DNA from: Desulfobacteraceae bacterium UBA5623
GTDB lineage: Bacteria; Desulfobacterota; DSM-4660; Desulfatiglandales; Desulfatiglandaceae
Direction: 5' to 3'
Length of the DNA: 52,086 nt
NCBI GenBank assembly: GCA_002424495.1
Contig: DIKH01000397.1
Coordinates: 54,222-106,307 of the forward strand
Shown here: piece after piece, positions 1-52,086 of the stretch
Layout of the letters: the number at the start of each line of letters is the position of its first letter
How positions within the stretch are numbered: the stretch's first letter is position 1
Position numbers and translations under genes: made by a program
The notes under the pieces: generated by a model
The model's database searches: none
The model's input: the letters and a program-made list of their open reading frames with translations, nothing else
What the model was told of the DNA's origin: nothing

Positions 1-370
1 GATCTCTAAAGACCCTTTCAAAGTCTCGTGTCCAGTAGACTGTCTGTATGCCGGAGGTTGCCGTCGCCTGAACTTTTGTATATTTCTCTCCCTCCCACAG
101 GGCCGTATCTTCGTTGACTTCTCTGATGAAAAGGACTTCTTTATGCCTTTTTTCAGTTGCATCAGGGCATATCAGAAGAATGGTTTCTTCCTGATCAATT
201 CCGCTCAGGTAAAACAGGTCTGTATTCTGCACAAAGCTGTGCGAACCATCAGCATTGGTCGGCATGATGTCGTTGGAATTTACGACCGCAACTGACCCGG
301 GCTTAAGTTTGTCAGCCATTCGGGAGCGATTGCCGATAAACAGATTCCTGTCAATGGGTTGATATCTCAT
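1..370 (-). CDS. Aminopeptidase P (Xaa-Pro aminopeptidase) family protein, N-terminal ~123 codons only; gene continues past the left edge
   Basis: Not in the ORF track because it is open at the window edge. The reverse complement from ATG 370..368 reads MRYQPIDRNLFIGNRSRMADKLKPGSVAVVNSNDIMPTNADGSHSFVQNTDLFYLSGIDQEETILLI... with no stop down to base 1. It resembles the PepP N-domain (xQNSDFxYLTG-type motif). The start overlaps the upstream cytochrome stop by 1 nt (TGATG). Confidence 0.6.
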   Translation of the reverse strand, partial: MRYQPIDRNLFIGNRSRMADKLKPGSVAVVNSNDIMPTNADGSHSFVQNTDLFYLSGIDQEETILLICPDATEKRHKEVLFIREVNEDTALWEGEKYTKVQATATSGIQTVYWTRDFERVFRD

Positions 371-1650
371 CAATCTTCCCCCGGGAAGCTCTTAACCTCT
401 GACTGTATTTTTGCTTTTTTTGCCCTCATTTGTCCGGCAAGTTCTTTAATCTCCGTAAGATCCTTTATCATCTTCGCGTAGCCATACCATGTTGAGTAAT
501 CAAAATTCAGGTGAAATGCGCCCTGAAAGGTTTTCATCCTGTGGTCCATGAACATTTCATAGAGGATCTGTTCAATCTTTGTATCCACATCATAGAAAGC
601 CAGGAGATCAGGATAGGCTGCTGCGCCATCCTTTTTGATTATAATGTTATCCTTGTAAAGACCGGCCACAATCTCTATGGCCTCAGAAAAGATCCTGTCT
701 GCCTCTTTTACCATCAGATCGGCATTTTTCATGTTTTCGTTTACAAAATTTGGTGTATGACATTGTTTGCAGACATTTGTAAAATTTTCTCTTTCCGATT
801 GAAACTCTTCCTTTGTCAGTCTTGCAAATTTGCCGGTCTTGACGATTTCAAGCCTGGGTGTCGGCTGTCCCTGGATGTCCAGCACGCCCAGGGCCTTCAG
901 GATTGTGGTGCGATAGCCCAACCATTGCTTATCATCTTCCGGGAGGCGTACTGCCAGAAAACCCCATGCGGAAAAAACCCGATGATTTCCACCTGACATG
1001 TGGCAGGTCTGGCATTTGGGTGCACGATTCCTGTTTTGGGGATCTATATCCCGGTTAATAAGATAGGTCACTCCATGTTTTGCACCGGAATACATCTCCC
1101 ATTGGGCGTGGTCAAAGCCCATATGACATGTCATGCAGGCCTCCGGTTCAGACGCCTCTTTTTTTGAAAATGCGTGGCGGGTGTGGCAGCTCTGGCAGTC
1201 CATCCCGTAGCGATAATACCTTCTGTCCTCTGTCTGTCTTGCCTTCTGATCCCGCAGTCCCAGGGTGTGACATCCGCCGCAGCCCTTTTGCCCCTGGATA
1301 AGGGCTTTTGGCTGCATGTGGGTATAGGGCATTGCCTCAAGCGCCATAAGCCCCAGGGCGTGTTTGCCCGAGAGGTACTGCCCTGACTGTTCAGGATGAC
1401 ACTCCTCGCATGTGGCTATTGTTGGAAGCTGGGCCTTTTCAATATCTTTTTCACTGTTGTGTTCTATCCCGTGGCAATCGGTGCACGATATCTCCGCGGA
1501 CATCACGCTTCTTGCAAAATCCCTGATAATTCCTGGCGTGAGTTTGATGTGGCATTCTTCGCATGTGGTGGCCTTGGCCCATAGGGTGTTATATCCTGTG
1601 AACAGACTGATTAGGCAGCATGCAAATACAGCAAAAACATTTCCGAACAT
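370..1650 (-). CDS. Secreted octaheme c-type cytochrome (possibly hydroxylamine-oxidoreductase-like family)
   Basis: 426-aa ORF with a hydrophobic N-terminal signal-like segment. Eight CxxCH motifs are present: CEECH, CTDCH, CEECH, CGGCH, CQSCH, CMTCH, CQTCH, CKQCH. The multiheme call is firm; the HAO-like family assignment is only a guess from heme number and size. Confidence 0.8.
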   Translation of the reverse strand: MFGNVFAVFACCLISLFTGYNTLWAKATTCEECHIKLTPGIIRDFARSVMSAEISCTDCHGIEHNSEKDIEKAQLPTIATCEECHPEQSGQYLSGKHALGLMALEAMPYTHMQPKALIQGQKGCGGCHTLGLRDQKARQTEDRRYYRYGMDCQSCHTRHAFSKKEASEPEACMTCHMGFDHAQWEMYSGAKHGVTYLINRDIDPQNRNRAPKCQTCHMSGGNHRVFSAWGFLAVRLPEDDKQWLGYRTTILKALGVLDIQGQPTPRLEIVKTGKFARLTKEEFQSERENFTNVCKQCHTPNFVNENMKNADLMVKEADRIFSEAIEIVAGLYKDNIIIKKDGAAAYPDLLAFYDVDTKIEQILYEMFMDHRMKTFQGAFHLNFDYSTWYGYAKMIKDLTEIKELAGQMRAKKAKIQSEVKSFPGED

Positions 1651-1675
1651 TTTTTACTCCTTGAGATCATGTTTT

Positions 1676-3442
1676 CTAATGAAGATCCGACAGAAAGCGG
1701 TAGAGTGTGGCGCGCCCAACACCAAGAAGCCTGGCGGCCTTGGCCTTGTTATCTCCTGTCCTGGCAAGGGCGGCCCGAACATCCTCCATGACAAGCTTTC
1801 GCGCGGGACCGCGGGAGGCTTGGTCAATTTTATGCCTTGTTAATTCAGAAGGCAGATGTTCCGGCTTAATGATTGCGCCCCTGGACTTAATGATGGCAAA
1901 GCGGATAGCGCTCTGGAGCTCGCGCACGTTTCCAGGCCAGGGATAGTCAATCATAACGGCCATGGCCTCTTTTGAGACCCCCTTGGACATTTGCCCCATT
2001 TTCGCCGCCTGTTCCAGGAAGTTTTCAACCAGAAGCGGGATGTCTCCTTTTCTTTGTCTAAGCGCCGGCAGATAAACCGGGACCACATTGATCCGGTAAA
2101 AAAGATCATCCCTAAAATTACCCCTTTCCACCTCACTTTTGAGGTCACGATTGGCGGCGCTGATCAGTCGCACATCCACCGAAATCGTTTTTTCATCCCC
2201 CACGCGCTCGAAAGCGCCTTCCTGCAGGACCCTGAGCAATTTTGCCTGCACAACTTTTGGAAGATCCGCAACCTCGTCCAGAAACAATGTGCCCCCATGC
2301 GCAAGTTCGAAGCGGCCCTTTTTGTCGCGCATGGCCCCGGTAAACGCCCCCTTTACATGACCGAATAGTTCACTCTCAAGCAATCCCTCGGGCAGCGCGC
2401 TGCAGTTTACCGGTACAAAAAGATTTTTAGACCTGGGGCCTTGGTTGTGGATTGCGGCTGCGACCAATTCCTTGCCCGTGCCGCTCTCCCCCTGGATAAG
2501 CACAGGGACATCAATATCGCTGAGGTCTTTTATGGTTTCGTAGAGCTCACGCATTCTTGGGTCGGTGCCGATGATGCCGGAAAAACCTTGTCTTTCACGC
2601 ATACGTGCTGTGATGTCCTGTATAGTTCCAAGTGAACGAAGAGGGCCGTCCTGTTCATCATACTCGGTCCTGCATTTTTCCTGCACGTATTTTACAGTGC
2701 CGTCTTTTAGCAACAGGCGATGAACAATATCATAGCCGGTTTTATTCTTGACAGAATCGGTGTATGACCTGTCAACCAATTCCCGGTCATCAGGATGGAC
2801 AAGTTCCAGAAATGCCTCGTAGGTGGCGCTAAAGGCCAGTGGGCTCAGACCGAATATTTCGTATATTTCATCGGACCAGTAAAGAGTATTATTGACCAGG
2901 TCCAATTCCCAGTGTCCCAAAAGCGCCATATGAGCGGCCTCTTTGAGCCTTGCCTCTCTTTTTAATATTTCCCTCTGAGTCAGAATTTGCTCTGTTGCGT
3001 CATCAATCGCAAGCATTATAAATCGGGACTTGTTGTTGTCGTCAAATGTCTTGCGGGCGTTAATGTACAATATTTTGAAGCCGATGTTTTTGAATTCATG
3101 CTCTATTTTGAAATCTTCAGAGGCAGCGTCTTTGTGAACAATATCTTCCAGAAGTGACTTCAATTCAGGTATATCCCATTGGCCGTTATTGCCTTCATAT
3201 AACAACTTTCCTTGAATCTGCCGCGGCGTTATCCTGAATAGTTTGTAGAAAGAACGGGTTGCTGTTACGATCCTCAGCCTTTCGTCCAGTATGACCAGGG
3301 GCTCACGTATGGTTTCTACAAGGTTCTTTGCGAAATTTCGTGTCTTCTGGACAGACTGCTCCAAATGTCTGACCTTGGTCAGTTCTATTTCTAACTGCCT
3401 GATTCTTTCCAGCAGTTGATCATATGTAGGCTTGTCGGCCAT
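1676..3442 (-). CDS. Sigma-54-dependent transcriptional activator with N-terminal PAS domains (no receiver domain)
   Basis: AAA+ enhancer-binding-protein motifs GESGTGKE, ESELFGHVKGAFTGA and a C-terminal Fis-type HTH (NKAKAARLLGVGRATLYRFL). I prefer ATG 3442 (MADKPTYDQL...), which is preceded by GGAGAT, over the TTG at 3487 used by the ORF track. Confidence 0.85.
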   Translation of the reverse strand: MADKPTYDQLLERIRQLEIELTKVRHLEQSVQKTRNFAKNLVETIREPLVILDERLRIVTATRSFYKLFRITPRQIQGKLLYEGNNGQWDIPELKSLLEDIVHKDAASEDFKIEHEFKNIGFKILYINARKTFDDNNKSRFIMLAIDDATEQILTQREILKREARLKEAAHMALLGHWELDLVNNTLYWSDEIYEIFGLSPLAFSATYEAFLELVHPDDRELVDRSYTDSVKNKTGYDIVHRLLLKDGTVKYVQEKCRTEYDEQDGPLRSLGTIQDITARMRERQGFSGIIGTDPRMRELYETIKDLSDIDVPVLIQGESGTGKELVAAAIHNQGPRSKNLFVPVNCSALPEGLLESELFGHVKGAFTGAMRDKKGRFELAHGGTLFLDEVADLPKVVQAKLLRVLQEGAFERVGDEKTISVDVRLISAANRDLKSEVERGNFRDDLFYRINVVPVYLPALRQRKGDIPLLVENFLEQAAKMGQMSKGVSKEAMAVMIDYPWPGNVRELQSAIRFAIIKSRGAIIKPEHLPSELTRHKIDQASRGPARKLVMEDVRAALARTGDNKAKAARLLGVGRATLYRFLSDLH

Positions 3443-3946
3443 CAGGATCTCCGGACTGATTTGGAAACAGTTGGCTTGAAGCAACAAGTTTGAGACGATA
3501 ACGGACGACTCAAACTTGGCTTAGGAAAAAAATATAGTGAATTTCAGGTATTGTGTCAAGTCTATCAGCTGATAAGGCTCCTTACTTATCATGGGTGTAT
3601 ATTATGTGGCTTTAATCGGATTGCTGTCTCATGAGACATCTTTGCCTCATTACGTCAAATGATACATTTTAGGGAATGGTTAAAGATTTGGTTCCAGAAA
3701 ACAAGCGGCATTTCAATTGGATACAGTCAAAACTGAAGGCATGGTCGTCTTTGGGTTTTTCTTGAAGGTGTCTCAATATGTTTTTCGACTAATGGTCGGT
3801 AAATATATTTAAATAATATAACATTTTGATATTAAAGACAAATATTTACTGGTCATGTGATTGTAATACTTTGGCATGGATGTTGAACTATTAATTTGAG
3901 GTAATAATGGTTCCTGACTGAGGGTTTTCAGTATTGGAGGTATACT

Positions 3947-6031
3947 ATGAATTCATTGGAAATAAAAAAAAACGCAAGAAATCTTTTGGCCCTCGAGAAG
4001 AGTCCTTACCTCCTTCAGCACGCTGAAAATCCTGTTGATTGGCGGCCCTGGGGAGAAGAGGCCTTTAGCCAGGCGCAAAAAGAGGAAAAGCCGATATTTC
4101 TTTCCATCGGCTATGCCACGTGCCACTGGTGTCATGTGATGGCACGTGAGTCGTTTGAAGATGATGAAGTCGCCCAGGTCTTGAATCAATACTTCGTCGC
4201 CATAAAAGTGGACAGGGAAGAGCGGCCCGATATTGATAACCTGTATATGTCCGTATGTCAGGCAATGACCGGCAGCGGTGGATGGCCCCTTTCCGTATTC
4301 ATGACTCCTGAGGCCAAGCCATTTTATGCGGGAACATATTTTCCCAAGGTGGGTAGGCTGGGCCTTCCCGGCTTCATTGATATTTTAAGACACATCGCTT
4401 CAGTGTGGGAAAAGGATCGCGATCGCCTCCTGGAGGCGGGTAATACAGTGACCAATCATATAAGCCATTCGGCTGCCCTTGAAAAGGCGCCGGTCCTTAT
4501 CGGAATTGATATCCTCAAAGACTGCGGCCGGATTTTAAAGGCAAGCTTTGATCCGATAAACGGAGGTTTTGGCTCTTCGCCGAAATTTCCCACCCCTCAT
4601 CAACTGACTTATCTTCTGAGATGGTATATCAGAAGCGGGGATAAAGATTCTCTGAAAATGGTTGAAAAGACCCTGGATGGCATGCGGTCAGGGGGGATAT
4701 TTGATCAGATCGGGTTTGGTTTTCACAGATATTCCGTGGATGCTAAGTGGCTGGTGCCCCATTTTGAAAAGATGCTTTATGATCAGGCCATGCTTGCAAT
4801 TGCCTTTACAGAGGCATTTCAGGTAACAGGAAAGAAAATATTCCGAGACACTGCAAACGAGATATTTGCCTATGTGCTGAGAGATATGACTTCTGCCGGA
4901 GGGGGATTTTATTCTGCCGAAGATGCGGACAGCGAGGGCAGGGAAGGGCTATTCTATATATGGACCCCCGAAGAGATCAAGGCCCACCTGGGCGATGAAC
5001 CGGGAGAACTTGTCTGTCGTTTTTACGGGATAACCGACAAAGGTAATTTTGAAGACGGCTTCAGCATTCCTCATATGCCGGCACAGGCCGAGACTTTTGC
5101 AACTCATCAGGGAATTGGTTTGTTAGAGCTTGGGAAAATTCTTGAAGATGCAAGAAACAGGCTTTTTCATGAGCGACAAAAACGGGTGCATCCGCTGAAG
5201 GATGATAAGATATTGACGTCCTGGAATGGACTTATGATCGCAGCATTAGCCAGGGGTTATCAGGTCTTTGAAAATAACGCCTATGCAGATGCCGCAAGCA
5301 ACGCAGCAGGCCTTATACTGAGCAGGCTCAGAGATAAAGAAGGCAGATTGCTTCGCCGGTACAGACAGTCAGAGGCAGCCTATCCCGGCTATCTTGATGA
5401 TTACGCATTTTTTGTATGGGGCCTGATAGAACTCTATGAGGCGACGTTTGAGGTCAAATGGCTTCAAGAGGCGATTGAGTTAAATAAAGACATGATCGAG
5501 ATTTTTTGGGATGAGAAAGACGGGGGGCTTTTTTTTACGGGAAAAGGAAATGAAACACTGATTACACGGGTCAAAGATATATATGACGGTGCGCTTCCTT
5601 CGGGAAATTCTGTTGCGGCCATGAATTTTCTTCGCCTTGGCCGCATGACCGGCAACACTGAGCTTGAGCAGAAGGCAGAACAATTGATTCATGTCTTTTC
5701 AAGTAAGCTGACTTCCTACCCTCCTGCCTATACACAAATGCTGACTGCACTGGATTTCATGATCGGGCCTCAAAAGGAGATTGTGATAGCCGGAGATCCT
5801 GCGGATAAAGACACTCTAAAAATGATAAGATCAGTTCGCAATAAATTCATTCCCAACAAGGTGTTTCTCTTAAGACACTATGGAAATGAAGGCAGAAGCC
5901 TTGTATCTCTTGCTCCTTTTGTTGGGGCGATGAATCCTGTAAACGGGCGGCCAACAGTATACATCTGCGAGCAGTATGCCTGTAAAAGACCTGTTACGGA
6001 ACTGGATGAATTGGAAAAAGTCCTTGGATAG
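3947..6031 (+). CDS. DUF255 thioredoxin-domain protein (YyaL / SSP411-like, thioredoxin fold plus six-hairpin glycosidase-like domain)
   Basis: 694 aa. The N-terminal reads [13 protein letters not shown]...[16 protein letters not shown], typical of the family. GGAGG lies upstream of the ATG. Confidence 0.8.
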
Positions 6032-6251
6032 TAAAAAACTATAATAGCTGGTTGACTCATATTCCATATTCTCCTATATTTCATGGCATCCTTTCAATTA
6101 TTACAAATTTTCTCCTGCAATTGAAGGTTGTATTTATGAGGCCGGACGACACATTCTATAAAGAAACAGAACAGGCCCAAATGCTGTTGAATAATTCAAT
6201 GGCAGAAAAGGCTATTGCCAAAACAGATGTCCTTTTTTCAAAAACCAACCC

Positions 6252-7574
6252 GTGACGACAGACAAAGACAAAAAAAGCAGATTCGGATGGTGTCTGTACG
6301 ACTGGGCCAACTCCGCTTTTGCGACCACGATTCTGGCTGCGGTTCTTCCTGTCTACTTTGCTGAAACCATCGTACCTGCAGAAGGTGTTGATCTTACCTT
6401 TATGGGTCTTAAGGACAGGCTTTGCGCCACAAGTCTCTGGGGCTATGCAGGCGGTCTTGCCTCCCTGTTGATCCTTATTTCCGCCCCGACACTGGGGGGA
6501 ATTGCTGACAGGGGCAAAAAAAAGAAATTATTTTTAATGTTATTCTGCTATGTTGGCTCATTTATGACCTGCCTTTTATTTTTTAGCAGTGCAAACGACG
6601 TATTTTATACCCTGATCCTCTTTTCTCTGGCCCAGTATTGTTTCGTGGCTGGAAACGTATTCTATGACTCCTTCCTGCCGCTTCTTGCAAAGGGCCCTGA
6701 TATGGACCTGCTCTCCGGTCAGGGTTATGCCCTGGGTTATCTCGGCGGGGGAGCACTTCTTGCCTTGAGTTTTCTGTTCATACAGCCAAGTCATCTGATC
6801 GGCATTGACAAAGACATGGCAGTAAGGATTTCTTTGGCTGCAGCAGGCATCTGGTGGGCCATGTTCGGGACAGTCTCATTTTCCTTGTTTCATGAGGAAA
6901 AAGCAATATCCGCCGGCCGCGACAGCCTTGGCCGGGCCGCGGTCGAGGGACTGCGCAGGACCTTGGAGACCATAAGGACGGTGTCCAGAGACAGAGATGT
7001 CATGATATTTCTTGTGGCATACATGATTTATAATGATGCGGTTCAGACCATAATCAGGATGTCATCCATTTACGGCAAGGAAGAACTCCGCCTTTCCACC
7101 GGCACACTATTGGGCACACTGCTTATGGTGCAGTTTATTGGCATAGGCGGAGCGCTATTTATTTCGTGGATCTCCGGAAGGTTTGGAGCGAGAAAGACAA
7201 TAATGGGGGTTCTCCTTGCCTGGGTGGCCTTGACCCTCTTTGCCAGCGCCATGAAGACATCAGCGGAGTTCTGGGTGCTGGGGGTGGCAGTTGGCCTCAT
7301 TCTTGGCGGGACCCAGGCCCTTTCAAGGTCATTCTACGGCGGTATTATCCCAAAAGATCAATCAGCAGAATTCTTTGGCTATTTTTCTGTGTTCGAGAAG
7401 TTATCCGCGATCTGGGGCCCGATTCTATTTGCCTTTATACGTCAGACGACAGGCACATCCAGACTTTCCATCCTGTCCCTTTCACTGTTCTTTCTTGTGG
7501 GATGGGTTCTTCTATTTTTCGTAAGGGACAAGGTCCCTTTGCTGATTCCAGGATCATCCCAACTTGATAATTAA
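6252..7574 (+). CDS. MFS transporter, UMF1 (Atg22-like) family
   Basis: 440 aa with many hydrophobic segments. The N-terminal WCLYDWANSAF motif is typical of UMF1 transporters. GTG start. Confidence 0.7.
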   Translation: MTTDKDKKSRFGWCLYDWANSAFATTILAAVLPVYFAETIVPAEGVDLTFMGLKDRLCATSLWGYAGGLASLLILISAPTLGGIADRGKKKKLFLMLFCYVGSFMTCLLFFSSANDVFYTLILFSLAQYCFVAGNVFYDSFLPLLAKGPDMDLLSGQGYALGYLGGGALLALSFLFIQPSHLIGIDKDMAVRISLAAAGIWWAMFGTVSFSLFHEEKAISAGRDSLGRAAVEGLRRTLETIRTVSRDRDVMIFLVAYMIYNDAVQTIIRMSSIYGKEELRLSTGTLLGTLLMVQFIGIGGALFISWISGRFGARKTIMGVLLAWVALTLFASAMKTSAEFWVLGVAVGLILGGTQALSRSFYGGIIPKDQSAEFFGYFSVFEKLSAIWGPILFAFIRQTTGTSRLSILSLSLFFLVGWVLLFFVRDKVPLLIPGSSQLDN

Positions 7575-7946
7575 CGGAACAACATGGAGCTTTTTTGATA
7601 CCTCGTTGGTGCGGCCCAGACGCCAGTCTGCGCATTTTGCCTTTCCTTCCAGCAGACGGTCAATTTCCTGAACCACGCCCTTGACGTCTATAATCGGGTG
7701 GCGATTGAAAACCTGTGGAAGGCCGTAGGTGACACTGCACACCAGGCACTTTCCCGGCCGTTCCTTCAGGTGAAATTCAAAATGGAGTTCGTTTTTGCTG
7801 TTGCCCCTGAATTCCAGACTGATGTCATATGCACCTTCCGAGGCATCTCCATAAAGGGCGTCAAAGAAATTGTCTGAACGGTCTGAAGGGAAGATTATTT
7901 TCAGCGCATCAGGAGTAAAAATATCACTAAATGATTGCTCTGCCAT
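7554..7946 (-). CDS. Hypothetical small cytoplasmic protein
   Basis: ORF 7554..8000. I prefer ATG 7946 (MAEQSFSDIF...). No recognisable motif. Converges on and overlaps the MFS gene end by about 21 nt. Confidence 0.45.
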   Translation of the reverse strand: MAEQSFSDIFTPDALKIIFPSDRSDNFFDALYGDASEGAYDISLEFRGNSKNELHFEFHLKERPGKCLVCSVTYGLPQVFNRHPIIDVKGVVQEIDRLLEGKAKCADWRLGRTNEVSKKLHVVPLIIKLG

Positions 7947-8376
7947 ATATATTAACCACCTGAAAATATAAAATGATGCTGGCTTTTTTCCAGCCCGCAC
8001 TTGTCATTGAAAGCCAAAATATTTTCGTCGCAGCATATAACAAAAGAGCAGATTCATCAATTTATTTTGTCTTCTGTTGGGATAACATTAAATCAGGGTT
8101 TTTCGAATACTCTGAAACTCCTAACACAATGTTGTATAATCAAACTCCACTGTTTAAAAAAACGACATTTCAATAATGTCTTAGATTACGAAGAGTTATT
8201 GGACTCAATAGAATAAAAATCAATTCCTGGTGTATAATACCCCTGCACTTTCTTTGTTCTCTTTATTCTACTCCTTCCTGTTTTTCCTTCCTCAAATTCC
8301 GATATATGGGTGCTCTAAAACTATAAACTAAGCATATCAATAGGTTATATAGATGACTGCCTGCATCTGTCTCTGA

Positions 8377-8392
8377 TGGCACATTCCGTGCT
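8377..8392 (+). promoter_or_regulatory. Candidate sigma-54 (-24/-12) promoter
   Basis: TGGCAC-attcc-GTGCT compared with the consensus TGGCAC-N5-TTGCW. GG and GC have correct spacing. It lies about 55 nt upstream of ATG 8445. Confidence 0.6.
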
Positions 8393-8444
8393 TTTATACG
8401 TTTACAATATTACTCAATAAAACTCATGGAAAGGAGAATGGAAA

Positions 8445-9428
8445 ATGGACGAGAAAAAAAGACAGATAGGCTACGGATCATCATACAGAAAGGGAAGCGG
8501 TCAGGACCTGGGGACCAAGGCTGAAATCGGCGCTGTCCTTGGAGGTCAGGTCTGGATGGTTAAACCTGATAAGGACGCAAAATCGGCAAACCCATGTGTC
8601 TGGATGCAGGCAGGTGTTGTGGAATTCAAGAATTGCAACAATTTTTATGACTGTACTACCTGTAAATATGATTTAGGTATGAATAAAAGGGTCAGTGAAA
8701 ACAAGCAGATCAGCTGGCAGGCGGCTATGAGAAAAAGGCCCGGTCTTGAGAGGGTCTGTAGACACAGTCTTACAAATCGCATAGAAAAAAGGTCGTGCGC
8801 CTATGATTTTGAATGCTCCAAGTGCGACTTTGATCAGTTTTTCGAGGACGTATGGACCGCTAAGACCAAAAGCCTTCCATATGAAATGCACCAGGTCAAG
8901 GGCTTTGATATCCCCATGGGCTATTACTTTCATAACGGGCACACCTGGGTGAGGATTGAAAGCGGCGGATACATCCGGGTCGGCCTTGATGATTTTGCCT
9001 TAAAACTCCTGGGAAAGGCGGACGCCCTTGAGCTTCCAAATATCGGCAAGGAACTGGATGCTGACAAGATAGGCTGGGGTCTTAAGCGGAAAGACAACTC
9101 GGCAGAGGTGCTTTCTCCTATTAATGGCGTAATCATGGAGGTCAATTCAAGTGTAAGGGAAAATCCTGAGCAGGCAAACCAGGAACCTTATGGTGGGGGA
9201 TGGCTTTTCATGGTCCATAGTCCTGATATAAAAGCTGCTGCAAAGCAGCTTATGGATGACACCGCAAGCCTTGGATGGATCAATGGCGAGGTCAGTAAAC
9301 TTGAAAATATGATAGAAGAAAAGGCAGGCCCCCTTGCAGCCGACGGCGGTTTTTTAACCGATGATATCTACGGAAACCTCCCGGATCTAGGTTGGAAGAA
9401 TCTGGCAAAGACCTTTCTCAGGACCTGA
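8445..9428 (+). CDS. Cys-rich GcvH-fold protein, paralogue 1 (2 x C-X12-C-X5-C-X2-C plus glycine-cleavage-H-like domain)
   Basis: The C-terminal half reads as a GcvH/lipoyl-type fold (GHTWVRIE...IRVGLDDFA...LSPINGVIMEVN...EPYGGGWLFMV). The N-terminal half carries two 4-Cys motifs. About 45-50 percent identical by eye to the next gene. Confidence 0.65.
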   Translation: MDEKKRQIGYGSSYRKGSGQDLGTKAEIGAVLGGQVWMVKPDKDAKSANPCVWMQAGVVEFKNCNNFYDCTTCKYDLGMNKRVSENKQISWQAAMRKRPGLERVCRHSLTNRIEKRSCAYDFECSKCDFDQFFEDVWTAKTKSLPYEMHQVKGFDIPMGYYFHNGHTWVRIESGGYIRVGLDDFALKLLGKADALELPNIGKELDADKIGWGLKRKDNSAEVLSPINGVIMEVNSSVRENPEQANQEPYGGGWLFMVHSPDIKAAAKQLMDDTASLGWINGEVSKLENMIEEKAGPLAADGGFLTDDIYGNLPDLGWKNLAKTFLRT

Positions 9429-9560
9429 TAATAAAGCGGTTAGCCATTGCCTTATGCCTATTAGATCAATGATGGTTTTTGAAATCCTTTAGCTAAAAGC
9501 TAAATGCCAGCAGCTAAAAGCTGTTAAACAATCAATTTCCAAGACAGGGAAGGGCCAGAC

Positions 9561-10487
9561 ATGCAAACAATTGATCCTGAAAATCGTCTTAAACAGCAAT
9601 ATCATCCTTGCACATGGATGCAGGCAGGCGTTGTGGATCACAAGTTGTGCAGGGAGAACTACAACTGCCCCCGGTGCCATTATGACAGGGTGATGAACAA
9701 CCTGGCCGAAGAGAACAGGGCGCTCAAACAGTCCGGCATTATCCCCCTTGGAAAAAGGGGGAGGATTGTCTCCTGGAAGGATAAGCTCCTGGCCTGGTCC
9801 TTATCCAAAAGGCCGTGCATCCACCACATGAAGGGCCGGATCGGGTTTCGGATGTGCAACCAGGAATATCGTTGCGGCAGCTGTGATTTTGATCAGTTTT
9901 TTGATGATCAGTATTCCGTGCACGCCGTGGTCAGACCGGTTGATGTCCTGGATGTCAAGGGTTTTAAAATCCCTCAAGGGTATTATTTCCACCAGGGCCA
10001 TACCTGGATGAAAATAGAGGAAAACGCCTCTGTCAGGGTGGGGATAGATGATTTTGCCCTGCGTCTGCTGGGACCGCTTGACCGGGTTGAGGCCCCGCTT
10101 GTCGGAAGGCAGACCAAGCAGGGCAGGGGAGATATCTCAATTGCACGGGGCCAGAACCTTGCAAGAGTGCTTTCTCCCATAAGCGGAGTTGTAACCTCCA
10201 TCAACTCGATATTGAGAGAAGAAGGCGGCCTTACCAATAGACATCCCTACTCCGAGGGATGGGTGATGATGGTCAAGCCGGACAGCCTGCGCACGGACAT
10301 GAAAAATCTTATGATACATAATGAAACCAGCGACTTCATGGAAGCACAGGTTGATCGACTCTGTCAGGAGATAGAAGATGTGGCAGGTCCAATGGCGACT
10401 GACGGAGGGTTTTTCGGAGATGATATATTCGGGAATTTGCCTCAACTGAACTGGAGGAAACTGGCTAAGGTGTTTCTCAAGAACTGA
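9561..10487 (+). CDS. Cys-rich GcvH-fold protein, paralogue 2
   Basis: Same architecture as 8445..9428 (GHTWMKIE...VRVGIDDFA...LSPISGVVTSIN...HPYSEGWVMMV, two C-X12-C-X5-C-X2-C motifs). Its last ~137 nt are duplicated at 31414..31550. Confidence 0.65.
   Translation: MQTIDPENRLKQQYHPCTWMQAGVVDHKLCRENYNCPRCHYDRVMNNLAEENRALKQSGIIPLGKRGRIVSWKDKLLAWSLSKRPCIHHMKGRIGFRMCNQEYRCGSCDFDQFFDDQYSVHAVVRPVDVLDVKGFKIPQGYYFHQGHTWMKIEENASVRVGIDDFALRLLGPLDRVEAPLVGRQTKQGRGDISIARGQNLARVLSPISGVVTSINSILREEGGLTNRHPYSEGWVMMVKPDSLRTDMKNLMIHNETSDFMEAQVDRLCQEIEDVAGPMATDGGFFGDDIFGNLPQLNWRKLAKVFLKN
10383..10463. repeat. Left copy of 81-bp perfect direct repeat (island junction, attL-like)
   Basis: Identical by eye to 31446..31526 (offset 21063). 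Flanking homology with mismatches spans 10351..10487 versus 31414..31550. Confidence 0.85.
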
Positions 10488-10562
10488 CTGTAATCTGGGC
10501 AAGGACTTGCCAACATAGAGATCTTATAGCCTTATTAATCTCGTCCATAAAGAGTGTCTTAG

Positions 10563-10600
10563 CAGGCTGCCGGATGATCATCCGTCAGCCTGTTTTTTTT
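10563..10600 (+). terminator. Rho-independent terminator
   Basis: The arm caggctg-c-cggatga pairs with tcatccg-t-cagcctg (14 bp with one mismatch) and is followed by T8. It lies 76 nt after the stop of the GcvH-like gene. Confidence 0.8.
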
Positions 10601-10712
10601 GTCTTCTGAAAGGGTTTATCATGTCAGGATGCTATCTGTAGAAATCGGACTTGAAAAAAACAGGATGAGGATGAATGAACTTTCACTTTATCAGCGCACC
10701 GGGTTCTTGAAC

Positions 10713-12758
10713 CTAATCCATTATGGCTTTTGTAAAGGCATCTATTGCATCTGCGTAAAACTCGATGCTGACCTTAGTTGCCATTTCGTCGGATAGCTCG
10801 AATAATTGCCTGCGAGATGAAATAGGCATCAACAATGTCGTTGCTCCCTTCTCAACGGCCAGTTCTGCAACAGCGACCGGATTTGGCACCATTTCAACGG
10901 AACCGCCAAGGTTTAATGCCCCAACAATGATGAGACCACCTTTTACGCTCCGTTCAATCAAGCCTCCGCAGAGTGATAATAGGACGGCAAGGCCAAGCCC
11001 CTGTCCCGAGCTGTCAATGTCCATAGATCGTAATTGTATCGAGAACTCATGGTTACGGGGATCACGATCTCCTACAAGCTCCTTAGCCCGCACATACAGA
11101 TTTTGTTCTCCGTAACGAACGCTTTCTCTGAAGGCAGGGGGTACAGGTGTATTGAGTATCTTTACCCCACTTCCGGGACCAACCGTTACCTCAATTCGAT
11201 ATAGCGCAGAGGAAGCTTCCTGGCCGCCCGGACTAATGGCCCAGACCTGGCCTGGAGGAAGTGGATCGGCATCAATCAATTCATCGCTGTGAAGCTCCGG
11301 GGTCGAGACAAACTGTTCTACACCATCTACACCCATGAAATAGCTGAAATGGGTATTTCTGAATTCCGTTTTCAGACATCGTTTCTGCTGTTCTTTAACA
11401 CGGCGGCGTGCTTCCAAAGCGATGCGAACAATTGATTCCAACTCCTCATCAGGAATGGGCGTATCAGGGGAAGGAAAAATGAGTTTTATCAAACCACTGA
11501 TTGTCTTGTTTACAGCCTCGATATCTCGGCCACTGAGGGCTCCTCCCCAATTTATGCGCCCCTGTAATACTGGCAGCCGGCTTCCAGAACGAAGTTTGTT
11601 CCAACATTCGGACAAAAAATCGCTGACAAGACCAAAATGATTGGACAGATTGTCAGGATTCAATTTGGGGAAATCCCAACCCGGAGCATAGGCGTGAATA
11701 CGATCCATAAATGCGGTATCGTTCCTCATTTCGACAGGCAGTGGACTGAGTAAGTGCCCGATTCGCTGTTGTTGTTCAACGTCAACTTCAAAATTCCCTA
11801 CCATTACGATGCCGCCAAAAGCTCTAATTGGCTCTTTGCCTCTGGAAAATTCTCCAGAGGCCATATAGCCTTTCATAATATTAACGCCATCCTTCTGGTC
11901 AAAAGATACCCCTGAAATCTCGTCAAAACACACCACATCATAATGGCAAACAAGGCCACGTTGACCATTCGCCATATTGACAAACATTTTTGCCACAGTG
12001 GCTTTACCGCCTGATACTAAATGAGAATAAGGGGAAATTTGCTGATATATATGACTCTTTCCCGTCCCTCTTGGGCCAAGCTCTACCATGTTATAATTGT
12101 TTTCAATAAATGGAATCATGCGGAGTAACGCTACCATCTGGGCACGGTCGGAGAGCGTTTCCGGTTCTAGTCCAACACATCGAATCAGAAACCTCTTCCA
12201 TTCTTCAGTGGTGAATTGGCTCCGGCCTCGATCCAAAACGGAAAGCACATCTGACTTTGAAAGTTGGATTGCCCTCAAGCCTTCTACTGCAAAAGGTCTA
12301 CCGCTTTTTTCTTGAGCTATTGCCGCGTCGTAAGTCAAATTTAGCTCAGCATAAAAACCATCGGTGAGCATCCGCTCATTGTCGTGCACAAGCTGATCGC
12401 TGATACGCACGTCACGCAAACCCAGGCTTGGAAGCTCGGCAATAAAACAATCATTCTTAGAGTCGAGTTTGGCTTTTATGATATCAATTAACTTAACTGA
12501 TCCTTTTTCCCGTGCCCAGGCTTTAAATAATTCCTCTTCCCCGGTTCGGACAGTCCGATCTTTCAGTTGTCTTTCAACAATTCCAAGGCCTTCCTCGATT
12601 TCTTTTTCATCAACAGTCGCGCAATAACGCCCAAGTAAAAATTCAACCACATATGTGGGTACAGGATACTGTCGGCTGTATTTTCGGACCAGGTCCTTGC
12701 GCACCAGGAATCCGTCAAATGCTGAGGCGGCAAGTCGGTCGAGGTTGTCAAGTTCCAT
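10713..12758 (-). CDS. brxL: BREX Lon-like protease BrxL
   Basis: 681 aa. The N-terminal reads FDGFLVRKDLVRKYSRQYPVPTYVVEFLLGRYCA. Walker A is GPRGTGKSH, with a C-terminal Lon-protease-like region. It is the last gene after pglZ, as in type 1 BREX. Confidence 0.85.
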   Translation of the reverse strand: MELDNLDRLAASAFDGFLVRKDLVRKYSRQYPVPTYVVEFLLGRYCATVDEKEIEEGLGIVERQLKDRTVRTGEEELFKAWAREKGSVKLIDIIKAKLDSKNDCFIAELPSLGLRDVRISDQLVHDNERMLTDGFYAELNLTYDAAIAQEKSGRPFAVEGLRAIQLSKSDVLSVLDRGRSQFTTEEWKRFLIRCVGLEPETLSDRAQMVALLRMIPFIENNYNMVELGPRGTGKSHIYQQISPYSHLVSGGKATVAKMFVNMANGQRGLVCHYDVVCFDEISGVSFDQKDGVNIMKGYMASGEFSRGKEPIRAFGGIVMVGNFEVDVEQQQRIGHLLSPLPVEMRNDTAFMDRIHAYAPGWDFPKLNPDNLSNHFGLVSDFLSECWNKLRSGSRLPVLQGRINWGGALSGRDIEAVNKTISGLIKLIFPSPDTPIPDEELESIVRIALEARRRVKEQQKRCLKTEFRNTHFSYFMGVDGVEQFVSTPELHSDELIDADPLPPGQVWAISPGGQEASSALYRIEVTVGPGSGVKILNTPVPPAFRESVRYGEQNLYVRAKELVGDRDPRNHEFSIQLRSMDIDSSGQGLGLAVLLSLCGGLIERSVKGGLIIVGALNLGGSVEMVPNPVAVAELAVEKGATTLLMPISSRRQLFELSDEMATKVSIEFYADAIDAFTKAIMD

Positions 12759-12760
12759 GT

Positions 12761-15106
12761 CTATTCATCACCTCCAATTGTGGTAGTCTGCTTCCCTACT
12801 ACTGAACCGGAAGAATCAATTAGTACCAGGCTGACAACGGTGCCTTCCAGTTCCTCATTTTCAACAAGCAGGCTCACCTGGCCGTCAGCACTGATCATTT
12901 TAGGGACGGCTACACTTGAAGTTTCATCATTGGGTTTTGTTCTAAGATCTGCTTTAATTTTGGCTCCCCCCGAATCAATGGTGGCTCTGCAGCGCATACC
13001 ATGCCACTGTATGTCTTTTATTTTTGCGATGGTCTGAACAGCCACATCACTCAAGCTGAATTGCAGGTCCGGGATGAGGCATTCCTGTAAACTCACACCA
13101 CCATGGGCGTATTCATTTCCATTTGAAAAGCAATTTATCCCCGGACCATAGGCAAAATATTCATGGGAATTCCAATACCAACTGGCCATCGGAAAATCGA
13201 CTTTTGAATGATCTTTAGTAACCGCGCACCTTGCCCATCGGCATTCGGTGAGGTATTTCGGCAACTTCACAGCAGGCAGACCGCCTGGAACAAGGAGCCA
13301 GCCATGATCCGTTATCACTCTTACCCGTTTCCATCCGGCATCAAGCAACTCCCGGATTCTTTCAATCAAAAGTTCTATCTGCTCCGTGATTCTGGCCGCC
13401 AGCTTGCCTTGTAATGTATGACCGAGCTTGTCAATCTCACCGAATTCCGTCCACGCGCGGGCATCCGCTTTTTCTGGCTCACCAGCATCAGATAGGCTGA
13501 GAACCTGGTATCCTTCCGAGGTGAGCAGTTTACGGAAACGGTCAATGGTTAACGGTTTGCCGTCTTCTTTTGTTTCAGGCCGAAACTCATCTCCTAATTG
13601 ATTCCCTTTGATTTTCCCGGCTACCGGTGAAAGGGCGGGTTTAGATGTCGCGGTTACTGTCGGCAGGGAAGCCCAGCGCCAACTGGCCGAGGCCTTAAGC
13701 CGTCTTTCCTCTGCCAAAATGCCTAACCGCTTTGAAACATCAAATCGAAGACTGTCGGCAAATAACAGGCATTCTCCAACCTCAGCCTCTGCTCCATGCA
13801 GATCGCAGCAAGCTGAGGGCAAGGGCGTTTCAGTTAACAATTTCTGGAAATTACGGGCCGTATCATCCAGCCAGGGCAAATAGGTGCTCCTTAAAGCCGC
13901 TTCTATGGCGTTATAATCTTCACTGGATTTGACACTTCCAAGGGCAGAAATAGCCGCCATATCTGCTTCATAGCCACCTTCCCTATAAACAGCGGCCATT
14001 GCATCAAGCGAATCACCACCGATGTTTTGGGTAGTTGCATCAGCCACCACAGCCAAATGTTCTAACGATGTTGCAACAGGACTTTGCCCGATTTTCGCCC
14101 ATACCCAATCACGGCGTTGATGATGTTTTTTCTCTAATTCTTTAATTGTCTTCCTGGCTTCTGCAGCGCTCTTTGAAGATAAACTCAACAGCTCCTGTCG
14201 TAATGATTTTTCTTCGCTGTCGTTTTCATCGGGCCATGGTGCTTTGTCAAAAATGAGTTTTCCTGAAGGCTTCGACTTTCTGAGCACCTCCGGCATACCT
14301 GGGTACAGCAGCGGCGATTCTTCAAAACGCCTCCAGAGATTCTTCCAGGCTTCATTTTCCCGCATCCCGAGGTTTTCCCCGGCGACAATTGCACCATCTT
14401 TTTCCGGATCAAAACAATATTCCGCCTTACAACGCGAAACAAATGCCGACCATTTATTTTCATTCCATTGTTCCTGAATTTCTGATGGCGAATTCATCCA
14501 TACCAGTAAGTCACGCGGCGTATCTTCAATCATCAGCTTATCGAAATCTTCTGCCTCAAGACGTTTAGCGGTCAGCCGTGTGATTGGTGTTACTGCAAGT
14601 TGGGCTAATGCACCGAGCATTGATTGTTTGGTGTGTCTATCCTTGGCAACATCCAGTCCCAGACCCCCTTCCTTTGAGACTAGAAACGCCTCCACCGTCC
14701 AGTCCCTTCCGTTCCGTTGCGTCCAAACCGTGCCCCGATATTGCAGCTCAACTAGCGGTTTTAGGGTGTCAGGGCATTCCTCGACGGCTCTCAACGTTTG
14801 CCTGCTGACATTCGGCATGTATATGACAGGCGTGACATCTTCCGGCAGAGAGTGCTCGATAACACATCTAAGCCAGATGGCTGGCCCGATCCTTTTCCCG
14901 GGGTCATATTCACCCAGCGTAAACAGTTCGGGCATCAAAGGCCTCAGTTGATCCACCAGGGCAGCCCATTGGCTGTCTGAATCGGTCCACAAAATGACCG
15001 CCGGCCCGACCATGTCGGATCGGTTGTACCGACCGGCCTGAAGGAGCGAAAGTCTTACTGATTCGAGAAGCGTTGAATAAATCTTATGTTCGGAATACTT
15101 CGTCAT
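12761..15106 (-). CDS. pglZ: BREX alkaline-phosphatase-superfamily protein PglZ
   Basis: 781 aa. It has a PglZ-type core (LLFADSLRFDV...VITDHGWLLVPGG) and sits between pglX and brxL. Confidence 0.85.
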   Translation of the reverse strand: MTKYSEHKIYSTLLESVRLSLLQAGRYNRSDMVGPAVILWTDSDSQWAALVDQLRPLMPELFTLGEYDPGKRIGPAIWLRCVIEHSLPEDVTPVIYMPNVSRQTLRAVEECPDTLKPLVELQYRGTVWTQRNGRDWTVEAFLVSKEGGLGLDVAKDRHTKQSMLGALAQLAVTPITRLTAKRLEAEDFDKLMIEDTPRDLLVWMNSPSEIQEQWNENKWSAFVSRCKAEYCFDPEKDGAIVAGENLGMRENEAWKNLWRRFEESPLLYPGMPEVLRKSKPSGKLIFDKAPWPDENDSEEKSLRQELLSLSSKSAAEARKTIKELEKKHHQRRDWVWAKIGQSPVATSLEHLAVVADATTQNIGGDSLDAMAAVYREGGYEADMAAISALGSVKSSEDYNAIEAALRSTYLPWLDDTARNFQKLLTETPLPSACCDLHGAEAEVGECLLFADSLRFDVSKRLGILAEERRLKASASWRWASLPTVTATSKPALSPVAGKIKGNQLGDEFRPETKEDGKPLTIDRFRKLLTSEGYQVLSLSDAGEPEKADARAWTEFGEIDKLGHTLQGKLAARITEQIELLIERIRELLDAGWKRVRVITDHGWLLVPGGLPAVKLPKYLTECRWARCAVTKDHSKVDFPMASWYWNSHEYFAYGPGINCFSNGNEYAHGGVSLQECLIPDLQFSLSDVAVQTIAKIKDIQWHGMRCRATIDSGGAKIKADLRTKPNDETSSVAVPKMISADGQVSLLVENEELEGTVVSLVLIDSSGSVVGKQTTTIGGDE

Positions 15107-16278
15107 TATTCAGCTTTCCTTGCCATCCGTGCCATAAACAGGTTACGTTCGTAATCCGTTTCCAATTTAAAGTCCGGCACCAAAGCCAAGGCACGAAGGA
15201 TACCGGTGCCGATTCCTCGATATGGCAATTCCTTGGTTGCGAACGAGGCGATAAGGGGATTGCGGATGACCGACACGCCATTGCTGATGTTCTCAATAGT
15301 CAGATTATTCGGCAACGCACCAGGGCTGATCAATTCGATGCGATTGTCAAAAATCATAATGCGCCAAGGCGCTGAAATGAAATAGTCCCGGTGCAGAAGC
15401 ATGTTGACTACGAGTTCCTCGATTGCAACGGCAGGGATTTCCAGATCACCTTCAGTATTAAAATCCTTGTCGCTTTGTAATCTGCGAAGATTCCGGGTGA
15501 TAAATGACATGGTGCGGGTATGCAAGTCGCGCAGACAGCCACCAATGTCCTCACTGTCCCTATATTTCACGCCCGCTGGGTCATTACCCACGAAAGAGAC
15601 GGCCTTGACGACAAAGGCAGGACGATAACGTTGTGGATCCCGTCCGAACAGAAGCAAACCCGCGAGGTTGAGGGTCTCGTCTTTGGCAAGACCCAAATTG
15701 TTCAAAAGCCGGGCCATCGTCAGGCCGGAGTCTTCCAGCGCCTGTTTCACGGATCGACCGTGTTGTTTTTGAAAGAAGCCGTTGAAATGGCCATCGTCCA
15801 ACGAGTCCAGGGTTGTCCCTTCAACAGGGACTTCATCGGCATGAACAAGACCTGCGCGTTGCATCATCCGCTGAATCTCCTCACGGGAGGTGACCGGTCG
15901 CTTGTTGGCCGCCGATTTGACCCAAAAAACCCCTTCATTATCCATGTAGGGTTTTGAGATGCCTTCGGGAATGTTGATGACCATGACCAATTTTTCGTCA
16001 ATGATAACATTATCGATTTTCGGGTTGATCGACGGTCGAATGAAATCGGTCGCTGCATCGGAGATGATCTGATTGATTCGGCGGATATCATCGGGTGCTA
16101 CACCGATGACAGATCCAGAATCGTCCACACCGATGAGCAGTCTTCCCCCTTTGCTGTTTGCAAAAGCCACCATTTCCCCAACAAGAGATTTGGCATTGGT
16201 GACTTCCTGGTTCCGCTTGAACTGTGTGCAGGAATCTTCTCCGCGCCCTATCAATTCAATTAGTTCAATTGAGTTCAT
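15106..16278 (-). CDS. AlbA_2 (Schlafen-like) / HATPase_c_4 domain protein, short form (usually auto-annotated as RecG-like helicase or transcriptional regulator)
   Basis: The N-terminal reads EDSCTQFKRN...VAFANSKGGRLLIGVDDSGSVIGV (AlbA_2 signature). The later motif ELVVNMLLHRDY...IELISPGALP is HATPase_c_4-like. I prefer ATG 16278, which has GGTGGAG upstream; the ORF track start is 16311. Its stop overlaps the pglZ start by 1 nt (TAATG). Confidence 0.7.
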   Translation of the reverse strand: MNSIELIELIGRGEDSCTQFKRNQEVTNAKSLVGEMVAFANSKGGRLLIGVDDSGSVIGVAPDDIRRINQIISDAATDFIRPSINPKIDNVIIDEKLVMVINIPEGISKPYMDNEGVFWVKSAANKRPVTSREEIQRMMQRAGLVHADEVPVEGTTLDSLDDGHFNGFFQKQHGRSVKQALEDSGLTMARLLNNLGLAKDETLNLAGLLLFGRDPQRYRPAFVVKAVSFVGNDPAGVKYRDSEDIGGCLRDLHTRTMSFITRNLRRLQSDKDFNTEGDLEIPAVAIEELVVNMLLHRDYFISAPWRIMIFDNRIELISPGALPNNLTIENISNGVSVIRNPLIASFATKELPYRGIGTGILRALALVPDFKLETDYERNLFMARMARKAE

Positions 16279-16420
16279 GATTAAAACTCCACCTTTCTCC
16301 ATTGCCATCAACCCATTCCCCGTCTTTCCCTTTCTCCAATTCGCCCTTGCCTTCGTCCGTTTATCATGGCAAAAATATCTTTAATTTATCTTTTTATTTT
16401 AAATGGTTAAATGATTTTCG

Positions 16421-16465
16421 GTCTAAAAGTCCTGCTAAAGTCCGTCTAGTTTCCGTCTAAGATCC
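16421..16465. repeat. Four tandem ~11-bp direct repeats (GTCTAnnnTCC)
   Basis: The units are gtctaaaagtcc, tgctaaagtcc, gtctagtttcc and gtctaagatcc, placed head to tail. They straddle the stop codon of the 559-aa gene and lie upstream of the 390-aa gene. Confidence 0.7.
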
Positions 16466-18125
16466 ATTTAGCATGCCGGCCTGGGCCTCCCTGTGTTCTG
16501 ATACTCCTATCATTCTTGGACATTTCCTGGAGCAAGTTACGGATTTTGTTCTTTTTCTGTTCATGGCTCAGGATGTCCGGCAGTTTTTCATAGAGAAGAT
16601 TGTCAATTTCACTCCGGCTTGCGGAGCCAAATTTTTTAATAAAAGCAAGTATCATTTGCTTATAATGCCCTTTGTCAAATGCACGATACCGGATATAGTC
16701 AACCTTTCCCTGAGTTGCCTCGGCAATACGGCCAGCCACAAAAAGATTCGGTCGACGACCTTCAATAAGTCTAATTCTTTTTAATCGATTGAATTCTTCA
16801 TCTGAGAGCTGATATTTTTTTTGGACCTTATCGAGGGCGATAACATCGAACAAACTAAGATTGGTATTTTTCATCAGAAGCTTTGTATAATTTTCGTTCA
16901 ATATTTTTCCAAGCAGCCGGACTTTAACCCGCTGGGGATCAGAAAGATCATAGTCTGGCATGGGGAAAAATCTGCCACGCTGCAAGTTGAAAATCCTTTT
17001 GATGCCGCTGCCGATGGTATCAATCATCTGCAAATTGACCATAGCATCGGTTAAAAACTGGTTTCTGTAATATTCAGGTGGTGCATCAAGACGGATGACA
17101 TTTTCAACACTCTCAGGAAGAAACGAACCTCCATTGACGAAAAACAGAGAATCTTCCTCCTCTACAACATTAATTCTCCCCCTGAGAGCATAATCCTGAT
17201 GTGCAATACAATTATGAAGAAGCTCACGGATAACCCATGAATCATACTGGGTAATCTCTACTGGAAAAAGGGAATGGTCTCGCATGTAACGGTACGTGAG
17301 ATTGCGAATTCTATTGAACAGGTGGTTGGAATTGAGAAGAAATGGCGGTCCAAAATGTTGATAATCTTTTTCCATGCCGCTTTGGTCCCTCAGAATCCAG
17401 CTTATTCTGGCTATTGCCGGTTCAAGGTGGTATTCAGATTCCTCCCGCCCTAATAGAATAATAGCTGTAGTGGTTATTTTACCGTTTTTCAGGACCTTGG
17501 CTTTGTTGAGAAAGGTTTCATCTCTCCATTCTTCCACTTCGGAGGCCAGGTTGGGATACTTGGACCTGAAAAATTCCCTGGCACGGGCGATGGCAGCAGG
17601 GTCAAGATCTGTAAGGCTGGCATTCGGACATATTTCCCCTGACCAATCCGGTTGAGTAACTAGCAGGATAAGCTCATGTTCATGGGGATTGAGCGGGCCA
17701 ATGGATTCTCCGTCCCGGCCATAATGATGTCCTTTCCAGGCTGTGGGCACACCCGGCCGGGCTGGGGGAATTTCAAACATTACCACGCGCCCCTCTGGCA
17801 GATGCAGTTCGTGGATTTCTGCAAATGTCAGCCGGTTGGATGTTTGATCCGCAATTTCCTTTTTCAGGTTATCCAGGTCCGCTCGATCTAGGCGGAAATC
17901 CGACCCCACGATCTTTCGCGGGTGGTTCTGAATACCAAAGATAAGCCATCCTGCTTCTTGTCTTTTCAAACGTGCTTCATTGCTGAGCGCCGAAAAATAC
18001 TGCCCCAGTTTATCGAAATGAAACGATCGGGATGCTTGCTTGAATTCAACCCATTCGATTTCAGCCGGCAAGGCCATTAGTTCGCTTAGTTTTCGGTGTA
18101 GCGCCTGAGAGTCATAAGCCTTCAA
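16446..18125 (-). CDS. AlbA_2 (Schlafen-like) / HATPase_c_4 domain protein, long form with C-terminal winged-helix-like tail
   Basis: 559 aa. It has EIEWVEFKQ near the N-terminus, then IRELLHNCIAHQDY...FFVNGGSF, then a basic helical C-terminal region. Its ATG overlaps the pglX stop by 4 nt (ATGA). Confidence 0.7.
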   Translation of the reverse strand: MKAYDSQALHRKLSELMALPAEIEWVEFKQASRSFHFDKLGQYFSALSNEARLKRQEAGWLIFGIQNHPRKIVGSDFRLDRADLDNLKKEIADQTSNRLTFAEIHELHLPEGRVVMFEIPPARPGVPTAWKGHHYGRDGESIGPLNPHEHELILLVTQPDWSGEICPNASLTDLDPAAIARAREFFRSKYPNLASEVEEWRDETFLNKAKVLKNGKITTTAIILLGREESEYHLEPAIARISWILRDQSGMEKDYQHFGPPFLLNSNHLFNRIRNLTYRYMRDHSLFPVEITQYDSWVIRELLHNCIAHQDYALRGRINVVEEEDSLFFVNGGSFLPESVENVIRLDAPPEYYRNQFLTDAMVNLQMIDTIGSGIKRIFNLQRGRFFPMPDYDLSDPQRVKVRLLGKILNENYTKLLMKNTNLSLFDVIALDKVQKKYQLSDEEFNRLKRIRLIEGRRPNLFVAGRIAEATQGKVDYIRYRAFDKGHYKQMILAFIKKFGSASRSEIDNLLYEKLPDILSHEQKKNKIRNLLQEMSKNDRSIRTQGGPGRHAKWILDGN

Positions 18126-21100
18126 GTTTGTTTTTTCTCCTTCCGCGCCTTTTGCTTATCATTTATGTTCAAATGGATATCATTGACTCGATCGCCGGTG
18201 AATTCCCCATCTTTCCAGAGCCACGGATATTGTTCCTTCGGGCGAAATGGTTCCTTGCCCCGGTCCTTTTTCCAATCTATATTCGGCTTCCAACGGAGGA
18301 TTCCAGCTCCTTTCCTCCCGCCTGGAATATCCTGGGCCAAAAAGGGCCGAATATTTAATCGAACCCCGTCATTAATATCGGGTTCCCATCCTATAGGCTG
18401 ATCTTCGATTGGTTTCCAGCGCAGAAAAATATCAAACGGCGGTTCACCTTCAATGATTGCGATGAGTCGTTTCTGAAGCTCCAGGGCTGCGGCCAGACGG
18501 TCTTCCGCGCCGCCTTCTCCTCGTTTGACCCCTTCTCTTTGGCGGGTAATCCACTCACCGAGATAGCTATATGTTAGATTTTCCAGAAGTCGCCGTCCTT
18601 TTCCATTCCCTTCGGCCAGTTTGTGGTAATTCACGAGGGCATGAAACCCGTCTCGCCTGCGGCCATCCCATATGTGCCAAATAAAAGGCCGGTGATGAAA
18701 CAGGTTGCAGTGTTGTTCAAAGAAATGATCGCGTAGCCATTCATCCAAGTTGTAAGCATTTGCCCCTGTGGCTTTGATCAGTTCCTGTTCCACTAATGGT
18801 GACCAATCAGGTCCAAAAGCAGCGACAAGAAGTATGCGAAGCCGGCTATCCGCAGTTTCTTCTCCGCGAACCGAAGGAATGCAGACAATCCCATCTTCAT
18901 CAGTGTATTTTAAAAGTTCTTCACATTCGTTCACCCATTCCCGCTGTTCGTCAGCAAGTTCCATCTTAGGGTCAAGTTCCACAGGCCAGCGGCAGCCTAA
19001 AACCCTCGTCACAGCTACTTGCAACGGATAATCGCTCTGTGCTGGATGACCATGGAAGATCCATTGGGTGGGATCGTCAGAATAAAGTTGTGGCAGGCCG
19101 TTGGGATATTTTTCTTCGGCTACTTTGGTCCAATAGTCGAGGTCGAACGGAACCTTCACAACGGTCGCATTGTTAACCTTGATTCCATCTTCGATAACGT
19201 TGAGCTCTTCCTTGAATTCCGGTGACAAGCAGAAAGTCCAAATTGCCTGAAGTATCGTCTTCTTGTGAGGAATGATTGCAGTAACGTTACTATCAAAATA
19301 TGCGCCACTATAGAGCGAGAAGGTCAAATCTCCCATTAGTTTTACGACTACACCATGTTTACCCCATGCCGTGGTTCCCTGCAACCGAGCGAAGTTGCGC
19401 CCGTTCTCAGCCCAGTCAATAGCGTATCGCATCCCGCCAACGAATCCATTAGATTCAGGTGTTCCTTGAAATGGACGCCAGCGTTCATCAAATGTTGGCA
19501 ACTCCCACCAATTACGGCGGAAACAGCCATCATCCCCGGTCTTGATTCCCTGGGGAGAGTTAGCATACCCACCCAGTGTTTTTACACTACCATGGGCTTC
19601 TAATGTGATCCGGGAGTCAGGACCATTAAGGGCATCTTTCTGTAACACAGTTTGCCACTCGTTAATCGCCAAGCCTTCTGCCTTCTTTTGAATTTCCCCT
19701 GTACTAGCCAAATCCACGCCACCATATTTATGTTCAGCAGAAGGTAAATCGCTTGTGATAATTAGGAGAGCGACGTTTACTACCTCGCCGCTTATCGTCC
19801 CGAAGGCCCCAGGTCCCAGCTTTATCAAGGCATCAAAACGAAATGATTTTAATATCCGTTTACGCAACGCTGAATATGCAGGTAATGAAAGCCAATTCTG
19901 CGGACACACAATCCCCAGTGTTCCAGATTTCTGTGCAAGTTCCAGGGAGCGATCAAGAAAAGCAGTTGCCAAGTCTTGCCGAGAGTCATTGTAATAAAGT
20001 CCGATGAAATTTTTTAAACTCTCCGACTGCTTACCGCGAGCTAGATACGGAACGTTGGTAACAATCAAAGCATAATTTCCCGCGAGAAGTTTAACGGCCT
20101 TGAGCATACCCTTTGCGGCCACCCCCATCTCCACCTTCTCGTCACTCATCTCCTGCGTCAACGCACTGTCGAGAACGGGTTCTATGCTCTTCCAGTCCTG
20201 AGAAAAAAGTGAATACTCCCTCAACATGTGCCGTGGGTTAATAAGGCTTCCTAGAGTCTGAGCATCCTTGAATAGGTTGTAAAGCTGGTCTATATGGAAC
20301 GAGAGCGAACCGTCATTACCCACTAACGTCAGCCAATCTCCTTTCTTGGCGTTGATCGATAACCCCGAACAGGCCACATTTAACTCAGGCAATTGCCTGT
20401 AACCGCCAGCGCCTGGATACCTCCAGGCCGTAAGAGCTAGGGCGAACGCGGCCAGCTCGACACACCGATTGTCTATCTCCAGACCGTGAAGGTTTTCGCA
20501 CAGCACGGCATCCACTGCCTCGCGGGTGGAAAGCCGATCCAATTCCATACGCATAGCTACAAGCATCAAGAAAGCAGCTACCAGAAAATGACCTGAACCA
20601 CAGCAAGGATCGAGGATTTTGAGTTCGCTTAAACGCTCCGGCCAGCCGTCAAAGGTTCCCGTTGCCGGTGTCCATGTCCCATTTTCCTGCTTAACAAGCC
20701 TAAGATATTCCAATGGAACGCTAGGGAGGGCCATCAGGCGACGGCAATCAGCCTCGGTCTGGCATTTTTCCCATTCCTCTTTCAGCCTTCCCCCTTCCTC
20801 ATTGAGCCTTTTCCCGGCCCACCATGCTCCCAGAGAATTATCGAGTAGGAAGCTTACCATATATGGCTCAGTGAAAAGCTGGGTCACCGCCGGCAGTTCA
20901 TCAGCGCCGATTTTATTACCTGATGCGTTTACTTCTTTTTTTCGTTTACCTTGCCAGAATTGATAGACCCATCCTAGTGAATTGCTCGCCGTGAAAATCG
21001 CAGGTTCCAGGCCATTGAGCAAATTTTCCAGCTTCAGTCGATGCTCGCGGGCAAGATTAACATTGAGAACAGGATCATTTGGTCGAAAAATTTGAGGCAA

Positions 21101-21514
21101 CATACTTTGGGCAAATTCACTGGCCAGTGTCCAGAGATCCTTCCCATCTTCTTTTGCCAGTTCCTCGCATTCCTCAAGGCTTATGGCGACACCCGTCTCC
21201 AGCTCTATAAGGAGATCATTTTCAGCCAGAAAACGGGCAAACAGCATTCGATGCCAGTGCTCATAGGCGCATTCCCGCATAAGATGGGTGAGATCCATCT
21301 CACCTTTCCGATTCTGCTTGTCACCCAACTGTCGTGCCCTGGCGCGCAAATGGTTCCGCAGCATACGCTCCTCAGGAGACATGTGGCCATAAGGCTCATG
21401 ATGATGCACGGCAATCGCCTCTAATGCTGCTTTTGCGCCTGCCTCAGCCACACCTCTTGCTTCAACGATTGTCCGTTCCAGTTTATTGCGTAGCTCTGTC
21501 GAAAGTGGGTTCAT
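18122..21514 (-). CDS. pglX: BREX N6-adenine DNA methyltransferase PglX
   Basis: 1130 aa. The SAM motif I is LDPCCGSGHFLV (20585..20614). The catalytic motif IV variant is TNVPY (20045..20056). Size and position match type 1 BREX. Confidence 0.9.
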   Translation of the reverse strand: MNPLSTELRNKLERTIVEARGVAEAGAKAALEAIAVHHHEPYGHMSPEERMLRNHLRARARQLGDKQNRKGEMDLTHLMRECAYEHWHRMLFARFLAENDLLIELETGVAISLEECEELAKEDGKDLWTLASEFAQSMLPQIFRPNDPVLNVNLAREHRLKLENLLNGLEPAIFTASNSLGWVYQFWQGKRKKEVNASGNKIGADELPAVTQLFTEPYMVSFLLDNSLGAWWAGKRLNEEGGRLKEEWEKCQTEADCRRLMALPSVPLEYLRLVKQENGTWTPATGTFDGWPERLSELKILDPCCGSGHFLVAAFLMLVAMRMELDRLSTREAVDAVLCENLHGLEIDNRCVELAAFALALTAWRYPGAGGYRQLPELNVACSGLSINAKKGDWLTLVGNDGSLSFHIDQLYNLFKDAQTLGSLINPRHMLREYSLFSQDWKSIEPVLDSALTQEMSDEKVEMGVAAKGMLKAVKLLAGNYALIVTNVPYLARGKQSESLKNFIGLYYNDSRQDLATAFLDRSLELAQKSGTLGIVCPQNWLSLPAYSALRKRILKSFRFDALIKLGPGAFGTISGEVVNVALLIITSDLPSAEHKYGGVDLASTGEIQKKAEGLAINEWQTVLQKDALNGPDSRITLEAHGSVKTLGGYANSPQGIKTGDDGCFRRNWWELPTFDERWRPFQGTPESNGFVGGMRYAIDWAENGRNFARLQGTTAWGKHGVVVKLMGDLTFSLYSGAYFDSNVTAIIPHKKTILQAIWTFCLSPEFKEELNVIEDGIKVNNATVVKVPFDLDYWTKVAEEKYPNGLPQLYSDDPTQWIFHGHPAQSDYPLQVAVTRVLGCRWPVELDPKMELADEQREWVNECEELLKYTDEDGIVCIPSVRGEETADSRLRILLVAAFGPDWSPLVEQELIKATGANAYNLDEWLRDHFFEQHCNLFHHRPFIWHIWDGRRRDGFHALVNYHKLAEGNGKGRRLLENLTYSYLGEWITRQREGVKRGEGGAEDRLAAALELQKRLIAIIEGEPPFDIFLRWKPIEDQPIGWEPDINDGVRLNIRPFLAQDIPGGRKGAGILRWKPNIDWKKDRGKEPFRPKEQYPWLWKDGEFTGDRVNDIHLNINDKQKARKEKKQT

Positions 21515-21554
21515 TTATGTTCCCAGATGTTCGGATTGCTTGAATTCCGAAAGA

Positions 21555-22295
21555 CTATGTATTTTCAATGTAACTAATTAATATTTTGAAGTTCTTACGA
21601 ATTATATTATCAGTATCTTCGAAAGATTTAGCCCAGATGACTTTCAGGTACTCTATTATCAGCTTCGTATCTTCAGGCTGAGCTGGAATACCTTTGATTT
21701 TAACATAAGGGCCATCCGTTTCTGTTAGAACTCGATCGGAGGGAATCCTCTCGATGATTTTTTGGCCGTTCTTAGATTTTATCATTGCAGGATTAATTGA
21801 AAAATAATGGCCTGCATTAATAAGTTTATCAAGCAAATTTAGGGGACCGTTGTACCAGTGAAAAACAGCTTTTTTGAGTTTATTTTCATTCACTAAATCA
21901 AAGAGACTTTTTTCGGCGCGCCGTGAATGTAAACTAATAAATCGGGGCCGGTCTTTTATTATGTTGAATATTCTTTGAAGGGTATCAATTTGCATCTGCC
22001 TTTTAGAGGCATCTTTTTCAGAAAAATCTAATCCGATCTCACCAATATAAGACGTTTTAATAGCAAGTGTCCTAAATAGATTTTCTTCAAACTTTTTGTT
22101 ACCCGAAAGCATCGGATGGTATCCGAGCGCCAACCGAACATGTTTAAAACCCACGAAATGAGGATAGGCTAAATTGAAATGTTCTGGAAGACTGGTTACA
22201 GCTACTGTTATTATGCCTTTGTCCTCTGCTTTTTTGGCAATTTCGAATGGTTTGGAAAATTGATCTATATGGCAATGTACATCAATCATGATCAA
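21555..22295 (-). CDS. qatD: TatD-family metal-dependent hydrolase, QatD
   Basis: 246 aa with IDVHCHID at the N-terminus and LTETDGPY near the C-terminus (TatD signatures). It overlaps the qatC stop (ATGA). Confidence 0.8.
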   Translation of the reverse strand: MIMIDVHCHIDQFSKPFEIAKKAEDKGIITVAVTSLPEHFNLAYPHFVGFKHVRLALGYHPMLSGNKKFEENLFRTLAIKTSYIGEIGLDFSEKDASKRQMQIDTLQRIFNIIKDRPRFISLHSRRAEKSLFDLVNENKLKKAVFHWYNGPLNLLDKLINAGHYFSINPAMIKSKNGQKIIERIPSDRVLTETDGPYVKIKGIPAQPEDTKLIIEYLKVIWAKSFEDTDNIIRKNFKILISYIENT

Positions 22296-23662
22296 TTCCT
22301 GTAGGTACTAGCCTGTCGTTGTACACGATGTGTTGCTTTGTCGCGTAGTAAGCTCCTAACCTCATCCAATGCTCGAAAAACGACGTTTCCATAATCTGGT
22401 AATTTTGAAATATCGAGATTTCCATTTGCCAAGAGTAAATCGGAGATTTCTTTCCCTGTTGGATTCTTTGACATGAGAGACGCATAAGCCCTGAAATCAT
22501 CCACTAACCCCTTGCTTGAATCTAAATCAACCTCGCCGGAACAGATATCTCTTCCGTAGACTTCAGTATCCAATCCAACTTTATTGAGAGCTGCCCTTCT
22601 GTATATGCAAGGCATACATCTGCCGCATTGTCTTGCAGAGCGTCGTATCCAGGTTTTTCTATGATGAGCTTTTGCGCATGAAACAGAAAGGTTAAAAATA
22701 TTTTCCAATAATTCTCTATTTTGGCATTGTTCAACGCATTCACCCTTGGTCTTAAATTCAAATGGATTCAGCACCCTGTTCGCAATACCTACGCGCTGTA
22801 ATACATGATTGATACTTGTTAAAAAGAAAGGGTGAGCAGTCCTGGTGCTACATGAACCACGACGAGATGGTGTTAAAGGGACGTTTAACGCAATGTTACC
22901 ATTTTCAGGCATGATCAAATTTATATTTTCTCCTGCAGTGGAGGCGACATATATGCCTAAGCCAATAAATAGGATAGAACGACTACGGAAAGATACTTCA
23001 TCGCCTGATGGCGTCTGTCCAGCTCTGACTTGAACGAATTTGACCCGATCACGGTAATGGCCTCTCAATTCATCGATCAAATTTTTTTGGTCAGATTTCG
23101 GCCCACCAACAGCCGGGTCATAATGCCCAACGAATTTAATAGTTGCTGCAGGGTTAGACTCCAACAAGTCTATTGCCCCTATCAAAGAGTCAAGGCCGCC
23201 TGAAAAAAGGCTTATTGTAATTGGCATTGTTTCCTTGATGAAAAGTCCGTACCGATTCCTTTTGGGACGAATCAAACTGCAATCTAAATTTCGATATGAA
23301 ATTTTCCACAAATCACCAGTCAGAAAGGATATTGCACTGTTAAAACTGTCAGCGTTTTGATTCCATAACTCAGGATTGGAGACAGGAATTTCGACCTGCA
23401 ATTGTCGCGTCCAATTATCGATTGAAAGGGATCTCGGTACAAGCTTGTCAATGCAGTAAACAACTGTCGATATAAAAAGAAAATCTATTGAGGGTTTAGG
23501 AGGCAAATCGCATTTATCAAGCAACATTGAAAAATCGATATCGATAGAGGACGAGAGACCGGTGGTACCACTGTTAAGCGTAACAATTGCGAATTCGTTC
23601 TTCGTTGACTCTTGCGGATTTATAGACACAGTGACAATCATATTAGCCCCCGAAAATTTCAT
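22292..23662 (-). CDS. qatC: QueC-like PP-loop ATPase, QatC
   Basis: 456 aa with the PP-loop LFSGGLDSLIGA and a C-terminal Cys cluster CGRCMPC. An alternative ATG at 23641 would remove the 20-nt overlap with qatB. Confidence 0.8.
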   Translation of the reverse strand: MKFSGANMIVTVSINPQESTKNEFAIVTLNSGTTGLSSSIDIDFSMLLDKCDLPPKPSIDFLFISTVVYCIDKLVPRSLSIDNWTRQLQVEIPVSNPELWNQNADSFNSAISFLTGDLWKISYRNLDCSLIRPKRNRYGLFIKETMPITISLFSGGLDSLIGAIDLLESNPAATIKFVGHYDPAVGGPKSDQKNLIDELRGHYRDRVKFVQVRAGQTPSGDEVSFRSRSILFIGLGIYVASTAGENINLIMPENGNIALNVPLTPSRRGSCSTRTAHPFFLTSINHVLQRVGIANRVLNPFEFKTKGECVEQCQNRELLENIFNLSVSCAKAHHRKTWIRRSARQCGRCMPCIYRRAALNKVGLDTEVYGRDICSGEVDLDSSKGLVDDFRAYASLMSKNPTGKEISDLLLANGNLDISKLPDYGNVVFRALDEVRSLLRDKATHRVQRQASTYRN

Positions 23663-24374
23663 AGGTATCTTGCAGGATATTATCCGTGATACTTTGCCCC
23701 TCGGCTCCTCCCCAATTGATCTGGCTTAAATCTCTCTCAGACGCCTTCAGTGCTAAAGAAGATTTTATGGTATCAAAAATACTGTTTAAATATGAATCGG
23801 TATTTACCCTCCCGATTCGGTTCACTAACCGTTCATAAAAGACTCTGCAAAACTGTTCGTAGAGATAATAGCCAAAAAATTTACTTAGCAAGTCTTCAAG
23901 AGCTTCTCCTTCCATGACTTGCTCTAAAACTTCCTCTACTTGTTCAGGAGTTTCCAGGCCACCAAGAAGCTCATCCATTACCTTCGAGAGGGCATTCCTG
24001 GCATCAGAATCATTAATCGTGCTTGCCGGACCGCCAAGCTTATCAATAAGTGCAGGTATTATTTCGCCTGCAGGCTTTCCAGCAAATTCAGAAAGGCCGT
24101 AGGATTCAAGAGTTCGCTGAAGACCAACAGAACCGACAGAGGAAATAAAGTCAGCGACCCTACGTGCCGTATTCTGGGCAGACCTTCCTGCACCGATTGC
24201 TCCTCCCCCTCTGGAGATATTGCGTGCCCCTCCGCTGGTCCCAATAAATCCATGCAAGGTATCTCTTGCAGAACCAGGCGAAACAGAACCACTTCTTGCA
24301 GTTCGCGTTACCTGGCTTTTCAGATCTCCCCAATCAGGAGTGGACGGAGCTTCGTATCCGGTTGATGTGCCCAT
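23643..24374 (-). CDS. qatB: QatB (small Gly/Ser-rich N-terminus protein of Qat systems)
   Basis: 243 aa starting MGTSTGYEAPSTPDWGDL. Its position between the KAP NTPase and the QueC-like gene matches QatABCD order. The call rests mainly on context. Confidence 0.6.
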   Translation of the reverse strand: MGTSTGYEAPSTPDWGDLKSQVTRTARSGSVSPGSARDTLHGFIGTSGGARNISRGGGAIGAGRSAQNTARRVADFISSVGSVGLQRTLESYGLSEFAGKPAGEIIPALIDKLGGPASTINDSDARNALSKVMDELLGGLETPEQVEEVLEQVMEGEALEDLLSKFFGYYLYEQFCRVFYERLVNRIGRVNTDSYLNSIFDTIKSSLALKASERDLSQINWGGAEGQSITDNILQDTYEIFGG

Positions 24375-24380
24375 CTCACC

Positions 24381-26351
24381 TTATCCTTTTTCGGATGTTT
24401 CAATTTTCAATGCTTTCTCCAAAGCTGTCTTAATTTGGGATTTTCTTGAGGTTAACCTTTTGATGACATCATAAAACCGGGATTTTATCCCTGGTTTTTC
24501 CTTAAATAATCCTGCCATATCATACGCAATTGCTGGCGGAATTGATTCGATTGGGGCCTTTGAAAGTGCATTCACGTAGGATTCAATACTACCGGAAACA
24601 TCTTTGTGAATAATCTTTGCAAACGCATCATATCCGGCCTTTTCATCCGGGTGACGTTTAATATGGGTCTCCAATAAGTCGAGAAATGACACTCTCTCGT
24701 CTTCTTTAAAGGACTGTACCGCTTCGACTGCTTTATTTGCTACCACAGTATTATCAGAGAGAATTTCGGATAATGCCAAACGAACGATCGGGGAAATAAG
24801 AGCTGTACCTGAAAGCGTTGACTCCAATCGATCTCTTGCTATCCAGAAATAGTCCCGCAGATCAACGTCTGATAATCGAGGCTCCATTGCCAGCCAACGT
24901 TTAACAGATTTTGTATCCCATCTCGGCTCTGAAATTTTCACGTTTTCTAATTTTTCAACATCGTCGTCAGCTTCAAGAACAAGGTTTTCCCATTTTTCTA
25001 TCTGTTTTGGGAAGCCGTCCTGGCTTTGCTGCCAATCGAAAAGGGCTTTGAATTCCTTTATATGAGCGTATTCTAAGATCATGAGTTTGACCAGGACATC
25101 ATCCCTGATATTGCTTAAATTCGCGACCCTTGCGAGTTCCTTTCTTAATACAAATGCATTGAGGAATCTTTTGATCTGGCGCGGGTTCCCTTTCAGTCCT
25201 TCCGTAATGAGTGGAGAGGCTTGAGATGAAAAAGTCAGGCTCCTGGATAAATCTTCGGGCAATTTACCAATCGCCTTCTCCACATCAGCATACCCAAAGA
25301 CAGAATATCGGTTTTCTTCTCGTGCCTCCTTGCAACAGGTTACACACTGATCGAAACGACCAGAATCAAGCATTCTTTGACAAAAAAGGAGCGTCATATA
25401 AGTTTCAACTTCAGCAGGTGATAGGCGCGGAAGACGGTATGGAACTTGGATAAGCTTTTCAAGGTAATCAGTAATTAAACTGTCAGCGGTTTCGCTATCT
25501 TCTTGACCTCGCATCTGATCTGGAGTGTAGGTGACAGCGATTGCGTGCCTTACAATCCTGGGATCTGCGCCGATCACAAAAGCCGTTTTATCCACGTTCA
25601 AGAAAAGCTTGATTGCTTCAAGATTCTCAATGATTCTTTCAGGTGAGCATCTATCAAGATCATCGACCAATATAACAAGGCCCTGAATATCACTATCCTT
25701 AAGCATCTGAGAAAACCGATCGCGAAAAGATCGAACATCCAACGGACTTGCTGGTGTTTTGTCCGATTTAATCAGTCCTTCCCAGTTGACCTTATCAGTA
25801 CCAGAGGCTTTCTCACCCTTTGGAGCCTCAGGACTTTCCTCTTGCCCTTCATCACCGCAAATTCCTACAAGGCCCATGGCAGATCTCATTAGGGAAGGAA
25901 CAATCGTTGCACCACCTGAGATATAAGCGGCAATAGCGGGGAGGGCCACTTCTTTAAACCCGAGCCTCGCGGCACGCATCCAATTGACAGACTTCATTAA
26001 AGACACGACCTTGTCTCTGACTTTGGGGCCGAATCGCTGATGTTCACCCAACTGAAGCAGGACAGAGCTGATAATTGCAGATTTCGCATCATCATATCCT
26101 TCGAAAAGCCATCCGTTGAAATAAAGGCAGGCAATCTTTTCATATTTAGCCCTCTCTGCAGGATCAGTGTAACTATTCGGATCTAAATCCGATTCAAGCA
26201 TCTTCATGATGCTTGTTTTCCCACCGCCCCAATCCCCAAAAACTCCAATCGTGATCGGCAATAAATCAGGGTTTGTGACAACTGAGCGAATCAAGTCTGC
26301 ATGCACCCTGAAACCAAGAAGATCGAGGGTTGTCTCATTATCTGACCACAT
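24381..26351 (-). CDS. qatA: KAP-family P-loop NTPase, QatA
   Basis: 656 aa with N-terminal Walker A GDWGGGKTS and Walker B-like LVILVDDLDRC. It is the first gene of a 4-gene cassette. Confidence 0.75.
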   Translation of the reverse strand: MWSDNETTLDLLGFRVHADLIRSVVTNPDLLPITIGVFGDWGGGKTSIMKMLESDLDPNSYTDPAERAKYEKIACLYFNGWLFEGYDDAKSAIISSVLLQLGEHQRFGPKVRDKVVSLMKSVNWMRAARLGFKEVALPAIAAYISGGATIVPSLMRSAMGLVGICGDEGQEESPEAPKGEKASGTDKVNWEGLIKSDKTPASPLDVRSFRDRFSQMLKDSDIQGLVILVDDLDRCSPERIIENLEAIKLFLNVDKTAFVIGADPRIVRHAIAVTYTPDQMRGQEDSETADSLITDYLEKLIQVPYRLPRLSPAEVETYMTLLFCQRMLDSGRFDQCVTCCKEAREENRYSVFGYADVEKAIGKLPEDLSRSLTFSSQASPLITEGLKGNPRQIKRFLNAFVLRKELARVANLSNIRDDVLVKLMILEYAHIKEFKALFDWQQSQDGFPKQIEKWENLVLEADDDVEKLENVKISEPRWDTKSVKRWLAMEPRLSDVDLRDYFWIARDRLESTLSGTALISPIVRLALSEILSDNTVVANKAVEAVQSFKEDERVSFLDLLETHIKRHPDEKAGYDAFAKIIHKDVSGSIESYVNALSKAPIESIPPAIAYDMAGLFKEKPGIKSRFYDVIKRLTSRKSQIKTALEKALKIETSEKG

Positions 26352-26414
26352 TATTAAGATCCTCTTAATTGCTTACAATAATTATAGGTTTCCTATAAGC
26401 ATATATTTTCGTCT

Positions 26415-29400
26415 TTATGAAATCACGATTGGACCATCTTCCAGCCTTTCCAGCAATTCCTGTTCAATCCTTTCAATCCAGCTTGTGACGTCCTCTTTTG
26501 TTTTCAAAGTCCCACTGGTCAACCGGACAGTCTGCGTCTTGGGTTCAAGCAGCTTTGCGGCTGCTAAAGCCGCGTTGCTGAATTGTGTCGGCAATGCGTC
26601 AATCTTGGTTTTCCAATTCGTTAAAGGTGTTTCCTCCAGGGTGCGAAGGAGGCTTGAATCATCGCCTATCGATAGGAATGGTATGACAGCGATACCTTCT
26701 GCATCGAGAATATCCTGTTGCTGATCAGAAGTGATTTTTACCCAATTATCGTTTGATTCAAGCGCCGCCACTTCATCATCATAAACGGACTTGAAATCAT
26801 CATAGGCCTTCTTTACAGCCGATCTTAACGCAGTCACAGCTTCCTTGTGAATCGCAGGAACAGGGTCAGTTTTATCAAGAAGGCGTTTTTCATCACGGAC
26901 TGCATTTGCCTGCTGATTAAGATTTTCTGATTCAGGCAGGGTTTTGCTGTGTTTCAATAGACGCTGAAGTGTTTCCCATGCCGGTTTGCGTTTGGCGGCC
27001 AATTCGGCCAAATCAGCCCATTCCTGGGCCTGTTTTGAGAGCGTGTCATGCTGGTTCAAAATCTCGGCGAGTTGTTCGTTTCCGGCTAGTGCTCTCAAAT
27101 TTTCAAGATGGTTGGTTGAGGGACGTTCCGGCATCGGTGGTGCGCCCCCAGCCCGATCTGCAAGGTCTGCTAGGTGAGCGAGAAACTGACCTGCGGCGAT
27201 TGATTCTTCATTGGGTTTACATGGGATTCCTGCACCTTGGAAGAGTTTACGTAATTTGATGCGGCCTCTTGCATCGATGGTTATTGTTTCCACCCGGAAA
27301 TCACTGACTGAGATCTTGGCCTGGTCAAGTTGACCCTGTTTGAGTTGAACGCCTTTGTGAGTGGCCCGAATGTGGCCAGTCGTGAACAGCGTAATCAAAG
27401 CGGCGTCAATTGCATCACGGGGCCAGCCATAAGGGGTGCTCTCAAAGGCATCCCGAACATCTTTGCCTTTCTTCCCGGAACCGATCTCTGAAAGCACGGA
27501 TGAACATACGGCGTGTTTCTCAGGTGCATCATTCCAGTCAATTGCTTGGAGGGCGGCCTCATCTCCATTTTTGGCTCGATTGATAACATTGTGCCAACGG
27601 TCATCATCTGCATCCTGGAAATTCGGAAAAAGCCGGTCCAAGGATATTTCAGCGGCTGAATTCACTTTGTCTTTCAGGGTTAGATCAAAGCGCTCCTGGC
27701 CGCCTCCTTGGATGACTTTGGCAGCGTTGATCACATCCTGAATAATTCTGTTTCTTGTGGTTTCCGCTGAGCCCATACGGGTTGACATGGAATCGCGGGC
27801 TTCCTGGCCTTCCGGTGCCGTGGGTGTTCCTTTGAATTCGATTGTTGTCTTAGCCGCTTCATATTCAACGATTGCCTTTTTGAGGTCGTCGGCACTGGCT
27901 TTGGGAACATATACATAGATGACCGGGCTATCCGTTCCGGCGGCCCGGGCGTCCGCCAGCACAGTGCTTTCATTTTCGCCCCAACCATCGCGTATCCAGA
28001 CAGGAATTTCATTCCCTTTGACTTCAGGCGGTTCAGTGCCAAAATGAATTGAAAGCCTGCGAGCCGCTTTACACTTGCCTTGAAGTAGCTTGATTCCATT
28101 TAAGGAAGTGGAACATGCAGCATTTAACAGAGAAGAACGCTTGCTGGATAGCGCGGTCAGGTCGTTATTCAATTTTGTCTGACGGTTACGGAATTCACGG
28201 TCCCACTCGCTGCTTTCTCTGGTCTGAAGACTGTATTCTTCATCAATCTTGATAAGTTTCCCCTCGTCAACAAGTTTATCGAGAATTTGAGGGATCTCTT
28301 TCCTCAAAACCGCGCCATCATTTGCAAGATCGCTGATAAGAAGATCCGCCAGGGTTTCAGCGGTGGCCCGAACCCCGATATCGGCTACTTCTTCACGTGG
28401 AAGTTTTCGAATCAGGAAAACAAGTCCACAAATCCGTTTGGCAAGTTTGCCGCCCTGAGTGCCATCGTCAAAGTTTCGAATCGTTTCATCGATCTCCCGC
28501 AATAGAACACCGGTTCGCAGGAGATCAGGCTGAAGCTGACCAAAGATGAAGTCAGCCGGCATAACCGTACCGAGGGTTTTTTCGGCCATTTCCTTAACCG
28601 CATCATAAACAATCCGCAACTGGGTCCGGACCTGGCTGGCTGTACCGGGAAGGTCGATAGCACGCAAGACGTGTTCCCAAAAGCGGCGGCGAACGGGTAA
28701 GAGAGGATAGTCATCCACAATTATTGCGCGGTCTTCGCTCCGAGGGCCAATCCGTGTTCCTGAAAGCTGACGGTCTATTTCCCCGGCATAAGAACCGAGC
28801 TTATCTTCAATGGATTTGCGCTTATCGGCTTTTTTAGCAAGGACCACGCGACGGGTTACCGTTTCCACATCCGAATCTGATAGCTCAACAGGAATCGTAA
28901 AACGGTCTCTAAGGCGCTGCAATAAGGGCACGCTACCGGCCAGGGCTGTTTGCCCTGCCCCTATGAGTAAGACCCGGCTATCGAGCTGTTTGCAGATGGC
29001 TTCGGCGATTTCCATAACATCAGTGGACCGTTTCGCACTGTCCCCGATGAACAACTGGATTTCATCCAGCACAATAGTCGTGCATGGGATTTCACCATTT
29101 GTGGAAAGGACTTTGCGGACAATTCGGATGAACTCTTCCGTTGAAATATCTTCCACGACAGGGAACTGGGCACGAAACGCTGCTCGGGCTTGTTTCAGGT
29201 CCGGGGCAAATGCGGGATCAGCCTCCAATATTGCTTTGGCCAGAATGGGACTGACATAAAGATCATGCAGCTCGCTTTGAAAGTCTTTTCCGGCGGATTC
29301 CACCGAGGATTTGACGTTTTCATATATGTTGTTTTTCTGAAGCCAGAGACAGAACTGTGCCTGGGGGAGGGAGCTTGGCAGACCTTTGGAGCGTAAAATG

Positions 29401-29861
29401 ATACTCAACACGGCAAGGCGAACGCTTTCACCGCCTCCGGAAGGCAAGGTCCCTGACGCCGCATGGAGTCCCCCGCATCGTTTACCCAATGTATCCAGTT
29501 CCTTTAAAAGATCACTTACCTCATCCGGCAACTGAGTAAGCCCCCTGGCGGTAGCCCCATCAGATTCAAACTGGGTATCCACCCACAAATGCCTGAACAT
29601 TTTTAGAAGGTGGGATTTGCCGCTTCCAAAAAAACCGCTTACCCATGCGGCAGGCTGAACCGTTGAATCGGCATTCCCCAAATAGGATTCAAGGATTCGG
29701 GTCAGGCCACCCTTATACTGGCCTTCGCAGACAAAGTGCTCCAGCTCATAACGCAGGGTTTCAATCTCTTTCTGGGTTGTCGATTCCGTTACTGCGGCCA
29801 CACCATCGTTAAGCAGCTTTGTGACAGCAGGGTCTCGCTGAAATATCTCACGGTTTTTCAT
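26415..29861 (-). CDS. brxC: BREX large ATPase BrxC/PglY
   Basis: 1148 aa with Walker A GFFGSGKSH and Walker B-like IVLDEIQ. It follows brxB with a 1-nt overlap. Confidence 0.9.
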   Translation of the reverse strand: MKNREIFQRDPAVTKLLNDGVAAVTESTTQKEIETLRYELEHFVCEGQYKGGLTRILESYLGNADSTVQPAAWVSGFFGSGKSHLLKMFRHLWVDTQFESDGATARGLTQLPDEVSDLLKELDTLGKRCGGLHAASGTLPSGGGESVRLAVLSIILRSKGLPSSLPQAQFCLWLQKNNIYENVKSSVESAGKDFQSELHDLYVSPILAKAILEADPAFAPDLKQARAAFRAQFPVVEDISTEEFIRIVRKVLSTNGEIPCTTIVLDEIQLFIGDSAKRSTDVMEIAEAICKQLDSRVLLIGAGQTALAGSVPLLQRLRDRFTIPVELSDSDVETVTRRVVLAKKADKRKSIEDKLGSYAGEIDRQLSGTRIGPRSEDRAIIVDDYPLLPVRRRFWEHVLRAIDLPGTASQVRTQLRIVYDAVKEMAEKTLGTVMPADFIFGQLQPDLLRTGVLLREIDETIRNFDDGTQGGKLAKRICGLVFLIRKLPREEVADIGVRATAETLADLLISDLANDGAVLRKEIPQILDKLVDEGKLIKIDEEYSLQTRESSEWDREFRNRQTKLNNDLTALSSKRSSLLNAACSTSLNGIKLLQGKCKAARRLSIHFGTEPPEVKGNEIPVWIRDGWGENESTVLADARAAGTDSPVIYVYVPKASADDLKKAIVEYEAAKTTIEFKGTPTAPEGQEARDSMSTRMGSAETTRNRIIQDVINAAKVIQGGGQERFDLTLKDKVNSAAEISLDRLFPNFQDADDDRWHNVINRAKNGDEAALQAIDWNDAPEKHAVCSSVLSEIGSGKKGKDVRDAFESTPYGWPRDAIDAALITLFTTGHIRATHKGVQLKQGQLDQAKISVSDFRVETITIDARGRIKLRKLFQGAGIPCKPNEESIAAGQFLAHLADLADRAGGAPPMPERPSTNHLENLRALAGNEQLAEILNQHDTLSKQAQEWADLAELAAKRKPAWETLQRLLKHSKTLPESENLNQQANAVRDEKRLLDKTDPVPAIHKEAVTALRSAVKKAYDDFKSVYDDEVAALESNDNWVKITSDQQQDILDAEGIAVIPFLSIGDDSSLLRTLEETPLTNWKTKIDALPTQFSNAALAAAKLLEPKTQTVRLTSGTLKTKEDVTSWIERIEQELLERLEDGPIVIS

Positions 29862-30421
29862 CAGTCGCTTACCCCGTTATGTAAGGTTATGGGAACGGCC
29901 AAATAATTCCAGCCATCCCGCGCATCGAGGAGCCGATAATTGTTATTGTCAAACTCACCTGGAAAAAAGAGCAACAAACGGCCCCGAATGTCATGGATGA
30001 CTTCCTTCAAAATTAAAGATACCTTGGTGAAACCATATAAACTTGCCACTCCATACACGGCCACCACGCTTTTTGCATCGACATCTGAGTCTGTTAATAC
30101 CTTTCTAAGTTCATGCGATGCAAACTGCAAAAATCCGCTTTGAAGTTTCATTGTCAGATCTTCCGGAGATTCAAAATACAGGTCTCTATATTCTGTGTTG
30201 GCCATCCAGGTGGCGAAGGTCTTTGTAAAATTAAAAGGCTTCCATTTATGCTTGGCATCGATTGTTGCCATTTCAAAAAGCTCAAGCCGGGCACGCAGCT
30301 TACGTTCGTCCTCTTTGGGGTAGACCACAAAGATGGCTTTTTGGTCTCCAGCAAGGTTGCGTTGCCACGGTGCAGAGATATGATTACGATAGCGAGTTGC
30401 CAGATCTTCAATCCGTCCCAT
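29861..30421 (-). CDS. brxB: BREX protein BrxB (DUF1788)
   Basis: 186 aa with C-terminal LLLFFPGEFDNNNYRLLDARDGWNYLAVPI, typical of DUF1788. It overlaps brxA by 14 nt. Confidence 0.85.
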   Translation of the reverse strand: MGRIEDLATRYRNHISAPWQRNLAGDQKAIFVVYPKEDERKLRARLELFEMATIDAKHKWKPFNFTKTFATWMANTEYRDLYFESPEDLTMKLQSGFLQFASHELRKVLTDSDVDAKSVVAVYGVASLYGFTKVSLILKEVIHDIRGRLLLFFPGEFDNNNYRLLDARDGWNYLAVPITLHNGVSD

Positions 30422-31238
30422 GTATTAAATGCCTTTCATCTTCGGTAAACAGGCGGGTAAATGAAACCTCCACAACCCCGCCTGCCTGACTCAAGTCCAA
30501 AAATCCTAATCGTTTGGCATCAGTCGCCAGAGAGACCAGTTCCTCCTGGGGTGTATCGAGCACTTTTGCCCAAAGTGTATTGAATAAACCGTTGCCACGA
30601 GCCCCAAGAACATAACCCAAGACAAGGGCGTAGGCTGTGACAATAGGGGTAGGCGTTACTTTCTGACGAATTTTTCGAACACGTCCTTTTAAATGCCCAG
30701 ATTGGGTCCATGAAGATGATGTATTACGCACGACCTTATCTAGAATATTGTCATTTAACCTGTCTTCAAGGCCTTCTATTAGTATCTGGGCCATTTTTTG
30801 ACGTACCAGTTCTTCACCAGTTTTCATTTGAAGCACAGGAGATGTAGTAACCCTAAGAAGAGGGTCCCGAGCTAAAGCAGTTAAGAGAGCAAGAAGCGGG
30901 CGACCATTCTCATCAAACTGCCAAAGTTGGCGCATAACACGAAAAAGAGGGATAGACGGATCAAGTCCATAAAGCTCGCTCAGGCGTTGGCATGTAAGTT
31001 TGCGTGTTGAAACGGTCTGCTTACCTAGACAATTATGATCAACGATGGCTGATACATAGGCTTCACGTGGAGCACCTTGCTCCTGGTCTTCAAACAATAA
31101 AACCAGTTCTTTTAACATGATAGTTCTGCTGGTGTGTGTGCCTTTATCTCCGATTCGAAATCCCGCCTTAATCCAAGGCTGAAAAACTCCTGAATCCTGC
31201 AAAAGAACATTTTCTTTGAGTATTGGATCTTTCTTCAT
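30408..31238 (-). CDS. brxA: BREX protein BrxA (DUF1819)
   Basis: 276 aa and the first gene of the operon directly upstream of brxB. The assignment rests on position and size; no diagnostic motif was checked. Confidence 0.7.
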   Translation of the reverse strand: MKKDPILKENVLLQDSGVFQPWIKAGFRIGDKGTHTSRTIMLKELVLLFEDQEQGAPREAYVSAIVDHNCLGKQTVSTRKLTCQRLSELYGLDPSIPLFRVMRQLWQFDENGRPLLALLTALARDPLLRVTTSPVLQMKTGEELVRQKMAQILIEGLEDRLNDNILDKVVRNTSSSWTQSGHLKGRVRKIRQKVTPTPIVTAYALVLGYVLGARGNGLFNTLWAKVLDTPQEELVSLATDAKRLGFLDLSQAGGVVEVSFTRLFTEDERHLIHGTD

Positions 31239-31251
31239 TGCAACCTTCTAG

Positions 31252-31277
31252 TTTTGCCGGCAAGATTGCCGGCAAAA
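31252..31277. promoter_or_regulatory. Tandem palindromes TTGCCGGCAA x2 (operator-like) just upstream of brxA
   Basis: The sequence is ttTTGCCGGCAAgaTTGCCGGCAAaa. Each 10-mer is self-complementary, and the whole 26-mer is nearly symmetric. It lies 14-39 nt upstream of the brxA ATG (31238). Confidence 0.5.
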
Positions 31278-31400
31278 TTTCGTTTTAAAATAAAACTGAA
31301 TATAAGATTTGTCAAGATGCTAAGCAAAATTTCTCAGTTTTATAATTTTCAGCCTCTGGAGGCGATTGATTGAGGATTTCAAGTTGTTTTTCTTTTCATT

Positions 31401-31550
31401 ATGAAGATTGGCGTTGATCTCCTCAGTCAGGAGATCGAAGAGGTTGCAGGTCCAATGGCGACTGACGGAGGGTTTTTCGGAGATGATATATTCGGGAATT
31501 TGCCTCAACTGAACTGGAGGAAACTGACGAAGGTGTTTCTTAGGACCTAA
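31401..31550 (+). pseudogene. Orphan 3' fragment of a GcvH-like gene (displaced duplicate, attR-like side)
   Basis: The 49-codon frame MKIGVDLLSQEIEEVAGPMATDGGFFGDDIFGNLPQLNWRKLTKVFLRT* matches the C-terminus of 9561..10487. It contains the right copy of the 81-bp repeat. Confidence 0.8.
31446..31526. repeat. Right copy of 81-bp perfect direct repeat (island junction)
   Basis: Identical to 10383..10463. Confidence 0.85.
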
Positions 31551-31848
31551 GTTGAGCGTTTAGCTGTCAGCATATGATTCCATTCTTGGCAAAGATGGCA
31601 TAGGGAGCATCTTCTTAAAATGGGTCATTCCTTCCTGCCTCTGCTTCCTGCCATATTTTTCCTTGACACCCAAGTATTTATTATGGCATCTAATACGCCC
31701 AAAAAGAGGATGTAGGGGAAAGATGCCTCATGTGAGTCAAAATTACCCGCCCGTATTTTCATCCAATGGTTTTGTCGCCATTTCGATCACATAACGGAAC
31801 ATAATTCCTCTTAGAAATTAAATGCCTTATAAGCAGGAGACAATACTT

Positions 31849-34800
31849 ATGGTTCAAGACAAACCAAAAGGGTCTGTCATGGTTGTCGGTGGTGGAATCA
31901 CTGGAATGCAGACTTCACTGGATCTGGCGGATTCAGGATTCTATGTCTATCTTGTGGAGCAGTCCCCGGCCATTGGCGGTTCAATGGCGCAATTGGACAA
32001 GACGTTTCCCACCAATGACTGCTCTATGTGAATTATCTCACCCAAGCTGGTCGAGGTCGGCCGGCATTTGAATATAGAACTACTTACGCTTTCAAAGGTG
32101 ACGGGTATTGAGGGGGAAGAGGGTAATTTTAAAGTCTTCATAAAAAAATCCCCCAGATACGTCCGTATGGACAAGTGCATCGCGTGCGGCGCATGCGCAG
32201 AAAAATGCCCATCCAAGACACCTGATGAATATAATGCCAACCTTTCAAATCGAAAAGCTATCTATGTTCCATATCCTCAGGCAGTGCCCTTGAAGTATGC
32301 GATTGATGCGGACAAATGTATTTATTTTAAAAAGGGCAAATGCAAGGCCTGCGAAAAATTATGTCCCACCATGGCCATTAATTTTGACGATAAGGAAGAG
32401 GATATCATTCTTAACGTTGGCTCTGTAGTCCTGACGGCAGGGTTTCAACCCTTTGACACCTCCAAATTTGATACATACCAGTACGGAAAATTTCCGAATG
32501 TTGTCACCAGCCTGGAATTTGAACGGATTTTATCTGCCGGTGGGCCGGCTGCTGGACATGTAAAGAGGCCTTCTGACAAAAAAGTACCTTCAAAAATTGC
32601 ATGGCTGCAGTGTGTGGGGTCCAGGGATCTAAACAGATGCGACAATGAATACTGCTCATCCGTATGCTGCATGTATGCGATAAAAGAATCCATGATCGCC
32701 AAGGAGCATATAGGGCAAGGTTTTGAGGCAACCATTTTTTATATGGATATCAGGACCCATGGCAAGGATTTTGAGAAGTATTATGAGCGCGCCAAAAAAG
32801 AGGGTTTGCGGTTTATACGTTCAAGGGTCCACACCATAGCTGAAGCGGACAAAACAGGGACCTTGAAGCTCGCATATGTTACTGACGAGGGTGAAAAAAA
32901 AGAAGAAGACTTTGATATGGTGGTGCTTTCAGTTGGCATGGAGCCTGCTGATTCTGCTGTTGAGGCAGCCAGAAAACTTGATATCGCTCTAGATGATTAC
33001 AAGTTTGTCAAAACAGACTCCCTTTCGCCTGTTTCCACATCAAGGCCGGGGATTTATGTTGCAGGTGTCATTCAGGGCTGCAAAGACATTCCTCAGTCAG
33101 TGGTTGAGGCAAGCGCCGCGGCCTGTTCCGCCAGTATCAGTCTCGCCCCTGCGCGCGGCTCCTCTGTAAAGGAAAAGGTCTTTCCCACAGAAAATGATGT
33201 TGCAGGGCAGGATCCCCGTATCGGTGTTTTTGTATGTAACTGCGGCGTCAATATCGGCGGCATTGCCGATGTTCCTGCTATAGCCGAATACGCAAGGGGG
33301 CTTCCGTCTGTGGCCCATGTGCAGGAAAATCTCTTTACATGCAGCCAGGACACCCAGGAAAAAATGGTTGAGCTGATAAAGGAACATAAGCTTAATCGTA
33401 TTGTTGTAGCCGCATGCACGCCGCGCACGCATGAGCCGTTGTTCCAGGAGACCATACAAAATGCGGGTCTCAACCCATACCTTTTTGAAATGGCAAACAT
33501 CAGAAACCAGTGCACCTGGTGCCATTCGGAAGAAAAGGAAAGGGCCACGGACAAGGCCAAAGATCTGGTGCGGATGGCTGTTGCCAGGGTTGCGCTTCTT
33601 GAGCCTATCCCGGCGCTTTCTGTCGGCGTAAACAAATCCACACTTGTTCTGGGCGGCGGTGTCGCCGGTATGACCTCTGCCATCAGTCTGGCGGATCAGG
33701 GTTTTCCCGTAACCATAGTAGAGAAATCTTCGGCCCTGGGCGGGGCGGCAAAAGAGGTGTCAAAAACATGGGACGGCAAGGATGTTAATGCATTTGTGTC
33801 AGGGCTGTGTGCAAAAATAGAGAATCACCCTGATATAAAGGTGATTTTGAATTCAGAGGTTGTTAATGCCGCTGGTTTTGTGGGTAATTTTGAGACCACA
33901 ATCAAGACCGTGGAAGGAACATTCACTGTCAATCACGGTGCTACTATAATTGCTACCGGGGGTAAGGCTGCAGAGACTGAAGAATACCTTTATGGAAAAA
34001 ACCCCAAGGTTACACTCTGGCATGATATTGAGCATGACCCTGAGAGGCTGAAATATGCAAACAATATCGTTTTCATCCAGTGTGTCGGATCAAGGGATGA
34101 AGCAAGGCCCTATTGCTCCAGGATTTGTTGTACTACATCTGTAATGCAGGCCATTTTCATAAAAGAGCAACGACCTGATGCAAATGTATTTATACTTTAC
34201 AGGGACATGAGGACTTATGGAGAAAAAGAGGTCCTCTACAAAAGGGCAAGGGAAAAAGGCGTTGTTTTTATCAGATATGCGCGGGACAATAAGCCAAAAG
34301 TTACTGAGGCCAGTGACGGGAGTCTCAGTGTTGAGGTGTTTGATCCCATACTCCAGCAGAATCTACTCATAAAGGCCGACATATTAAATCTAAAGACGGC
34401 AATAGAGCCTTCCATAAATGAGCAGATTGCATCGTTTTACAAGGTCCCTCTGAACGAAGAGAAATTTTTTATGGAGGCCCACGCAAAACTCAGACCTGTG
34501 GACTTTGCATCCGATGGTCTGTATGTATGTGGGCTTGCCCATTATCCCAAACCGATTGACGAGAGCATCGAACAGGCGATGGCCGCAGCGGCCAGGGCTG
34601 CTACAGTGCTGTCAAAGCCTTCTATTATGGTTTCACCTCTCGTATCTCAGGTGAACGCTGAAGTCTGCATCGGCTGTGGCCTTTGTGCGGAAGTATGCGC
34701 CTTTGGCGCAATAGTGCTTGAAGAGGTAGGGGCAAAGGGCAAACGCGCAAAAAATATCCCGGCTTCGTGTAAAGGCTGCGGTTTGTGTGCGGCCTCATGT

Positions 34801-34872
34801 CCTCAAAAGGCTATTGATATGTTGCACTTTAGGCATAGCCAGTTGGAGGCGTCAATCTGTGCGGTGGCTTAA
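31849..34872 (+). CDS. hdrA: Large HdrA-like flavoprotein (HdrA core fused to a second FAD/NAD(P)-binding module and ferredoxin domains), selenocysteine-containing
   Basis: Track ORFs 31822..32031 and 32068..34872 are in the same frame and separated only by TGA 32029..32031. That TGA sits in the HdrA motif FPTNDCSM-[TGA][12 protein letters not shown], where homologues have Cys. Dinucleotide-binding motifs are VVGGGITGM and VLGGGVAGM. Several CxxCxxCxxxC(P) ferredoxin motifs are present. I prefer ATG 31849, which has AGGAGA 8 nt upstream; 31822 is the alternative. Confidence 0.8.
32046..32065 (+). promoter_or_regulatory. Candidate SECIS stem-loop for hdrA-1
   Basis: GCUGGUCG-AGGU-CGGCCGGC forms 8 bp including 2 G-U pairs. 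It starts 15 nt after UGA 32029..32031. The same element is conserved in hdrA-2. Confidence 0.45.
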
Positions 34873-34919
34873 TGCTAACATGTGACTATTTTAATCCTTT
34901 ACAAATAAGGGGCGAAAGT

Positions 34920-35669
34920 ATGACGGAGTTTGAACCAAAGATTGTTGCTTTTCTTTGCAACTGGTGTGCATATGCAGGCGCTGACCTGGCAGGAGTCTCC
35001 AGGCTGCAATACCCTTCCAACATGAGGACAATACGGGTGATGTGTTCCGGTCGTATTGACCCGGTTTTTATTATCAAGGCCCTGAAAGGGGGATGTGACG
35101 GCGTCATGGTTGGCGGGTGACATTTCGGTGACTGCCATTACCTGGAGGGTAATGTTCAGGCCGAAAAGAAACTGCTTTTGACGCGGAAACTTCTCGATAT
35201 CGCAGGCATCGGCAGGGAAAGACTGCATTTTGCCTGGGTATCATCCGCGGAGGCGCAGCGCTTTGTCCAGGTCGCCACCGAGGTCACGGATTCCATTAAG
35301 AGCCAGGGAAAGTTTGATTCGGCAGTGTTTGATCTGCAGCTTTCAGCGGCTGAAAGGACGCTTGAGGGTGAAACCCTGCGATGGCTGGTGGGGAAAGAAG
35401 TCAAAATCACCACCAAGGGTGATGTATACGGCCGCAAATGGGATGTTGAAAAGTATGAAGCCGTTCTCTATGACATGCTTGAACGGGAGTATCATAAGAA
35501 CCTGATCTATCTGGCGATAAAGCAGGATTGCACCAACGTCAGGCAAATAAGTAAAAAAACCGGCGTAGGCATACTGCGGATTTCCTATCTCCTAGCGGAT
35601 ATGGAAAGGACGAGTATGGTCGCCTTTACCGGGATGGAAGACAGCAAACCCGTGTTTGCAGCACTTTAG
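34920..35669 (+). CDS. mvhD: MvhD-like (methyl-viologen-reducing hydrogenase delta subunit family) protein with C-terminal extension, selenocysteine-containing
   Basis: Track ORFs 34872..35120 and 35178..35669 share a frame. TGA 35118..35120 lies in GVMVGG-[TGA]-HFGDCHY, where MvhD proteins have GGCHxGDCHY. The N-terminal reads [15 protein letters not shown]...[12 protein letters not shown] 34920 follows AAGGGG. Confidence 0.8.
35136..35154 (+). promoter_or_regulatory. Candidate SECIS stem-loop for mvhD-1
   Basis: CAUUACC-UGGAG-GGUAAUG forms 7 perfect bp. It starts 16 nt after UGA 35118..35120. Confidence 0.45.
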
Positions 35670-35679
35670 GGGAGTGATA

Positions 35680-38600
35680 ATGGGATCAGCTACAACAAAT
35701 AAAAGTGGGTCTGTAATGGTTGTGGGCGCCGGCATCGCCGGCATGCAGGCATCTTTGGATCTCGCTAATTCGGATTACAATGTATATCTGGTGGAAAAAT
35801 CTCCCACCATAGGCGGCCTGATGGCCAGGCTGGATAAGACATTCCCGACCAATGACTGCACCATGTGAGTTATCTCACCCAAACTGGTCGAGGTCGGCCG
35901 GCATCTGAACATCAACCTGATAACAAACAGTGAAGTAAAATCCATTGAAGGTGAGCCTGGAAATTTCTCCGTCACTCTCACCAAACATCCCCGTTACATT
36001 GATCCGGTCAAGTGCACCGGCTGCGGCGACTGCGCCAGGCATTGTCCGGTGGCCGCGGTCAACGAGATCAACAAGGGCATGAATGACAGAAGGGCTACAT
36101 ATATTGAATACGCCCAGGCTGTGCCTCTTGCCTATGCCATTGATCCCGATGCCTGTATCGGATGCGGCCTGTGTGAAAACACCTGCCTTGCAAAAGCGGT
36201 CAAGTACAACGATAAGGAAGAGGAAACCACGGTTACCGTGGGCTCTGTTATTCTTTCTCCCGGAACAAAAGGATATGATCCGTCAAATCTTGATTTTCTG
36301 GGCTACGGAAAATTCCCCAACGTGGTGACCAGTGAGGGTTTTGAAAGGATCCTTTCCGCGGGCGGCCCTTACTTCGGTCACGTCATGCGGCCCCTTGACA
36401 GGGAAGAGCCCAAGAGCATTGCATGGCTCCAGTGTGTCGGTTCAAGGGATATCAACAAATGCGGCAATGGCTACTGTTCTTCGGTATGCTGCATGTACGC
36501 CACAAAAGAGGCGATGATAGCCAAAGAGCATATACATGGGGATCTCGATGCCGTTATCTTCAATATGGATATGAGAACCTTCGGCAAGGACTATGAAAAA
36601 TATTTCCTCCGGGCAAGGGACAAGGAAGGTGTGCGTTATGTCAAGGCCCGTGTCCATACAATCAGCGAAGTGCCGGAGACAGGCGATCTTATTGTTCAGT
36701 ATGTTGATGAAAGCGGTGAAAGAAAGCAAGAGACATTTTCCATGGTGGTCCTGTCCGTCGGTTTAACCATCCCGGACAGTGCGGTGGAACTTGCGAAGAG
36801 GCTTAATATCGAGCTGAACCACTATAATTTTGTCGCTACTGATCCCTTTGCGCCGGTTGAGACCTCACAGCCCGGCATATATACATGCGGTGTATTTCAG
36901 GGACCGAAAGATATCCCCGGCTCAGTTACAGAGGCCAGCGCCGCCGCATGTCTTGCTGGCGCCGATCTTTCAGAGGCGAGAGGAACTGAGACCAAGACCG
37001 TTACAATCCCCGAACAAAAGGATGTAAGTGATCAGGAACCAAGGATCGGTGTCTTTGTGTGTAACTGCGGCATCAATATCGGAGGGATTGTTGATGTCCC
37101 CGCGGTGCAGGAATACGCTGGAAGACTTCCCAATGTGGTATTTACCGATTCAAACCTGTTTACCTGTTCCCAGGACACCCAGGAAAAGATAAAGGAAAAG
37201 ATCAAAGAGCATAATCTTAATCGTGTGGTGGTCGCCTCGTGCAGTCCCAAGACCCATGAGCCGATGTTTATGGAAACCCTGGAGGCATGCGGTCTGAACA
37301 GATATCTGTTCGAAATGGCCAATATCCGGAATCAGAACTCCTGGATACATTCCAAGGCGCCGGAGCTGGCCACGCAAAAGGCCAAGGACCTGGTAAGGAT
37401 GGCCGTTGCCAGGGCTGGAACTCTGAAACCGCTTGCACAAAAGGTCATATCCGTAACGCAAAAGGCCCTGGTGATAGGCGGAGGCGTCGCAGGCATGAAC
37501 GCCGCGCTGAACCTGGGAAGGCAGGGCTTTGATGTTATCCTGGTGGAAAAAGACGCCCAACTGGGCGGTTTTTCACGAAAGCTTCACCATACAATTGAGG
37601 GAGGAGACATCCTGGCGTATCTGGATAAACTGATCGGCCAGGTCAACGCCCATGAAAGGGTGGAGGTTATTACAGAGGCCAGGGTCACTGGTTTTGGAGG
37701 GTATAAAGGCAACTTTACAACCGATGTGGAGATCGGGCCTGGAAAAGAAAAGCGTACTATCAAACACGGTGTAATTATTGTTGCAACAGGCGCTGTTGAA
37801 TATCAACCGAAAGAATATTCTTATGGTGATGATGACAGAGTCGTAACTCAGATTGAACTGGCGGACAGGCTGGAAGAAAAGGGTGCATCAGACCTTAACA
37901 CGGTTGTGATGATCCAGTGTGTGGGCTCCAGGAATGACGAGATGCAGGAATGCTCCCGCATATGCTGTCAAAATGCCGTAAAAAACGCCCTTCATATCAA
38001 GAAAGAAAATCCCGACACCCAGGTCTTTGTTCTGTACAGGGACATTCGTACATATGGATTGCTTGAGGACTTTTACAAAGAGGCCAGGGAAAGGGGTGTT
38101 ATCTTTATAAGGTTTGAAAATGATGCGCCGCCAAAGGTCAAGGCCTCTGCCGAAGGGATACTTGTCTCTGTGAAGGATCATATTCTGCAACGGGATATTA
38201 CAATCCGTGCAGATCTTTTGGCCTTGAGCGCCGGGATGAGGGCGGCGGATACGGATGAGTTGAGCGGCATCATGAAACTAAACCGGAATCAGGAGGGCTA
38301 TTTTATTGAGGCGCACGTAAAGCTGCGGCCCGTTGACATGCCGGGAGAGGGGATCTTTCTGTGCGGAACAGCGCACGGCCCGAAGCTGATTTCTGAGGCG
38401 ATAAGCCAGTCTCAGGCGGCGGCGTCAAGGGCTACGACATTTCTTGCAAAGCCGGAGATAAAGCTGTCGGCGATCACGGCCAAGGTGGATACCGAGCACT
38501 GCGTAAAATGTCTGACATGTGTGCGCACCTGTCCGTTCGGCGTCCCGATGTTTAACACGGAGCTGGGGGTCATAGAAATTGATGACGCCTTGTGCCACGG

Positions 38601-38709
38601 GTGTGGGAGTTGCGCGAGCATATGCCCAAGGCAGACAATTAAACTGAGCTTTTATGAAGATGATCAACTGGCGTGCAAAATTGATGCATTGCTGGCAGGG
38701 GGTATGTAA
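35680..38709 (+). CDS. hdrA: Large HdrA-like flavoprotein, paralogue 2, selenocysteine-containing
   Basis: Track ORFs 35656..35868 and 36049..38709 share a frame. TGA 35866..35868 lies in FPTNDCTM-[TGA][12 protein letters not shown]. The architecture matches hdrA-1 ([18 protein letters not shown], ferredoxin Cys motifs). ATG 35680 is preceded by AGGGGAG. Confidence 0.8.
35884..35901 (+). promoter_or_regulatory. Candidate SECIS stem-loop for hdrA-2
   Basis: CUGGUCG-AGGU-CGGCCGG forms 7 bp. It is the same element as at 32046..32065. Confidence 0.45.
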
Positions 38710-39122
38710 TGACGGATTTTGAACCTACAATCATAGCTTTTTGCTGTGAATTCTGAGGATACTCTGCCGCGGACCTGGCAGGTTCCATGCGACTTGACTA
38801 TCCTTCAAACATCAAGATAATCCGGGTGCCTTGCACAGGAAAGGTTGATGTGATGCATCTTTTGAGGGCGATACAAAAGGGAGCGGACGGCGTTTATGCG
38901 GTGGGTTGCCTGGAAGGGGCGTGCCATTATAATGAAGGAAACCTGAGGGCGCGTGAAAGGGTCAATCATGTCCGAAGGCTGCTTGAAGAAATAGGGATTG
39001 AAGGAGACAGGGTCAGGATGTATAATCTTTCTTCCGGTGAAGGCCCGACCTTTGCAGCCTATGCACGGGAAATGGCGGAAAATATCAAGATGCTCGGGCC
39101 AAATCCTTTGAAGAAACATTAA
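38709..39122 (+). CDS. mvhD: MvhD-like protein, paralogue 2, selenocysteine-containing
   Basis: ATG 38709 overlaps the hdrA-2 stop (TAATG). The frame reads [15 protein letters not shown]-[TGA 38754..38756]-GYSAADLAG..., then continues into track ORF 38787..39122 (IRVPCTGKV...VGCLEGACHY). The TGA replaces the second Cys of the FCCNWC motif. Confidence 0.75.
38763..38782 (+). promoter_or_regulatory. Candidate SECIS stem-loop for mvhD-2
   Basis: UCUGCC-GCGGACCU-GGCAGG forms 6 bp including one G-U pair. It starts 7 nt after the UGA and is weaker than the other three. Confidence 0.3.
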
Positions 39123-39169
39123 TAGTTAGGGTAGCATATCTGTGGCCTTGTGCGACAACAGGAGGAAGT

Positions 39170-39850
39170 ATGATAGTTGCCAAAAGAAAACCCTTTGATG
39201 AAATAAAAGATTTCCTGAAGGACTACAAAAAGGTCCTGACAGCGGGTTGCGGAACCTGCGTGGCGGTTTGTCTTGCGGGCGGTGAAAAGGAGGTCTCTGT
39301 TTTAAACGCCGAACTCGATATGGCCAGAAGGCTGGATAATAAGCCGATTGAACTTGGCGCAATCACCATTGAGAGACAGTGCGACAGAGAATACCTGGAG
39401 GCCCTCGATTCAATGGTGGAAGGCTATGATGCTGTTTTGTCCCTGGCCTGCGGCGCCGGCATACAGTTCCTTGCCGAAAGATATCCGGAAAAGCCGGTGT
39501 TTCCCGGTGTGGATACCACCTTCATAGGCGTCAATCAGGACGTGGGCTGGTATGAGGAGAGGTGTCGCTCGTGCAGCAGCTGCGTCTTGGGAATGACCGC
39601 GGGCATCTGCCCTGTTACCATGTGCGCCAAGGGCTTATACAACGGTCCGTGCGGCGGGACAAATAAAGGCAGTTGTGAAATCAGTAAAGATCAGCCCTGC
39701 GCCTGGTATATGATCTATGAGCGTCTGTCAAAACAAAACAGGCTTGACAACATATTGAAAATTACCCCTGTCCAGGATTGGCAAAACCAGAAGCCAAGAA
39801 CGGTTATACAGCCGGGGTATAAGACTTCAGAGAATAGTGCAGAAAAATAG
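39170..39850 (+). CDS. metV: Methylene-tetrahydrofolate reductase C-terminal-domain (Cys-rich) protein MetV
   Basis: 226 aa with multiple Cys clusters (GCGTCVAVCLAGG, CRSCSSCVLGMTAGICPVTMC, GPCGG). It lies directly upstream of metF, as in acetogen and sulfate-reducer metVF loci. Confidence 0.7.
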   Translation: MIVAKRKPFDEIKDFLKDYKKVLTAGCGTCVAVCLAGGEKEVSVLNAELDMARRLDNKPIELGAITIERQCDREYLEALDSMVEGYDAVLSLACGAGIQFLAERYPEKPVFPGVDTTFIGVNQDVGWYEERCRSCSSCVLGMTAGICPVTMCAKGLYNGPCGGTNKGSCEISKDQPCAWYMIYERLSKQNRLDNILKITPVQDWQNQKPRTVIQPGYKTSENSAEK

Positions 39851-39882
39851 GATCAGACATTATCATCTGAGAGGAAGTTAAA

Positions 39883-40806
39883 ATGAAATCAGAAAGCAAT
39901 CTGGAAAAGGTATTGTCCGCCGGTCATTTCGCATTTACAGGCGAGCTGGGTCCTCCCAGGGGAACCAATGCCGAAGAGGTGAGGAAAAAGGCCGCTTTTT
40001 TAAAGGGTAATGTTGATGCCGTAAACATCACGGATAATCAAACCGCAGTGGTTCGCATGTCAAGCTGGGCCGCTTCTTTAATATTGATCCAGGAGGGCCT
40101 GGAGCCCAATTTCCAGATGGTATGCCGCGATCGTAACAGGCTTGCCATGCAGAGCGATATCTTGGGTGCAAGCGCCCACGGTATCAAGAATATGCTCTGT
40201 CTTTCAGGTGACCATCAGAGTTTTGGCGATCACCCTATGGCAAAGTCGGTATTCGACATAGACTCTATACAGCTGATAGGCATGGTAAAGCAAATGCGGG
40301 ACGAGGGCACCTTTTTAAGCGGCAATAAACTGGATGAGCCCCCAAAGATGTTTATCGGCGCCGCCGCCAATCCCTTTGCGGAGCCTTATGAATGGAGGGC
40401 GCTCAGACTTGCGAAAAAGATAGCGGCTGGTGCGGATTTTGTACAAACCCAGTGCATCTACAATATGGACAGGTTCAGGGAGTTTATGAAGAGGGCTGTG
40501 GATATGGGCCTTACGGAAAAGTGTTATATTCTGGCTGGTGTAACGCCATTGAAAAGTGTTGGTATGGCGAAGTACATGGCTGGTTCCGTTCCTGGCATGG
40601 ATGTCCCTGATGAATTGATTGAACGGGTAAAGGGGGCCGGAAAGGGGAAGGCTGCTGAAGAAGGCATTAAGATCGCTGTGGAACAGATTCAGGAGTTTAA
40701 GGAGATGGAAGGGGTGGCAGGTGTCCATCTCATGGCAATAGAATGGGAACACAGGGTGCCCGAAATTGCCAAGATGGCAGGAGTCCTTCCAAGGCCAGTA
40801 GTTTAA
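39883..40806 (+). CDS. metF: 5,10-methylenetetrahydrofolate reductase MetF
   Basis: 307 aa with an MTHFR-like sequence (FTGELGPPRG...VDAVNITDNQ...LCLSGDH...FIGAAANPF). The context is metV plus hdrA/mvhD. Confidence 0.8.
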   Translation: MKSESNLEKVLSAGHFAFTGELGPPRGTNAEEVRKKAAFLKGNVDAVNITDNQTAVVRMSSWAASLILIQEGLEPNFQMVCRDRNRLAMQSDILGASAHGIKNMLCLSGDHQSFGDHPMAKSVFDIDSIQLIGMVKQMRDEGTFLSGNKLDEPPKMFIGAAANPFAEPYEWRALRLAKKIAAGADFVQTQCIYNMDRFREFMKRAVDMGLTEKCYILAGVTPLKSVGMAKYMAGSVPGMDVPDELIERVKGAGKGKAAEEGIKIAVEQIQEFKEMEGVAGVHLMAIEWEHRVPEIAKMAGVLPRPVV

Positions 40807-40988
40807 TAACACGTTATACAACGGAATGTGTGGGGGTCGGCAGAAACAGCTGATCCATTGAAATGGTGTGCCCGTAGTGGGAAGTATCTGCTCAAGCTGA
40901 CAAAGGAATGACAATGCCAGCCCAGTACAAACCCATCGTACTCCAACATTTCAATTGCCAAAAAAGGTCTTACCGGCTTATAGTATCG

Positions 40989-41032
40989 CCCGGAAGATTG
41001 TTTGAAGGATAGACAATCTTTCGGGTTTTTTT
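40989..41032 (+). terminator. Rho-independent terminator of the hdrA-metF cluster
   Basis: A 13-14-bp stem cccggaagattgt(t) / (g)acaatctttcggg with a 9-nt loop, followed by T7. Confidence 0.8.
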
Positions 41033-41136
41033 GTTTGGTGTCCGGTTAAAGGAAACCCTGGAAGGCTGTCCGAAAAGTCAACAGCCATTTTTTGACACCC
41101 TCACTTTGGCCCTAAAAATTTATTGCTGTCTTTACT

Positions 41137-41391
41137 ATGATCTTCAGCACCGCAAACGGAAAATCATTTGATACAGACAAAGATCTGACTGCACCCGAAC
41201 GTCATATCTTACAAAAATTGTTTCTTTGGGAGACCATGTCCTCCAGCATTGACGAATTTAAAGAAAAAAAAGATGTTGCACTTTTGGCCGGGTGGAATAA
41301 TTCAGGCCCTATAAGTGAAGGCCCAGCCCTGAGGACCATAATTCTGGAACTTGAAAAACGTGTAACTGAGCGTATTGGTAAGAAGAACTGA
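41137..41391 (+). CDS. Hypothetical small protein
   Basis: 84-aa ORF ending 1 nt before the histidine-kinase ATG. No motif recognised. Confidence 0.4.
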   Translation: MIFSTANGKSFDTDKDLTAPERHILQKLFLWETMSSSIDEFKEKKDVALLAGWNNSGPISEGPALRTIILELEKRVTERIGKKN

Positions 41392-41392
41392 C

Positions 41393-43372
41393 ATGGACAC
41401 CGATAATCCTACAAACAGAGACATCAATAATGCGCTGAAGATCATCAGGGGCAGGCAGGCTGAAGTGCCCCTTAATGTCGCTATTGTGGGAGGTGGAAAG
41501 GCATGCCGGAGTCTTCTTGAAATTCTAGACAGTGATCGTCTGGCAAGGATCAACATGAATATTATTGGAGTCTCGGATGAAAATCCGCAGGCCCCGGGCC
41601 TTCTTTATGCCAAGGAAAGAGGGCTTTATACCACTTCCGACTTCAAGGATCTTTTTTCTCTCCAGAACATAAATATGATAATCGAGATTACAGGCTCAGA
41701 AAAGATAAAGGATCAACTTTATGACTTAAGATCGCTTGGAGTGGCTATTTTGGATCACGTGGCATCCCGTGTAGTATGGGACCTTTTTCAGACCGAGGTA
41801 GAAAAGACCGAGCTTGAAAAAGAACGGAAGAGATATGAACTCAATAGTACAAAAAAGATGCAGATTATACTTGACTCCCTTCCCTACCGTATCATGGTGG
41901 TCAATATGGATAAGACCGTTGATACGGTCAATAAGACATTTTTAAAAGAATTCAACCTTGGCAGTAAGGATATTGCTGGCACATATTGTTATCAGTTGAG
42001 GTATAATCTGGACAGATCATGCAAGGAAGAAGGCCGTACCTGCTATCTGGAAGACAGGACAACTGACCTCGAACATAAAGCAAGCGTAAGTACATTAAGG
42101 GAGTTTGAGGACGAAAACGGAGAAACACGCTTCGAGGTGATCACAATAGCCCCGATTTTTGACGACAACGGAAAGCTTGTTCAAATACTGGAGGTGTCAA
42201 GGGATGTTACAGAGAGGGCTAAGCTTGAAAAGGAAGTGGAGAAATCCAATAAATTCTTTGAAAACGTGATTCAAAGCACCGTGGATGGCATTGTGGTTGT
42301 AGACACAAAAGGCAATGTCCTGATCTTCAACGAGGGCATGGAAAGGCTTACGGGTCATTCCGCGGAAGATATCATAAAACGGGGCCATCTGAGCACCTTC
42401 TATGACATGGATGTTGCCAAGGAAAACATGCAGAAGATGCGAAGCAGCGAGCATGGGCCTGTCGGCAGACTCAATCCAACACCCATGAACGTTAAGACCA
42501 AAGACGGTAAAGAGATACCTGTGACACTGTCTGCCTCCATTATTACAATAGACGGAAAGGAGATCGGAAGCGTCGGGGTGTTCACGGACATGCGGGAGAT
42601 ATTCAAGATGCGCAGGGACCTGGAAGAGGCGCATCTGCAACTGGTCCAGACTGAAAAGATCGCTTCGGTAGGGAGAATGGCGGCTGGCGTCGCGCACGAG
42701 ATCAACAACCCGCTTTCCGGGGCGCTTATTTACGCCGAACTCCTAAAGGAAGATCTTAAGAATCAGCCTGAACGCTTAAATGATGTTCAGGAAATTATTG
42801 ACCAGACACTGCGCTGCAAGAAGATTGTTGCTGAGATGCTTGAGTTCAGCCGTCAGTCCGTCGGTAAGACCTCATCATTCAGTTTGGAGTATCTCATCAA
42901 TAAGTGTTTAAATCTCCTTATAAACCAGGCCATTTTTCAGGATATAATGGTTGTGAAGAATATCGAGCCCAACATGCCGGAAATGGTGGGCGACATGGGG
43001 CAGTTGCAGCAGGTATTCACCAATCTGTTTATCAATGCCGCACACGCCATGGAATCAAAAGGGACTCTGAGCATAGAGGCAAAGTACAGCAGGGATAATT
43101 CTATTTTTATTATCAAGGTCTCTGATACAGGCCCAGGCATCCCCGTTGAACTAAGAGACAAGATATTTGAGATTTTTTTCACCACAAAACCTGTTGGATC
43201 AGGCACAGGGCTCGGTTTGAGCATATCGCAAAACATTATAAAACTCCACGGTGGAAAAATTTCATTTGACTGCCCCACCGAAGGAGGGACCATCTTCACG
43301 ATAGAATTGCCTTTTGAATTTAAAGAGCAAGAGTTGTCAACCAATGAACCTGTATTTATAGGATTGGATTGA
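41393..43372 (+). CDS. Cytoplasmic sensor histidine kinase (N-terminal Rossmann-like domain, PAS domains, HisKA, HATPase_c)
   Basis: The H-box is AAGVAHEINNPL, with G-boxes DTGPGI and GSGTGLGLS. No obvious TM segments. I prefer ATG 41393 over the TTG at 41375. Confidence 0.85.
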   Translation: MDTDNPTNRDINNALKIIRGRQAEVPLNVAIVGGGKACRSLLEILDSDRLARINMNIIGVSDENPQAPGLLYAKERGLYTTSDFKDLFSLQNINMIIEITGSEKIKDQLYDLRSLGVAILDHVASRVVWDLFQTEVEKTELEKERKRYELNSTKKMQIILDSLPYRIMVVNMDKTVDTVNKTFLKEFNLGSKDIAGTYCYQLRYNLDRSCKEEGRTCYLEDRTTDLEHKASVSTLREFEDENGETRFEVITIAPIFDDNGKLVQILEVSRDVTERAKLEKEVEKSNKFFENVIQSTVDGIVVVDTKGNVLIFNEGMERLTGHSAEDIIKRGHLSTFYDMDVAKENMQKMRSSEHGPVGRLNPTPMNVKTKDGKEIPVTLSASIITIDGKEIGSVGVFTDMREIFKMRRDLEEAHLQLVQTEKIASVGRMAAGVAHEINNPLSGALIYAELLKEDLKNQPERLNDVQEIIDQTLRCKKIVAEMLEFSRQSVGKTSSFSLEYLINKCLNLLINQAIFQDIMVVKNIEPNMPEMVGDMGQLQQVFTNLFINAAHAMESKGTLSIEAKYSRDNSIFIIKVSDTGPGIPVELRDKIFEIFFTTKPVGSGTGLGLSISQNIIKLHGGKISFDCPTEGGTIFTIELPFEFKEQELSTNEPVFIGLD

Positions 43373-44856
43373 TTATGGACGAGAAAGATATTATTCGGAT
43401 CCTGGTTGCGGACGATGAAAAACCCATCAGGGACGGATGTAATCGTGTTTTGACCGCCAAAGGCTTTGATGTCCTTGTTGCAGAAAACGGCAAGATCGCC
43501 CTTGATCTCTTTGAAAAGGAAGACATATCAATCTTACTGCTTGATCTCAAGATGCCTGTTATTGGAGGCGAAGAGGTCCTTAAAGTCATTGTCGAAAGAC
43601 ATCAGGATGTCCCGGTAATCATCATTACAGGTCATGGCACTGTGGACACGGCAGTAGAGTGTATGAAAAAAGGTGCCTACGATTTTATAACCAAACCATT
43701 TCAGATCGAACATTTTCTGGCAACAATAAACCGCGCTGCAGAAAAAAGGAGGCTGGAACAGAAGGCAAGACAACTACAGCAGGAAAATGTCCGTAACCTT
43801 TACGACCTCGATCTTGAAAAAAGCCGCTTGAAAACCATTATCAATTATATGGCCAACGGTGTCATTGTGACTAACCGCAACATGGAGGCAGTCCTTTACA
43901 ATCCTGCAATAATGAGGTTGCTTGATGTATCAAAACAAGTTTCCAATCCTGTTCCCGCCAGTGAACTGATCGAGGACGATTCCCTGATCAACAACCTTAA
44001 GAAAATACTGAGTGATGACCTATCGGATAATGAATGTATTTCTCAGGAGATCCAAACGAGGAACTATTTTCTAAGGGCGATTTCAGCCCCTGTACTTGGG
44101 CCGGATTCAGGCGTGGTCGGCGCTGTAACAGTACTTGAAAACATCACTGCATTTAAACAACTCGACCAGATGAAATCGGATTTTGTCAATCTTGTCGCTC
44201 ATGAGCTTCGCAGTCCGCTCGTTGCAATCAGGCAGTTAAACAGTGTCATCCTGGATGGACTTGCCGGTCCCCTGGGCGAAAAACAGACGGAATTTATCAA
44301 CAGAGGAGTAAAAAAAATAGACGCCCTTCTTGCATTGATAAATGATCTGCTTGATGTGGCCAAGATTGAGGCCGGCCAATATGTTCAGCATCTTGCCCCC
44401 ACAGACCTGGGCAAGATAATCGAGGAAATTGTTGCGTTACTAGAGCCGAGGGCAAAAAAACAGGGTGTTAATCTGACCTTTTCGTATGAAGACCTGAAAC
44501 CGGTTCAATCTGATCCCAAAAACATGGAAGAAATCTTCAATAATCTTATCAGCAATGCCATTAACTATTCTCCGGGCGGAGGGGATGTCAGTGTTACTGC
44601 CCGTGGCCTTGGTGAGTATATTGAAATCAAGGTCAAGGATACCGGGGTAGGCATTGCCCCTGAAGAACTGCCAAAAATCTTTAACAAGTTTTATCGGGTA
44701 AAAAGCCCCAAAACACGTGATGTAATGGGTACTGGGCTTGGCCTTTCTATTGTAAAAGGGGTAGTGGATGCCCATCATGGTACTATTGATGTGGAAAGTG
44801 TGGAAGGAAAAGGAACAACCTTCAAAATCCTGCTTCCTGTTATGATGGAATCATAA
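43369..44856 (+). CDS. Hybrid response-regulator / PAS / histidine kinase
   Basis: The receiver reads ILVADDE...LLLDLKMP. The H-box is VAHELRSPL and the HATPase is DTGVGI...GTGLGLSIV. The ATGA overlaps the upstream kinase. Confidence 0.85.
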   Translation: MIMDEKDIIRILVADDEKPIRDGCNRVLTAKGFDVLVAENGKIALDLFEKEDISILLLDLKMPVIGGEEVLKVIVERHQDVPVIIITGHGTVDTAVECMKKGAYDFITKPFQIEHFLATINRAAEKRRLEQKARQLQQENVRNLYDLDLEKSRLKTIINYMANGVIVTNRNMEAVLYNPAIMRLLDVSKQVSNPVPASELIEDDSLINNLKKILSDDLSDNECISQEIQTRNYFLRAISAPVLGPDSGVVGAVTVLENITAFKQLDQMKSDFVNLVAHELRSPLVAIRQLNSVILDGLAGPLGEKQTEFINRGVKKIDALLALINDLLDVAKIEAGQYVQHLAPTDLGKIIEEIVALLEPRAKKQGVNLTFSYEDLKPVQSDPKNMEEIFNNLISNAINYSPGGGDVSVTARGLGEYIEIKVKDTGVGIAPEELPKIFNKFYRVKSPKTRDVMGTGLGLSIVKGVVDAHHGTIDVESVEGKGTTFKILLPVMMES

Positions 44857-46218
44857 ATGAGTGGAACAGACTACACAAAGCGCGTCCTTATTGTTGACGA
44901 TGAAGCTGTTGTCAGAAACGGCATAAGCAGGGCGCTCCAGAAAAGGGGGATGTTTACTGAACTGGCGTCCAGCGGCCGGGAGGCGCTTGATTTCCTTAAC
45001 GATCAGGCCTTTGATCTGGTGCTCCTGGATATCAGGATGCCGGATATGGACGGAATTGAGGTTCTTAAGAGAATACGCGCGGGACATCCTGAGACGGAAG
45101 TAATAATGATAACCGGATATCCGACCATAGACTCTGCTGTTCACAGTGTAAAGCTTGGCGCCCTGGATTATCTGGTTAAACCTTTTAGACTTGACGATCT
45201 CGAGGCTTCTTTAAATAAGACTGGAAGACAGCCCGCCGTTACCGATACATCCATGATAGACGAAATGGGGCTTAAGATTGATTCATCAAAAAACCTGATA
45301 ATCGGTCAGAGTCAACCCATGAAGGCCATATTCGAGAAAATCCTCAGGGTTGCCCCCACAGACAGCACAGTTCTTATTATGGGTGAAAGCGGTACCGGCA
45401 AGGAGCTGGTGGCCCGGGCAATCCATGTGCACAGCAATAGAAAGGACAACGAATTTCTTGCTATTGACTGTTCTTCCCTGGTGGAGACACTGCTTGAAAG
45501 TGAGCTTTTTGGTCACGTGAAAGGTTCATTCACAGGGGCCGCCCAGACAAAACATGGTTTTTTTGAACTGGCGAATCATGGCACCTTTTTCTTTGATGAG
45601 GTAGGAAACCTCAGCATGAATATCCAGGCAAAACTATTGAGGGTAATCCAGGAACGGGAATTTATGCGTGTGGGCGATCTCAAAAAAATCAAGCTCGACA
45701 TCAGAATCATTTCAGCGTCAAACAAAAGCCTTAAAGAGTCTGTCAAGGAGGGAGACTTCAGAGATGACCTTTACTACCGGCTGAGCGTTGTACCTCTTCA
45801 CATCCCCGCCCTCAGGGAAAGAAAGGATGATATACCGCTTCTGATTGATCATTTTCTGAAGAATTTCTGCAAAAGAATAAACAGACCTGTTCCTGAAATA
45901 AAACCGGATGCACTGGAGATATTACAGGAATATTCATGGCCCGGCAATGTAAGGGAGCTTGAGCATACAATGGAGAGGGTGCTCATTCTTGAAGACACAG
46001 ATGTAATAACCGCAAGAGATCTGCCTTCTTTCATATCACAGAGGCAGGGAGAATTTCAGATGTTTTCCGAAGAGCCTTCAACCCTTGAAGAATTGGAAAA
46101 GAAATATATACGTTTTGTCCTGCGCAGGACACAGGGAAAAAAGACCATGGCGGCTGAGATTCTTGGAATTAATCGCAAGACATTGGGGATGAAGATAAAG
46201 AAGTACGGGCTGAATTGA
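44857..46218 (+). CDS. Sigma-54-dependent response regulator (NtrC family)
   Basis: The receiver reads VLLDIRMPDMDG. The AAA+ motifs are GESGTGKE and ELFGHVKGSFTGA. A C-terminal HTH is present. Confidence 0.9.
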   Translation: MSGTDYTKRVLIVDDEAVVRNGISRALQKRGMFTELASSGREALDFLNDQAFDLVLLDIRMPDMDGIEVLKRIRAGHPETEVIMITGYPTIDSAVHSVKLGALDYLVKPFRLDDLEASLNKTGRQPAVTDTSMIDEMGLKIDSSKNLIIGQSQPMKAIFEKILRVAPTDSTVLIMGESGTGKELVARAIHVHSNRKDNEFLAIDCSSLVETLLESELFGHVKGSFTGAAQTKHGFFELANHGTFFFDEVGNLSMNIQAKLLRVIQEREFMRVGDLKKIKLDIRIISASNKSLKESVKEGDFRDDLYYRLSVVPLHIPALRERKDDIPLLIDHFLKNFCKRINRPVPEIKPDALEILQEYSWPGNVRELEHTMERVLILEDTDVITARDLPSFISQRQGEFQMFSEEPSTLEELEKKYIRFVLRRTQGKKTMAAEILGINRKTLGMKIKKYGLN

Positions 46219-46253
46219 GGTTCGATCATTGAACCTGTGATTGGATATTCTAC

Positions 46254-46601
46254 TTGTTAATGATGAATAAAAATGCATTAAAATATTTAATAAACGCTGT
46301 TCTTTTTATAGATATATGTTCAATTGCCGTGATTGGCCTATTGCTGGGTTTTGTAATACCAAAAGGAGGCCGTGCTTCAAATTATTTCCTTGGGCTCCAT
46401 AGACATGAGTGGATAGATATTCATCTCTTTCTTTCAATTCTTCTGTTAGCGCTCTTGATTTTTCATCTTTGGTTTAACTGGGCATGGATTATTCAAACCA
46501 CGAAGAGATATTTTGGGGATAGATGGAAAAATGCCCTGTGGTGTATCTCTGGGGCATGGATATTAGTACTTATTGTCGGATGGATTGCGACGAAATTATA
46601 A
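46254..46601 (+). CDS. Small integral membrane protein (DUF4405-like)
   Basis: 115 aa with 3-4 hydrophobic helices and conserved His/Trp spacing (HRHEWIDIH...HLWFNW). Confidence 0.5.
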   Translation: MLMMNKNALKYLINAVLFIDICSIAVIGLLLGFVIPKGGRASNYFLGLHRHEWIDIHLFLSILLLALLIFHLWFNWAWIIQTTKRYFGDRWKNALWCISGAWILVLIVGWIATKL

Positions 46602-46839
46602 GGGGCTGAGTCGCGCAGACCCAATTGCCTTCACCACACGCCACTCAATGTCATCAACTTAAGGGCTGTTCACCTCAGATGTGCAGAAAATGCAGAGTTT
46701 TTTGTTTCTTCCAGCGAATACCGCCTTAGCGGAATTGGCTGAAAACACCAGGCCTGTCGGCGTTAAAAATTTAGCACGTTCGCAGCGTTGCTGCTGATTA
46801 TCCATTCATTGCCGGTAGCTACCGGGTTGGTTAATACCC

Positions 46840-48321
46840 TTGCAAAAAAATTTTGAATTGTCAGAGATCGCGGATGTCCTTCACCATCTGAATTACCGAT
46901 GGACCTTAAACGCACTTGCCCTCTGGAAGGGGGAAAGGACGCCTATTGAGACCTATCGGATTTACGAGGGTTATGAAAATTTTTTAAGTCCAGGAACGCT
47001 GGCAAGCATTGATTCCCTTCAAAACGATGTGGAACGAAATCGCCTCAGACATTCCTTTATTGACCATTGGCTGCAGAAGGCTGTTTTGCCCAATGAGGCA
47101 GAAATGCGAACCTGGATGAAAGGTGCTGCCGCTTCCGTTAATGGGGTAAAGATCTACTTTCGAGATATTATTCCCTGGTGCCAAAAATTCAGCACGTATG
47201 AAACCCGGAAAATCCTTCAGGAAGAAATTCGTGCGCTCTGCAAGTTCCTGAAACCATTTGCCCTCAACTATTGGAACATGGTTCTCGAAGTATTAAAGGA
47301 GGATTTTGGATTTCAAAATTATCCGGATTACTGTCAGCGGAAAAAAAAGATTGATTACCCTAGATGTTACGACCTGGTCAAAGAAATCCTTGCAGATACG
47401 GAAACCATCTATTTTAATGCCATGGAGAAATGGTGTCACAGCAGATTTAACCGTCATCTGGATGAACTCAGCCGATTTGATGCCATTAATCTTTTGAGTC
47501 TGAGGCAGTTTGATTCATTATTCCCCAACGTGGGCATGGAAAGCGTCGCGGAATTTTTCCGCTGCTGGGATATAGACATTAAAAATCAGCCCGGACTTAA
47601 CCTGGAATTGGGGGAGGAAAATGAAAAAAGCGCCCAGGCTATCTGCGTTATATTGCAGACGCCGGAAGAAGTCTACATCCTAATGCGGCCACAGGGAGGC
47701 TTGAGCGATCTGGAGACTTTAATGCATGAACTGGGTCACGGTCTTTCAGCCGTGTTCACTTCTCCGGAACTATCCCTTATTGACCGTGAGATGGCAACCT
47801 CCTTTGCCCTGTCCGAATCATTTGCCTTTCTGGTGCAGGATCTGATGATGTCCAAGCCTTTTCTGCAAGACTTTCTGGGATTGACCTCGCAAGGATCAGA
47901 TGTTTTGTCCTTTCACAAAGCATTAAGGAATCTTTCATTGTTCAGGAGATACGGCGCAAAATTTATTTCCGAATATGACATGTTTTTAAACAATGACATA
48001 TCCGACGGAGTGCCCTATTCAACATTGATGCGCCGCTACACCGGTTTTTACTACCAACCGGAAGCGCATCTTTTTGATTTGGCCCCTGAGTTTTACAGCG
48101 TAGACTATATGTTGGGATGGATGGCCGGGGCCATGATGGAGGATTTTCTGCATTCCCGCCTGGGAGATTATTGGATGTTTCATCGGGACACCGGAGATAT
48201 CCTCAAAAACTGGTGGAAACAGGGCAATCAATATGACCTGCTTCAGTTTTTGGATCGCAATGAACTCGGATACCTGCGCCCAGACCTAATGGTGAAACGT
48301 TGGAGGACCTTTTTAACATAA
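46840..48321 (+). CDS. Putative zinc metallopeptidase (HExxH; oligoendopeptidase-F/M3-like)
   Basis: 493 aa with LMHELGHGL. TTG start as in the ORF track. The family assignment is tentative. Confidence 0.5.
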   Translation: MQKNFELSEIADVLHHLNYRWTLNALALWKGERTPIETYRIYEGYENFLSPGTLASIDSLQNDVERNRLRHSFIDHWLQKAVLPNEAEMRTWMKGAAASVNGVKIYFRDIIPWCQKFSTYETRKILQEEIRALCKFLKPFALNYWNMVLEVLKEDFGFQNYPDYCQRKKKIDYPRCYDLVKEILADTETIYFNAMEKWCHSRFNRHLDELSRFDAINLLSLRQFDSLFPNVGMESVAEFFRCWDIDIKNQPGLNLELGEENEKSAQAICVILQTPEEVYILMRPQGGLSDLETLMHELGHGLSAVFTSPELSLIDREMATSFALSESFAFLVQDLMMSKPFLQDFLGLTSQGSDVLSFHKALRNLSLFRRYGAKFISEYDMFLNNDISDGVPYSTLMRRYTGFYYQPEAHLFDLAPEFYSVDYMLGWMAGAMMEDFLHSRLGDYWMFHRDTGDILKNWWKQGNQYDLLQFLDRNELGYLRPDLMVKRWRTFLT

Positions 48322-48483
48322 GGCAGAAGGGCTTTGGCAAGTACCCTGGCATGGGATCACTAGCAACAATAGGTTTATTTGGGAAGTCATAAAAGGCCCT
48401 CTACCTGTTCAAGGTAAACCGCAAACAGTATCCGGCAGCGGCAATTCAGGCTGCGATTTCTTTCGGAAATTGAAGGTTATGAT

Positions 48484-49071
48484 TCAGCGATTGAGCTGCA
48501 ACTCCTTTGCCATATCGGGTTCCATCAGCCTGTTCTTTTCATCTTCCAAAAGCACTGTACAATAACGGCAGAGCTGATTCGATTTTCTATCCACATCATC
48601 TACAGAGCGGCAGTAATGCATGATACAGGTATGATCGGGACAATGTCTGAGCTTGAAGGTATGCCCCAGCTCGTGAATTGCCTCTTTTGCGATCCGAAAA
48701 TGGTATGACTCCGGTGTGATGGAACCTATTCCATCATTGAGCCTGTGTGTGGATATTATGCATGCTCTTCCACCCAACTGGGCCTCGCCGTAAACATAGG
48801 TAAGAATCGGGATAAAAAGATCTACATCCGTAATGGCAAGGAGCTTGATGGCATCCGGCGGGGCAAGGCTATCGAGTCTTTCCAGGATCTGGGTTGAATG
48901 ATACTGATCCCTGGAGGCATTGAGGGCAAAGTCTACGTCATCCAAAATAGGGGTCACATCGGTCTTAAAGCCGAATGCCCGAACTATTTCCTTTGCAATC
49001 GGTTTGATAACCGCTTTGTCAACATTCCCAACAGGAGAAATAACAATTTTATATTCGGGGTGGTTGGTCAA
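48484..49071 (-). CDS. Archaemetzincin-like zinc metalloprotease (peptidase M54)
   Basis: 195 aa. HELGHTFKLRHC-PDHT-C-I-M...C-RY-C matches the archaemetzincin signature HExxHxxxxxxC-X4-CxM-X16-17-CxxC. Confidence 0.7.
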   Translation of the reverse strand: MTNHPEYKIVISPVGNVDKAVIKPIAKEIVRAFGFKTDVTPILDDVDFALNASRDQYHSTQILERLDSLAPPDAIKLLAITDVDLFIPILTYVYGEAQLGGRACIISTHRLNDGIGSITPESYHFRIAKEAIHELGHTFKLRHCPDHTCIMHYCRSVDDVDRKSNQLCRYCTVLLEDEKNRLMEPDMAKELQLNR

Positions 49072-49073
49072 AA

Positions 49074-50414
49074 TTATTTCTGGATTTCAAATTGCCTGAT
49101 TTTTGTATACAGGGTTGAACGATTGATACCCAGGATTTTTGCCGTCCTTGCAATGTTCCAGTCATTCTCGTTGAGTATCTGGGTGATATGGATCTTTTCT
49201 ATTTCCCTGATGGATTTATCGGCAGGAGGGGAGGGGAGGGCTCCGGGATGGAATATCGGCAAGTTCTCTGCGGAAATGCTGCGTCCTTTTCCTACAACTA
49301 CGGCCCTTTCAATGGCGTTTTCAAGTTCCCTGACATTTCCCGGCCAGTCATAGAGCATCATTTCATCGAGGGCCACCCTGCTGATATGTTCAATGGGTTT
49401 GTTCGTCTCCTGAGAATAGCGTCGCAGGAAATGTTCAGCCAGCAGAGGGATGTCTTCTCTACGTTCACGCAACGGGGGCATCTTAAAGGATATAACATTT
49501 AAGCGGTAATAGAGGTCTTTTCTGAATATCCCCTCTGTTATAGCCTTTTCAAGGATTCTGTTGGTTGCGGCGATCACCCTGAAATCCGCTTCAATGGGCT
49601 GGGTTCCTCCGACACGGTAAAACACGCGGTCTTCAAGCACACGCAACAGATCAATCTGCATCCTCATGCCTATCTCGCCTATCTCATCCAGAAAAAGGGT
49701 GCCGCCATGCGCCAGTTCCAAACGGCCCTTCTTGGTCTCTTTCGCATCAGTAAATGCCCCTTTTTGATGGCCGAACAGCTCGCTTTCCATAAGGTGTTCC
49801 GGTATGGCCCCGCAGTTGACTATAACAAATGGTCCTTCAGAGCGTGGGCTGTTGGAATGGATGGCCTTTGCGGCCAGTCCCTTGCCGGTGCCGGTCTCTC
49901 CAGTTATCAGGACTGTGGAGTTCATCGGGGCCACGTCCCTGATGAGGTCAAATATATCCTGCATTGGTCTTGACTGTCCGATCATGCTCTCAAATCTGGT
50001 TCGTTCCCTGTACTGCTCCTTAAGATAAAGATTCTCTCTTGCCTGGGCCTGATTGTGGAGAATTTTTTCAATCAGCACGCCCAGTTCATTAGGGTCAAAG
50101 GGTTTTAGCAGATAATCCTGCGCGCCGTTTTTCATTGCCTCAATGGCAGTGGAGATGGAGCCATATGCGGTAATCATCACCACAGCCACCTCAGGATCAC
50201 TGTCTTTTACATGTTTTAGGACATCCAGACCACTTATTCCCTCCATCTTGATATCAACCAAAAGGATGTCGAAATGGGTGCCTTTTAGCTTTTCCATGGC
50301 CTCTTCACCGCTCGACGCTGTGTCTATGTCATGCCCGTCACGTTCGAGCCATCGGGCCAGTGATTCGCGCATGATAAGCTCATCATCTACAATCAAAATT
50401 TTTGTGCTACCCAT
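49074..50414 (-). CDS. Sigma-54-dependent response regulator (NtrC/AtoC family)
   Basis: The receiver reads ILLVDIKMEGISG. The AAA+ motifs are GETGTGKG and ELFGHQKGAFTDA. The C-terminal HTH reads IARTAKILGINRSTLYTKI. Confidence 0.9.
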   Translation of the reverse strand: MGSTKILIVDDELIMRESLARWLERDGHDIDTASSGEEAMEKLKGTHFDILLVDIKMEGISGLDVLKHVKDSDPEVAVVMITAYGSISTAIEAMKNGAQDYLLKPFDPNELGVLIEKILHNQAQARENLYLKEQYRERTRFESMIGQSRPMQDIFDLIRDVAPMNSTVLITGETGTGKGLAAKAIHSNSPRSEGPFVIVNCGAIPEHLMESELFGHQKGAFTDAKETKKGRLELAHGGTLFLDEIGEIGMRMQIDLLRVLEDRVFYRVGGTQPIEADFRVIAATNRILEKAITEGIFRKDLYYRLNVISFKMPPLRERREDIPLLAEHFLRRYSQETNKPIEHISRVALDEMMLYDWPGNVRELENAIERAVVVGKGRSISAENLPIFHPGALPSPPADKSIREIEKIHITQILNENDWNIARTAKILGINRSTLYTKIRQFEIQK

Positions 50415-51987
50415 TAATGTCTCCTTTACTGCCTAATGTATCAGACGATGGTTTAAGAGGGAGACTGATTTCAAACGTTGTGCCTTTGCCTTCCTTTGAA
50501 TTTACATATACAGAGCCACCGTGCTCCTTGATTATGCCATATGCGACGGAAAGACCAAGGCCGACACCCTTTCCCTTCTTCTTTGTAGTGAAAAATGGTT
50601 CAAAAAGTTTGGAAAAGTTTGCCTTTGGTATACCGGCGCCGGAATCCTTGAACCGGACCTTGATCTTTCTATCCGCTTCAGAGTAACTGGTCTCAAGCCT
50701 TAGGACACCGCCCTGCGTAGCGGCCAATGCCTCCGCGGCGTTTGACAGGAGATTCATGAATACCTGCTGAAGCTGGTCCTCTGATCCTACTATTTCGGGA
50801 AGATCAGGGCTTAATTTTTCATGGATCTTTACGCCGTTGATTTTGAGGAGGTTGGAATTCAACAGTAGTGTTTTTTCAATCAATCTGTTGATGTTCACAT
50901 CCTTCAACTCAAGTTTGGTCTGTCTGGAGAACACCAGAAGGTTTGAGACAATCCGGCTGATTCTTCTTGTTTCCGTCTCCATAAGGTCAAGGAACTGAGT
51001 TATCTGTTCAATCTGTTTTTGCCCTATGGAATCTTCCCTTATAATCCGTTTGATCAGCATGGTAAGGTTAAGTATGCCTGCGATCGGGTTGTTTATTTCG
51101 TGTACTACTGAGGCGGAGAGTTTCCCCAGGGATGCCATCTTGTCCTGATGAAGAAGTTTATCATGAGTTTCTTTCAGTTGCTGAGTCCGTTGCTCCACCA
51201 TCATTTCAAGACGACGGGTGATTTCTTCTTCTTCTCTCTTGCGTTCGGTAACATCCCTGCTTATCTCGATAAATTTTGAGATCTTCCCGTCTCTCTCCCA
51301 TATGGGAAAGATGGTCAGCTCCCCATATTGTATCTCGCCTTTGTGGTTAAGGCGTGTCAAAACAGCCTGATGTGGCTTCTTGTTCTGAACCACCTTTTCA
51401 AGCGGGCATACCATATGACAATTGCTGCTTTTTCTGGTGGCTCTTTGAAAGACCTCATAGCACTTGTGACCGGCCACATCCTCTCTCAAGTAATTCATCT
51501 GCTTCAGGAATGATGCATTTACGTCTACAATCTCTTTTTCAGGAGTGATCACCAGGATGAAATCCTGTATCCCGTCAAGAATCGTCTCCATTTCCTCATT
51601 GCGCTCTCTGAGCTTGCGCTCTTCAAGACGAATGGCCATCCAGAATAACTCGAAGGCCTCATATGACAGGACGCGGATATGTGGTGGTTTGGATTTCAGA
51701 ATGTCGGCCAGAACATCACGGTCGGGGGTAAGGATTATAATCAGGTTTATATCGTATATTGGGTTATAAAGCTCAAGATGGTTATCAAAGGTAAGCAACC
51801 CAAATTTCCTGCCAAGCACAATACCGGGGCTGTCCAAATCTGAATCAACCACAGCCTTGAAACGGGCCTTTAGGCCCTTCATCTCCTTCATGTACTCAGT
51901 GGATGTTTTTTCCAGGATTTCTATGCAGTAATCACCGCCGCCAACCAGGGCGATGTTTGTGAATGAAGGGGGCTTGGCAGGCATCAA
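50407..51987 (-). CDS. Cytoplasmic sensor histidine kinase (N-terminal Rossmann-like domain, PAS, HisKA, HATPase_c)
   Basis: The H-box is SASVVHEINNPI and the HATPase is DSGAGI...GVGLGLSVA. It overlaps the downstream regulator by 8 nt. Confidence 0.85.
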   Translation of the reverse strand: MMPAKPPSFTNIALVGGGDYCIEILEKTSTEYMKEMKGLKARFKAVVDSDLDSPGIVLGRKFGLLTFDNHLELYNPIYDINLIIILTPDRDVLADILKSKPPHIRVLSYEAFELFWMAIRLEERKLRERNEEMETILDGIQDFILVITPEKEIVDVNASFLKQMNYLREDVAGHKCYEVFQRATRKSSNCHMVCPLEKVVQNKKPHQAVLTRLNHKGEIQYGELTIFPIWERDGKISKFIEISRDVTERKREEEEITRRLEMMVEQRTQQLKETHDKLLHQDKMASLGKLSASVVHEINNPIAGILNLTMLIKRIIREDSIGQKQIEQITQFLDLMETETRRISRIVSNLLVFSRQTKLELKDVNINRLIEKTLLLNSNLLKINGVKIHEKLSPDLPEIVGSEDQLQQVFMNLLSNAAEALAATQGGVLRLETSYSEADRKIKVRFKDSGAGIPKANFSKLFEPFFTTKKKGKGVGLGLSVAYGIIKEHGGSVYVNSKEGKGTTFEISLPLKPSSDTLGSKGDING

Positions 51988-52086
51988 TGACTCCGTGGAA
52001 AAAGTGGGCTTAAGAGATTTTTAATGCGGAAATATTTTGGCCTTTATCAATCAGTCTTCAGTCTAACTAGTGCCCATCCAGAAATG

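What the first reader, a model, noticed from the sequence alone, without database searches (positions are those of the whole stretch)
10351..31550. Defence island inserted at the 3' end of a protein-coding redox gene, bracketed by an 81-bp perfect direct repeat, with no recombinase
**Seen in sequence**
- 10383-10463 and 31446-31526 are identical (81/81 by eye). Homology with scattered mismatches extends over 10351-10487 versus 31414-31550.
- The left copy is the functional 3' end of the 308-aa GcvH-like gene (...NWRKLAKVFLKN*).
- The right copy is an orphan fragment (...NWRKLTKVFLRT*).
- All 12 genes in between are defence genes on the opposite strand to both flanking host operons.

**Established knowledge**
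- Integrative islands that target a gene's 3' end regenerate it and leave a displaced duplicate at the far junction.

**Inference**
- The repeats are attL/attR-like scars.
- The orphan copy ends in FLRT like the upstream paralogue (8445..9428). It may therefore be the original host terminus, with the KN* terminus brought in by the element.

**What is unusual**
- The target is not a tRNA/tmRNA.
- I can find no integrase, transposase or excisionase anywhere in the window. The 81-bp repeat may itself mediate RecA-dependent gain or loss of the whole BREX/Qat island.
Basis: partly seen in the sequence, partly recalled or inferred. Interest (0 to 1): 0.75.

Follow-up and report, generated by a model that had tools for sequence, protein, structure and literature searches.

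The report
Integrase-less BREX/Qat island with att-like repeats
A 21-kb block of anti-phage genes (BREX with a nested Qat system) was inserted into the end of a GcvH-like gene of a Desulfobacterium-like bacterium by one crossover that duplicated the last 136 bases of the gene; the island carries no recombinase, a situation already known for other genomic islands.

Summary
Positions 10350-10485 and 31413-31548 form a 136-nt direct repeat with 11 mismatches and an exact 81-nt core (10383-10463 = 31446-31526). Between the copies lie 12 minus-strand genes. Six are a complete type 1 BREX system. QatABCD is nested between brxC and pglX. Two AlbA_2/Schlafen genes sit between pglX and pglZ.

The closest relatives (about 95% nt identity) have an empty site: gcvH1, gcvH2, about 300 bp, then hdrA, with one copy of the 136 nt.

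The mismatches are chimeric. The left copy is host-like at its 5' end and foreign at its 3' end. The right copy is the reverse. This is the signature of a single reciprocal (Campbell-type) crossover inside the core. The island supplied a new gene end (...LAKVFLKN*) and a terminator. The host's own end (...LTKVFLRT*) was displaced 21 kb.

No integrase, transposase, tRNA or terminal inverted repeat occurs in the island or the window. What catalysed the crossover is unresolved. It could be homology-driven recombination or a recombinase acting in trans or since lost.

Integrase-less, repeat-flanked islands (CIMEs, the E. coli H47 island) and protein-gene 3'-end targets are known. I therefore rate this a well-documented new member of a known kind, of moderate interest.

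The parts
9561..10487 (+). gcvH2: a 308-aa protein with a Cys-rich N-terminus and a GcvH domain. It is the host target gene. Its last approximately 8 codons, including the stop, are island-derived.
   Evidence: Pfam GCV_H, E = 2e-20. It scores below the NCBIfam cut-offs for true GcvH. It is 94% identical to P0001 from an empty-site relative.
10350..10485 (+). Left repeat copy (attL-like). 10350-10382 is host-type, 10383-10463 is the exact core, and 10464-10485 is island-type.
   Evidence: There is 1 difference from L088 in the 5' 33 nt and 5 differences in the 3' 22 nt.
10486..10712 (.). Left-end spacer of the island. No homologue was found in any fetched locus.
   Evidence: Homology to the empty site ends at the stop codon. 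Homology to other BREX loci ends at the brxL stop codon. blastn of the spacer found nothing.
10561..10601 (+). Intrinsic terminator (a roughly 14-pair hairpin followed by T8) supplied by the island behind the regenerated gcvH2.
   Evidence: Fold energy -24.5 kcal/mol, z = -4.6; 0 of 200 shuffles fold as well.
10713..12758 (-). brxL
   Evidence: PADLOC BrxL E = 2e-290; Pfam BrxL_N and BrxL_ATPase.
12761..15106 (-). pglZ
   Evidence: PADLOC PglZ E = 2e-302.
15106..16311 (-). AlbA_2/Schlafen + HATPase_c_4 protein (putative accessory or regulator).
   Evidence: Pfam. Weak PADLOC hits to pAgo-associated models. A remnant sits at the same position in BREX locus L093.
16446..18125 (-). Second AlbA_2/Schlafen + HATPase_c_4 protein.
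   Evidence: Pfam. 89% nt identity to the gene at the same position in L093.
18122..21514 (-). pglX (BREX methyltransferase)
   Evidence: PADLOC PglX E = 0; Pfam Eco57I and MmeI_Mtase.
21555..26351 (-). qatD (21555-22295), qatC (22292-23662), qatB (23643-24374) and qatA (24381-26351): a complete Qat system nested between brxC and pglX.
   Evidence: PADLOC QatA 1e-106, QatB 8e-12, QatC 2e-96, QatD 3e-57. The cassette is absent from related BREX loci, where brxC abuts pglX. GC is 0.423 against 0.48-0.49 for the BREX genes.
26415..31238 (-). brxC (26415-29861), brxB (29861-30421) and brxA (30408-31238).
   Evidence: PADLOC BrxC E = 0, BrxB 1e-79, BrxA 3e-104.
31239..31412 (-). Right-end spacer of the island, upstream of brxA. 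It holds a promoter-like site (31315-31287) and two copies of the palindrome TTGCCGGCAA (31254-31263 and 31266-31275).
31413..31548 (+). Right repeat copy (attR-like), the orphan 3' end of gcvH2. 31413-31445 is island-type, 31446-31526 is the exact core, and 31527-31548 is host-type.
   Evidence: There are 5 differences from L088 in the 5' 33 nt and 0 in the 3' 22 nt. Homology to the empty site then continues at 97.8% through 31848.
31549..34872 (+). Host right flank: the hdrA leader, then hdrA (31849-34872) with an in-frame TGA at 32029.
   Evidence: Collinear with L088, L089 and L001. Translation.

Best explanation
A non-autonomous 20.9-kb defence island (type 1 BREX with nested QatABCD and two AlbA_2 genes) entered the chromosome as a circular molecule. 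That molecule carried a 136-nt copy of the last 45 codons of gcvH2, taken from a related lineage.

One reciprocal crossover inside the 81-nt identical block placed the island between two chimeric copies (shown):
- attL = host 5' part + island 3' part. It regenerates an intact 308-aa gcvH2 with a slightly altered C-terminus and an island-supplied terminator.
- attR = island 5' part + host 3' part. It is the displaced original gene end, in front of hdrA.

The island encodes no recombinase (shown).

I infer that the crossover was homology-driven (RecA-type) rather than made by a dedicated integrase. On that view the 81-nt identity can still support rare deletion of the whole island.

The confidence given (0.5) is for the full statement, including the homology-driven catalyst. 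The single-crossover insertion alone I put at about 0.85.
For: Empty site:
- L088 and L089 (about 95% nt identity) show gcvH1-gcvH2-hdrA with one copy of the 136 nt. The window's 21,063 extra bases are exactly the island plus one repeat copy.
- Two further contigs from JGI 3300075153 show the same gene order.

Chimeric pattern:
- 5' 33 nt: left copy 1 difference from L088, right copy 5.
- 3' 22 nt: left copy 5 differences, right copy 0.
- No difference between the copies over the central 81 nt. P is about 5e-5 for a random scatter.

Origin of the arm:
- The island-type arm (VDLL..EIEE..LAK) shares these residues with GcvH2 of the related Desulfobacterium sp. TRIP AH-1.
- Island GC (0.466) equals that of the flanks.
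- Both points fit a donor within the same group of bacteria.

Against a cis-encoded mobility function:
- No integrase, transposase or excisionase domain in any ORF of the island or window.
- No tRNA.
- No terminal inverted repeats.

Pointing to homology rather than a fixed core:
- Homology extends on both sides of the crossover.
- The crossover lies in the longest identical block.
- The six core positions where both copies differ from L088/L089 are in the ancestral state in the outgroup L001. The corresponding residues differ from the window's in the five closest homologues. This fits a conversion tract of at least 48 nt.
Against: - The architecture is also the classic design of integrase-borne elements: it targets a conserved gene's 3' end, rebuilds the reading frame exactly to the stop codon and brings a terminator.
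- A recombinase could act in trans from outside the 52-kb window, or could have been deleted.
- The one experimentally studied precedent (the H47 island) recombines between imperfect repeats independently of recA (PMC3191183).
- The six shared core differences are within the local range of divergence between the window and L088 (0-12 per 100 nt). They may simply be host-lineage changes, which removes the conversion argument.
- How a circle with a single homology arm first arose is not explained.
- No donor, circular form or same-strain empty site was found.
Confidence: 0.5

Rival explanations
1. Site-specific integration. The 136-nt repeats are true attL and attR of an integrative element. Its integrase either acts in trans from elsewhere in the genome or was lost after integration. 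This would be a cis-mobilizable element or an H47-type 'parasitic' island.
For: - Gene-end targeting, with exact restoration of the ORF and a supplied terminator, is typical of integrase-borne islands.
- CIMEs are defined as islands that lost their integration and transfer genes but keep attL and attR (PMC6323972).
- The H47 island has extensive imperfect repeats and no recombinase genes, and it recombines in a recA-deficient host (PMC3191183).
Against: - No integrase remnant exists. The 227-bp and 174-bp end spacers have no ORF above 65 aa and no similarity to anything fetched.
- No third att copy or adjacent helper element lies in the window.
- The closest BREX relatives show no integrase in the flanks seen.
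- An 81-nt identity with homology on both sides is far more than a core site needs.
Confidence: 0.35
2. Linear-DNA acquisition. The island arrived by transformation or transduction and was fixed either by a double crossover in flanking genes or by one homologous plus one illegitimate join. The orphan would then be a leftover of the recipient's gene.
For: - Defence islands without mobility genes are thought to move this way at conserved hotspots (PMC10121019; PMC12829572 abstract).
- The flanks are ordinary host DNA.
Against: - A double crossover does not create a duplication.
- With one illegitimate join, the orphan would be purely host sequence. Yet its first 33 nt carry 5 differences from the empty-site relatives, while the matching part of the intact gene carries 1.
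- The reciprocal chimerism of both copies needs a single crossover with a circle. A linear transfer of an already repeat-flanked locus is possible but only moves the question to the donor.
Confidence: 0.08
3. The island is ancestral and was precisely deleted in the relatives, or the repeat is part of a segmental duplication unrelated to the island edges, or it is an assembly artefact.
For: - Recombination between the repeats would leave exactly the host-type single copy seen in L088 and L089. The direction of the event therefore cannot be read from those two alone.
- One Logan contig ends inside the right core, as expected at any repeat.
Against: - The repeat ends coincide with the island edges to the base.
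- All five close relatives and the outgroup TRIP AH-1 lack the island.
- None of 94 related loci has an orphan copy.
- The foreign segments in both copies require an insertion at some point.
- Three independent assemblies agree.
Confidence: 0.04

Closest known systems
Cis-mobilizable elements (CIMEs; for example the CIMEs at the Streptococcus thermophilus fda 3' end)
   Same: The island is flanked by attL/attR-type direct repeats. It has no integrase and no transfer genes. It sits at the 3' end of a protein-coding gene. The definition is in PMC6323972; the fda example is from my own knowledge.
   Different: No cognate ICE or integrase is known for this att sequence. The repeats are long (136 nt) diverged gene fragments with homology on both sides of the crossover. 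The cargo is purely defence genes. The host is a Desulfobacterium-like sulfate reducer.
H47 genomic island of E. coli (microcin H47 system)
   Same: It is a small island flanked by extensive, imperfect direct repeats that contain blocks of identity. It has no recombinase genes of its own. Hybrid att sites are formed by crossover within the identity blocks (PMC3191183).
   Different: For H47, excision and integration were shown experimentally and were recA-independent. Nothing is shown here. The H47 cargo is a microcin system, and its repeats are not the end of a host gene that gets regenerated.
Genomic islands that target 3' ends of protein genes with their own integrase (SGI1 family at trmE)
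   Same: Insertion is at the 3' end of a conserved protein gene, and the island restores the gene end (PMC8409611 abstract).
   Different: Those islands encode int/xis and mobilisation functions. This one does not.
Type 1 BREX loci with embedded accessory or defence genes
   Same: The brxA-brxB-brxC-pglX-pglZ-brxL order is complete, with extra genes inserted in the brxC-pglX and pglX-pglZ gaps.
   Different: Here the embedded cassette is a complete QatABCD system. The closest BREX relatives lack it.

Membership tests
Type 1 BREX | All six genes present: brxA, brxB, brxC, pglX, pglZ, brxL | tested here: met
   PADLOC hits are full-length for all six, with E from 1e-79 to 0. The order brxA-B-C...pglX...pglZ-brxL lies on one strand.
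Qat (QatABCD) | Four adjacent genes: KAP NTPase QatA, QatB, QueC-like QatC, TatD-like QatD | tested here: met
   PADLOC QatA 1e-106, QatB 8e-12, QatC 2e-96, QatD 3e-57. Pfam KAP_NTPase, QueC and TatD_DNase. NCBIfam QatB scores below its cut-off.
Integrated genomic island (insertion with att-type repeats) | Direct repeats exactly at the island edges | tested here: met
   The edges of the extra 21,063 bases relative to L088 coincide with the repeat.
Integrated genomic island (insertion with att-type repeats) | Empty site with a single repeat copy in close relatives | tested here: met
   L088 and L089 as DNA; two JGI contigs as gene order.
Integrated genomic island (insertion with att-type repeats) | Reciprocal hybrid composition of attL and attR | tested here: met
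   Differences from L088 are 1 vs 5 in the 5' part and 5 vs 0 in the 3' part.
Integrated genomic island (insertion with att-type repeats) | Excised circular form (attP) or same-strain attB | tested here: inconclusive
   The 15-billion-protein collection holds no attP-type 49-aa ORF and no same-strain attB-type GcvH2. There are no DNA hits for the core in the searchable metagenome or viral collections. Raw reads could not be examined.
Self-mobile integrative elements (ICE, IME, prophage, satellite) | Own integrase or recombinase, plus transfer or phage genes | tested here: not met
   There is no such Pfam domain in any island or window ORF. The end spacers contain only short ORFs with no detected function. 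Nothing matches in the phage or plasmid collections.
CIME (cis-mobilizable element) | attL and attR retained; integration and transfer genes absent | tested here: met
   definition from PMC6323972.
CIME (cis-mobilizable element) | att sites recognised by the integrase of a cognate ICE or IME (accretion and cis-mobilisation) | not testable with these tools
   Only 52 kb of the genome is available. No element with the same arm was found elsewhere.
tRNA/tmRNA-targeting island | att overlaps a tRNA or tmRNA gene | tested here: not met
   ARAGORN finds no gene in the window. Rfam gives no match.
Transposon | Transposase, terminal inverted repeats and a short target duplication | tested here: not met
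   There is no transposase. The terminal inverted repeat score equals that of shuffles. The duplication is 136 nt, and it is diverged.

The most novel reading that the evidence does not exclude
The island is a recombinase-free, 'homology-handle' defence cassette. By carrying a copy of the end of a conserved host gene, it can be looped out and re-inserted by the host's general recombination system in any related bacterium that has that gene. It regenerates the gene each time. This would be one concrete route for the movement of defence islands that have no mobility genes.
Probability: 0.25. Interest if true: 0.65.

Novelty: new member of a known kind. Interest (0 to 1): 0.38.

Why it matters
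How defence islands without any mobility gene move between genomes is an acknowledged gap (PMC10121019). This locus is an unusually clean natural example. It has an exact empty site in close relatives, reciprocal chimeric junctions that fix the topology of the event as a single crossover with a circle, and no recombinase in cis. It yields directly testable predictions, namely the attB and attP junction sequences. It also shows a complete Qat system nested inside a BREX operon in an environmental sulfate reducer. It does not reveal a new kind of element.

Tried and rejected
**Searches for a circular form, a same-strain empty site or a donor**
- An exact 26-mer of the core found 0 hits in metagenome contigs and 0 in viral contigs.
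- The island-type 49-aa arm, searched in metagenome contigs, found only relatives of 68% identity or less.
- The clusters around GcvH2 and the orphan ORF contain no attB-type or attP-type sequence.
- Among the 126 retrieved GcvH2 homologues, only the window's own protein has the island-type arm with its LAKVFLKN ending.

**Search for an integrase-bearing version of the island**
- The closest BrxL relatives (94-96% aa, about 80% nt) lie in other contexts. None has gcvH2 or an integrase in the flanks seen. Homology stops at the brxL stop codon.

**Search for a vector**
- The plasmid and phage collections gave no match.

**Test for an integration hotspot at gcvH2**
- None of 80 genome loci has an orphan copy. 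Most carry a two-component system between gcvH2 and hdrA instead.

**Other hypotheses rejected**
- Transposon: no terminal inverted repeats.
- tRNA or ncRNA target: none found.
- Compositional foreignness: island GC equals flank GC, and only Qat is lower.
- Co-transferred flank: divergence from L088 is patchy but shows no step at the junctions.
- Arm-type repeats in the virtual attP: only promoter-region palindromes upstream of brxA.
Full report
**1. The observation**

The repeat finder reports one long direct repeat that brackets the region: 10350-10485 versus 31413-31548, 136 nt at 92% identity. A weaker third member at 9291-9426 is the 3' end of the upstream paralogue.

Base-by-base comparison confirms an exact 81-nt run, 10383-10463 = 31446-31526. 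The 11 mismatches lie only in the outer 33 nt (six) and 22 nt (five). If they were scattered at random, the chance of none in the core is about 5e-5.

The left copy is the in-frame end of a 308-aa ORF, 9561-10487 (...LAKVFLKN*). The right copy is an orphan fragment that ends ...LTKVFLRT*.

Contigs from at least three independent assemblies reproduce the structure at 99.96-100% identity. Two of them span the whole island, so it is not an assembly artefact.

**2. What lies between the copies**

All twelve ORFs are on the minus strand. PADLOC and Pfam identify them as follows.

| Coordinates | Gene(s) |
|---|---|
| 30408-31238 | brxA |
| 29861-30421 | brxB |
| 26415-29861 | brxC |
| 21555-26351 | qatA, qatB, qatC, qatD |
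| 18122-21514 | pglX |
| 15106-18125 | two AlbA_2/Schlafen + HATPase_c_4 proteins |
| 12761-15106 | pglZ |
| 10713-12758 | brxL |

This is a complete type 1 BREX system with a complete Qat system nested in the brxC-pglX gap.

- In the closest BREX relatives (BrxL 94-96% identical), brxC abuts pglX. Qat is therefore a secondary insertion, which fits its lower GC (0.423 against about 0.48-0.49).
- One relative (L093) shares the AlbA_2 genes at the same position.
- No ORF in the island or elsewhere in the window has an integrase, transposase or excisionase domain. The 227-bp and 174-bp end spacers hold only short ORFs with no detected function.
- There is no tRNA or tmRNA gene, no Rfam family and no terminal inverted repeat.

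**3. The empty site**

The host gene belongs to a conserved pair of GcvH-domain genes (gcvH1, gcvH2). The pair occurs in many Desulfobacterales, usually upstream of an hdrA/flpD/metF cluster.

The nearest named genome is Desulfobacterium sp. TRIP AH-1 (82% aa). It has no island.

Protein search found closer relatives at 92-94% aa. Their contigs show gcvH1, gcvH2, then roughly 300-500 bp, then the Sec-interrupted hdrA.

L088 aligns at about 95% to window 7715-10485 and to 31413-32882. Its positions 2524-2659 match both repeat copies. Relative to this empty site, the window contains 21,063 extra bases: exactly the island plus one repeat copy.

**4. Topology of the event**

Taking L088/L089 as the host-type reference gives this pattern.

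| Segment | Left copy vs L088 | Right copy vs L088 |
|---|---|---|
| 5' 33 nt | 1 difference | 5 differences |
| 3' 22 nt | 5 differences, then loses all homology after the stop codon | 0 differences, then continues at 97.8% into the hdrA leader |

Each copy is thus one host part plus one foreign part, in reciprocal arrangement. This is what a single crossover between the chromosome and a circular molecule carrying a homologous 136-nt arm produces. A double crossover, a one-sided illegitimate join or a local duplication would not produce it.

The foreign arm reads VDLLSQEIEE...LAKVFLKN*. It shares VDLL, EIEE and LAK with the TRIP AH-1 protein. No other retrieved homologue has it. It is a real gcvH2 end from a related but unsampled lineage.

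The island also brings a strong terminator directly behind the regenerated gene (10561-10601).

**5. What catalysed the crossover (inferred)**

*For a homology-driven crossover:*
- No recombinase is encoded in cis.
- Homology extends on both sides of the exchange.
- The exchange lies in the longest identical block.
- The six core positions where both copies differ from L088/L089 are in the ancestral state in the outgroup. The corresponding residues differ from the window's in the five closest homologues. That is what a conversion tract would give.

*Against it:*
- Those six differences are within the local range of divergence (0-12 per 100 nt).
- The design is that of integrase-borne islands: gene-end target, exact restoration of the ORF and a supplied terminator.
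- The experimentally studied H47 island has similar long imperfect repeats and no recombinase, and it recombines without recA (PMC3191183).
- A recombinase outside the 52-kb window cannot be excluded.

I put the single-crossover insertion at about 0.85. Within it, I put homology-driven at about 0.5 and a trans-acting or lost site-specific recombinase at about 0.35.

**6. Searches that found nothing**

- No circular junction, same-strain empty site or donor turned up in the protein clusters, the searchable metagenome and viral contigs or the plasmid and phage records.
- None of 94 related loci has an orphan copy, so gcvH2 is not a general hotspot.
- The nearest BREX relatives are about 80% identical at the DNA level and sit elsewhere. 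The island is not a recently spreading element.

**7. Comparison with what is known**

- Islands that keep attL and attR but have no integration or transfer genes are an established category, the CIMEs (PMC6323972).
- The H47 island is a close structural analogue (PMC3191183).
- Integration into the 3' end of protein genes is well known, for example SGI1 at trmE (PMC8409611).
- Defence islands with no identifiable means of mobilisation are a recognised open problem (PMC10121019).

The locus meets the sequence-level criteria of a CIME. Whether a cognate integrase exists could not be tested.

**8. Verdict**

This is a clean, well-resolved new member of a known kind. Its value is as a test case for recombinase-free movement of defence islands. 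Interest is about 0.4.

Noticed in passing
window 31849-34872 (TGA at 32029-32031) and 35680-38709 (in-frame TGA after ...NDCTM, near 35866): Both hdrA paralogues carry an in-frame TGA at the position ...TFPTNDC[ST]M*[IV]ISPK. These are most likely selenocysteine codons. Gene callers split the gene at the same point in all relatives (N-terminal fragments of 50-69 aa).
   Followed up: partly
window 21555-26351: A complete QatABCD system is nested between brxC and pglX of the BREX operon. Its GC is lower (0.423). It is absent from the closest BREX relatives, where brxC abuts pglX, so it is a secondary insertion into the BREX locus.
   Followed up: partly
window 15106-18125; L093 5353-7581: Two AlbA_2/Schlafen + HATPase_c_4 genes sit between pglX and pglZ. 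The same pair (one member truncated) occupies the same gap in an unrelated-context BREX locus, at 82-89% nt identity. This suggests a recurrent BREX accessory or regulator module. No NCBIfam model matches.
   Followed up: partly
window 31254-31275: Two copies of the palindrome TTGCCGGCAA, 12 nt apart, lie between a promoter-like site (31315-31287, minus strand) and the brxA start. This may be an operator or a 5'-leader hairpin for the BREX operon.
   Followed up: no
L001 10925-15718 and most of L002-L040, downstream of gcvH2: In more distant relatives, a histidine kinase plus sigma-54 response regulator pair lies between gcvH2 and hdrA, in either orientation. It is absent at that position in the window and its closest relatives. 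The window has paralogous two-component genes at 41375-46218 and 49074-51987.
   Followed up: partly
L001 15948-20354 and many other loci (e.g. L007, L010, L014): In many relatives the hdrA match is split, with about 1.4 kb between the N-terminal ~155-175 residues and the rest. The cause was not examined; it could be an inserted domain or a separate gene.
   Followed up: no
window 9437-9545 versus L088 about 1715-1735: The gcvH1-gcvH2 intergenic spacer is about 110 nt longer in the window than in the empty-site relative L088. L089 has the longer form.
   Followed up: no

Follow-up and report, generated by a model that had tools for sequence, protein, structure and literature searches.

Two accessory Schlafen-ATPase genes at the pglX-pglZ junction of a BREX locus and a direct-repeat array at the 3' end of one of them

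One family of Schlafen-type ATPase genes carries arrays of short direct repeats at its 3' ends, and these arrays are what is new here. The member that we analyzed, LONG, lies with a second gene, SHORT, between pglX and pglZ of a BREX locus, in a 52,086-nucleotide stretch of DNA (the window) from Desulfobacteraceae bacterium UBA5623. Judging from sequence comparisons, the array seems matched to LONG's own DNA-binding helix. On our analysis, both genes most likely encode ATP-gated growth-arrest effectors, with LONG bound to its own repeats. The overall model, to which we assign a probability of roughly 0.55, has two separate accessory Schlatpases (a Schlafen/AlbA_2 nuclease-like domain plus a GHKL ATPase) at a BREX operon boundary, where they would provide a second layer of defense with control through LONG and its repeats.

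Gene order at the BREX junction

All six core BREX genes are present on the minus strand: brxA (30408-31238), brxB (29861-30421), brxC (26415-29861), the methyltransferase gene pglX (18122-21514; PADLOC PglX, 1587 bits), pglZ (12761-15106; PADLOC PglZ, 2e-302), and brxL (10713-12758). An earlier note, made by a model from the sequence alone, had described an otherwise canonical six-gene BREX locus; the six genes stand, but a complete QatABCD system identified with PADLOC (minus strand, 21555-26351; QatA 1e-106, QatB 8e-12, QatC 2e-96, QatD 3e-57) is nested as a second defense system between brxC and pglX. As the earlier note had it, two minus-strand open reading frames occupy the pglX-pglZ gap, at 16446-18125 (LONG, 559 amino acids, adjoined upstream by pglX) and 15106-16311 (SHORT, at most 401 amino acids, adjoined downstream by pglZ). 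Both have thousands of homologues and dN/dS values of 0.10 to 0.23 (0.10 to 0.14 for LONG and about 0.2 for SHORT), and they are therefore real genes under purifying selection.

The TAATG overlap of the SHORT stop with the pglZ start (15104-15108) is as previously described, whereas the ATGA start proposed for LONG is not what the sequence contains: LONG starts with TTG at 18125, giving a TTGA overlap with the pglX TGA, and the nearest ATG (18115-18113) is out of frame. Because SHORT homologues are 390 amino acids long, we place its real start at ATG 16278 (minus strand, 15106-16278), which is preceded by a GGTGGAG ribosome-binding site. The 167-nt spacer between LONG and SHORT contains repeats and a promoter-like site, and SHORT is thus not coupled to LONG. 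In Bacillus cereus, BREX is organized as two operons split at pglX/pglZ (PMC9122589). By the same layout, the junction in the window would be the boundary of two operons that gained two separate accessory genes, with LONG ending the first and translationally coupled to pglX, and SHORT heading the second and coupled to pglZ.

Such a boundary could also be simply a safe landing site, in which case LONG and SHORT would be plain passengers, independent defense or selfish genes, and the array would serve only LONG autoregulation. In this locus and its relatives, a variety of cargo (QatABCD, PDC-S05, TrlFG, and others) is found at both BREX junctions. Between the window and the related locus L085, dS is 0.11 for LONG and 0.55 for pglZ, which dates exchange of the cassette later than that of the BREX core. 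That about 29% of LONG genes are found away from recognizable restriction or BREX loci also favors passengers, and it means that functional coupling to BREX is not required. However, LONG strongly prefers the slot immediately upstream of the restriction gene, with other cargo placed further away on that side, and both junctions with BREX genes are start/stop overlaps. We regard the passenger explanation as one to be taken seriously, if an unlikely one.

Domain architecture and known relatives

LONG combines an AlbA_2/Schlafen nuclease-like domain (residues 22-145, minus strand, 17691-18062; Pfam PF04326, SLFN_AlbA_2, 4.4e-14), a GHKL/HATPase_c_4 domain (residues about 296-405, minus strand, 16911-17240; PF13749, 2e-9) with an E301...N305 Mg-ATP motif, and a C-terminal tail (minus strand, 16458-16895). 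The tail, previously called winged-helix-like, folds in the AlphaFold model into two winged-helix units, of which wHTH1 (residues 411-463) is conserved and wHTH2 (residues 485-556) is variable. SHORT lacks the tail and matches the same two profiles (SLFN_AlbA_2, 6.8e-23; HATPase_c_4, 1.6e-11), so that the domain calls made earlier are borne out for both proteins; the motifs cited for them (EIEWVEFK, CTQFK...AFANSKGGRLLIGVDD, ELLHNCIAHQDY, and ELVVNMLLHRDY) were all found. In Foldseek searches, the AlbA_2 domain of LONG resembles SLFN11, SLFN12, and the SAMD9 tRNase domain, and its GHKL domain resembles histidine-kinase CA domains and PDK. The whole-length LONG model shares its fold with 3LMM (DIP2311 of Corynebacterium diphtheriae, a structural-genomics entry; E = 1.6e-21) at a sequence identity of 18%.

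LONG keeps an intact Ex4ExK motif (E22/E27/K29), and all 198 of 198 homologues retain E22, E27, K29, E301, and N305. Its third acidic position is N67, a site occupied by D in 123 and by N in 60 of the 198 family members. SHORT keeps invariant ATP-site residues among its homologues (E288/N292), but its nuclease motif reads E14-x4-Q19-x-K21 (Ex4QxK), and its catalytic activity is uncertain because the second catalytic acid is Q. Given these residues, either LONG (N67) or SHORT (Q19) could have little nuclease activity or none.

The earlier note had proposed the genes as an undescribed module, which does not hold. Proteins with a Schlafen RNase domain, a minimal histidine kinase, and wHTH, exactly like LONG in architecture and genomic association, have been reported as tightly linked to BREX or BREX-related loci in at least 1017 taxa and proposed as backup suicidal effectors (PMC12839542; NAR, January 2026); they are known from comparative genomics only. 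The class has also been defined as "pSlfn-HisKinase(-HTH)" (Taboada et al., Nat Microbiol 2026) and "Schlatpase" (Kuzmenko et al.). SHORT fits pSlfn-HisKinase, and LONG, with its Ex4(E/D)xK motif, fits pSlfn-HisKinase-HTH; on sequence, LONG is a member of the Schlafen-HisKinase-HTH class ("Schlatpase-HTH"). These two architectures are the commonest among prokaryotic Schlafens, at 34% and 19.2% of 5,930, respectively, and robust protection was found for DUF262-Slfn and Ig-like Slfn5, with the HisKinase fusions tested in Escherichia coli not among these two (PMC13056530). We were unable to find in the literature a stand-alone Schlatpase of either subfamily with a demonstrated anti-phage mechanism.

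The closest mechanistic comparisons are with RzAgo and TrlG. In RzAgo (SLFN-pAgo), as in LONG and SHORT, AlbA_2 is followed by a GHKL domain (PF13749), and the E...N Mg-ATP residues are kept; the PADLOC SLFN-pAgo model also matches SHORT (3.7e-13). In contrast, neither window protein has an Argonaute sensor, and LONG adds two wHTH units and a repeat array in cis. The RzAgo active site is formed by two AlbA_2 domains from different protomers, and a D32A mutation abolishes cleavage; by the same account, Schlatpases are mostly small, some having a C-terminal HTH and others not, and there is exchange of the module with type I restriction-modification (R-M) loci (bioRxiv 10.64898/2026.05.29.728809). 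At the site of this essential D32, SHORT carries Q. TrlG of the Photorhabdus Temperature Restricting Locus causes growth arrest, and its loss-of-function mutations include S16N, within the E-D-S-x-x-Q-F-K motif (PMC7554251). At the level of size and domain positions, SHORT resembles TrlG. By analogy with both systems, ATP binding to the GHKL domain would drive oligomerization, assemble an active Schlafen site, and arrest growth, in the case of LONG probably through tRNA cleavage. Both genes would then act as an abortive-type second layer beside BREX.

Distribution of the two families

The two families keep different company. Among 56 LONG loci with at least three genes on each side, 30 are type I R-M, 6 BREX, 3 Hma (one of which also has type I R-M genes), and 1 type III R-M, with none of these systems in 16. 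LONG lies directly upstream of hsdR, pglZ, pglXI, or res in other genomes, and in 33 of 75 loci the nearest sizeable gene downstream is HsdR, in agreement with the earlier description of this architecture as a recurrent R-M passenger. Across phyla, genes of this wHTH-bearing subfamily directly precede the restriction portion of methylation-based defense loci. SHORT-family genes normally lie directly downstream of a TrlF-family ATPase, present in 29 of 38 loci and matching NF045780 ("TrlF family AAA-like ATPase") at 531 bits; IncC plasmid pNDM102337 has one such module embedded among type I R-M genes. In the window, by contrast, we found neither trlF nor trlR, and LONG and its array precede SHORT. 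SHORT, an HTH-less Schlatpase of the TrlG family, would have lost its usual TrlF partner (a PHP plus ABC ATPase).

These neighborhoods bear on the idea, raised in the earlier note, of a dedicated two-component BREX guard that fires when BREX is inhibited (e.g., by Ocr-type DNA mimics), like PrrC for EcoprrI. PrrC and RloC are anticodon nucleases within type I R-M loci that pair an ABC ATPase with a HEPN-like fold; they would share with the window pair the guard logic of an RNA-cutting suicide effector nested in a restriction locus. The folds are unrelated. The order of LONG, an HTH-less Schlatpase, and a restriction gene recurs in L005, L085, and the Brocadia locus L140, and each window gene is tightly coupled to a BREX gene. 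A composite active site as in RzAgo would also suit proteins of which one lacks the third acidic residue and the other the second. However, a Schlatpase directly follows LONG in only 3 of about 88 loci beyond the window, and the one in L140 is from another family, with 31% identity and a canonical ExxxxExK motif. LONG usually stands alone, SHORT is regularly partnered by TrlF, and the two proteins share only about 20% identity, all of which contradicts an obligate pair. Neither family is BREX specific: each has members in type I R-M, type III R-M, Hma, and BREX type 3 loci, and there are LONG genes that stand alone. A dedicated guard is very improbable.

Direct repeats at the LONG 3' end

The array in the window begins with four direct repeats, TTAGACGGA, CTAGACGGA, TTAGCAGGA, and TTAGACCGA (minus strand, 16418-16460), with unit starts 11, 11, and 12 nt apart, which are kept in L085, L005, and L006. 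Its onset is two codons past the invariant W554, and the LONG stop codon falls inside it. A distal fifth unit, ATAAACGGA (minus strand, 16356-16364), lies 62 nt downstream of unit 4, and L005 has TAGACGGA at the matching position, so that the whole array (16356-16460) comprises five same-strand units in 105 nt. It is degenerate, with only two exact 6-mer copies. Across the family the pattern is pronounced: a 6-mer occurs at least four times near the stop codon in 42 of 84 LONG genes, compared with 13 of 1,193 other genes and 1 of 33 SHORT genes (Fisher p = 1.5e-43), and repeat spacing peaks at 10 to 13 nt. Four further loci beyond the original sample also carry arrays. We found no earlier report of such arrays in the literature searched, and a text search of PMC12839542 for 3' repeat arrays, TrlF, direct or tandem repeats, iterons, and operators found no mention of them. 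The earlier note had spotted the repeats of the window, without interpreting them.

Repeat sequence varies from locus to locus and tracks residue 529, which with N530 lies in the recognition helix predicted from the AlphaFold model (residues 521-538; R529 in the window). Among the variable positions scored of the 559 in LONG, residue 529 ranks top for mutual information with repeat class, a ranking that ignores kinship; a pairwise identity test of the same link gave a weak signal. We suggest that the variable wHTH2 binds head to tail to the 4+1 repeats at its own gene's 3' end. Binding would set how much LONG is present or its oligomeric state, and would probably also control a promoter for SHORT-pglZ-brxL. 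A candidate internal promoter (TAGACC, 18 nt, TAAAAT; minus strand, 16396-16425) sits in the AT-rich spacer between repeat units; it is a consensus match only, and such matches occur at background frequency (7 found versus 4.5 expected).

These features also fit a LONG that works mainly as a transcriptional controller, in the manner of type II R-M C-proteins. It would be expressed with the modification operon and bind the repeats ahead of the restriction-side promoter to set the timing or level of SHORT-pglZ-brxL (elsewhere hsdR or res), with Schlafen and GHKL as sensor modules instead of a toxin. The consistent position of LONG before a restriction gene, an array flanking a promoter-like spacer, covariation of helix and motif, the two-operon split, and the absence of a BrxR/WYL regulator from the locus, as the earlier note had stated, all point this way. 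The regulator alternative in that note gains weight, for LONG only, from its cognate array before a promoter-like site. However, a pure regulator would not need E22/E27/K29 to be invariant across phyla, arrays remain where the following gene is unrelated or points toward LONG (e.g., L001, L024, L027, and L049), and no repeat copies were found upstream of LONG itself. We consider a mainly regulatory LONG rather unlikely.

The repeats could instead act as RNA, a 3'-untranslated element bound or cut by the Schlafen/AlbA domain for mRNA autoregulation or as a type III toxin-antitoxin-style antitoxin. The LONG transcript carries the array in sense orientation, starting within the open reading frame, arrays are purine-rich on that strand (median 0.64) with a stop triplet in most units, and the NCBI product name is "RNA-binding domain-containing protein." However, the array goes with the wHTH tail, SHORT genes having neither, and its motif tracks a wHTH2 helix residue and not the AlbA_2 domain. 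The 10- to 13-nt units are far shorter than ToxI-type repeats (about 36 nt) and lie downstream instead of upstream, and an Rfam search of the repeats gave no match. An RNA role is improbable. For DNA binding by LONG, proteins that bind iterons or phased direct repeats offer an analogy only: ParR binds parC, where ten repeats of 11 bp lie on either side of a promoter, and PhoB, a winged-helix protein, binds pho boxes head to tail. The LONG array likewise has direct repeats about one helical turn apart, split by a promoter-like spacer, although the proteins and their functions differ.

The two Schlafen-ATPase genes and their BREX locus

The type 1 BREX locus of the window comprises co-directional brxA (30408-31238), brxB (29861-30421), brxC (26415-29861), pglX (18122-21514), pglZ (12761-15106), and brxL (10713-12758), all on the minus strand and all identified with PADLOC, Pfam, and NCBIfam (6/6 genes matched by PADLOC and NCBIfam). 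The island is flanked by typical Desulfobacterota housekeeping genes, such as HdrA-like and GcvH-like proteins, MTHFR, multiheme cytochromes, and sigma-54 regulators. The earlier note had taken the locus to be otherwise canonical, which it is not, because a complete QatABCD defense system (qatA-D, 21555-26351, minus strand; PADLOC, Pfam, and NCBIfam) occupies the junction between brxC and pglX. Gene order is therefore broken by two insertions, with cargo at two internal junctions. The second insertion, between pglX and pglZ, holds two minus-strand open reading frames (ORFs), LONG (16446-18125; 559 aa) and SHORT (15106-16311 at most).

Both ORFs, their quoted motifs, and the TAATG overlap of SHORT with pglZ were found in the sequence as described in the earlier note. 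The ATGA start reported for LONG had to be corrected to a TTG at 18125, which forms a TTGA overlap with the pglX stop codon TGA; the nearest ATG is out of frame. Since SHORT homologues are 390 aa long, we place its start at the ATG at 16278, which is preceded by the ribosome-binding site GGTGGAG and leaves a LONG-SHORT spacer of 167 nt. From these start/stop overlaps, LONG is predicted to be coupled to pglX and SHORT to pglZ. The BREX system of B. cereus is transcribed as two units, brxABC-pglX and pglZ-brxL (PMC9122589), so LONG would form the 3' end of operon 1 and SHORT the 5' end of operon 2. Between them lie a direct-repeat array and an AT-rich spacer with a promoter-like site (16425-16396), whose consensus match is at background frequency. 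The most economical view is that two independent acquisitions flank an operon boundary that acts as a cargo hotspot; the other BREX junction holds QatABCD, and relatives carry different cargo. BrxR/WYL regulators combine a winged helix-turn-helix (wHTH) with a WYL domain at the head of the locus. As the earlier note had observed, no such regulator was found here: LONG, SHORT, and the small ORFs upstream of brxA gave no WYL or BrxR match.

The domain assignment of the two proteins was borne out, as LONG and SHORT both score above the Pfam gathering thresholds for SLFN_AlbA_2 (PF04326) followed by HATPase_c_4 (PF13749), the Schlatpase order in one polypeptide, and for LONG the Foldseek matches agree. 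In the AlphaFold model of LONG (mean pLDDT, 76.8), a helical linker joins the AlbA_2 domain to a GHKL-type domain. These are followed, where a winged-helix-like tail had been proposed, by two C-terminal winged-helix units of helix-helix-helix-strand-strand form (modeled at residues 411-463 and 485-556). SHORT has no C-terminal wHTH, and LONG alone carries the tail that marks pSlfn-HisKinase-HTH proteins. In Foldseek searches of the PDB, the LONG model matches the uncharacterized structure 3LMM along its entire length (E = 1.6e-21), with partial matches to human SLFN11 and SLFN12, the SAMD9 tRNase domain, histidine-kinase CA domains, and pyruvate dehydrogenase kinases. The structure model of SHORT is poor (pLDDT, 58) and confident in the AlbA_2 domain only. 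Sequence searches of the PDB returned no match for LONG and just a weak 3LMM match for SHORT, and NCBIfam holds no named family for either. The two proteins share approximately 20% identity (pairwise BLASTP E-value, 0.065) and, judging by this divergence, are old paralogues; a recent tandem duplication is ruled out by the same low identity.

The putative active sites differ between the two families. LONG contains an Ex4(E/D)xK motif (E22-x4-E27-x-K29) in which all three residues are invariant among 198 homologues, and its third acidic position is D in 123 and N in 60 of these (N67 in the window). In SHORT the motif reads E14-x4-Q19-x-K21; E14 and K21 are invariant, Q occupies the middle-acid position in 148 of 154 family members, including an E. 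coli plasmid homologue 50% identical to SHORT, and the third acidic position is D52/D53 in ~93% of the 154 homologues. The GHKL Mg-ATP pair is invariant in both families (E301/N305 in LONG, 198 homologues; E288/N292 in SHORT, 154 homologues) and corresponds to E314/N318 of the Schlafen-Argonaute RzAgo. In RzAgo, the D32A substitution abolishes tRNA cleavage, and SHORT has Q19 at the matching residue. Against this benchmark, LONG appears to be an active nuclease or close to one, and the predicted active site of SHORT is conserved but noncanonical (Ex4QxK).

Repeat arrays at the 3' end of LONG and the second winged helix

Repeats had been flagged at 16421-16465, and we recovered four same-strand units there, TTAGACGGA, CTAGACGGA, TTAGCAGGA, and TTAGACCGA, which start at 16460, 16449, 16438, and 16426 on the minus strand with spacings of 11, 11, and 12 nt. 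A fifth minus-strand unit, ATAAACGGA (16356-16364), lies 62 nt further on. Matches to the repeat unit with at most two mismatches number 96 across both strands of the whole window; ~0.1 is expected per 105 nt of one strand. The array begins two codons past the invariant W554, runs across the LONG stop codon, and is conserved in the related loci L085 and L005 and in the more distant L006.

Direct-repeat arrays are a LONG-family-wide pattern, present at the end of almost every LONG gene, in which the repeat sequence changes between loci, with examples including TTAGATGAAAA (10 copies), TTAGTT, ATTAGAG, TTTAAGAGAG, ATGAGAG, and TTAGAAGAAGA. Counting regions from -30 to +120 of the stop codon in which one 6-mer occurs at least four times, we found such repeats at 42/84 LONG genes, 13/1193 other genes of the same loci, and 1/33 SHORT genes (Fisher p = 1.5e-43 for the LONG enrichment, with loci that are not independent). 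From one copy to the next the step is 10-13 nt, most often 12, with 11 and 10 following in that order of frequency. The first copy is placed, at the median, 4 nt ahead of the LONG ORF end, and the arrays are purine-rich on the sense strand. They accompany LONG whatever gene follows (hsdR, pglZ, a further Schlatpase, or a convergently oriented gene) and were also found in four further loci beyond the original sample. We found no mention of LONG-family 3' repeat arrays in the literature compared here.

Several features accompany the arrays. Across loci L001-L085 and L138-L142, the arrays found from 30 nt before to 120 nt after LONG-family stop codons are locus-specific and comprise 3-13 direct repeats, often with a second small cluster 60-120 nt downstream, past an AT-rich spacer. 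Several Bacteroidota loci have an inverted motif copy in the last codons after W554, as in L045, where TGG TCT CTT AAG is the reverse complement of TTAAGAGA. Six Bacteroidota loci (L042, L051, L052, L057, L060, and L074) share a conserved noncoding stretch, approximately GCAGCTAATTGTnTATATGCCGTTAATGATTCTCTGTATG, ~60-130 nt after LONG, between the array and hsdR; it may be an hsdR promoter or leader, and its appearance as a 100-aa ORF during ORF calling was a mis-call. More distant HTH-bearing Schlatpase paralogues in L084 (~20114) and L076 (~5922), 22-23% identical to LONG, show short motifs, repeated or inverted, immediately past the stop codon (TCTATACGCC and TTGCAAAG), and 3' repeats may extend beyond the LONG family.

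The position of the repeats bears on how they could act. Classical autorepression from an upstream operator is unlikely, since repeat copies are essentially absent from the 300 nt before LONG. Action at the RNA level could be imagined for purine-rich repeats that overlap a coding sequence, and type III toxin-antitoxin (ToxIN-like) systems offer a precedent, in which an array of ~36-nt repeats upstream of an endoRNase gene is processed to an antitoxin RNA. However, the LONG repeats, at 10-13 nt, are much shorter and sit at the other end of the gene, across and past the stop codon, and no Rfam family reached its gathering score in the window, with just noise at E < 1 around the array. We therefore regard an RNA-level role as improbable.

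The arrays are confined to the wHTH-bearing family. Within LONG, conservation is high in wHTH1, whereas the protein varies most in wHTH2. An earlier pairwise test, which compared sharing of a repeat motif with wHTH2 identity while core identity was held constant, gave only a weak trend, so we instead used permutation-corrected mutual information between alignment columns and repeat classes, calculated on 31 loci dereplicated at 90% identity and not corrected for the tree. Residue 529 scored highest among the variable positions scored, out of the 559 residues of LONG, and 13 of the 20 top positions fall in residues 478-556. Residue 529, an R in the window, adjoins the invariant N530 within helix 521-538 of wHTH2. 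Loci with G at this position have TTAAGAG or TGAGAG repeats (TTAGTTA in one clade); N is found mainly with ATTAGAG or ATTAGAA, along with several scattered AT-rich classes; T with TTAAAAG or TTATAAG; K with TTAGAAG or TTAGAC; and R with TTAGAY or TTAGC. Direct readout by a recognition helix would give this pattern, and LONG probably binds its own repeats.

Genomic context and exchange

The survey covered 80 LONG loci from genomes and 52 SHORT loci from metagenomes, in which we called ORFs, clustered the neighbors, and named the main clusters via Pfam, PADLOC, and NCBIfam. Of the 56 LONG loci that have three or more genes on both sides, 30 are type I restriction-modification (R-M) loci, 6 BREX type 1 or 3, 3 Hma (one also with type I R-M genes), 1 type III R-M, and 16 none of these. 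The first sizeable gene downstream of LONG (75 loci) encodes HsdR in 33 cases, PglZ in 4, and PglXI in 2; 29 of the 33 HsdR loci also have HsdM or HsdS upstream, and a Phaeobacter plasmid has the order mod-LONG-res. Inside BREX, the pglX-pglZ position, marked by the start/stop overlap in the window, is repeated in L005, L006, L008, L016, L026, and L085. Other cargo genes lie upstream of LONG, which is therefore the last gene before the restriction part. This position would be expected if LONG were a pure controller of the restriction module, a reading that leaves aside its invariant nuclease motif and that we consider unlikely. The 16 loci outside restriction systems and BREX have mixed neighbors with no shared theme (integrases, McrBC, kinases, and housekeeping genes). 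That LONG and SHORT are unlinked passengers would accommodate these neighbors more readily than the recurrent placement ahead of restriction genes, and is doubtful.

The SHORT family has a different habitual partner. A TrlF-type ATPase of ~872 aa, identified as NCBIfam NF045780 (TrlF family AAA-like ATPase; 531 bits against a cutoff of 350) and related to the anti-phage protein Ppl, is present in 29/38 SHORT loci, always directly upstream of SHORT. This TrlF-SHORT module lies between pglX and pglZ in L086-L088, within Hma systems (L002 and others), and in a type I R-M locus on the IncC plasmid pNDM102337. By tblastn and the cluster map, the window has no TrlF gene, and LONG takes that position. 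In six Hma systems (L002, L101, L103, L112, L124, and L128) the module sits between HmaA and HmaB, and the same systems also carry nested AAA_15 plus DUF3226 or DUF4276 pairs and a HEPN-fused HmaC.

Outside the window, the order LONG then SHORT is shared only by its close relatives L005 and L085. A Candidatus Brocadia sapporoensis locus (L140, 5235-11967) has the same layout in a type III-like setting, with a methyltransferase, a 134-aa ORF, LONG, an array, a 396-aa HTH-less Schlatpase, and Res, but its short gene belongs to another family. That protein is 31% identical to SHORT and has the canonical ENSYIEFK (ExxxxExK) motif, and its stop codon overlaps the Res gene. The pairing suggested in the earlier note is thus recurrent yet not obligate. 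A dedicated hetero-oligomeric BREX guard built of LONG and SHORT would account for the shared layout of the window, L005, and L085, but is very improbable. PrrC-type guards, in which an ABC-ATPase and an anticodon-nuclease domain are kept silent by the restriction enzyme, have a domain content unlike that of either protein.

Comparison with close relatives gave dN/dS values of 0.10-0.14 for LONG and ~0.2 for SHORT, the latter still ~0.2 between the window and L085, both of which are without TrlF. Decaying remnants are ruled out by these values (0.10-0.23). Between the window and L085, dS is 0.11 for LONG, 0.20 for SHORT, and 0.55 for pglZ, which argues that the insert was exchanged more recently than the BREX core.

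Proposed function and relation to known systems

The gene pair had been put forward as an undescribed module, a claim overtaken by published work on its class, its BREX association, and the effector hypothesis. BREX-embedded Schlafen RNase-kinase-wHTH proteins were proposed as backup suicidal effectors (PMC12839542). Among 5,930 prokaryotic Schlafens, Taboada et al. (PMC13056530) counted 34% Slfn-HisKinase and 19.2% Slfn-HisKinase-HTH proteins; HisKinase fusions were among the four architectures chosen for seven tests in E. coli, in which robust protection was reported only for DUF262-Slfn and an Ig-like Slfn, two systems in all. Kuzmenko et al. (10.64898/2026.05.29.728809) named the AlbA_2 plus PF13749 unit "Schlatpase" and described its exchange with type I R-M loci. 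In Photorhabdus, growth at 36 °C is arrested by TrlG, which combines AlbA_2 with HATPase_c_4 and is encoded downstream of TrlF; the arrest is lifted by point mutations in either domain, S16N within the motif region among them (PMC7554251). What is new here are the family-wide 3' repeat arrays of LONG and their match to a recognition-helix residue.

By analogy with these systems, we give a probability of roughly 0.55 to the reading that both genes encode ATP-gated, oligomerization-dependent growth-arrest effectors that form a second defense layer, with LONG under control of its array and probably acting as a tRNA-directed RNase. The amount or assembly state of LONG would be set by binding to the array, as would probably the operon-2 promoter.

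A more specific and more tentative version may be drawn for all wHTH-Schlatpases as sequence-specific DNA binders. Each would have a private array of 3-10 direct repeats, spaced at about one helical turn, fused to the 3' end of its gene and read by one variable recognition-helix residue. Immediately ahead of the restriction genes of type I R-M, type III R-M, or BREX loci, head-to-tail binding would keep the protein nontetrameric and inactive, and the bound protein would simultaneously gate transcription of those genes. Once it left the array, expression of the restriction genes would be coupled to the activation of a suicide effector that cuts tRNA. The protein-array complex would correspond, with DNA as the template, to the RNA-guided "safety-catch" filament of SLFN-pAgo.

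As a further BREX-embedded example, the window locus adds little. The commonest prokaryotic Schlafens are stand-alone Schlafen-ATPase proteins, and roughly one in five prokaryotic Schlafens is a wHTH-bearing Schlatpase, whereas mechanistic work has been confined to fusions with Argonaute, Ig-like, or CRISPR-linked sensor domains. The arrays and the residue 529 match offer a concrete and cheap hypothesis, with a defined DNA ligand, predicted specificity swaps, and a candidate link to restriction-module expression. We consider the main points of interest to be the cognate 3' arrays of the wHTH subfamily, the TrlG-type Ex4QxK site, and the orphaned TrlG gene behind LONG.

SHORT resembles TrlG in its HTH-less AlbA_2 plus HATPase_c_4 makeup, its length of ~390 aa, and its domain positions. 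TrlG lies directly downstream of a TrlF-family ATPase, whereas SHORT in the window is without TrlF, and growth arrest on induction is known for the P. laumondii protein only (PMC7554251). The TrlG family thus combines a conserved noncanonical Ex4QxK site with an ability to persist without TrlF. In a metagenome locus (L104, Ga0187854_10000466), a 70%-identical SHORT homologue lies directly 3' of a TrlF-family ATPase gene; this locus and the window are different sequences that share just 533 nt at 76%. Among genomes, L005 is closest to the window (95% identity in LONG); downstream of brxL it has a 502-aa TrlF-like ORF (~17800-19400), which may be a relocated relic of the partner that SHORT lacks. 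Phage genomes hold few relatives of these proteins, all distant, and one of them, gene 31 of Mycobacterium phage Squirty (NC_026588.1/KM101124.1), encodes an HTH-less Schlatpase 26.5% identical to SHORT that is annotated as "RecG-like DNA helicase."

Follow-up and report, generated by a model that had tools for sequence, protein, structure and literature searches.

Why a complete set of genes for one anti-phage system should lie inside the operon of another is the question raised by this locus, in which a four-gene QatABCD cassette separates brxC from pglX in a BREX operon. The window considered here is the whole 52,086-nucleotide stretch of Desulfobacteraceae bacterium UBA5623 DNA that was analyzed (contig DIKH01000397.1). 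The Qat genes can be identified individually, their motifs are intact and the slot that they occupy is variable among relatives; in the explanation that we hold with good confidence, an intact, horizontally mobile QatABCD was captured by an intact type 1 BREX operon, in its brxC-pglX slot, on a Desulfobacteraceae-like chromosome. The operon is read from the minus strand in the order brxA-brxB-brxC, qatA-qatB-qatC-qatD, pglX, two Schlafen-like genes, and pglZ-brxL, and all 12 of its ORFs are intact:

31287..31315, minus strand: candidate operon promoter upstream of brxA, TTGACA-17-TATTTT, the best sigma-70-like match (10/12; consensus match only)
30408..31238, minus strand: brxA (PADLOC BrxA, 3.3e-104)
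29861..30421, minus strand: brxB (PADLOC BrxB, 1.2e-79)
26415..29861, minus strand: brxC, ATPase with Walker A GFFGSGKS (PADLOC BrxC, E=0, full length)
26352..26414, minus strand: brxC-qatA spacer, the Qat leader, 63 nt, with ribosome-binding site AAGAGGA and TATAAT at 26381-26386
24381..26351, minus strand: qatA, KAP-family P-loop NTPase (PADLOC QatA, 1.1e-106; Pfam KAP_NTPase, 3.3e-38)
23643..24374, minus strand: qatB, putative QatC substrate with N-terminal MGTS motif (PADLOC QatB, 8e-12, partial match)
22292..23641 (likely start; longest ORF to 23662), minus strand: qatC, QueC-family PP-loop enzyme (PADLOC QatC, 1.9e-96; Pfam QueC)
21555..22289 (likely start; longest ORF to TTG 22295), minus strand: qatD, TatD-family nuclease with HCH motif (PADLOC QatD, 3.1e-57)
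21515..21554, minus strand: qatD-pglX spacer, 40 nt, with ribosome-binding site GGGAAC
18122..21514, minus strand: pglX, BREX adenine methyltransferase (PADLOC PglX, E=0; aligned to PDB PglX/BrxX structures)
16446..18125, minus strand: first gene of the second slot, Schlafen AlbA_2 + HATPase_c_4, 559 aa (Pfam)
15106..16311, minus strand: second gene of the second slot, Schlafen AlbA_2 + HATPase_c_4, 401 aa (Pfam)
12761..15106, minus strand: pglZ (PADLOC PglZ, 2e-302)
10713..12758, minus strand: brxL, Lon-like ATPase (PADLOC BrxL, 1.7e-290; Pfam BrxL_ATPase/BrxL_N)

The six BREX core genes, with strong PADLOC matches and intact ORFs, place the host operon in BREX type 1. PglX carries motif I as ILDPCCGSG, and its motif IV reads NVPY where Salmonella PglX has the canonical NPPY. 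Because NVPY is conserved at this position across the whole clade, the variant is predicted to be probably functional.

A sequence-only reading of this DNA had proposed a complete QatABCD cassette between brxC and pglX, and PADLOC models do call QatA, QatB, QatC and QatD, in that order, on four contiguous, co-oriented minus-strand ORFs spanning 21555-26351. The motifs quoted in that proposal are all found: GDWGGGKTS in QatA (Walker A GDWGGGKT at residue 39), MGTSTGY at the N-terminus of QatB, SGGLDS (residue 154) and CGRCMPC (residue 346) in QatC, and HCH (an HxH motif, residue 7) and ETDGPY in QatD; QatC also has STRT at residue 272 and an upstream Cys. The PADLOC matches cover residues 3-652 of 656 in QatA and 29-443 of 456 in QatC. 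QatB matches PDB QatB chains 9vll_A and 9zee_A weakly (5.5e-4), and on sister contigs the identical protein carries a precomputed PF28083 QatB assignment. QatC aligns with PDB QatC 9zee_B (5e-57), including SGGLDS, STRT and the Zn cysteines, while QatD is matched by Pfam TatD_DNase (1.2e-44), PDB 3gg7 (7e-41) and PDB 9xsn, a "Hydrolase TatD" (2e-34; 2.3e-34). Motifs reported as essential (PMC13279940), namely MGTS of QatB (in vivo) and the PP-loop serines, T-x-T and four Zn cysteines of QatC, are all kept in this cassette.

Gaps of 63 nt after brxC and 40 nt before pglX had been claimed, and both are exact (26352-26414 and 21515-21554). The last ~55 nt of the former recur in the Qat leader at locus L111, the nearest cassette, and the last ~25 nt of the latter, GGGAAC included, have homologous counterparts ahead of pglX in relatives; between BREX relatives, homology breaks off at the brxC stop codon and returns ~25 nt ahead of the pglX start. 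An ATGA start-stop overlap suggested for qatC/qatD is absent, the sequence there being AGGAATTGATCATG. One option at this junction is a TTG start that overlaps the TGA stop (TTGA), but the ATG at 22289, 2 nt past the qatC stop, is the more likely start of qatD because of its AGGA ribosome-binding site. For qatC, the start is probably the ATG at 23641, 1 nt past the qatB stop, which is also chosen by gene callers on sister contigs (449 aa).

Secondary acquisition of Qat into the BREX unit, another element of the earlier proposal, is well supported, since the cassette differs in composition from the BREX core, since relatives (BrxC 86-94% identical) have either nothing or unrelated cargo in the slot, and since close relatives of the cassette sit in many non-BREX contexts. 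The lower GC attributed to the cassette is borne out at full length, with 42.3% for Qat vs 48.6% for the six BREX core genes and 47.6% for flanking host genes; the corresponding GC3 values are 38.1%, 46.6% and 52.0%. Every contiguous Qat-sized (~4.8 kb) stretch of the concatenated BREX coding sequence has a GC3 of at least 45.2%. The cassette lineage as a whole has 38-44% GC, lower than its flanks (46-56%) in most related loci, with the exception of L029 (38.5% vs 37.7% in the flanks).

Among nine BREX relatives in which the 3' end of brxC is visible, the slot is occupied in eight by Gabija, RhuM-family genes, a PIN/Phd pair, weakly TIR-like ORFs or unidentified DNA, and is empty (24 nt) in the ninth, L018. 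The contents include a PIN/Phd toxin-antitoxin pair (L009), two ORFs with weak TIR-like matches only (L006 and L008), RhuM (PDC-S05) with two small ORFs (L016), a RhuM fragment with Gabija (L010), and RhuM/Fic (PDC-S23) with an unknown ORF and Gabija (L007). Qat genes were found in none of the nine. The nearest Qat cassette, at L111 (QatA 91% identical), lies in the brxC-pglX slot behind a RhuM 3' end, with an equal 40-nt spacer before pglX. Cassettes with QatA 74-82% identical are found at the 3' end of a type I R-M operon; in a different BREX locus, where IS elements flank the cassette in the pglX-pglZ slot; in an island linked to BrxR; on a 4.4-Mb chromosomal contig, with a transposase gene on either side; in defence islands; and adjoining housekeeping genes. 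The Qat cassette is mobile. With brxC upstream and pglX downstream on the same strand, no pseudogenes, BREX occurring without Qat (L018 empty, other cargo elsewhere) and Qat occurring outside BREX, the locus is an embedded defence system in the sense of Payne et al.

Captured in this way, Qat is probably co-transcribed by read-through from the brxA promoter, and each gene would use its own ribosome-binding site. No terminator-like site was found on the minus (coding) strand of either the brxC-qatA or the qatD-pglX spacer in an E. coli-type scan, an absence that fits simple read-through; promoter and terminator scans of this type use an E. coli consensus and may miss signals in a Desulfobacterota-like host. 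The alternative that survives best, although we regard it as doubtful, is that Qat has a promoter of its own in the 63-nt leader and is regulated separately from BREX; pglX-brxL would in that case depend on read-through from Qat or on a further internal promoter. An internal promoter is possible given the perfect TATAAT at 26381-26386, ~30 nt upstream of the qatA start and within a candidate promoter proposed at 26379-26400, but the scan found no acceptable -35 hexamer for it. The leader is common to L111, where qatA follows 219 nt of non-coding DNA, yet the aligned hexamer there is CATAAT. The sole scan match in the spacer (26378-26350) has a -10 hexamer that runs into the qatA start codon, and promoter-like matches in the region are not enriched (29 vs 24.8 +/- 5.4 in shuffled sequence). 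The Salmonella BREX offers a precedent in its partial brxC-pglX terminator and internal transcription start sites (PMC9009780), whereas no terminator-like site follows brxC here on the coding strand.

A functional coupling, in which Qat is a preferred BREX partner, the two cooperate mechanistically and embedding has been selected for the pair, is improbable in our judgment; examples would be a backup triggered by BREX inhibition, or QatD/QatA acting on BREX-marked DNA. Three separate QatA lineages do have Qat inside BREX type 1, with two slots used between them: the window and L111 (brxC-pglX), L022-L024 (pglX, IS, qat, ..., pglZ), and the L058 clade (QatA 42-50% identical). PglX is the upstream neighbor in 8/71 informative QatA-relative loci by tblastn and in 7/56 loci of a PADLOC census, but the PglX-adjacent loci of the metagenome sample fall in one clade and therefore reflect few independent events. 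Complementary coverage is one possible gain from embedding in the view of Payne et al. However, in BREX backbones nearly identical to this one the slot is taken up by Gabija, RhuM, a toxin-antitoxin pair or weakly TIR-like ORFs, or is empty, and cargo that can be exchanged in this way speaks against an obligatory link between BREX and Qat. The closest Qat cassettes, for their part, also follow type I R-M, Wadjet or Hhe-like genes or stand alone, and QatBC has been sufficient to protect E. coli in published assays (PMC13279940).

It is highly unlikely that Qat is a decaying or neutral passenger, whether as a non-functional hitchhiker or as an insertion that cripples BREX through a polar effect on pglX. 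The 4.8-kb insertion puts pglX further from the brxA promoter, but most relatives tolerate cargo in this slot, and the ORFs and catalytic motifs of the operon are all intact. The arrangement is identical on 8 contigs (JGI, ENA and Logan samples), and dN/dS against L111, an occupant of the same slot, is 0.09-0.19 in all four Qat genes, which are under purifying selection. The idea that the four are vertically inherited queuosine, TatD or NTPase genes with no role in defence, prompted by the occurrence of QueC and TatD folds in housekeeping enzymes too, can be set aside with near certainty: it is refuted by the full-length matches to Qat-specific PADLOC models, by the absence of the genes from 9/9 close BREX relatives with a visible brxC end, and by QatC structures as the best PDB matches of a QatC with terminal extensions (N and C) and the Qat-specific T-x-T in place of Tyr/Asp, and the MGTS motif of QatB and the mobility of the cassette also speak against it.

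The window has a second filled slot, between pglX and pglZ, and the sequence-only reading took cargo at two internal positions to be unusual. Comparison did not support that view. Both slots are filled in 3/3 clade relatives in which both are visible (L008, L010 and L016) and also in the unrelated BREX locus L058. The first Schlafen-like gene has a 94.6% identical copy in the same pglX-pglZ slot of L016, and the second has relatives in that slot of L008, L010 and L016. Published accounts already describe BrxU in the brxC-pglX slot and other embedded BREX genes. [quoted passage not shown] 2021, PMC8565348), an ATPase + DUF4435 gene pair lies between pglX and pglZ in Salmonella (PMC9009780), at least 1017 taxa have Schlafen-type genes with a BREX linkage (PMC12839542), and embedded genes are a general rule in BREX (Payne et al., bioRxiv 10.1101/2024.01.29.577857).

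Of these, the pEFER locus is like the window in its slot, its co-orientation and its second defence within a type 1 BREX. There, one GmrSD-like type IV restriction gene forms the cargo and the carrier is a plasmid; here, the cargo is four QatABCD genes on a Desulfobacteraceae-like chromosome. Complementary protection was shown by experiment for BrxU and would be a prediction for Qat. The defence-type gene pair of the Salmonella StySA BREX (PMC9009780) is comparable to the Schlafen-like genes of the window, although it differs as cargo and its slot is not that of Qat; a partial terminator has been mapped after brxC there, and none is detectable after brxC here by E. coli-type scan. The Schlafen-like genes share the AlbA_2 + HATPase_c_4 architecture and BREX association of a described family of Schlafen-family RNase, minimal histidine kinase, wHTH proteins (PMC12839542), but are present here as two tandem paralogues. 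The "Guilt-by-embedding" survey of Payne et al. covers genes nested in Hma, BREX, DISARM and type I R-M; most of these belong to defence systems, and 96.7% are co-oriented with the host system, a pattern that this locus fits. The RhuM-type cargo of its relatives, in line with the survey, is matched by PDC-S05 and PDC-S23, PADLOC models of candidate systems. Qat is not mentioned in the main text of the survey or in 11 of its supplementary files. Stand-alone QatABCD of P. aeruginosa and E. coli (PMC13279940, PMC13376578, PMC13434339) has the same gene order and four families, with the same QatB MGTS, QatC PP-loop, Zn cysteines and T-x-T, and QatD HxH. Unlike those systems, the window cassette is embedded in another operon, its sequences are divergent (5e-57 for the PDB QatC match, 5.5e-4 for QatB), and its QatB is shorter (243 aa vs 282-287 residues in PDB QatB chains).

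For the host, the capture of Qat would amount to a self-contained second layer of immunity, delivered through a brxC-pglX slot that most likely acts as an exchange point, with different defence modules found in it. QatC, a QueC-like ATP-dependent PP-loop enzyme, would bind QatB, whose N-terminal glycine (MGTS) it is proposed to modify, and QatA and QatD, as KAP NTPase and TatD nuclease, may widen the range of phages covered. BREX would work separately, through PglX methylation and the exclusion of unmethylated DNA. We infer that Qat is most likely independent of BREX in mechanism, and that it would benefit the host as a backup against phages that escape BREX or inhibit it. Since the slot is a known site of cargo, with other defence genes or nothing there in close relatives, Qat in BREX is a real but fairly ordinary nesting of one defence system in another. 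The sole mildly new point is the recurrence of Qat in BREX across three lineages, which could be more than chance co-location.

The window carries a single operon of twelve minus-strand genes, listed here from its 5' end.

Genes of the operon (coordinates, strand, identity)
31238-30408, minus, brxA (PADLOC BREX type 1)
30421-29861, minus, brxB (PADLOC BREX type 1)
29861-26415, minus, brxC (PADLOC BREX type 1)
26351-24381, minus, qatA (PADLOC QatA, 1.1e-106; Pfam KAP_NTPase)
24374-23643, minus, qatB (PADLOC QatB, 8e-12)
23662 or 23641-22292, minus, qatC (PADLOC QatC, 1.9e-96; Pfam QueC)
22295 or 22289-21555, minus, qatD (PADLOC QatD, 3.1e-57; Pfam TatD_DNase)
21514-18122, minus, pglX (PADLOC BREX type 1)
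18125-16446, minus, Schlafen AlbA_2 plus HATPase_c_4 gene, 559 aa, in the pglX-pglZ slot
16311-15106, minus, Schlafen AlbA_2 plus HATPase_c_4 gene, 401 aa, in the pglX-pglZ slot
15106-12761, minus, pglZ (PADLOC BREX type 1)
12758-10713, minus, brxL (PADLOC BREX type 1)

All six BREX type 1 genes give very strong PADLOC model matches, and the nesting of QatABCD between brxC and pglX, proposed earlier in a sequence-only reading, is confirmed by PADLOC calls of QatA through QatD, with Pfam in agreement. The spacers of 63 nt (brxC-qatA) and 40 nt (qatD-pglX) reported there are exact. An ATGA overlap of qatC and qatD was a misreading: the sequence at this junction is AGGAATTGATCATG, and the overlap is TTGA if qatD uses a TTG start. 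The ATG 2 nt past the qatC stop is the more likely start of qatD, and qatC itself probably starts at 23641, 1 nt past the qatB stop.

Every motif quoted in the sequence-only reading is present in the Qat proteins. According to published work, QatB and QatC form a complex that is the system's core (PMC13279940). QatB begins with MGTS; QatC has SGGLDS at residue 154 and STRT at residue 272, and its SC...CGRCMPC cysteines align with the QatC structures 9zee and 9vlk of the PDB. QatD retains HxH and can be aligned over its full length with TatD-type structures. Between the window and L111, the locus of the nearest Qat cassette, dN/dS is 0.09-0.19 for all four qat genes, and the same arrangement is found, identical, on 8 contigs (JGI, ENA and Logan samples).

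That Qat was acquired secondarily into the BREX unit, as had been suggested, is supported by three independent lines: its composition, the variability of the slot among BREX relatives, and the mobility of the cassette. The lower GC claimed for Qat is borne out by the full statistics. GC and GC3 are 42.3% and 38.1% in the Qat genes, 48.6% and 46.6% in the BREX core genes, and 47.6% and 52.0% in host flank genes, and every contiguous stretch of Qat size (~4.8 kb) in the concatenated BREX coding sequence has a GC3 of at least 45.2%. Related Qat cassettes have 38-44% GC, below their flanks (46-56% GC) at most loci, L029 being the exception.

Scanning a single genome for each species recovered 14 loci with a BrxC 86-94% identical to that of the window, labelled as Desulfobacteraceae or Desulfobacterales MAGs; brxC can be followed to its 3' end in 9, and none of these 9 has Qat.

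Contents of the brxC-pglX slot in BREX relatives
L018: empty, with pglX 24 nt after brxC
L009: PIN/Phd toxin-antitoxin pair on the opposite strand
L006, L008: two ORFs with weak TIR-like PADLOC matches only
L016: RhuM-family gene (PDC-S05) and two small ORFs
L010: RhuM fragment and Gabija
L007: RhuM/Fic gene (PDC-S23), a 396-aa ORF of unknown type and a Gabija different from that of L010
L011, L017: at least 460 nt that is not pglX

Homology among these relatives breaks at the brxC stop codon and returns ~25 nt upstream of the pglX ATG. Several slot ORFs have no Pfam match (L006:7419-8668, L008:13643-15394, L007:6019-7209, L016:3666-4926 and, in an unrelated BREX locus, L058:5148-6452); a PADLOC scan covering some of them gave no more than weak TIR-like matches for the L008 pair and no match for those of L007, L016:3666-4277 and L058. 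By their embedding, these uncharacterized ORFs are candidate defence genes. The second internal slot, between pglX and pglZ, is occupied in the window by the two tandem Schlafen-like genes (15106-18125); L016 has copies of both (94.6% and 72.8% identical), and L008 and L010 have a single distant copy each (~27% identity). The sequence-only reading regarded two filled slots as "unusual", a view that finds no support here: both are filled wherever both are visible in the clade (L008, L010, L016 and the window) and likewise in L058, so that double occupancy is not unusual, and cargo in these slots is already in the literature.

Two features of PglX in this clade may be added. Motif IV reads NVPY in place of the canonical NPPY (window 20045-20056, residues 487-490); TNVPY is kept in all BREX relatives of the clade (L007, L008, L010, L016 and L018), and the other BREX loci compared have NPPY. 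Compared with the window protein, PglX of L016 (L016:5153-9177) is mosaic: identity is 78% in the N-terminal part, drops to 51% in the middle and rises to 90% in the C-terminal part, at a locus where BrxC is 89% and the Schlafen-like gene 3' of pglX 95% identical, which suggests that its target-recognition region has been swapped.

The third line, mobility, comes from loci whose QatA is 74-82% identical to that of the window. Their cassettes lie directly 3' of a type I R-M operon (L020, L021), in the pglX-pglZ slot of another BREX locus with IS elements on both sides (L022-L024), in an island linked to BrxR (L029), between two transposase genes on a chromosomal contig of 4.4 Mb (L026), in further defence islands (L027, L028) and adjoining housekeeping genes (L025). 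Outside the coding sequence, the flanks of Qat cassettes from different contexts do not align with the window, and the leader is common to L111 only. A YgjP-like/WLM-type metallopeptidase gene lies directly 5' of qatA in L020 and L021 (8205-8933 in each) and in L029 (3787-4770); its 3' end is still recognizable as a non-coding remnant upstream of qatA in L025 and L027.

L111 (QatA 91% identical) has the cassette in the same slot as the window, in the order RhuM-family 3' end, 219-nt spacer, qatABCD, essentially the same 40-nt spacer, and pglX. In L111, the counterpart of the window's 63-nt leader is the final ~55 nt of the 219-nt spacer; the remainder has homology to the region before pglX in L016 and the region after brxC in L017. 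The simplest reading is that the slot formerly held RhuM-type cargo, that Qat was inserted just upstream of pglX, and that the window lineage then deleted RhuM; the opposite order of the two events is possible. An intergenic element, ATGTAACRCGATGTAAC, with tandem ATGTAAC half-sites, lies inside this slot in several relatives, 3' of RhuM-type cargo (L016:5030-5046, L017:2430-2446, L111:343-359 and L112:157-173), and is not found in the window with up to 3 mismatches allowed.

No transposase or integrase was found among the window ORFs scanned, and searching the window for tRNA genes and Rfam families gave no match, hence neither a tRNA-linked integration site nor a known RNA element. A target-site duplication around the L111 cassette (ATCCAGA / ATCCGAA) was considered, and such short, imperfectly matching copies do not count as evidence. 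Nothing points to a phage-borne origin, the search of viral contigs having returned no real QatA relative and only a 25-residue match; an enterobacterial or known-plasmid source is ruled out by the lack of any megablast match of 21000-27000 to E. coli genomes and a plasmid collection.

Within the operon, Qat is most economically read as transcribed by read-through from BREX. The best promoter-like site lies 5' of brxA (31315-31287), no terminator-like site occurs on the coding strand of either spacer, and the number of promoter-like sites in the region is close to that in shuffles (29 versus 24.8 +/- 5.4), in scans with E. coli-type consensus patterns that may miss signals of a Desulfobacterota-like host. 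A promoter of Qat's own in the brxC-qatA spacer, for which 26379-26400 had been put forward, may exist but is not supported. A perfect TATAAT is indeed present at 26381-26386 (CATAAT at the aligned position in L111), but it has no usable -35 hexamer, and the sole scan match in the spacer has a -10 hexamer that runs into the qatA ATG. In Salmonella a partial terminator occupies the brxC-pglX junction (PMC9009780), so that elsewhere among BREX loci this junction can have a regulatory role. A palindrome with a 13-bp stem (TTTTGCCGGCAAGATTGCCGGCAAAA, window 31250-31279) lies 5' of the brxA start codon, after the best promoter-like site, and might serve the BREX operon as an operator or leader hairpin; among the window ORFs scanned, none was recognized as a BrxR-type (WYL) regulator.

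Outside the operon, neighbouring genes include HdrA-like, MetF/MetV-like and multihaem cytochrome genes and many sigma-54 activators; together with the labels of the BrxC relatives, they indicate a Desulfobacterota-like host chromosome. Both HdrA-like genes have an in-frame TGA (32029-32031 and 35866-35868) in the motif FPTNDC(S/T)M*(I/V)ISPKLVE, and ORF callers split both. This position is a cysteine in HdrA homologues, and the codons probably specify selenocysteine.

Does Qat belong with BREX in particular? PglX lies immediately 5' of Qat in 8 of the 71 QatA-relative loci with at least 400 nt upstream (80 metagenome loci in all), and is the upstream neighbour in 7 of 56 loci in a PADLOC census. 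In a neighbour-joining tree of QatA the PglX-adjacent loci form essentially one clade, which also includes a Qat after Wadjet (L105), with a sister branch in which Qat follows an Hhe-like gene (L066). BREX-embedded Qat thus comprises three lineages and two slots: the window with L111, L022-L024, and the clade of L058, whose order is brxABC, a 434-aa unknown, pglX, qatABCD, AbiLi-AbiLii, pglZ and brxL. It could be argued from this recurrence in three QatA lineages and both internal slots that Qat is a preferential BREX passenger, maintained by selected functional synergy and not by generic island clustering, possibly as a backup that would fire once phage anti-BREX factors disable BREX, and from the conserved flanks at the junction of brxC stop and pglX start that this junction is a dedicated cassette-exchange site. 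Taken jointly, these two propositions are unlikely. Qat is attached to other defence operons as well, as expected of a cassette that inserts into or next to defence loci generally, and a specific BREX partnership is not demonstrated; the functional coupling to BREX raised in the sequence-only reading is not supported. A distant clade, L092-L108, mostly from human-gut metagenome contigs (QatA ~36% identical), has a HerA/DndH-like ATPase as upstream neighbour in 13 loci; tblastn with the window proteins finds QatA, mostly also QatC and QatD, and QatB in none, and the clade may represent a variant system.

Gene embedding in BREX has already been described (bioRxiv 10.1101/2024.01.29.577857), and the present locus is a further case of a defence system so embedded. 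The slot that holds Qat here holds BrxU in the BREX locus of pEFER (PMC8565348), and the pglX-pglZ slot, with Schlafen-like genes here, holds an ATPase and DUF4435 pair in Salmonella (PMC9009780); an association of Schlafen-type genes with BREX is known from at least 1017 taxa (PMC12839542). No paper or supplement among those searchable was found to report Qat explicitly as cargo of BREX. With defence genes nested in this exact slot already documented, the understanding of BREX and of Qat is unchanged. The locus is nonetheless a clean natural case of "stacked" immunity, with Qat inside BREX beside Schlafen-like genes. Near-isogenic BREX backbones that differ mainly in their brxC-pglX cargo could be used to test co-regulation or synergy of embedded systems with BREX, and the same set could be mined for the uncharacterized cargo genes of sister loci as defence candidates.
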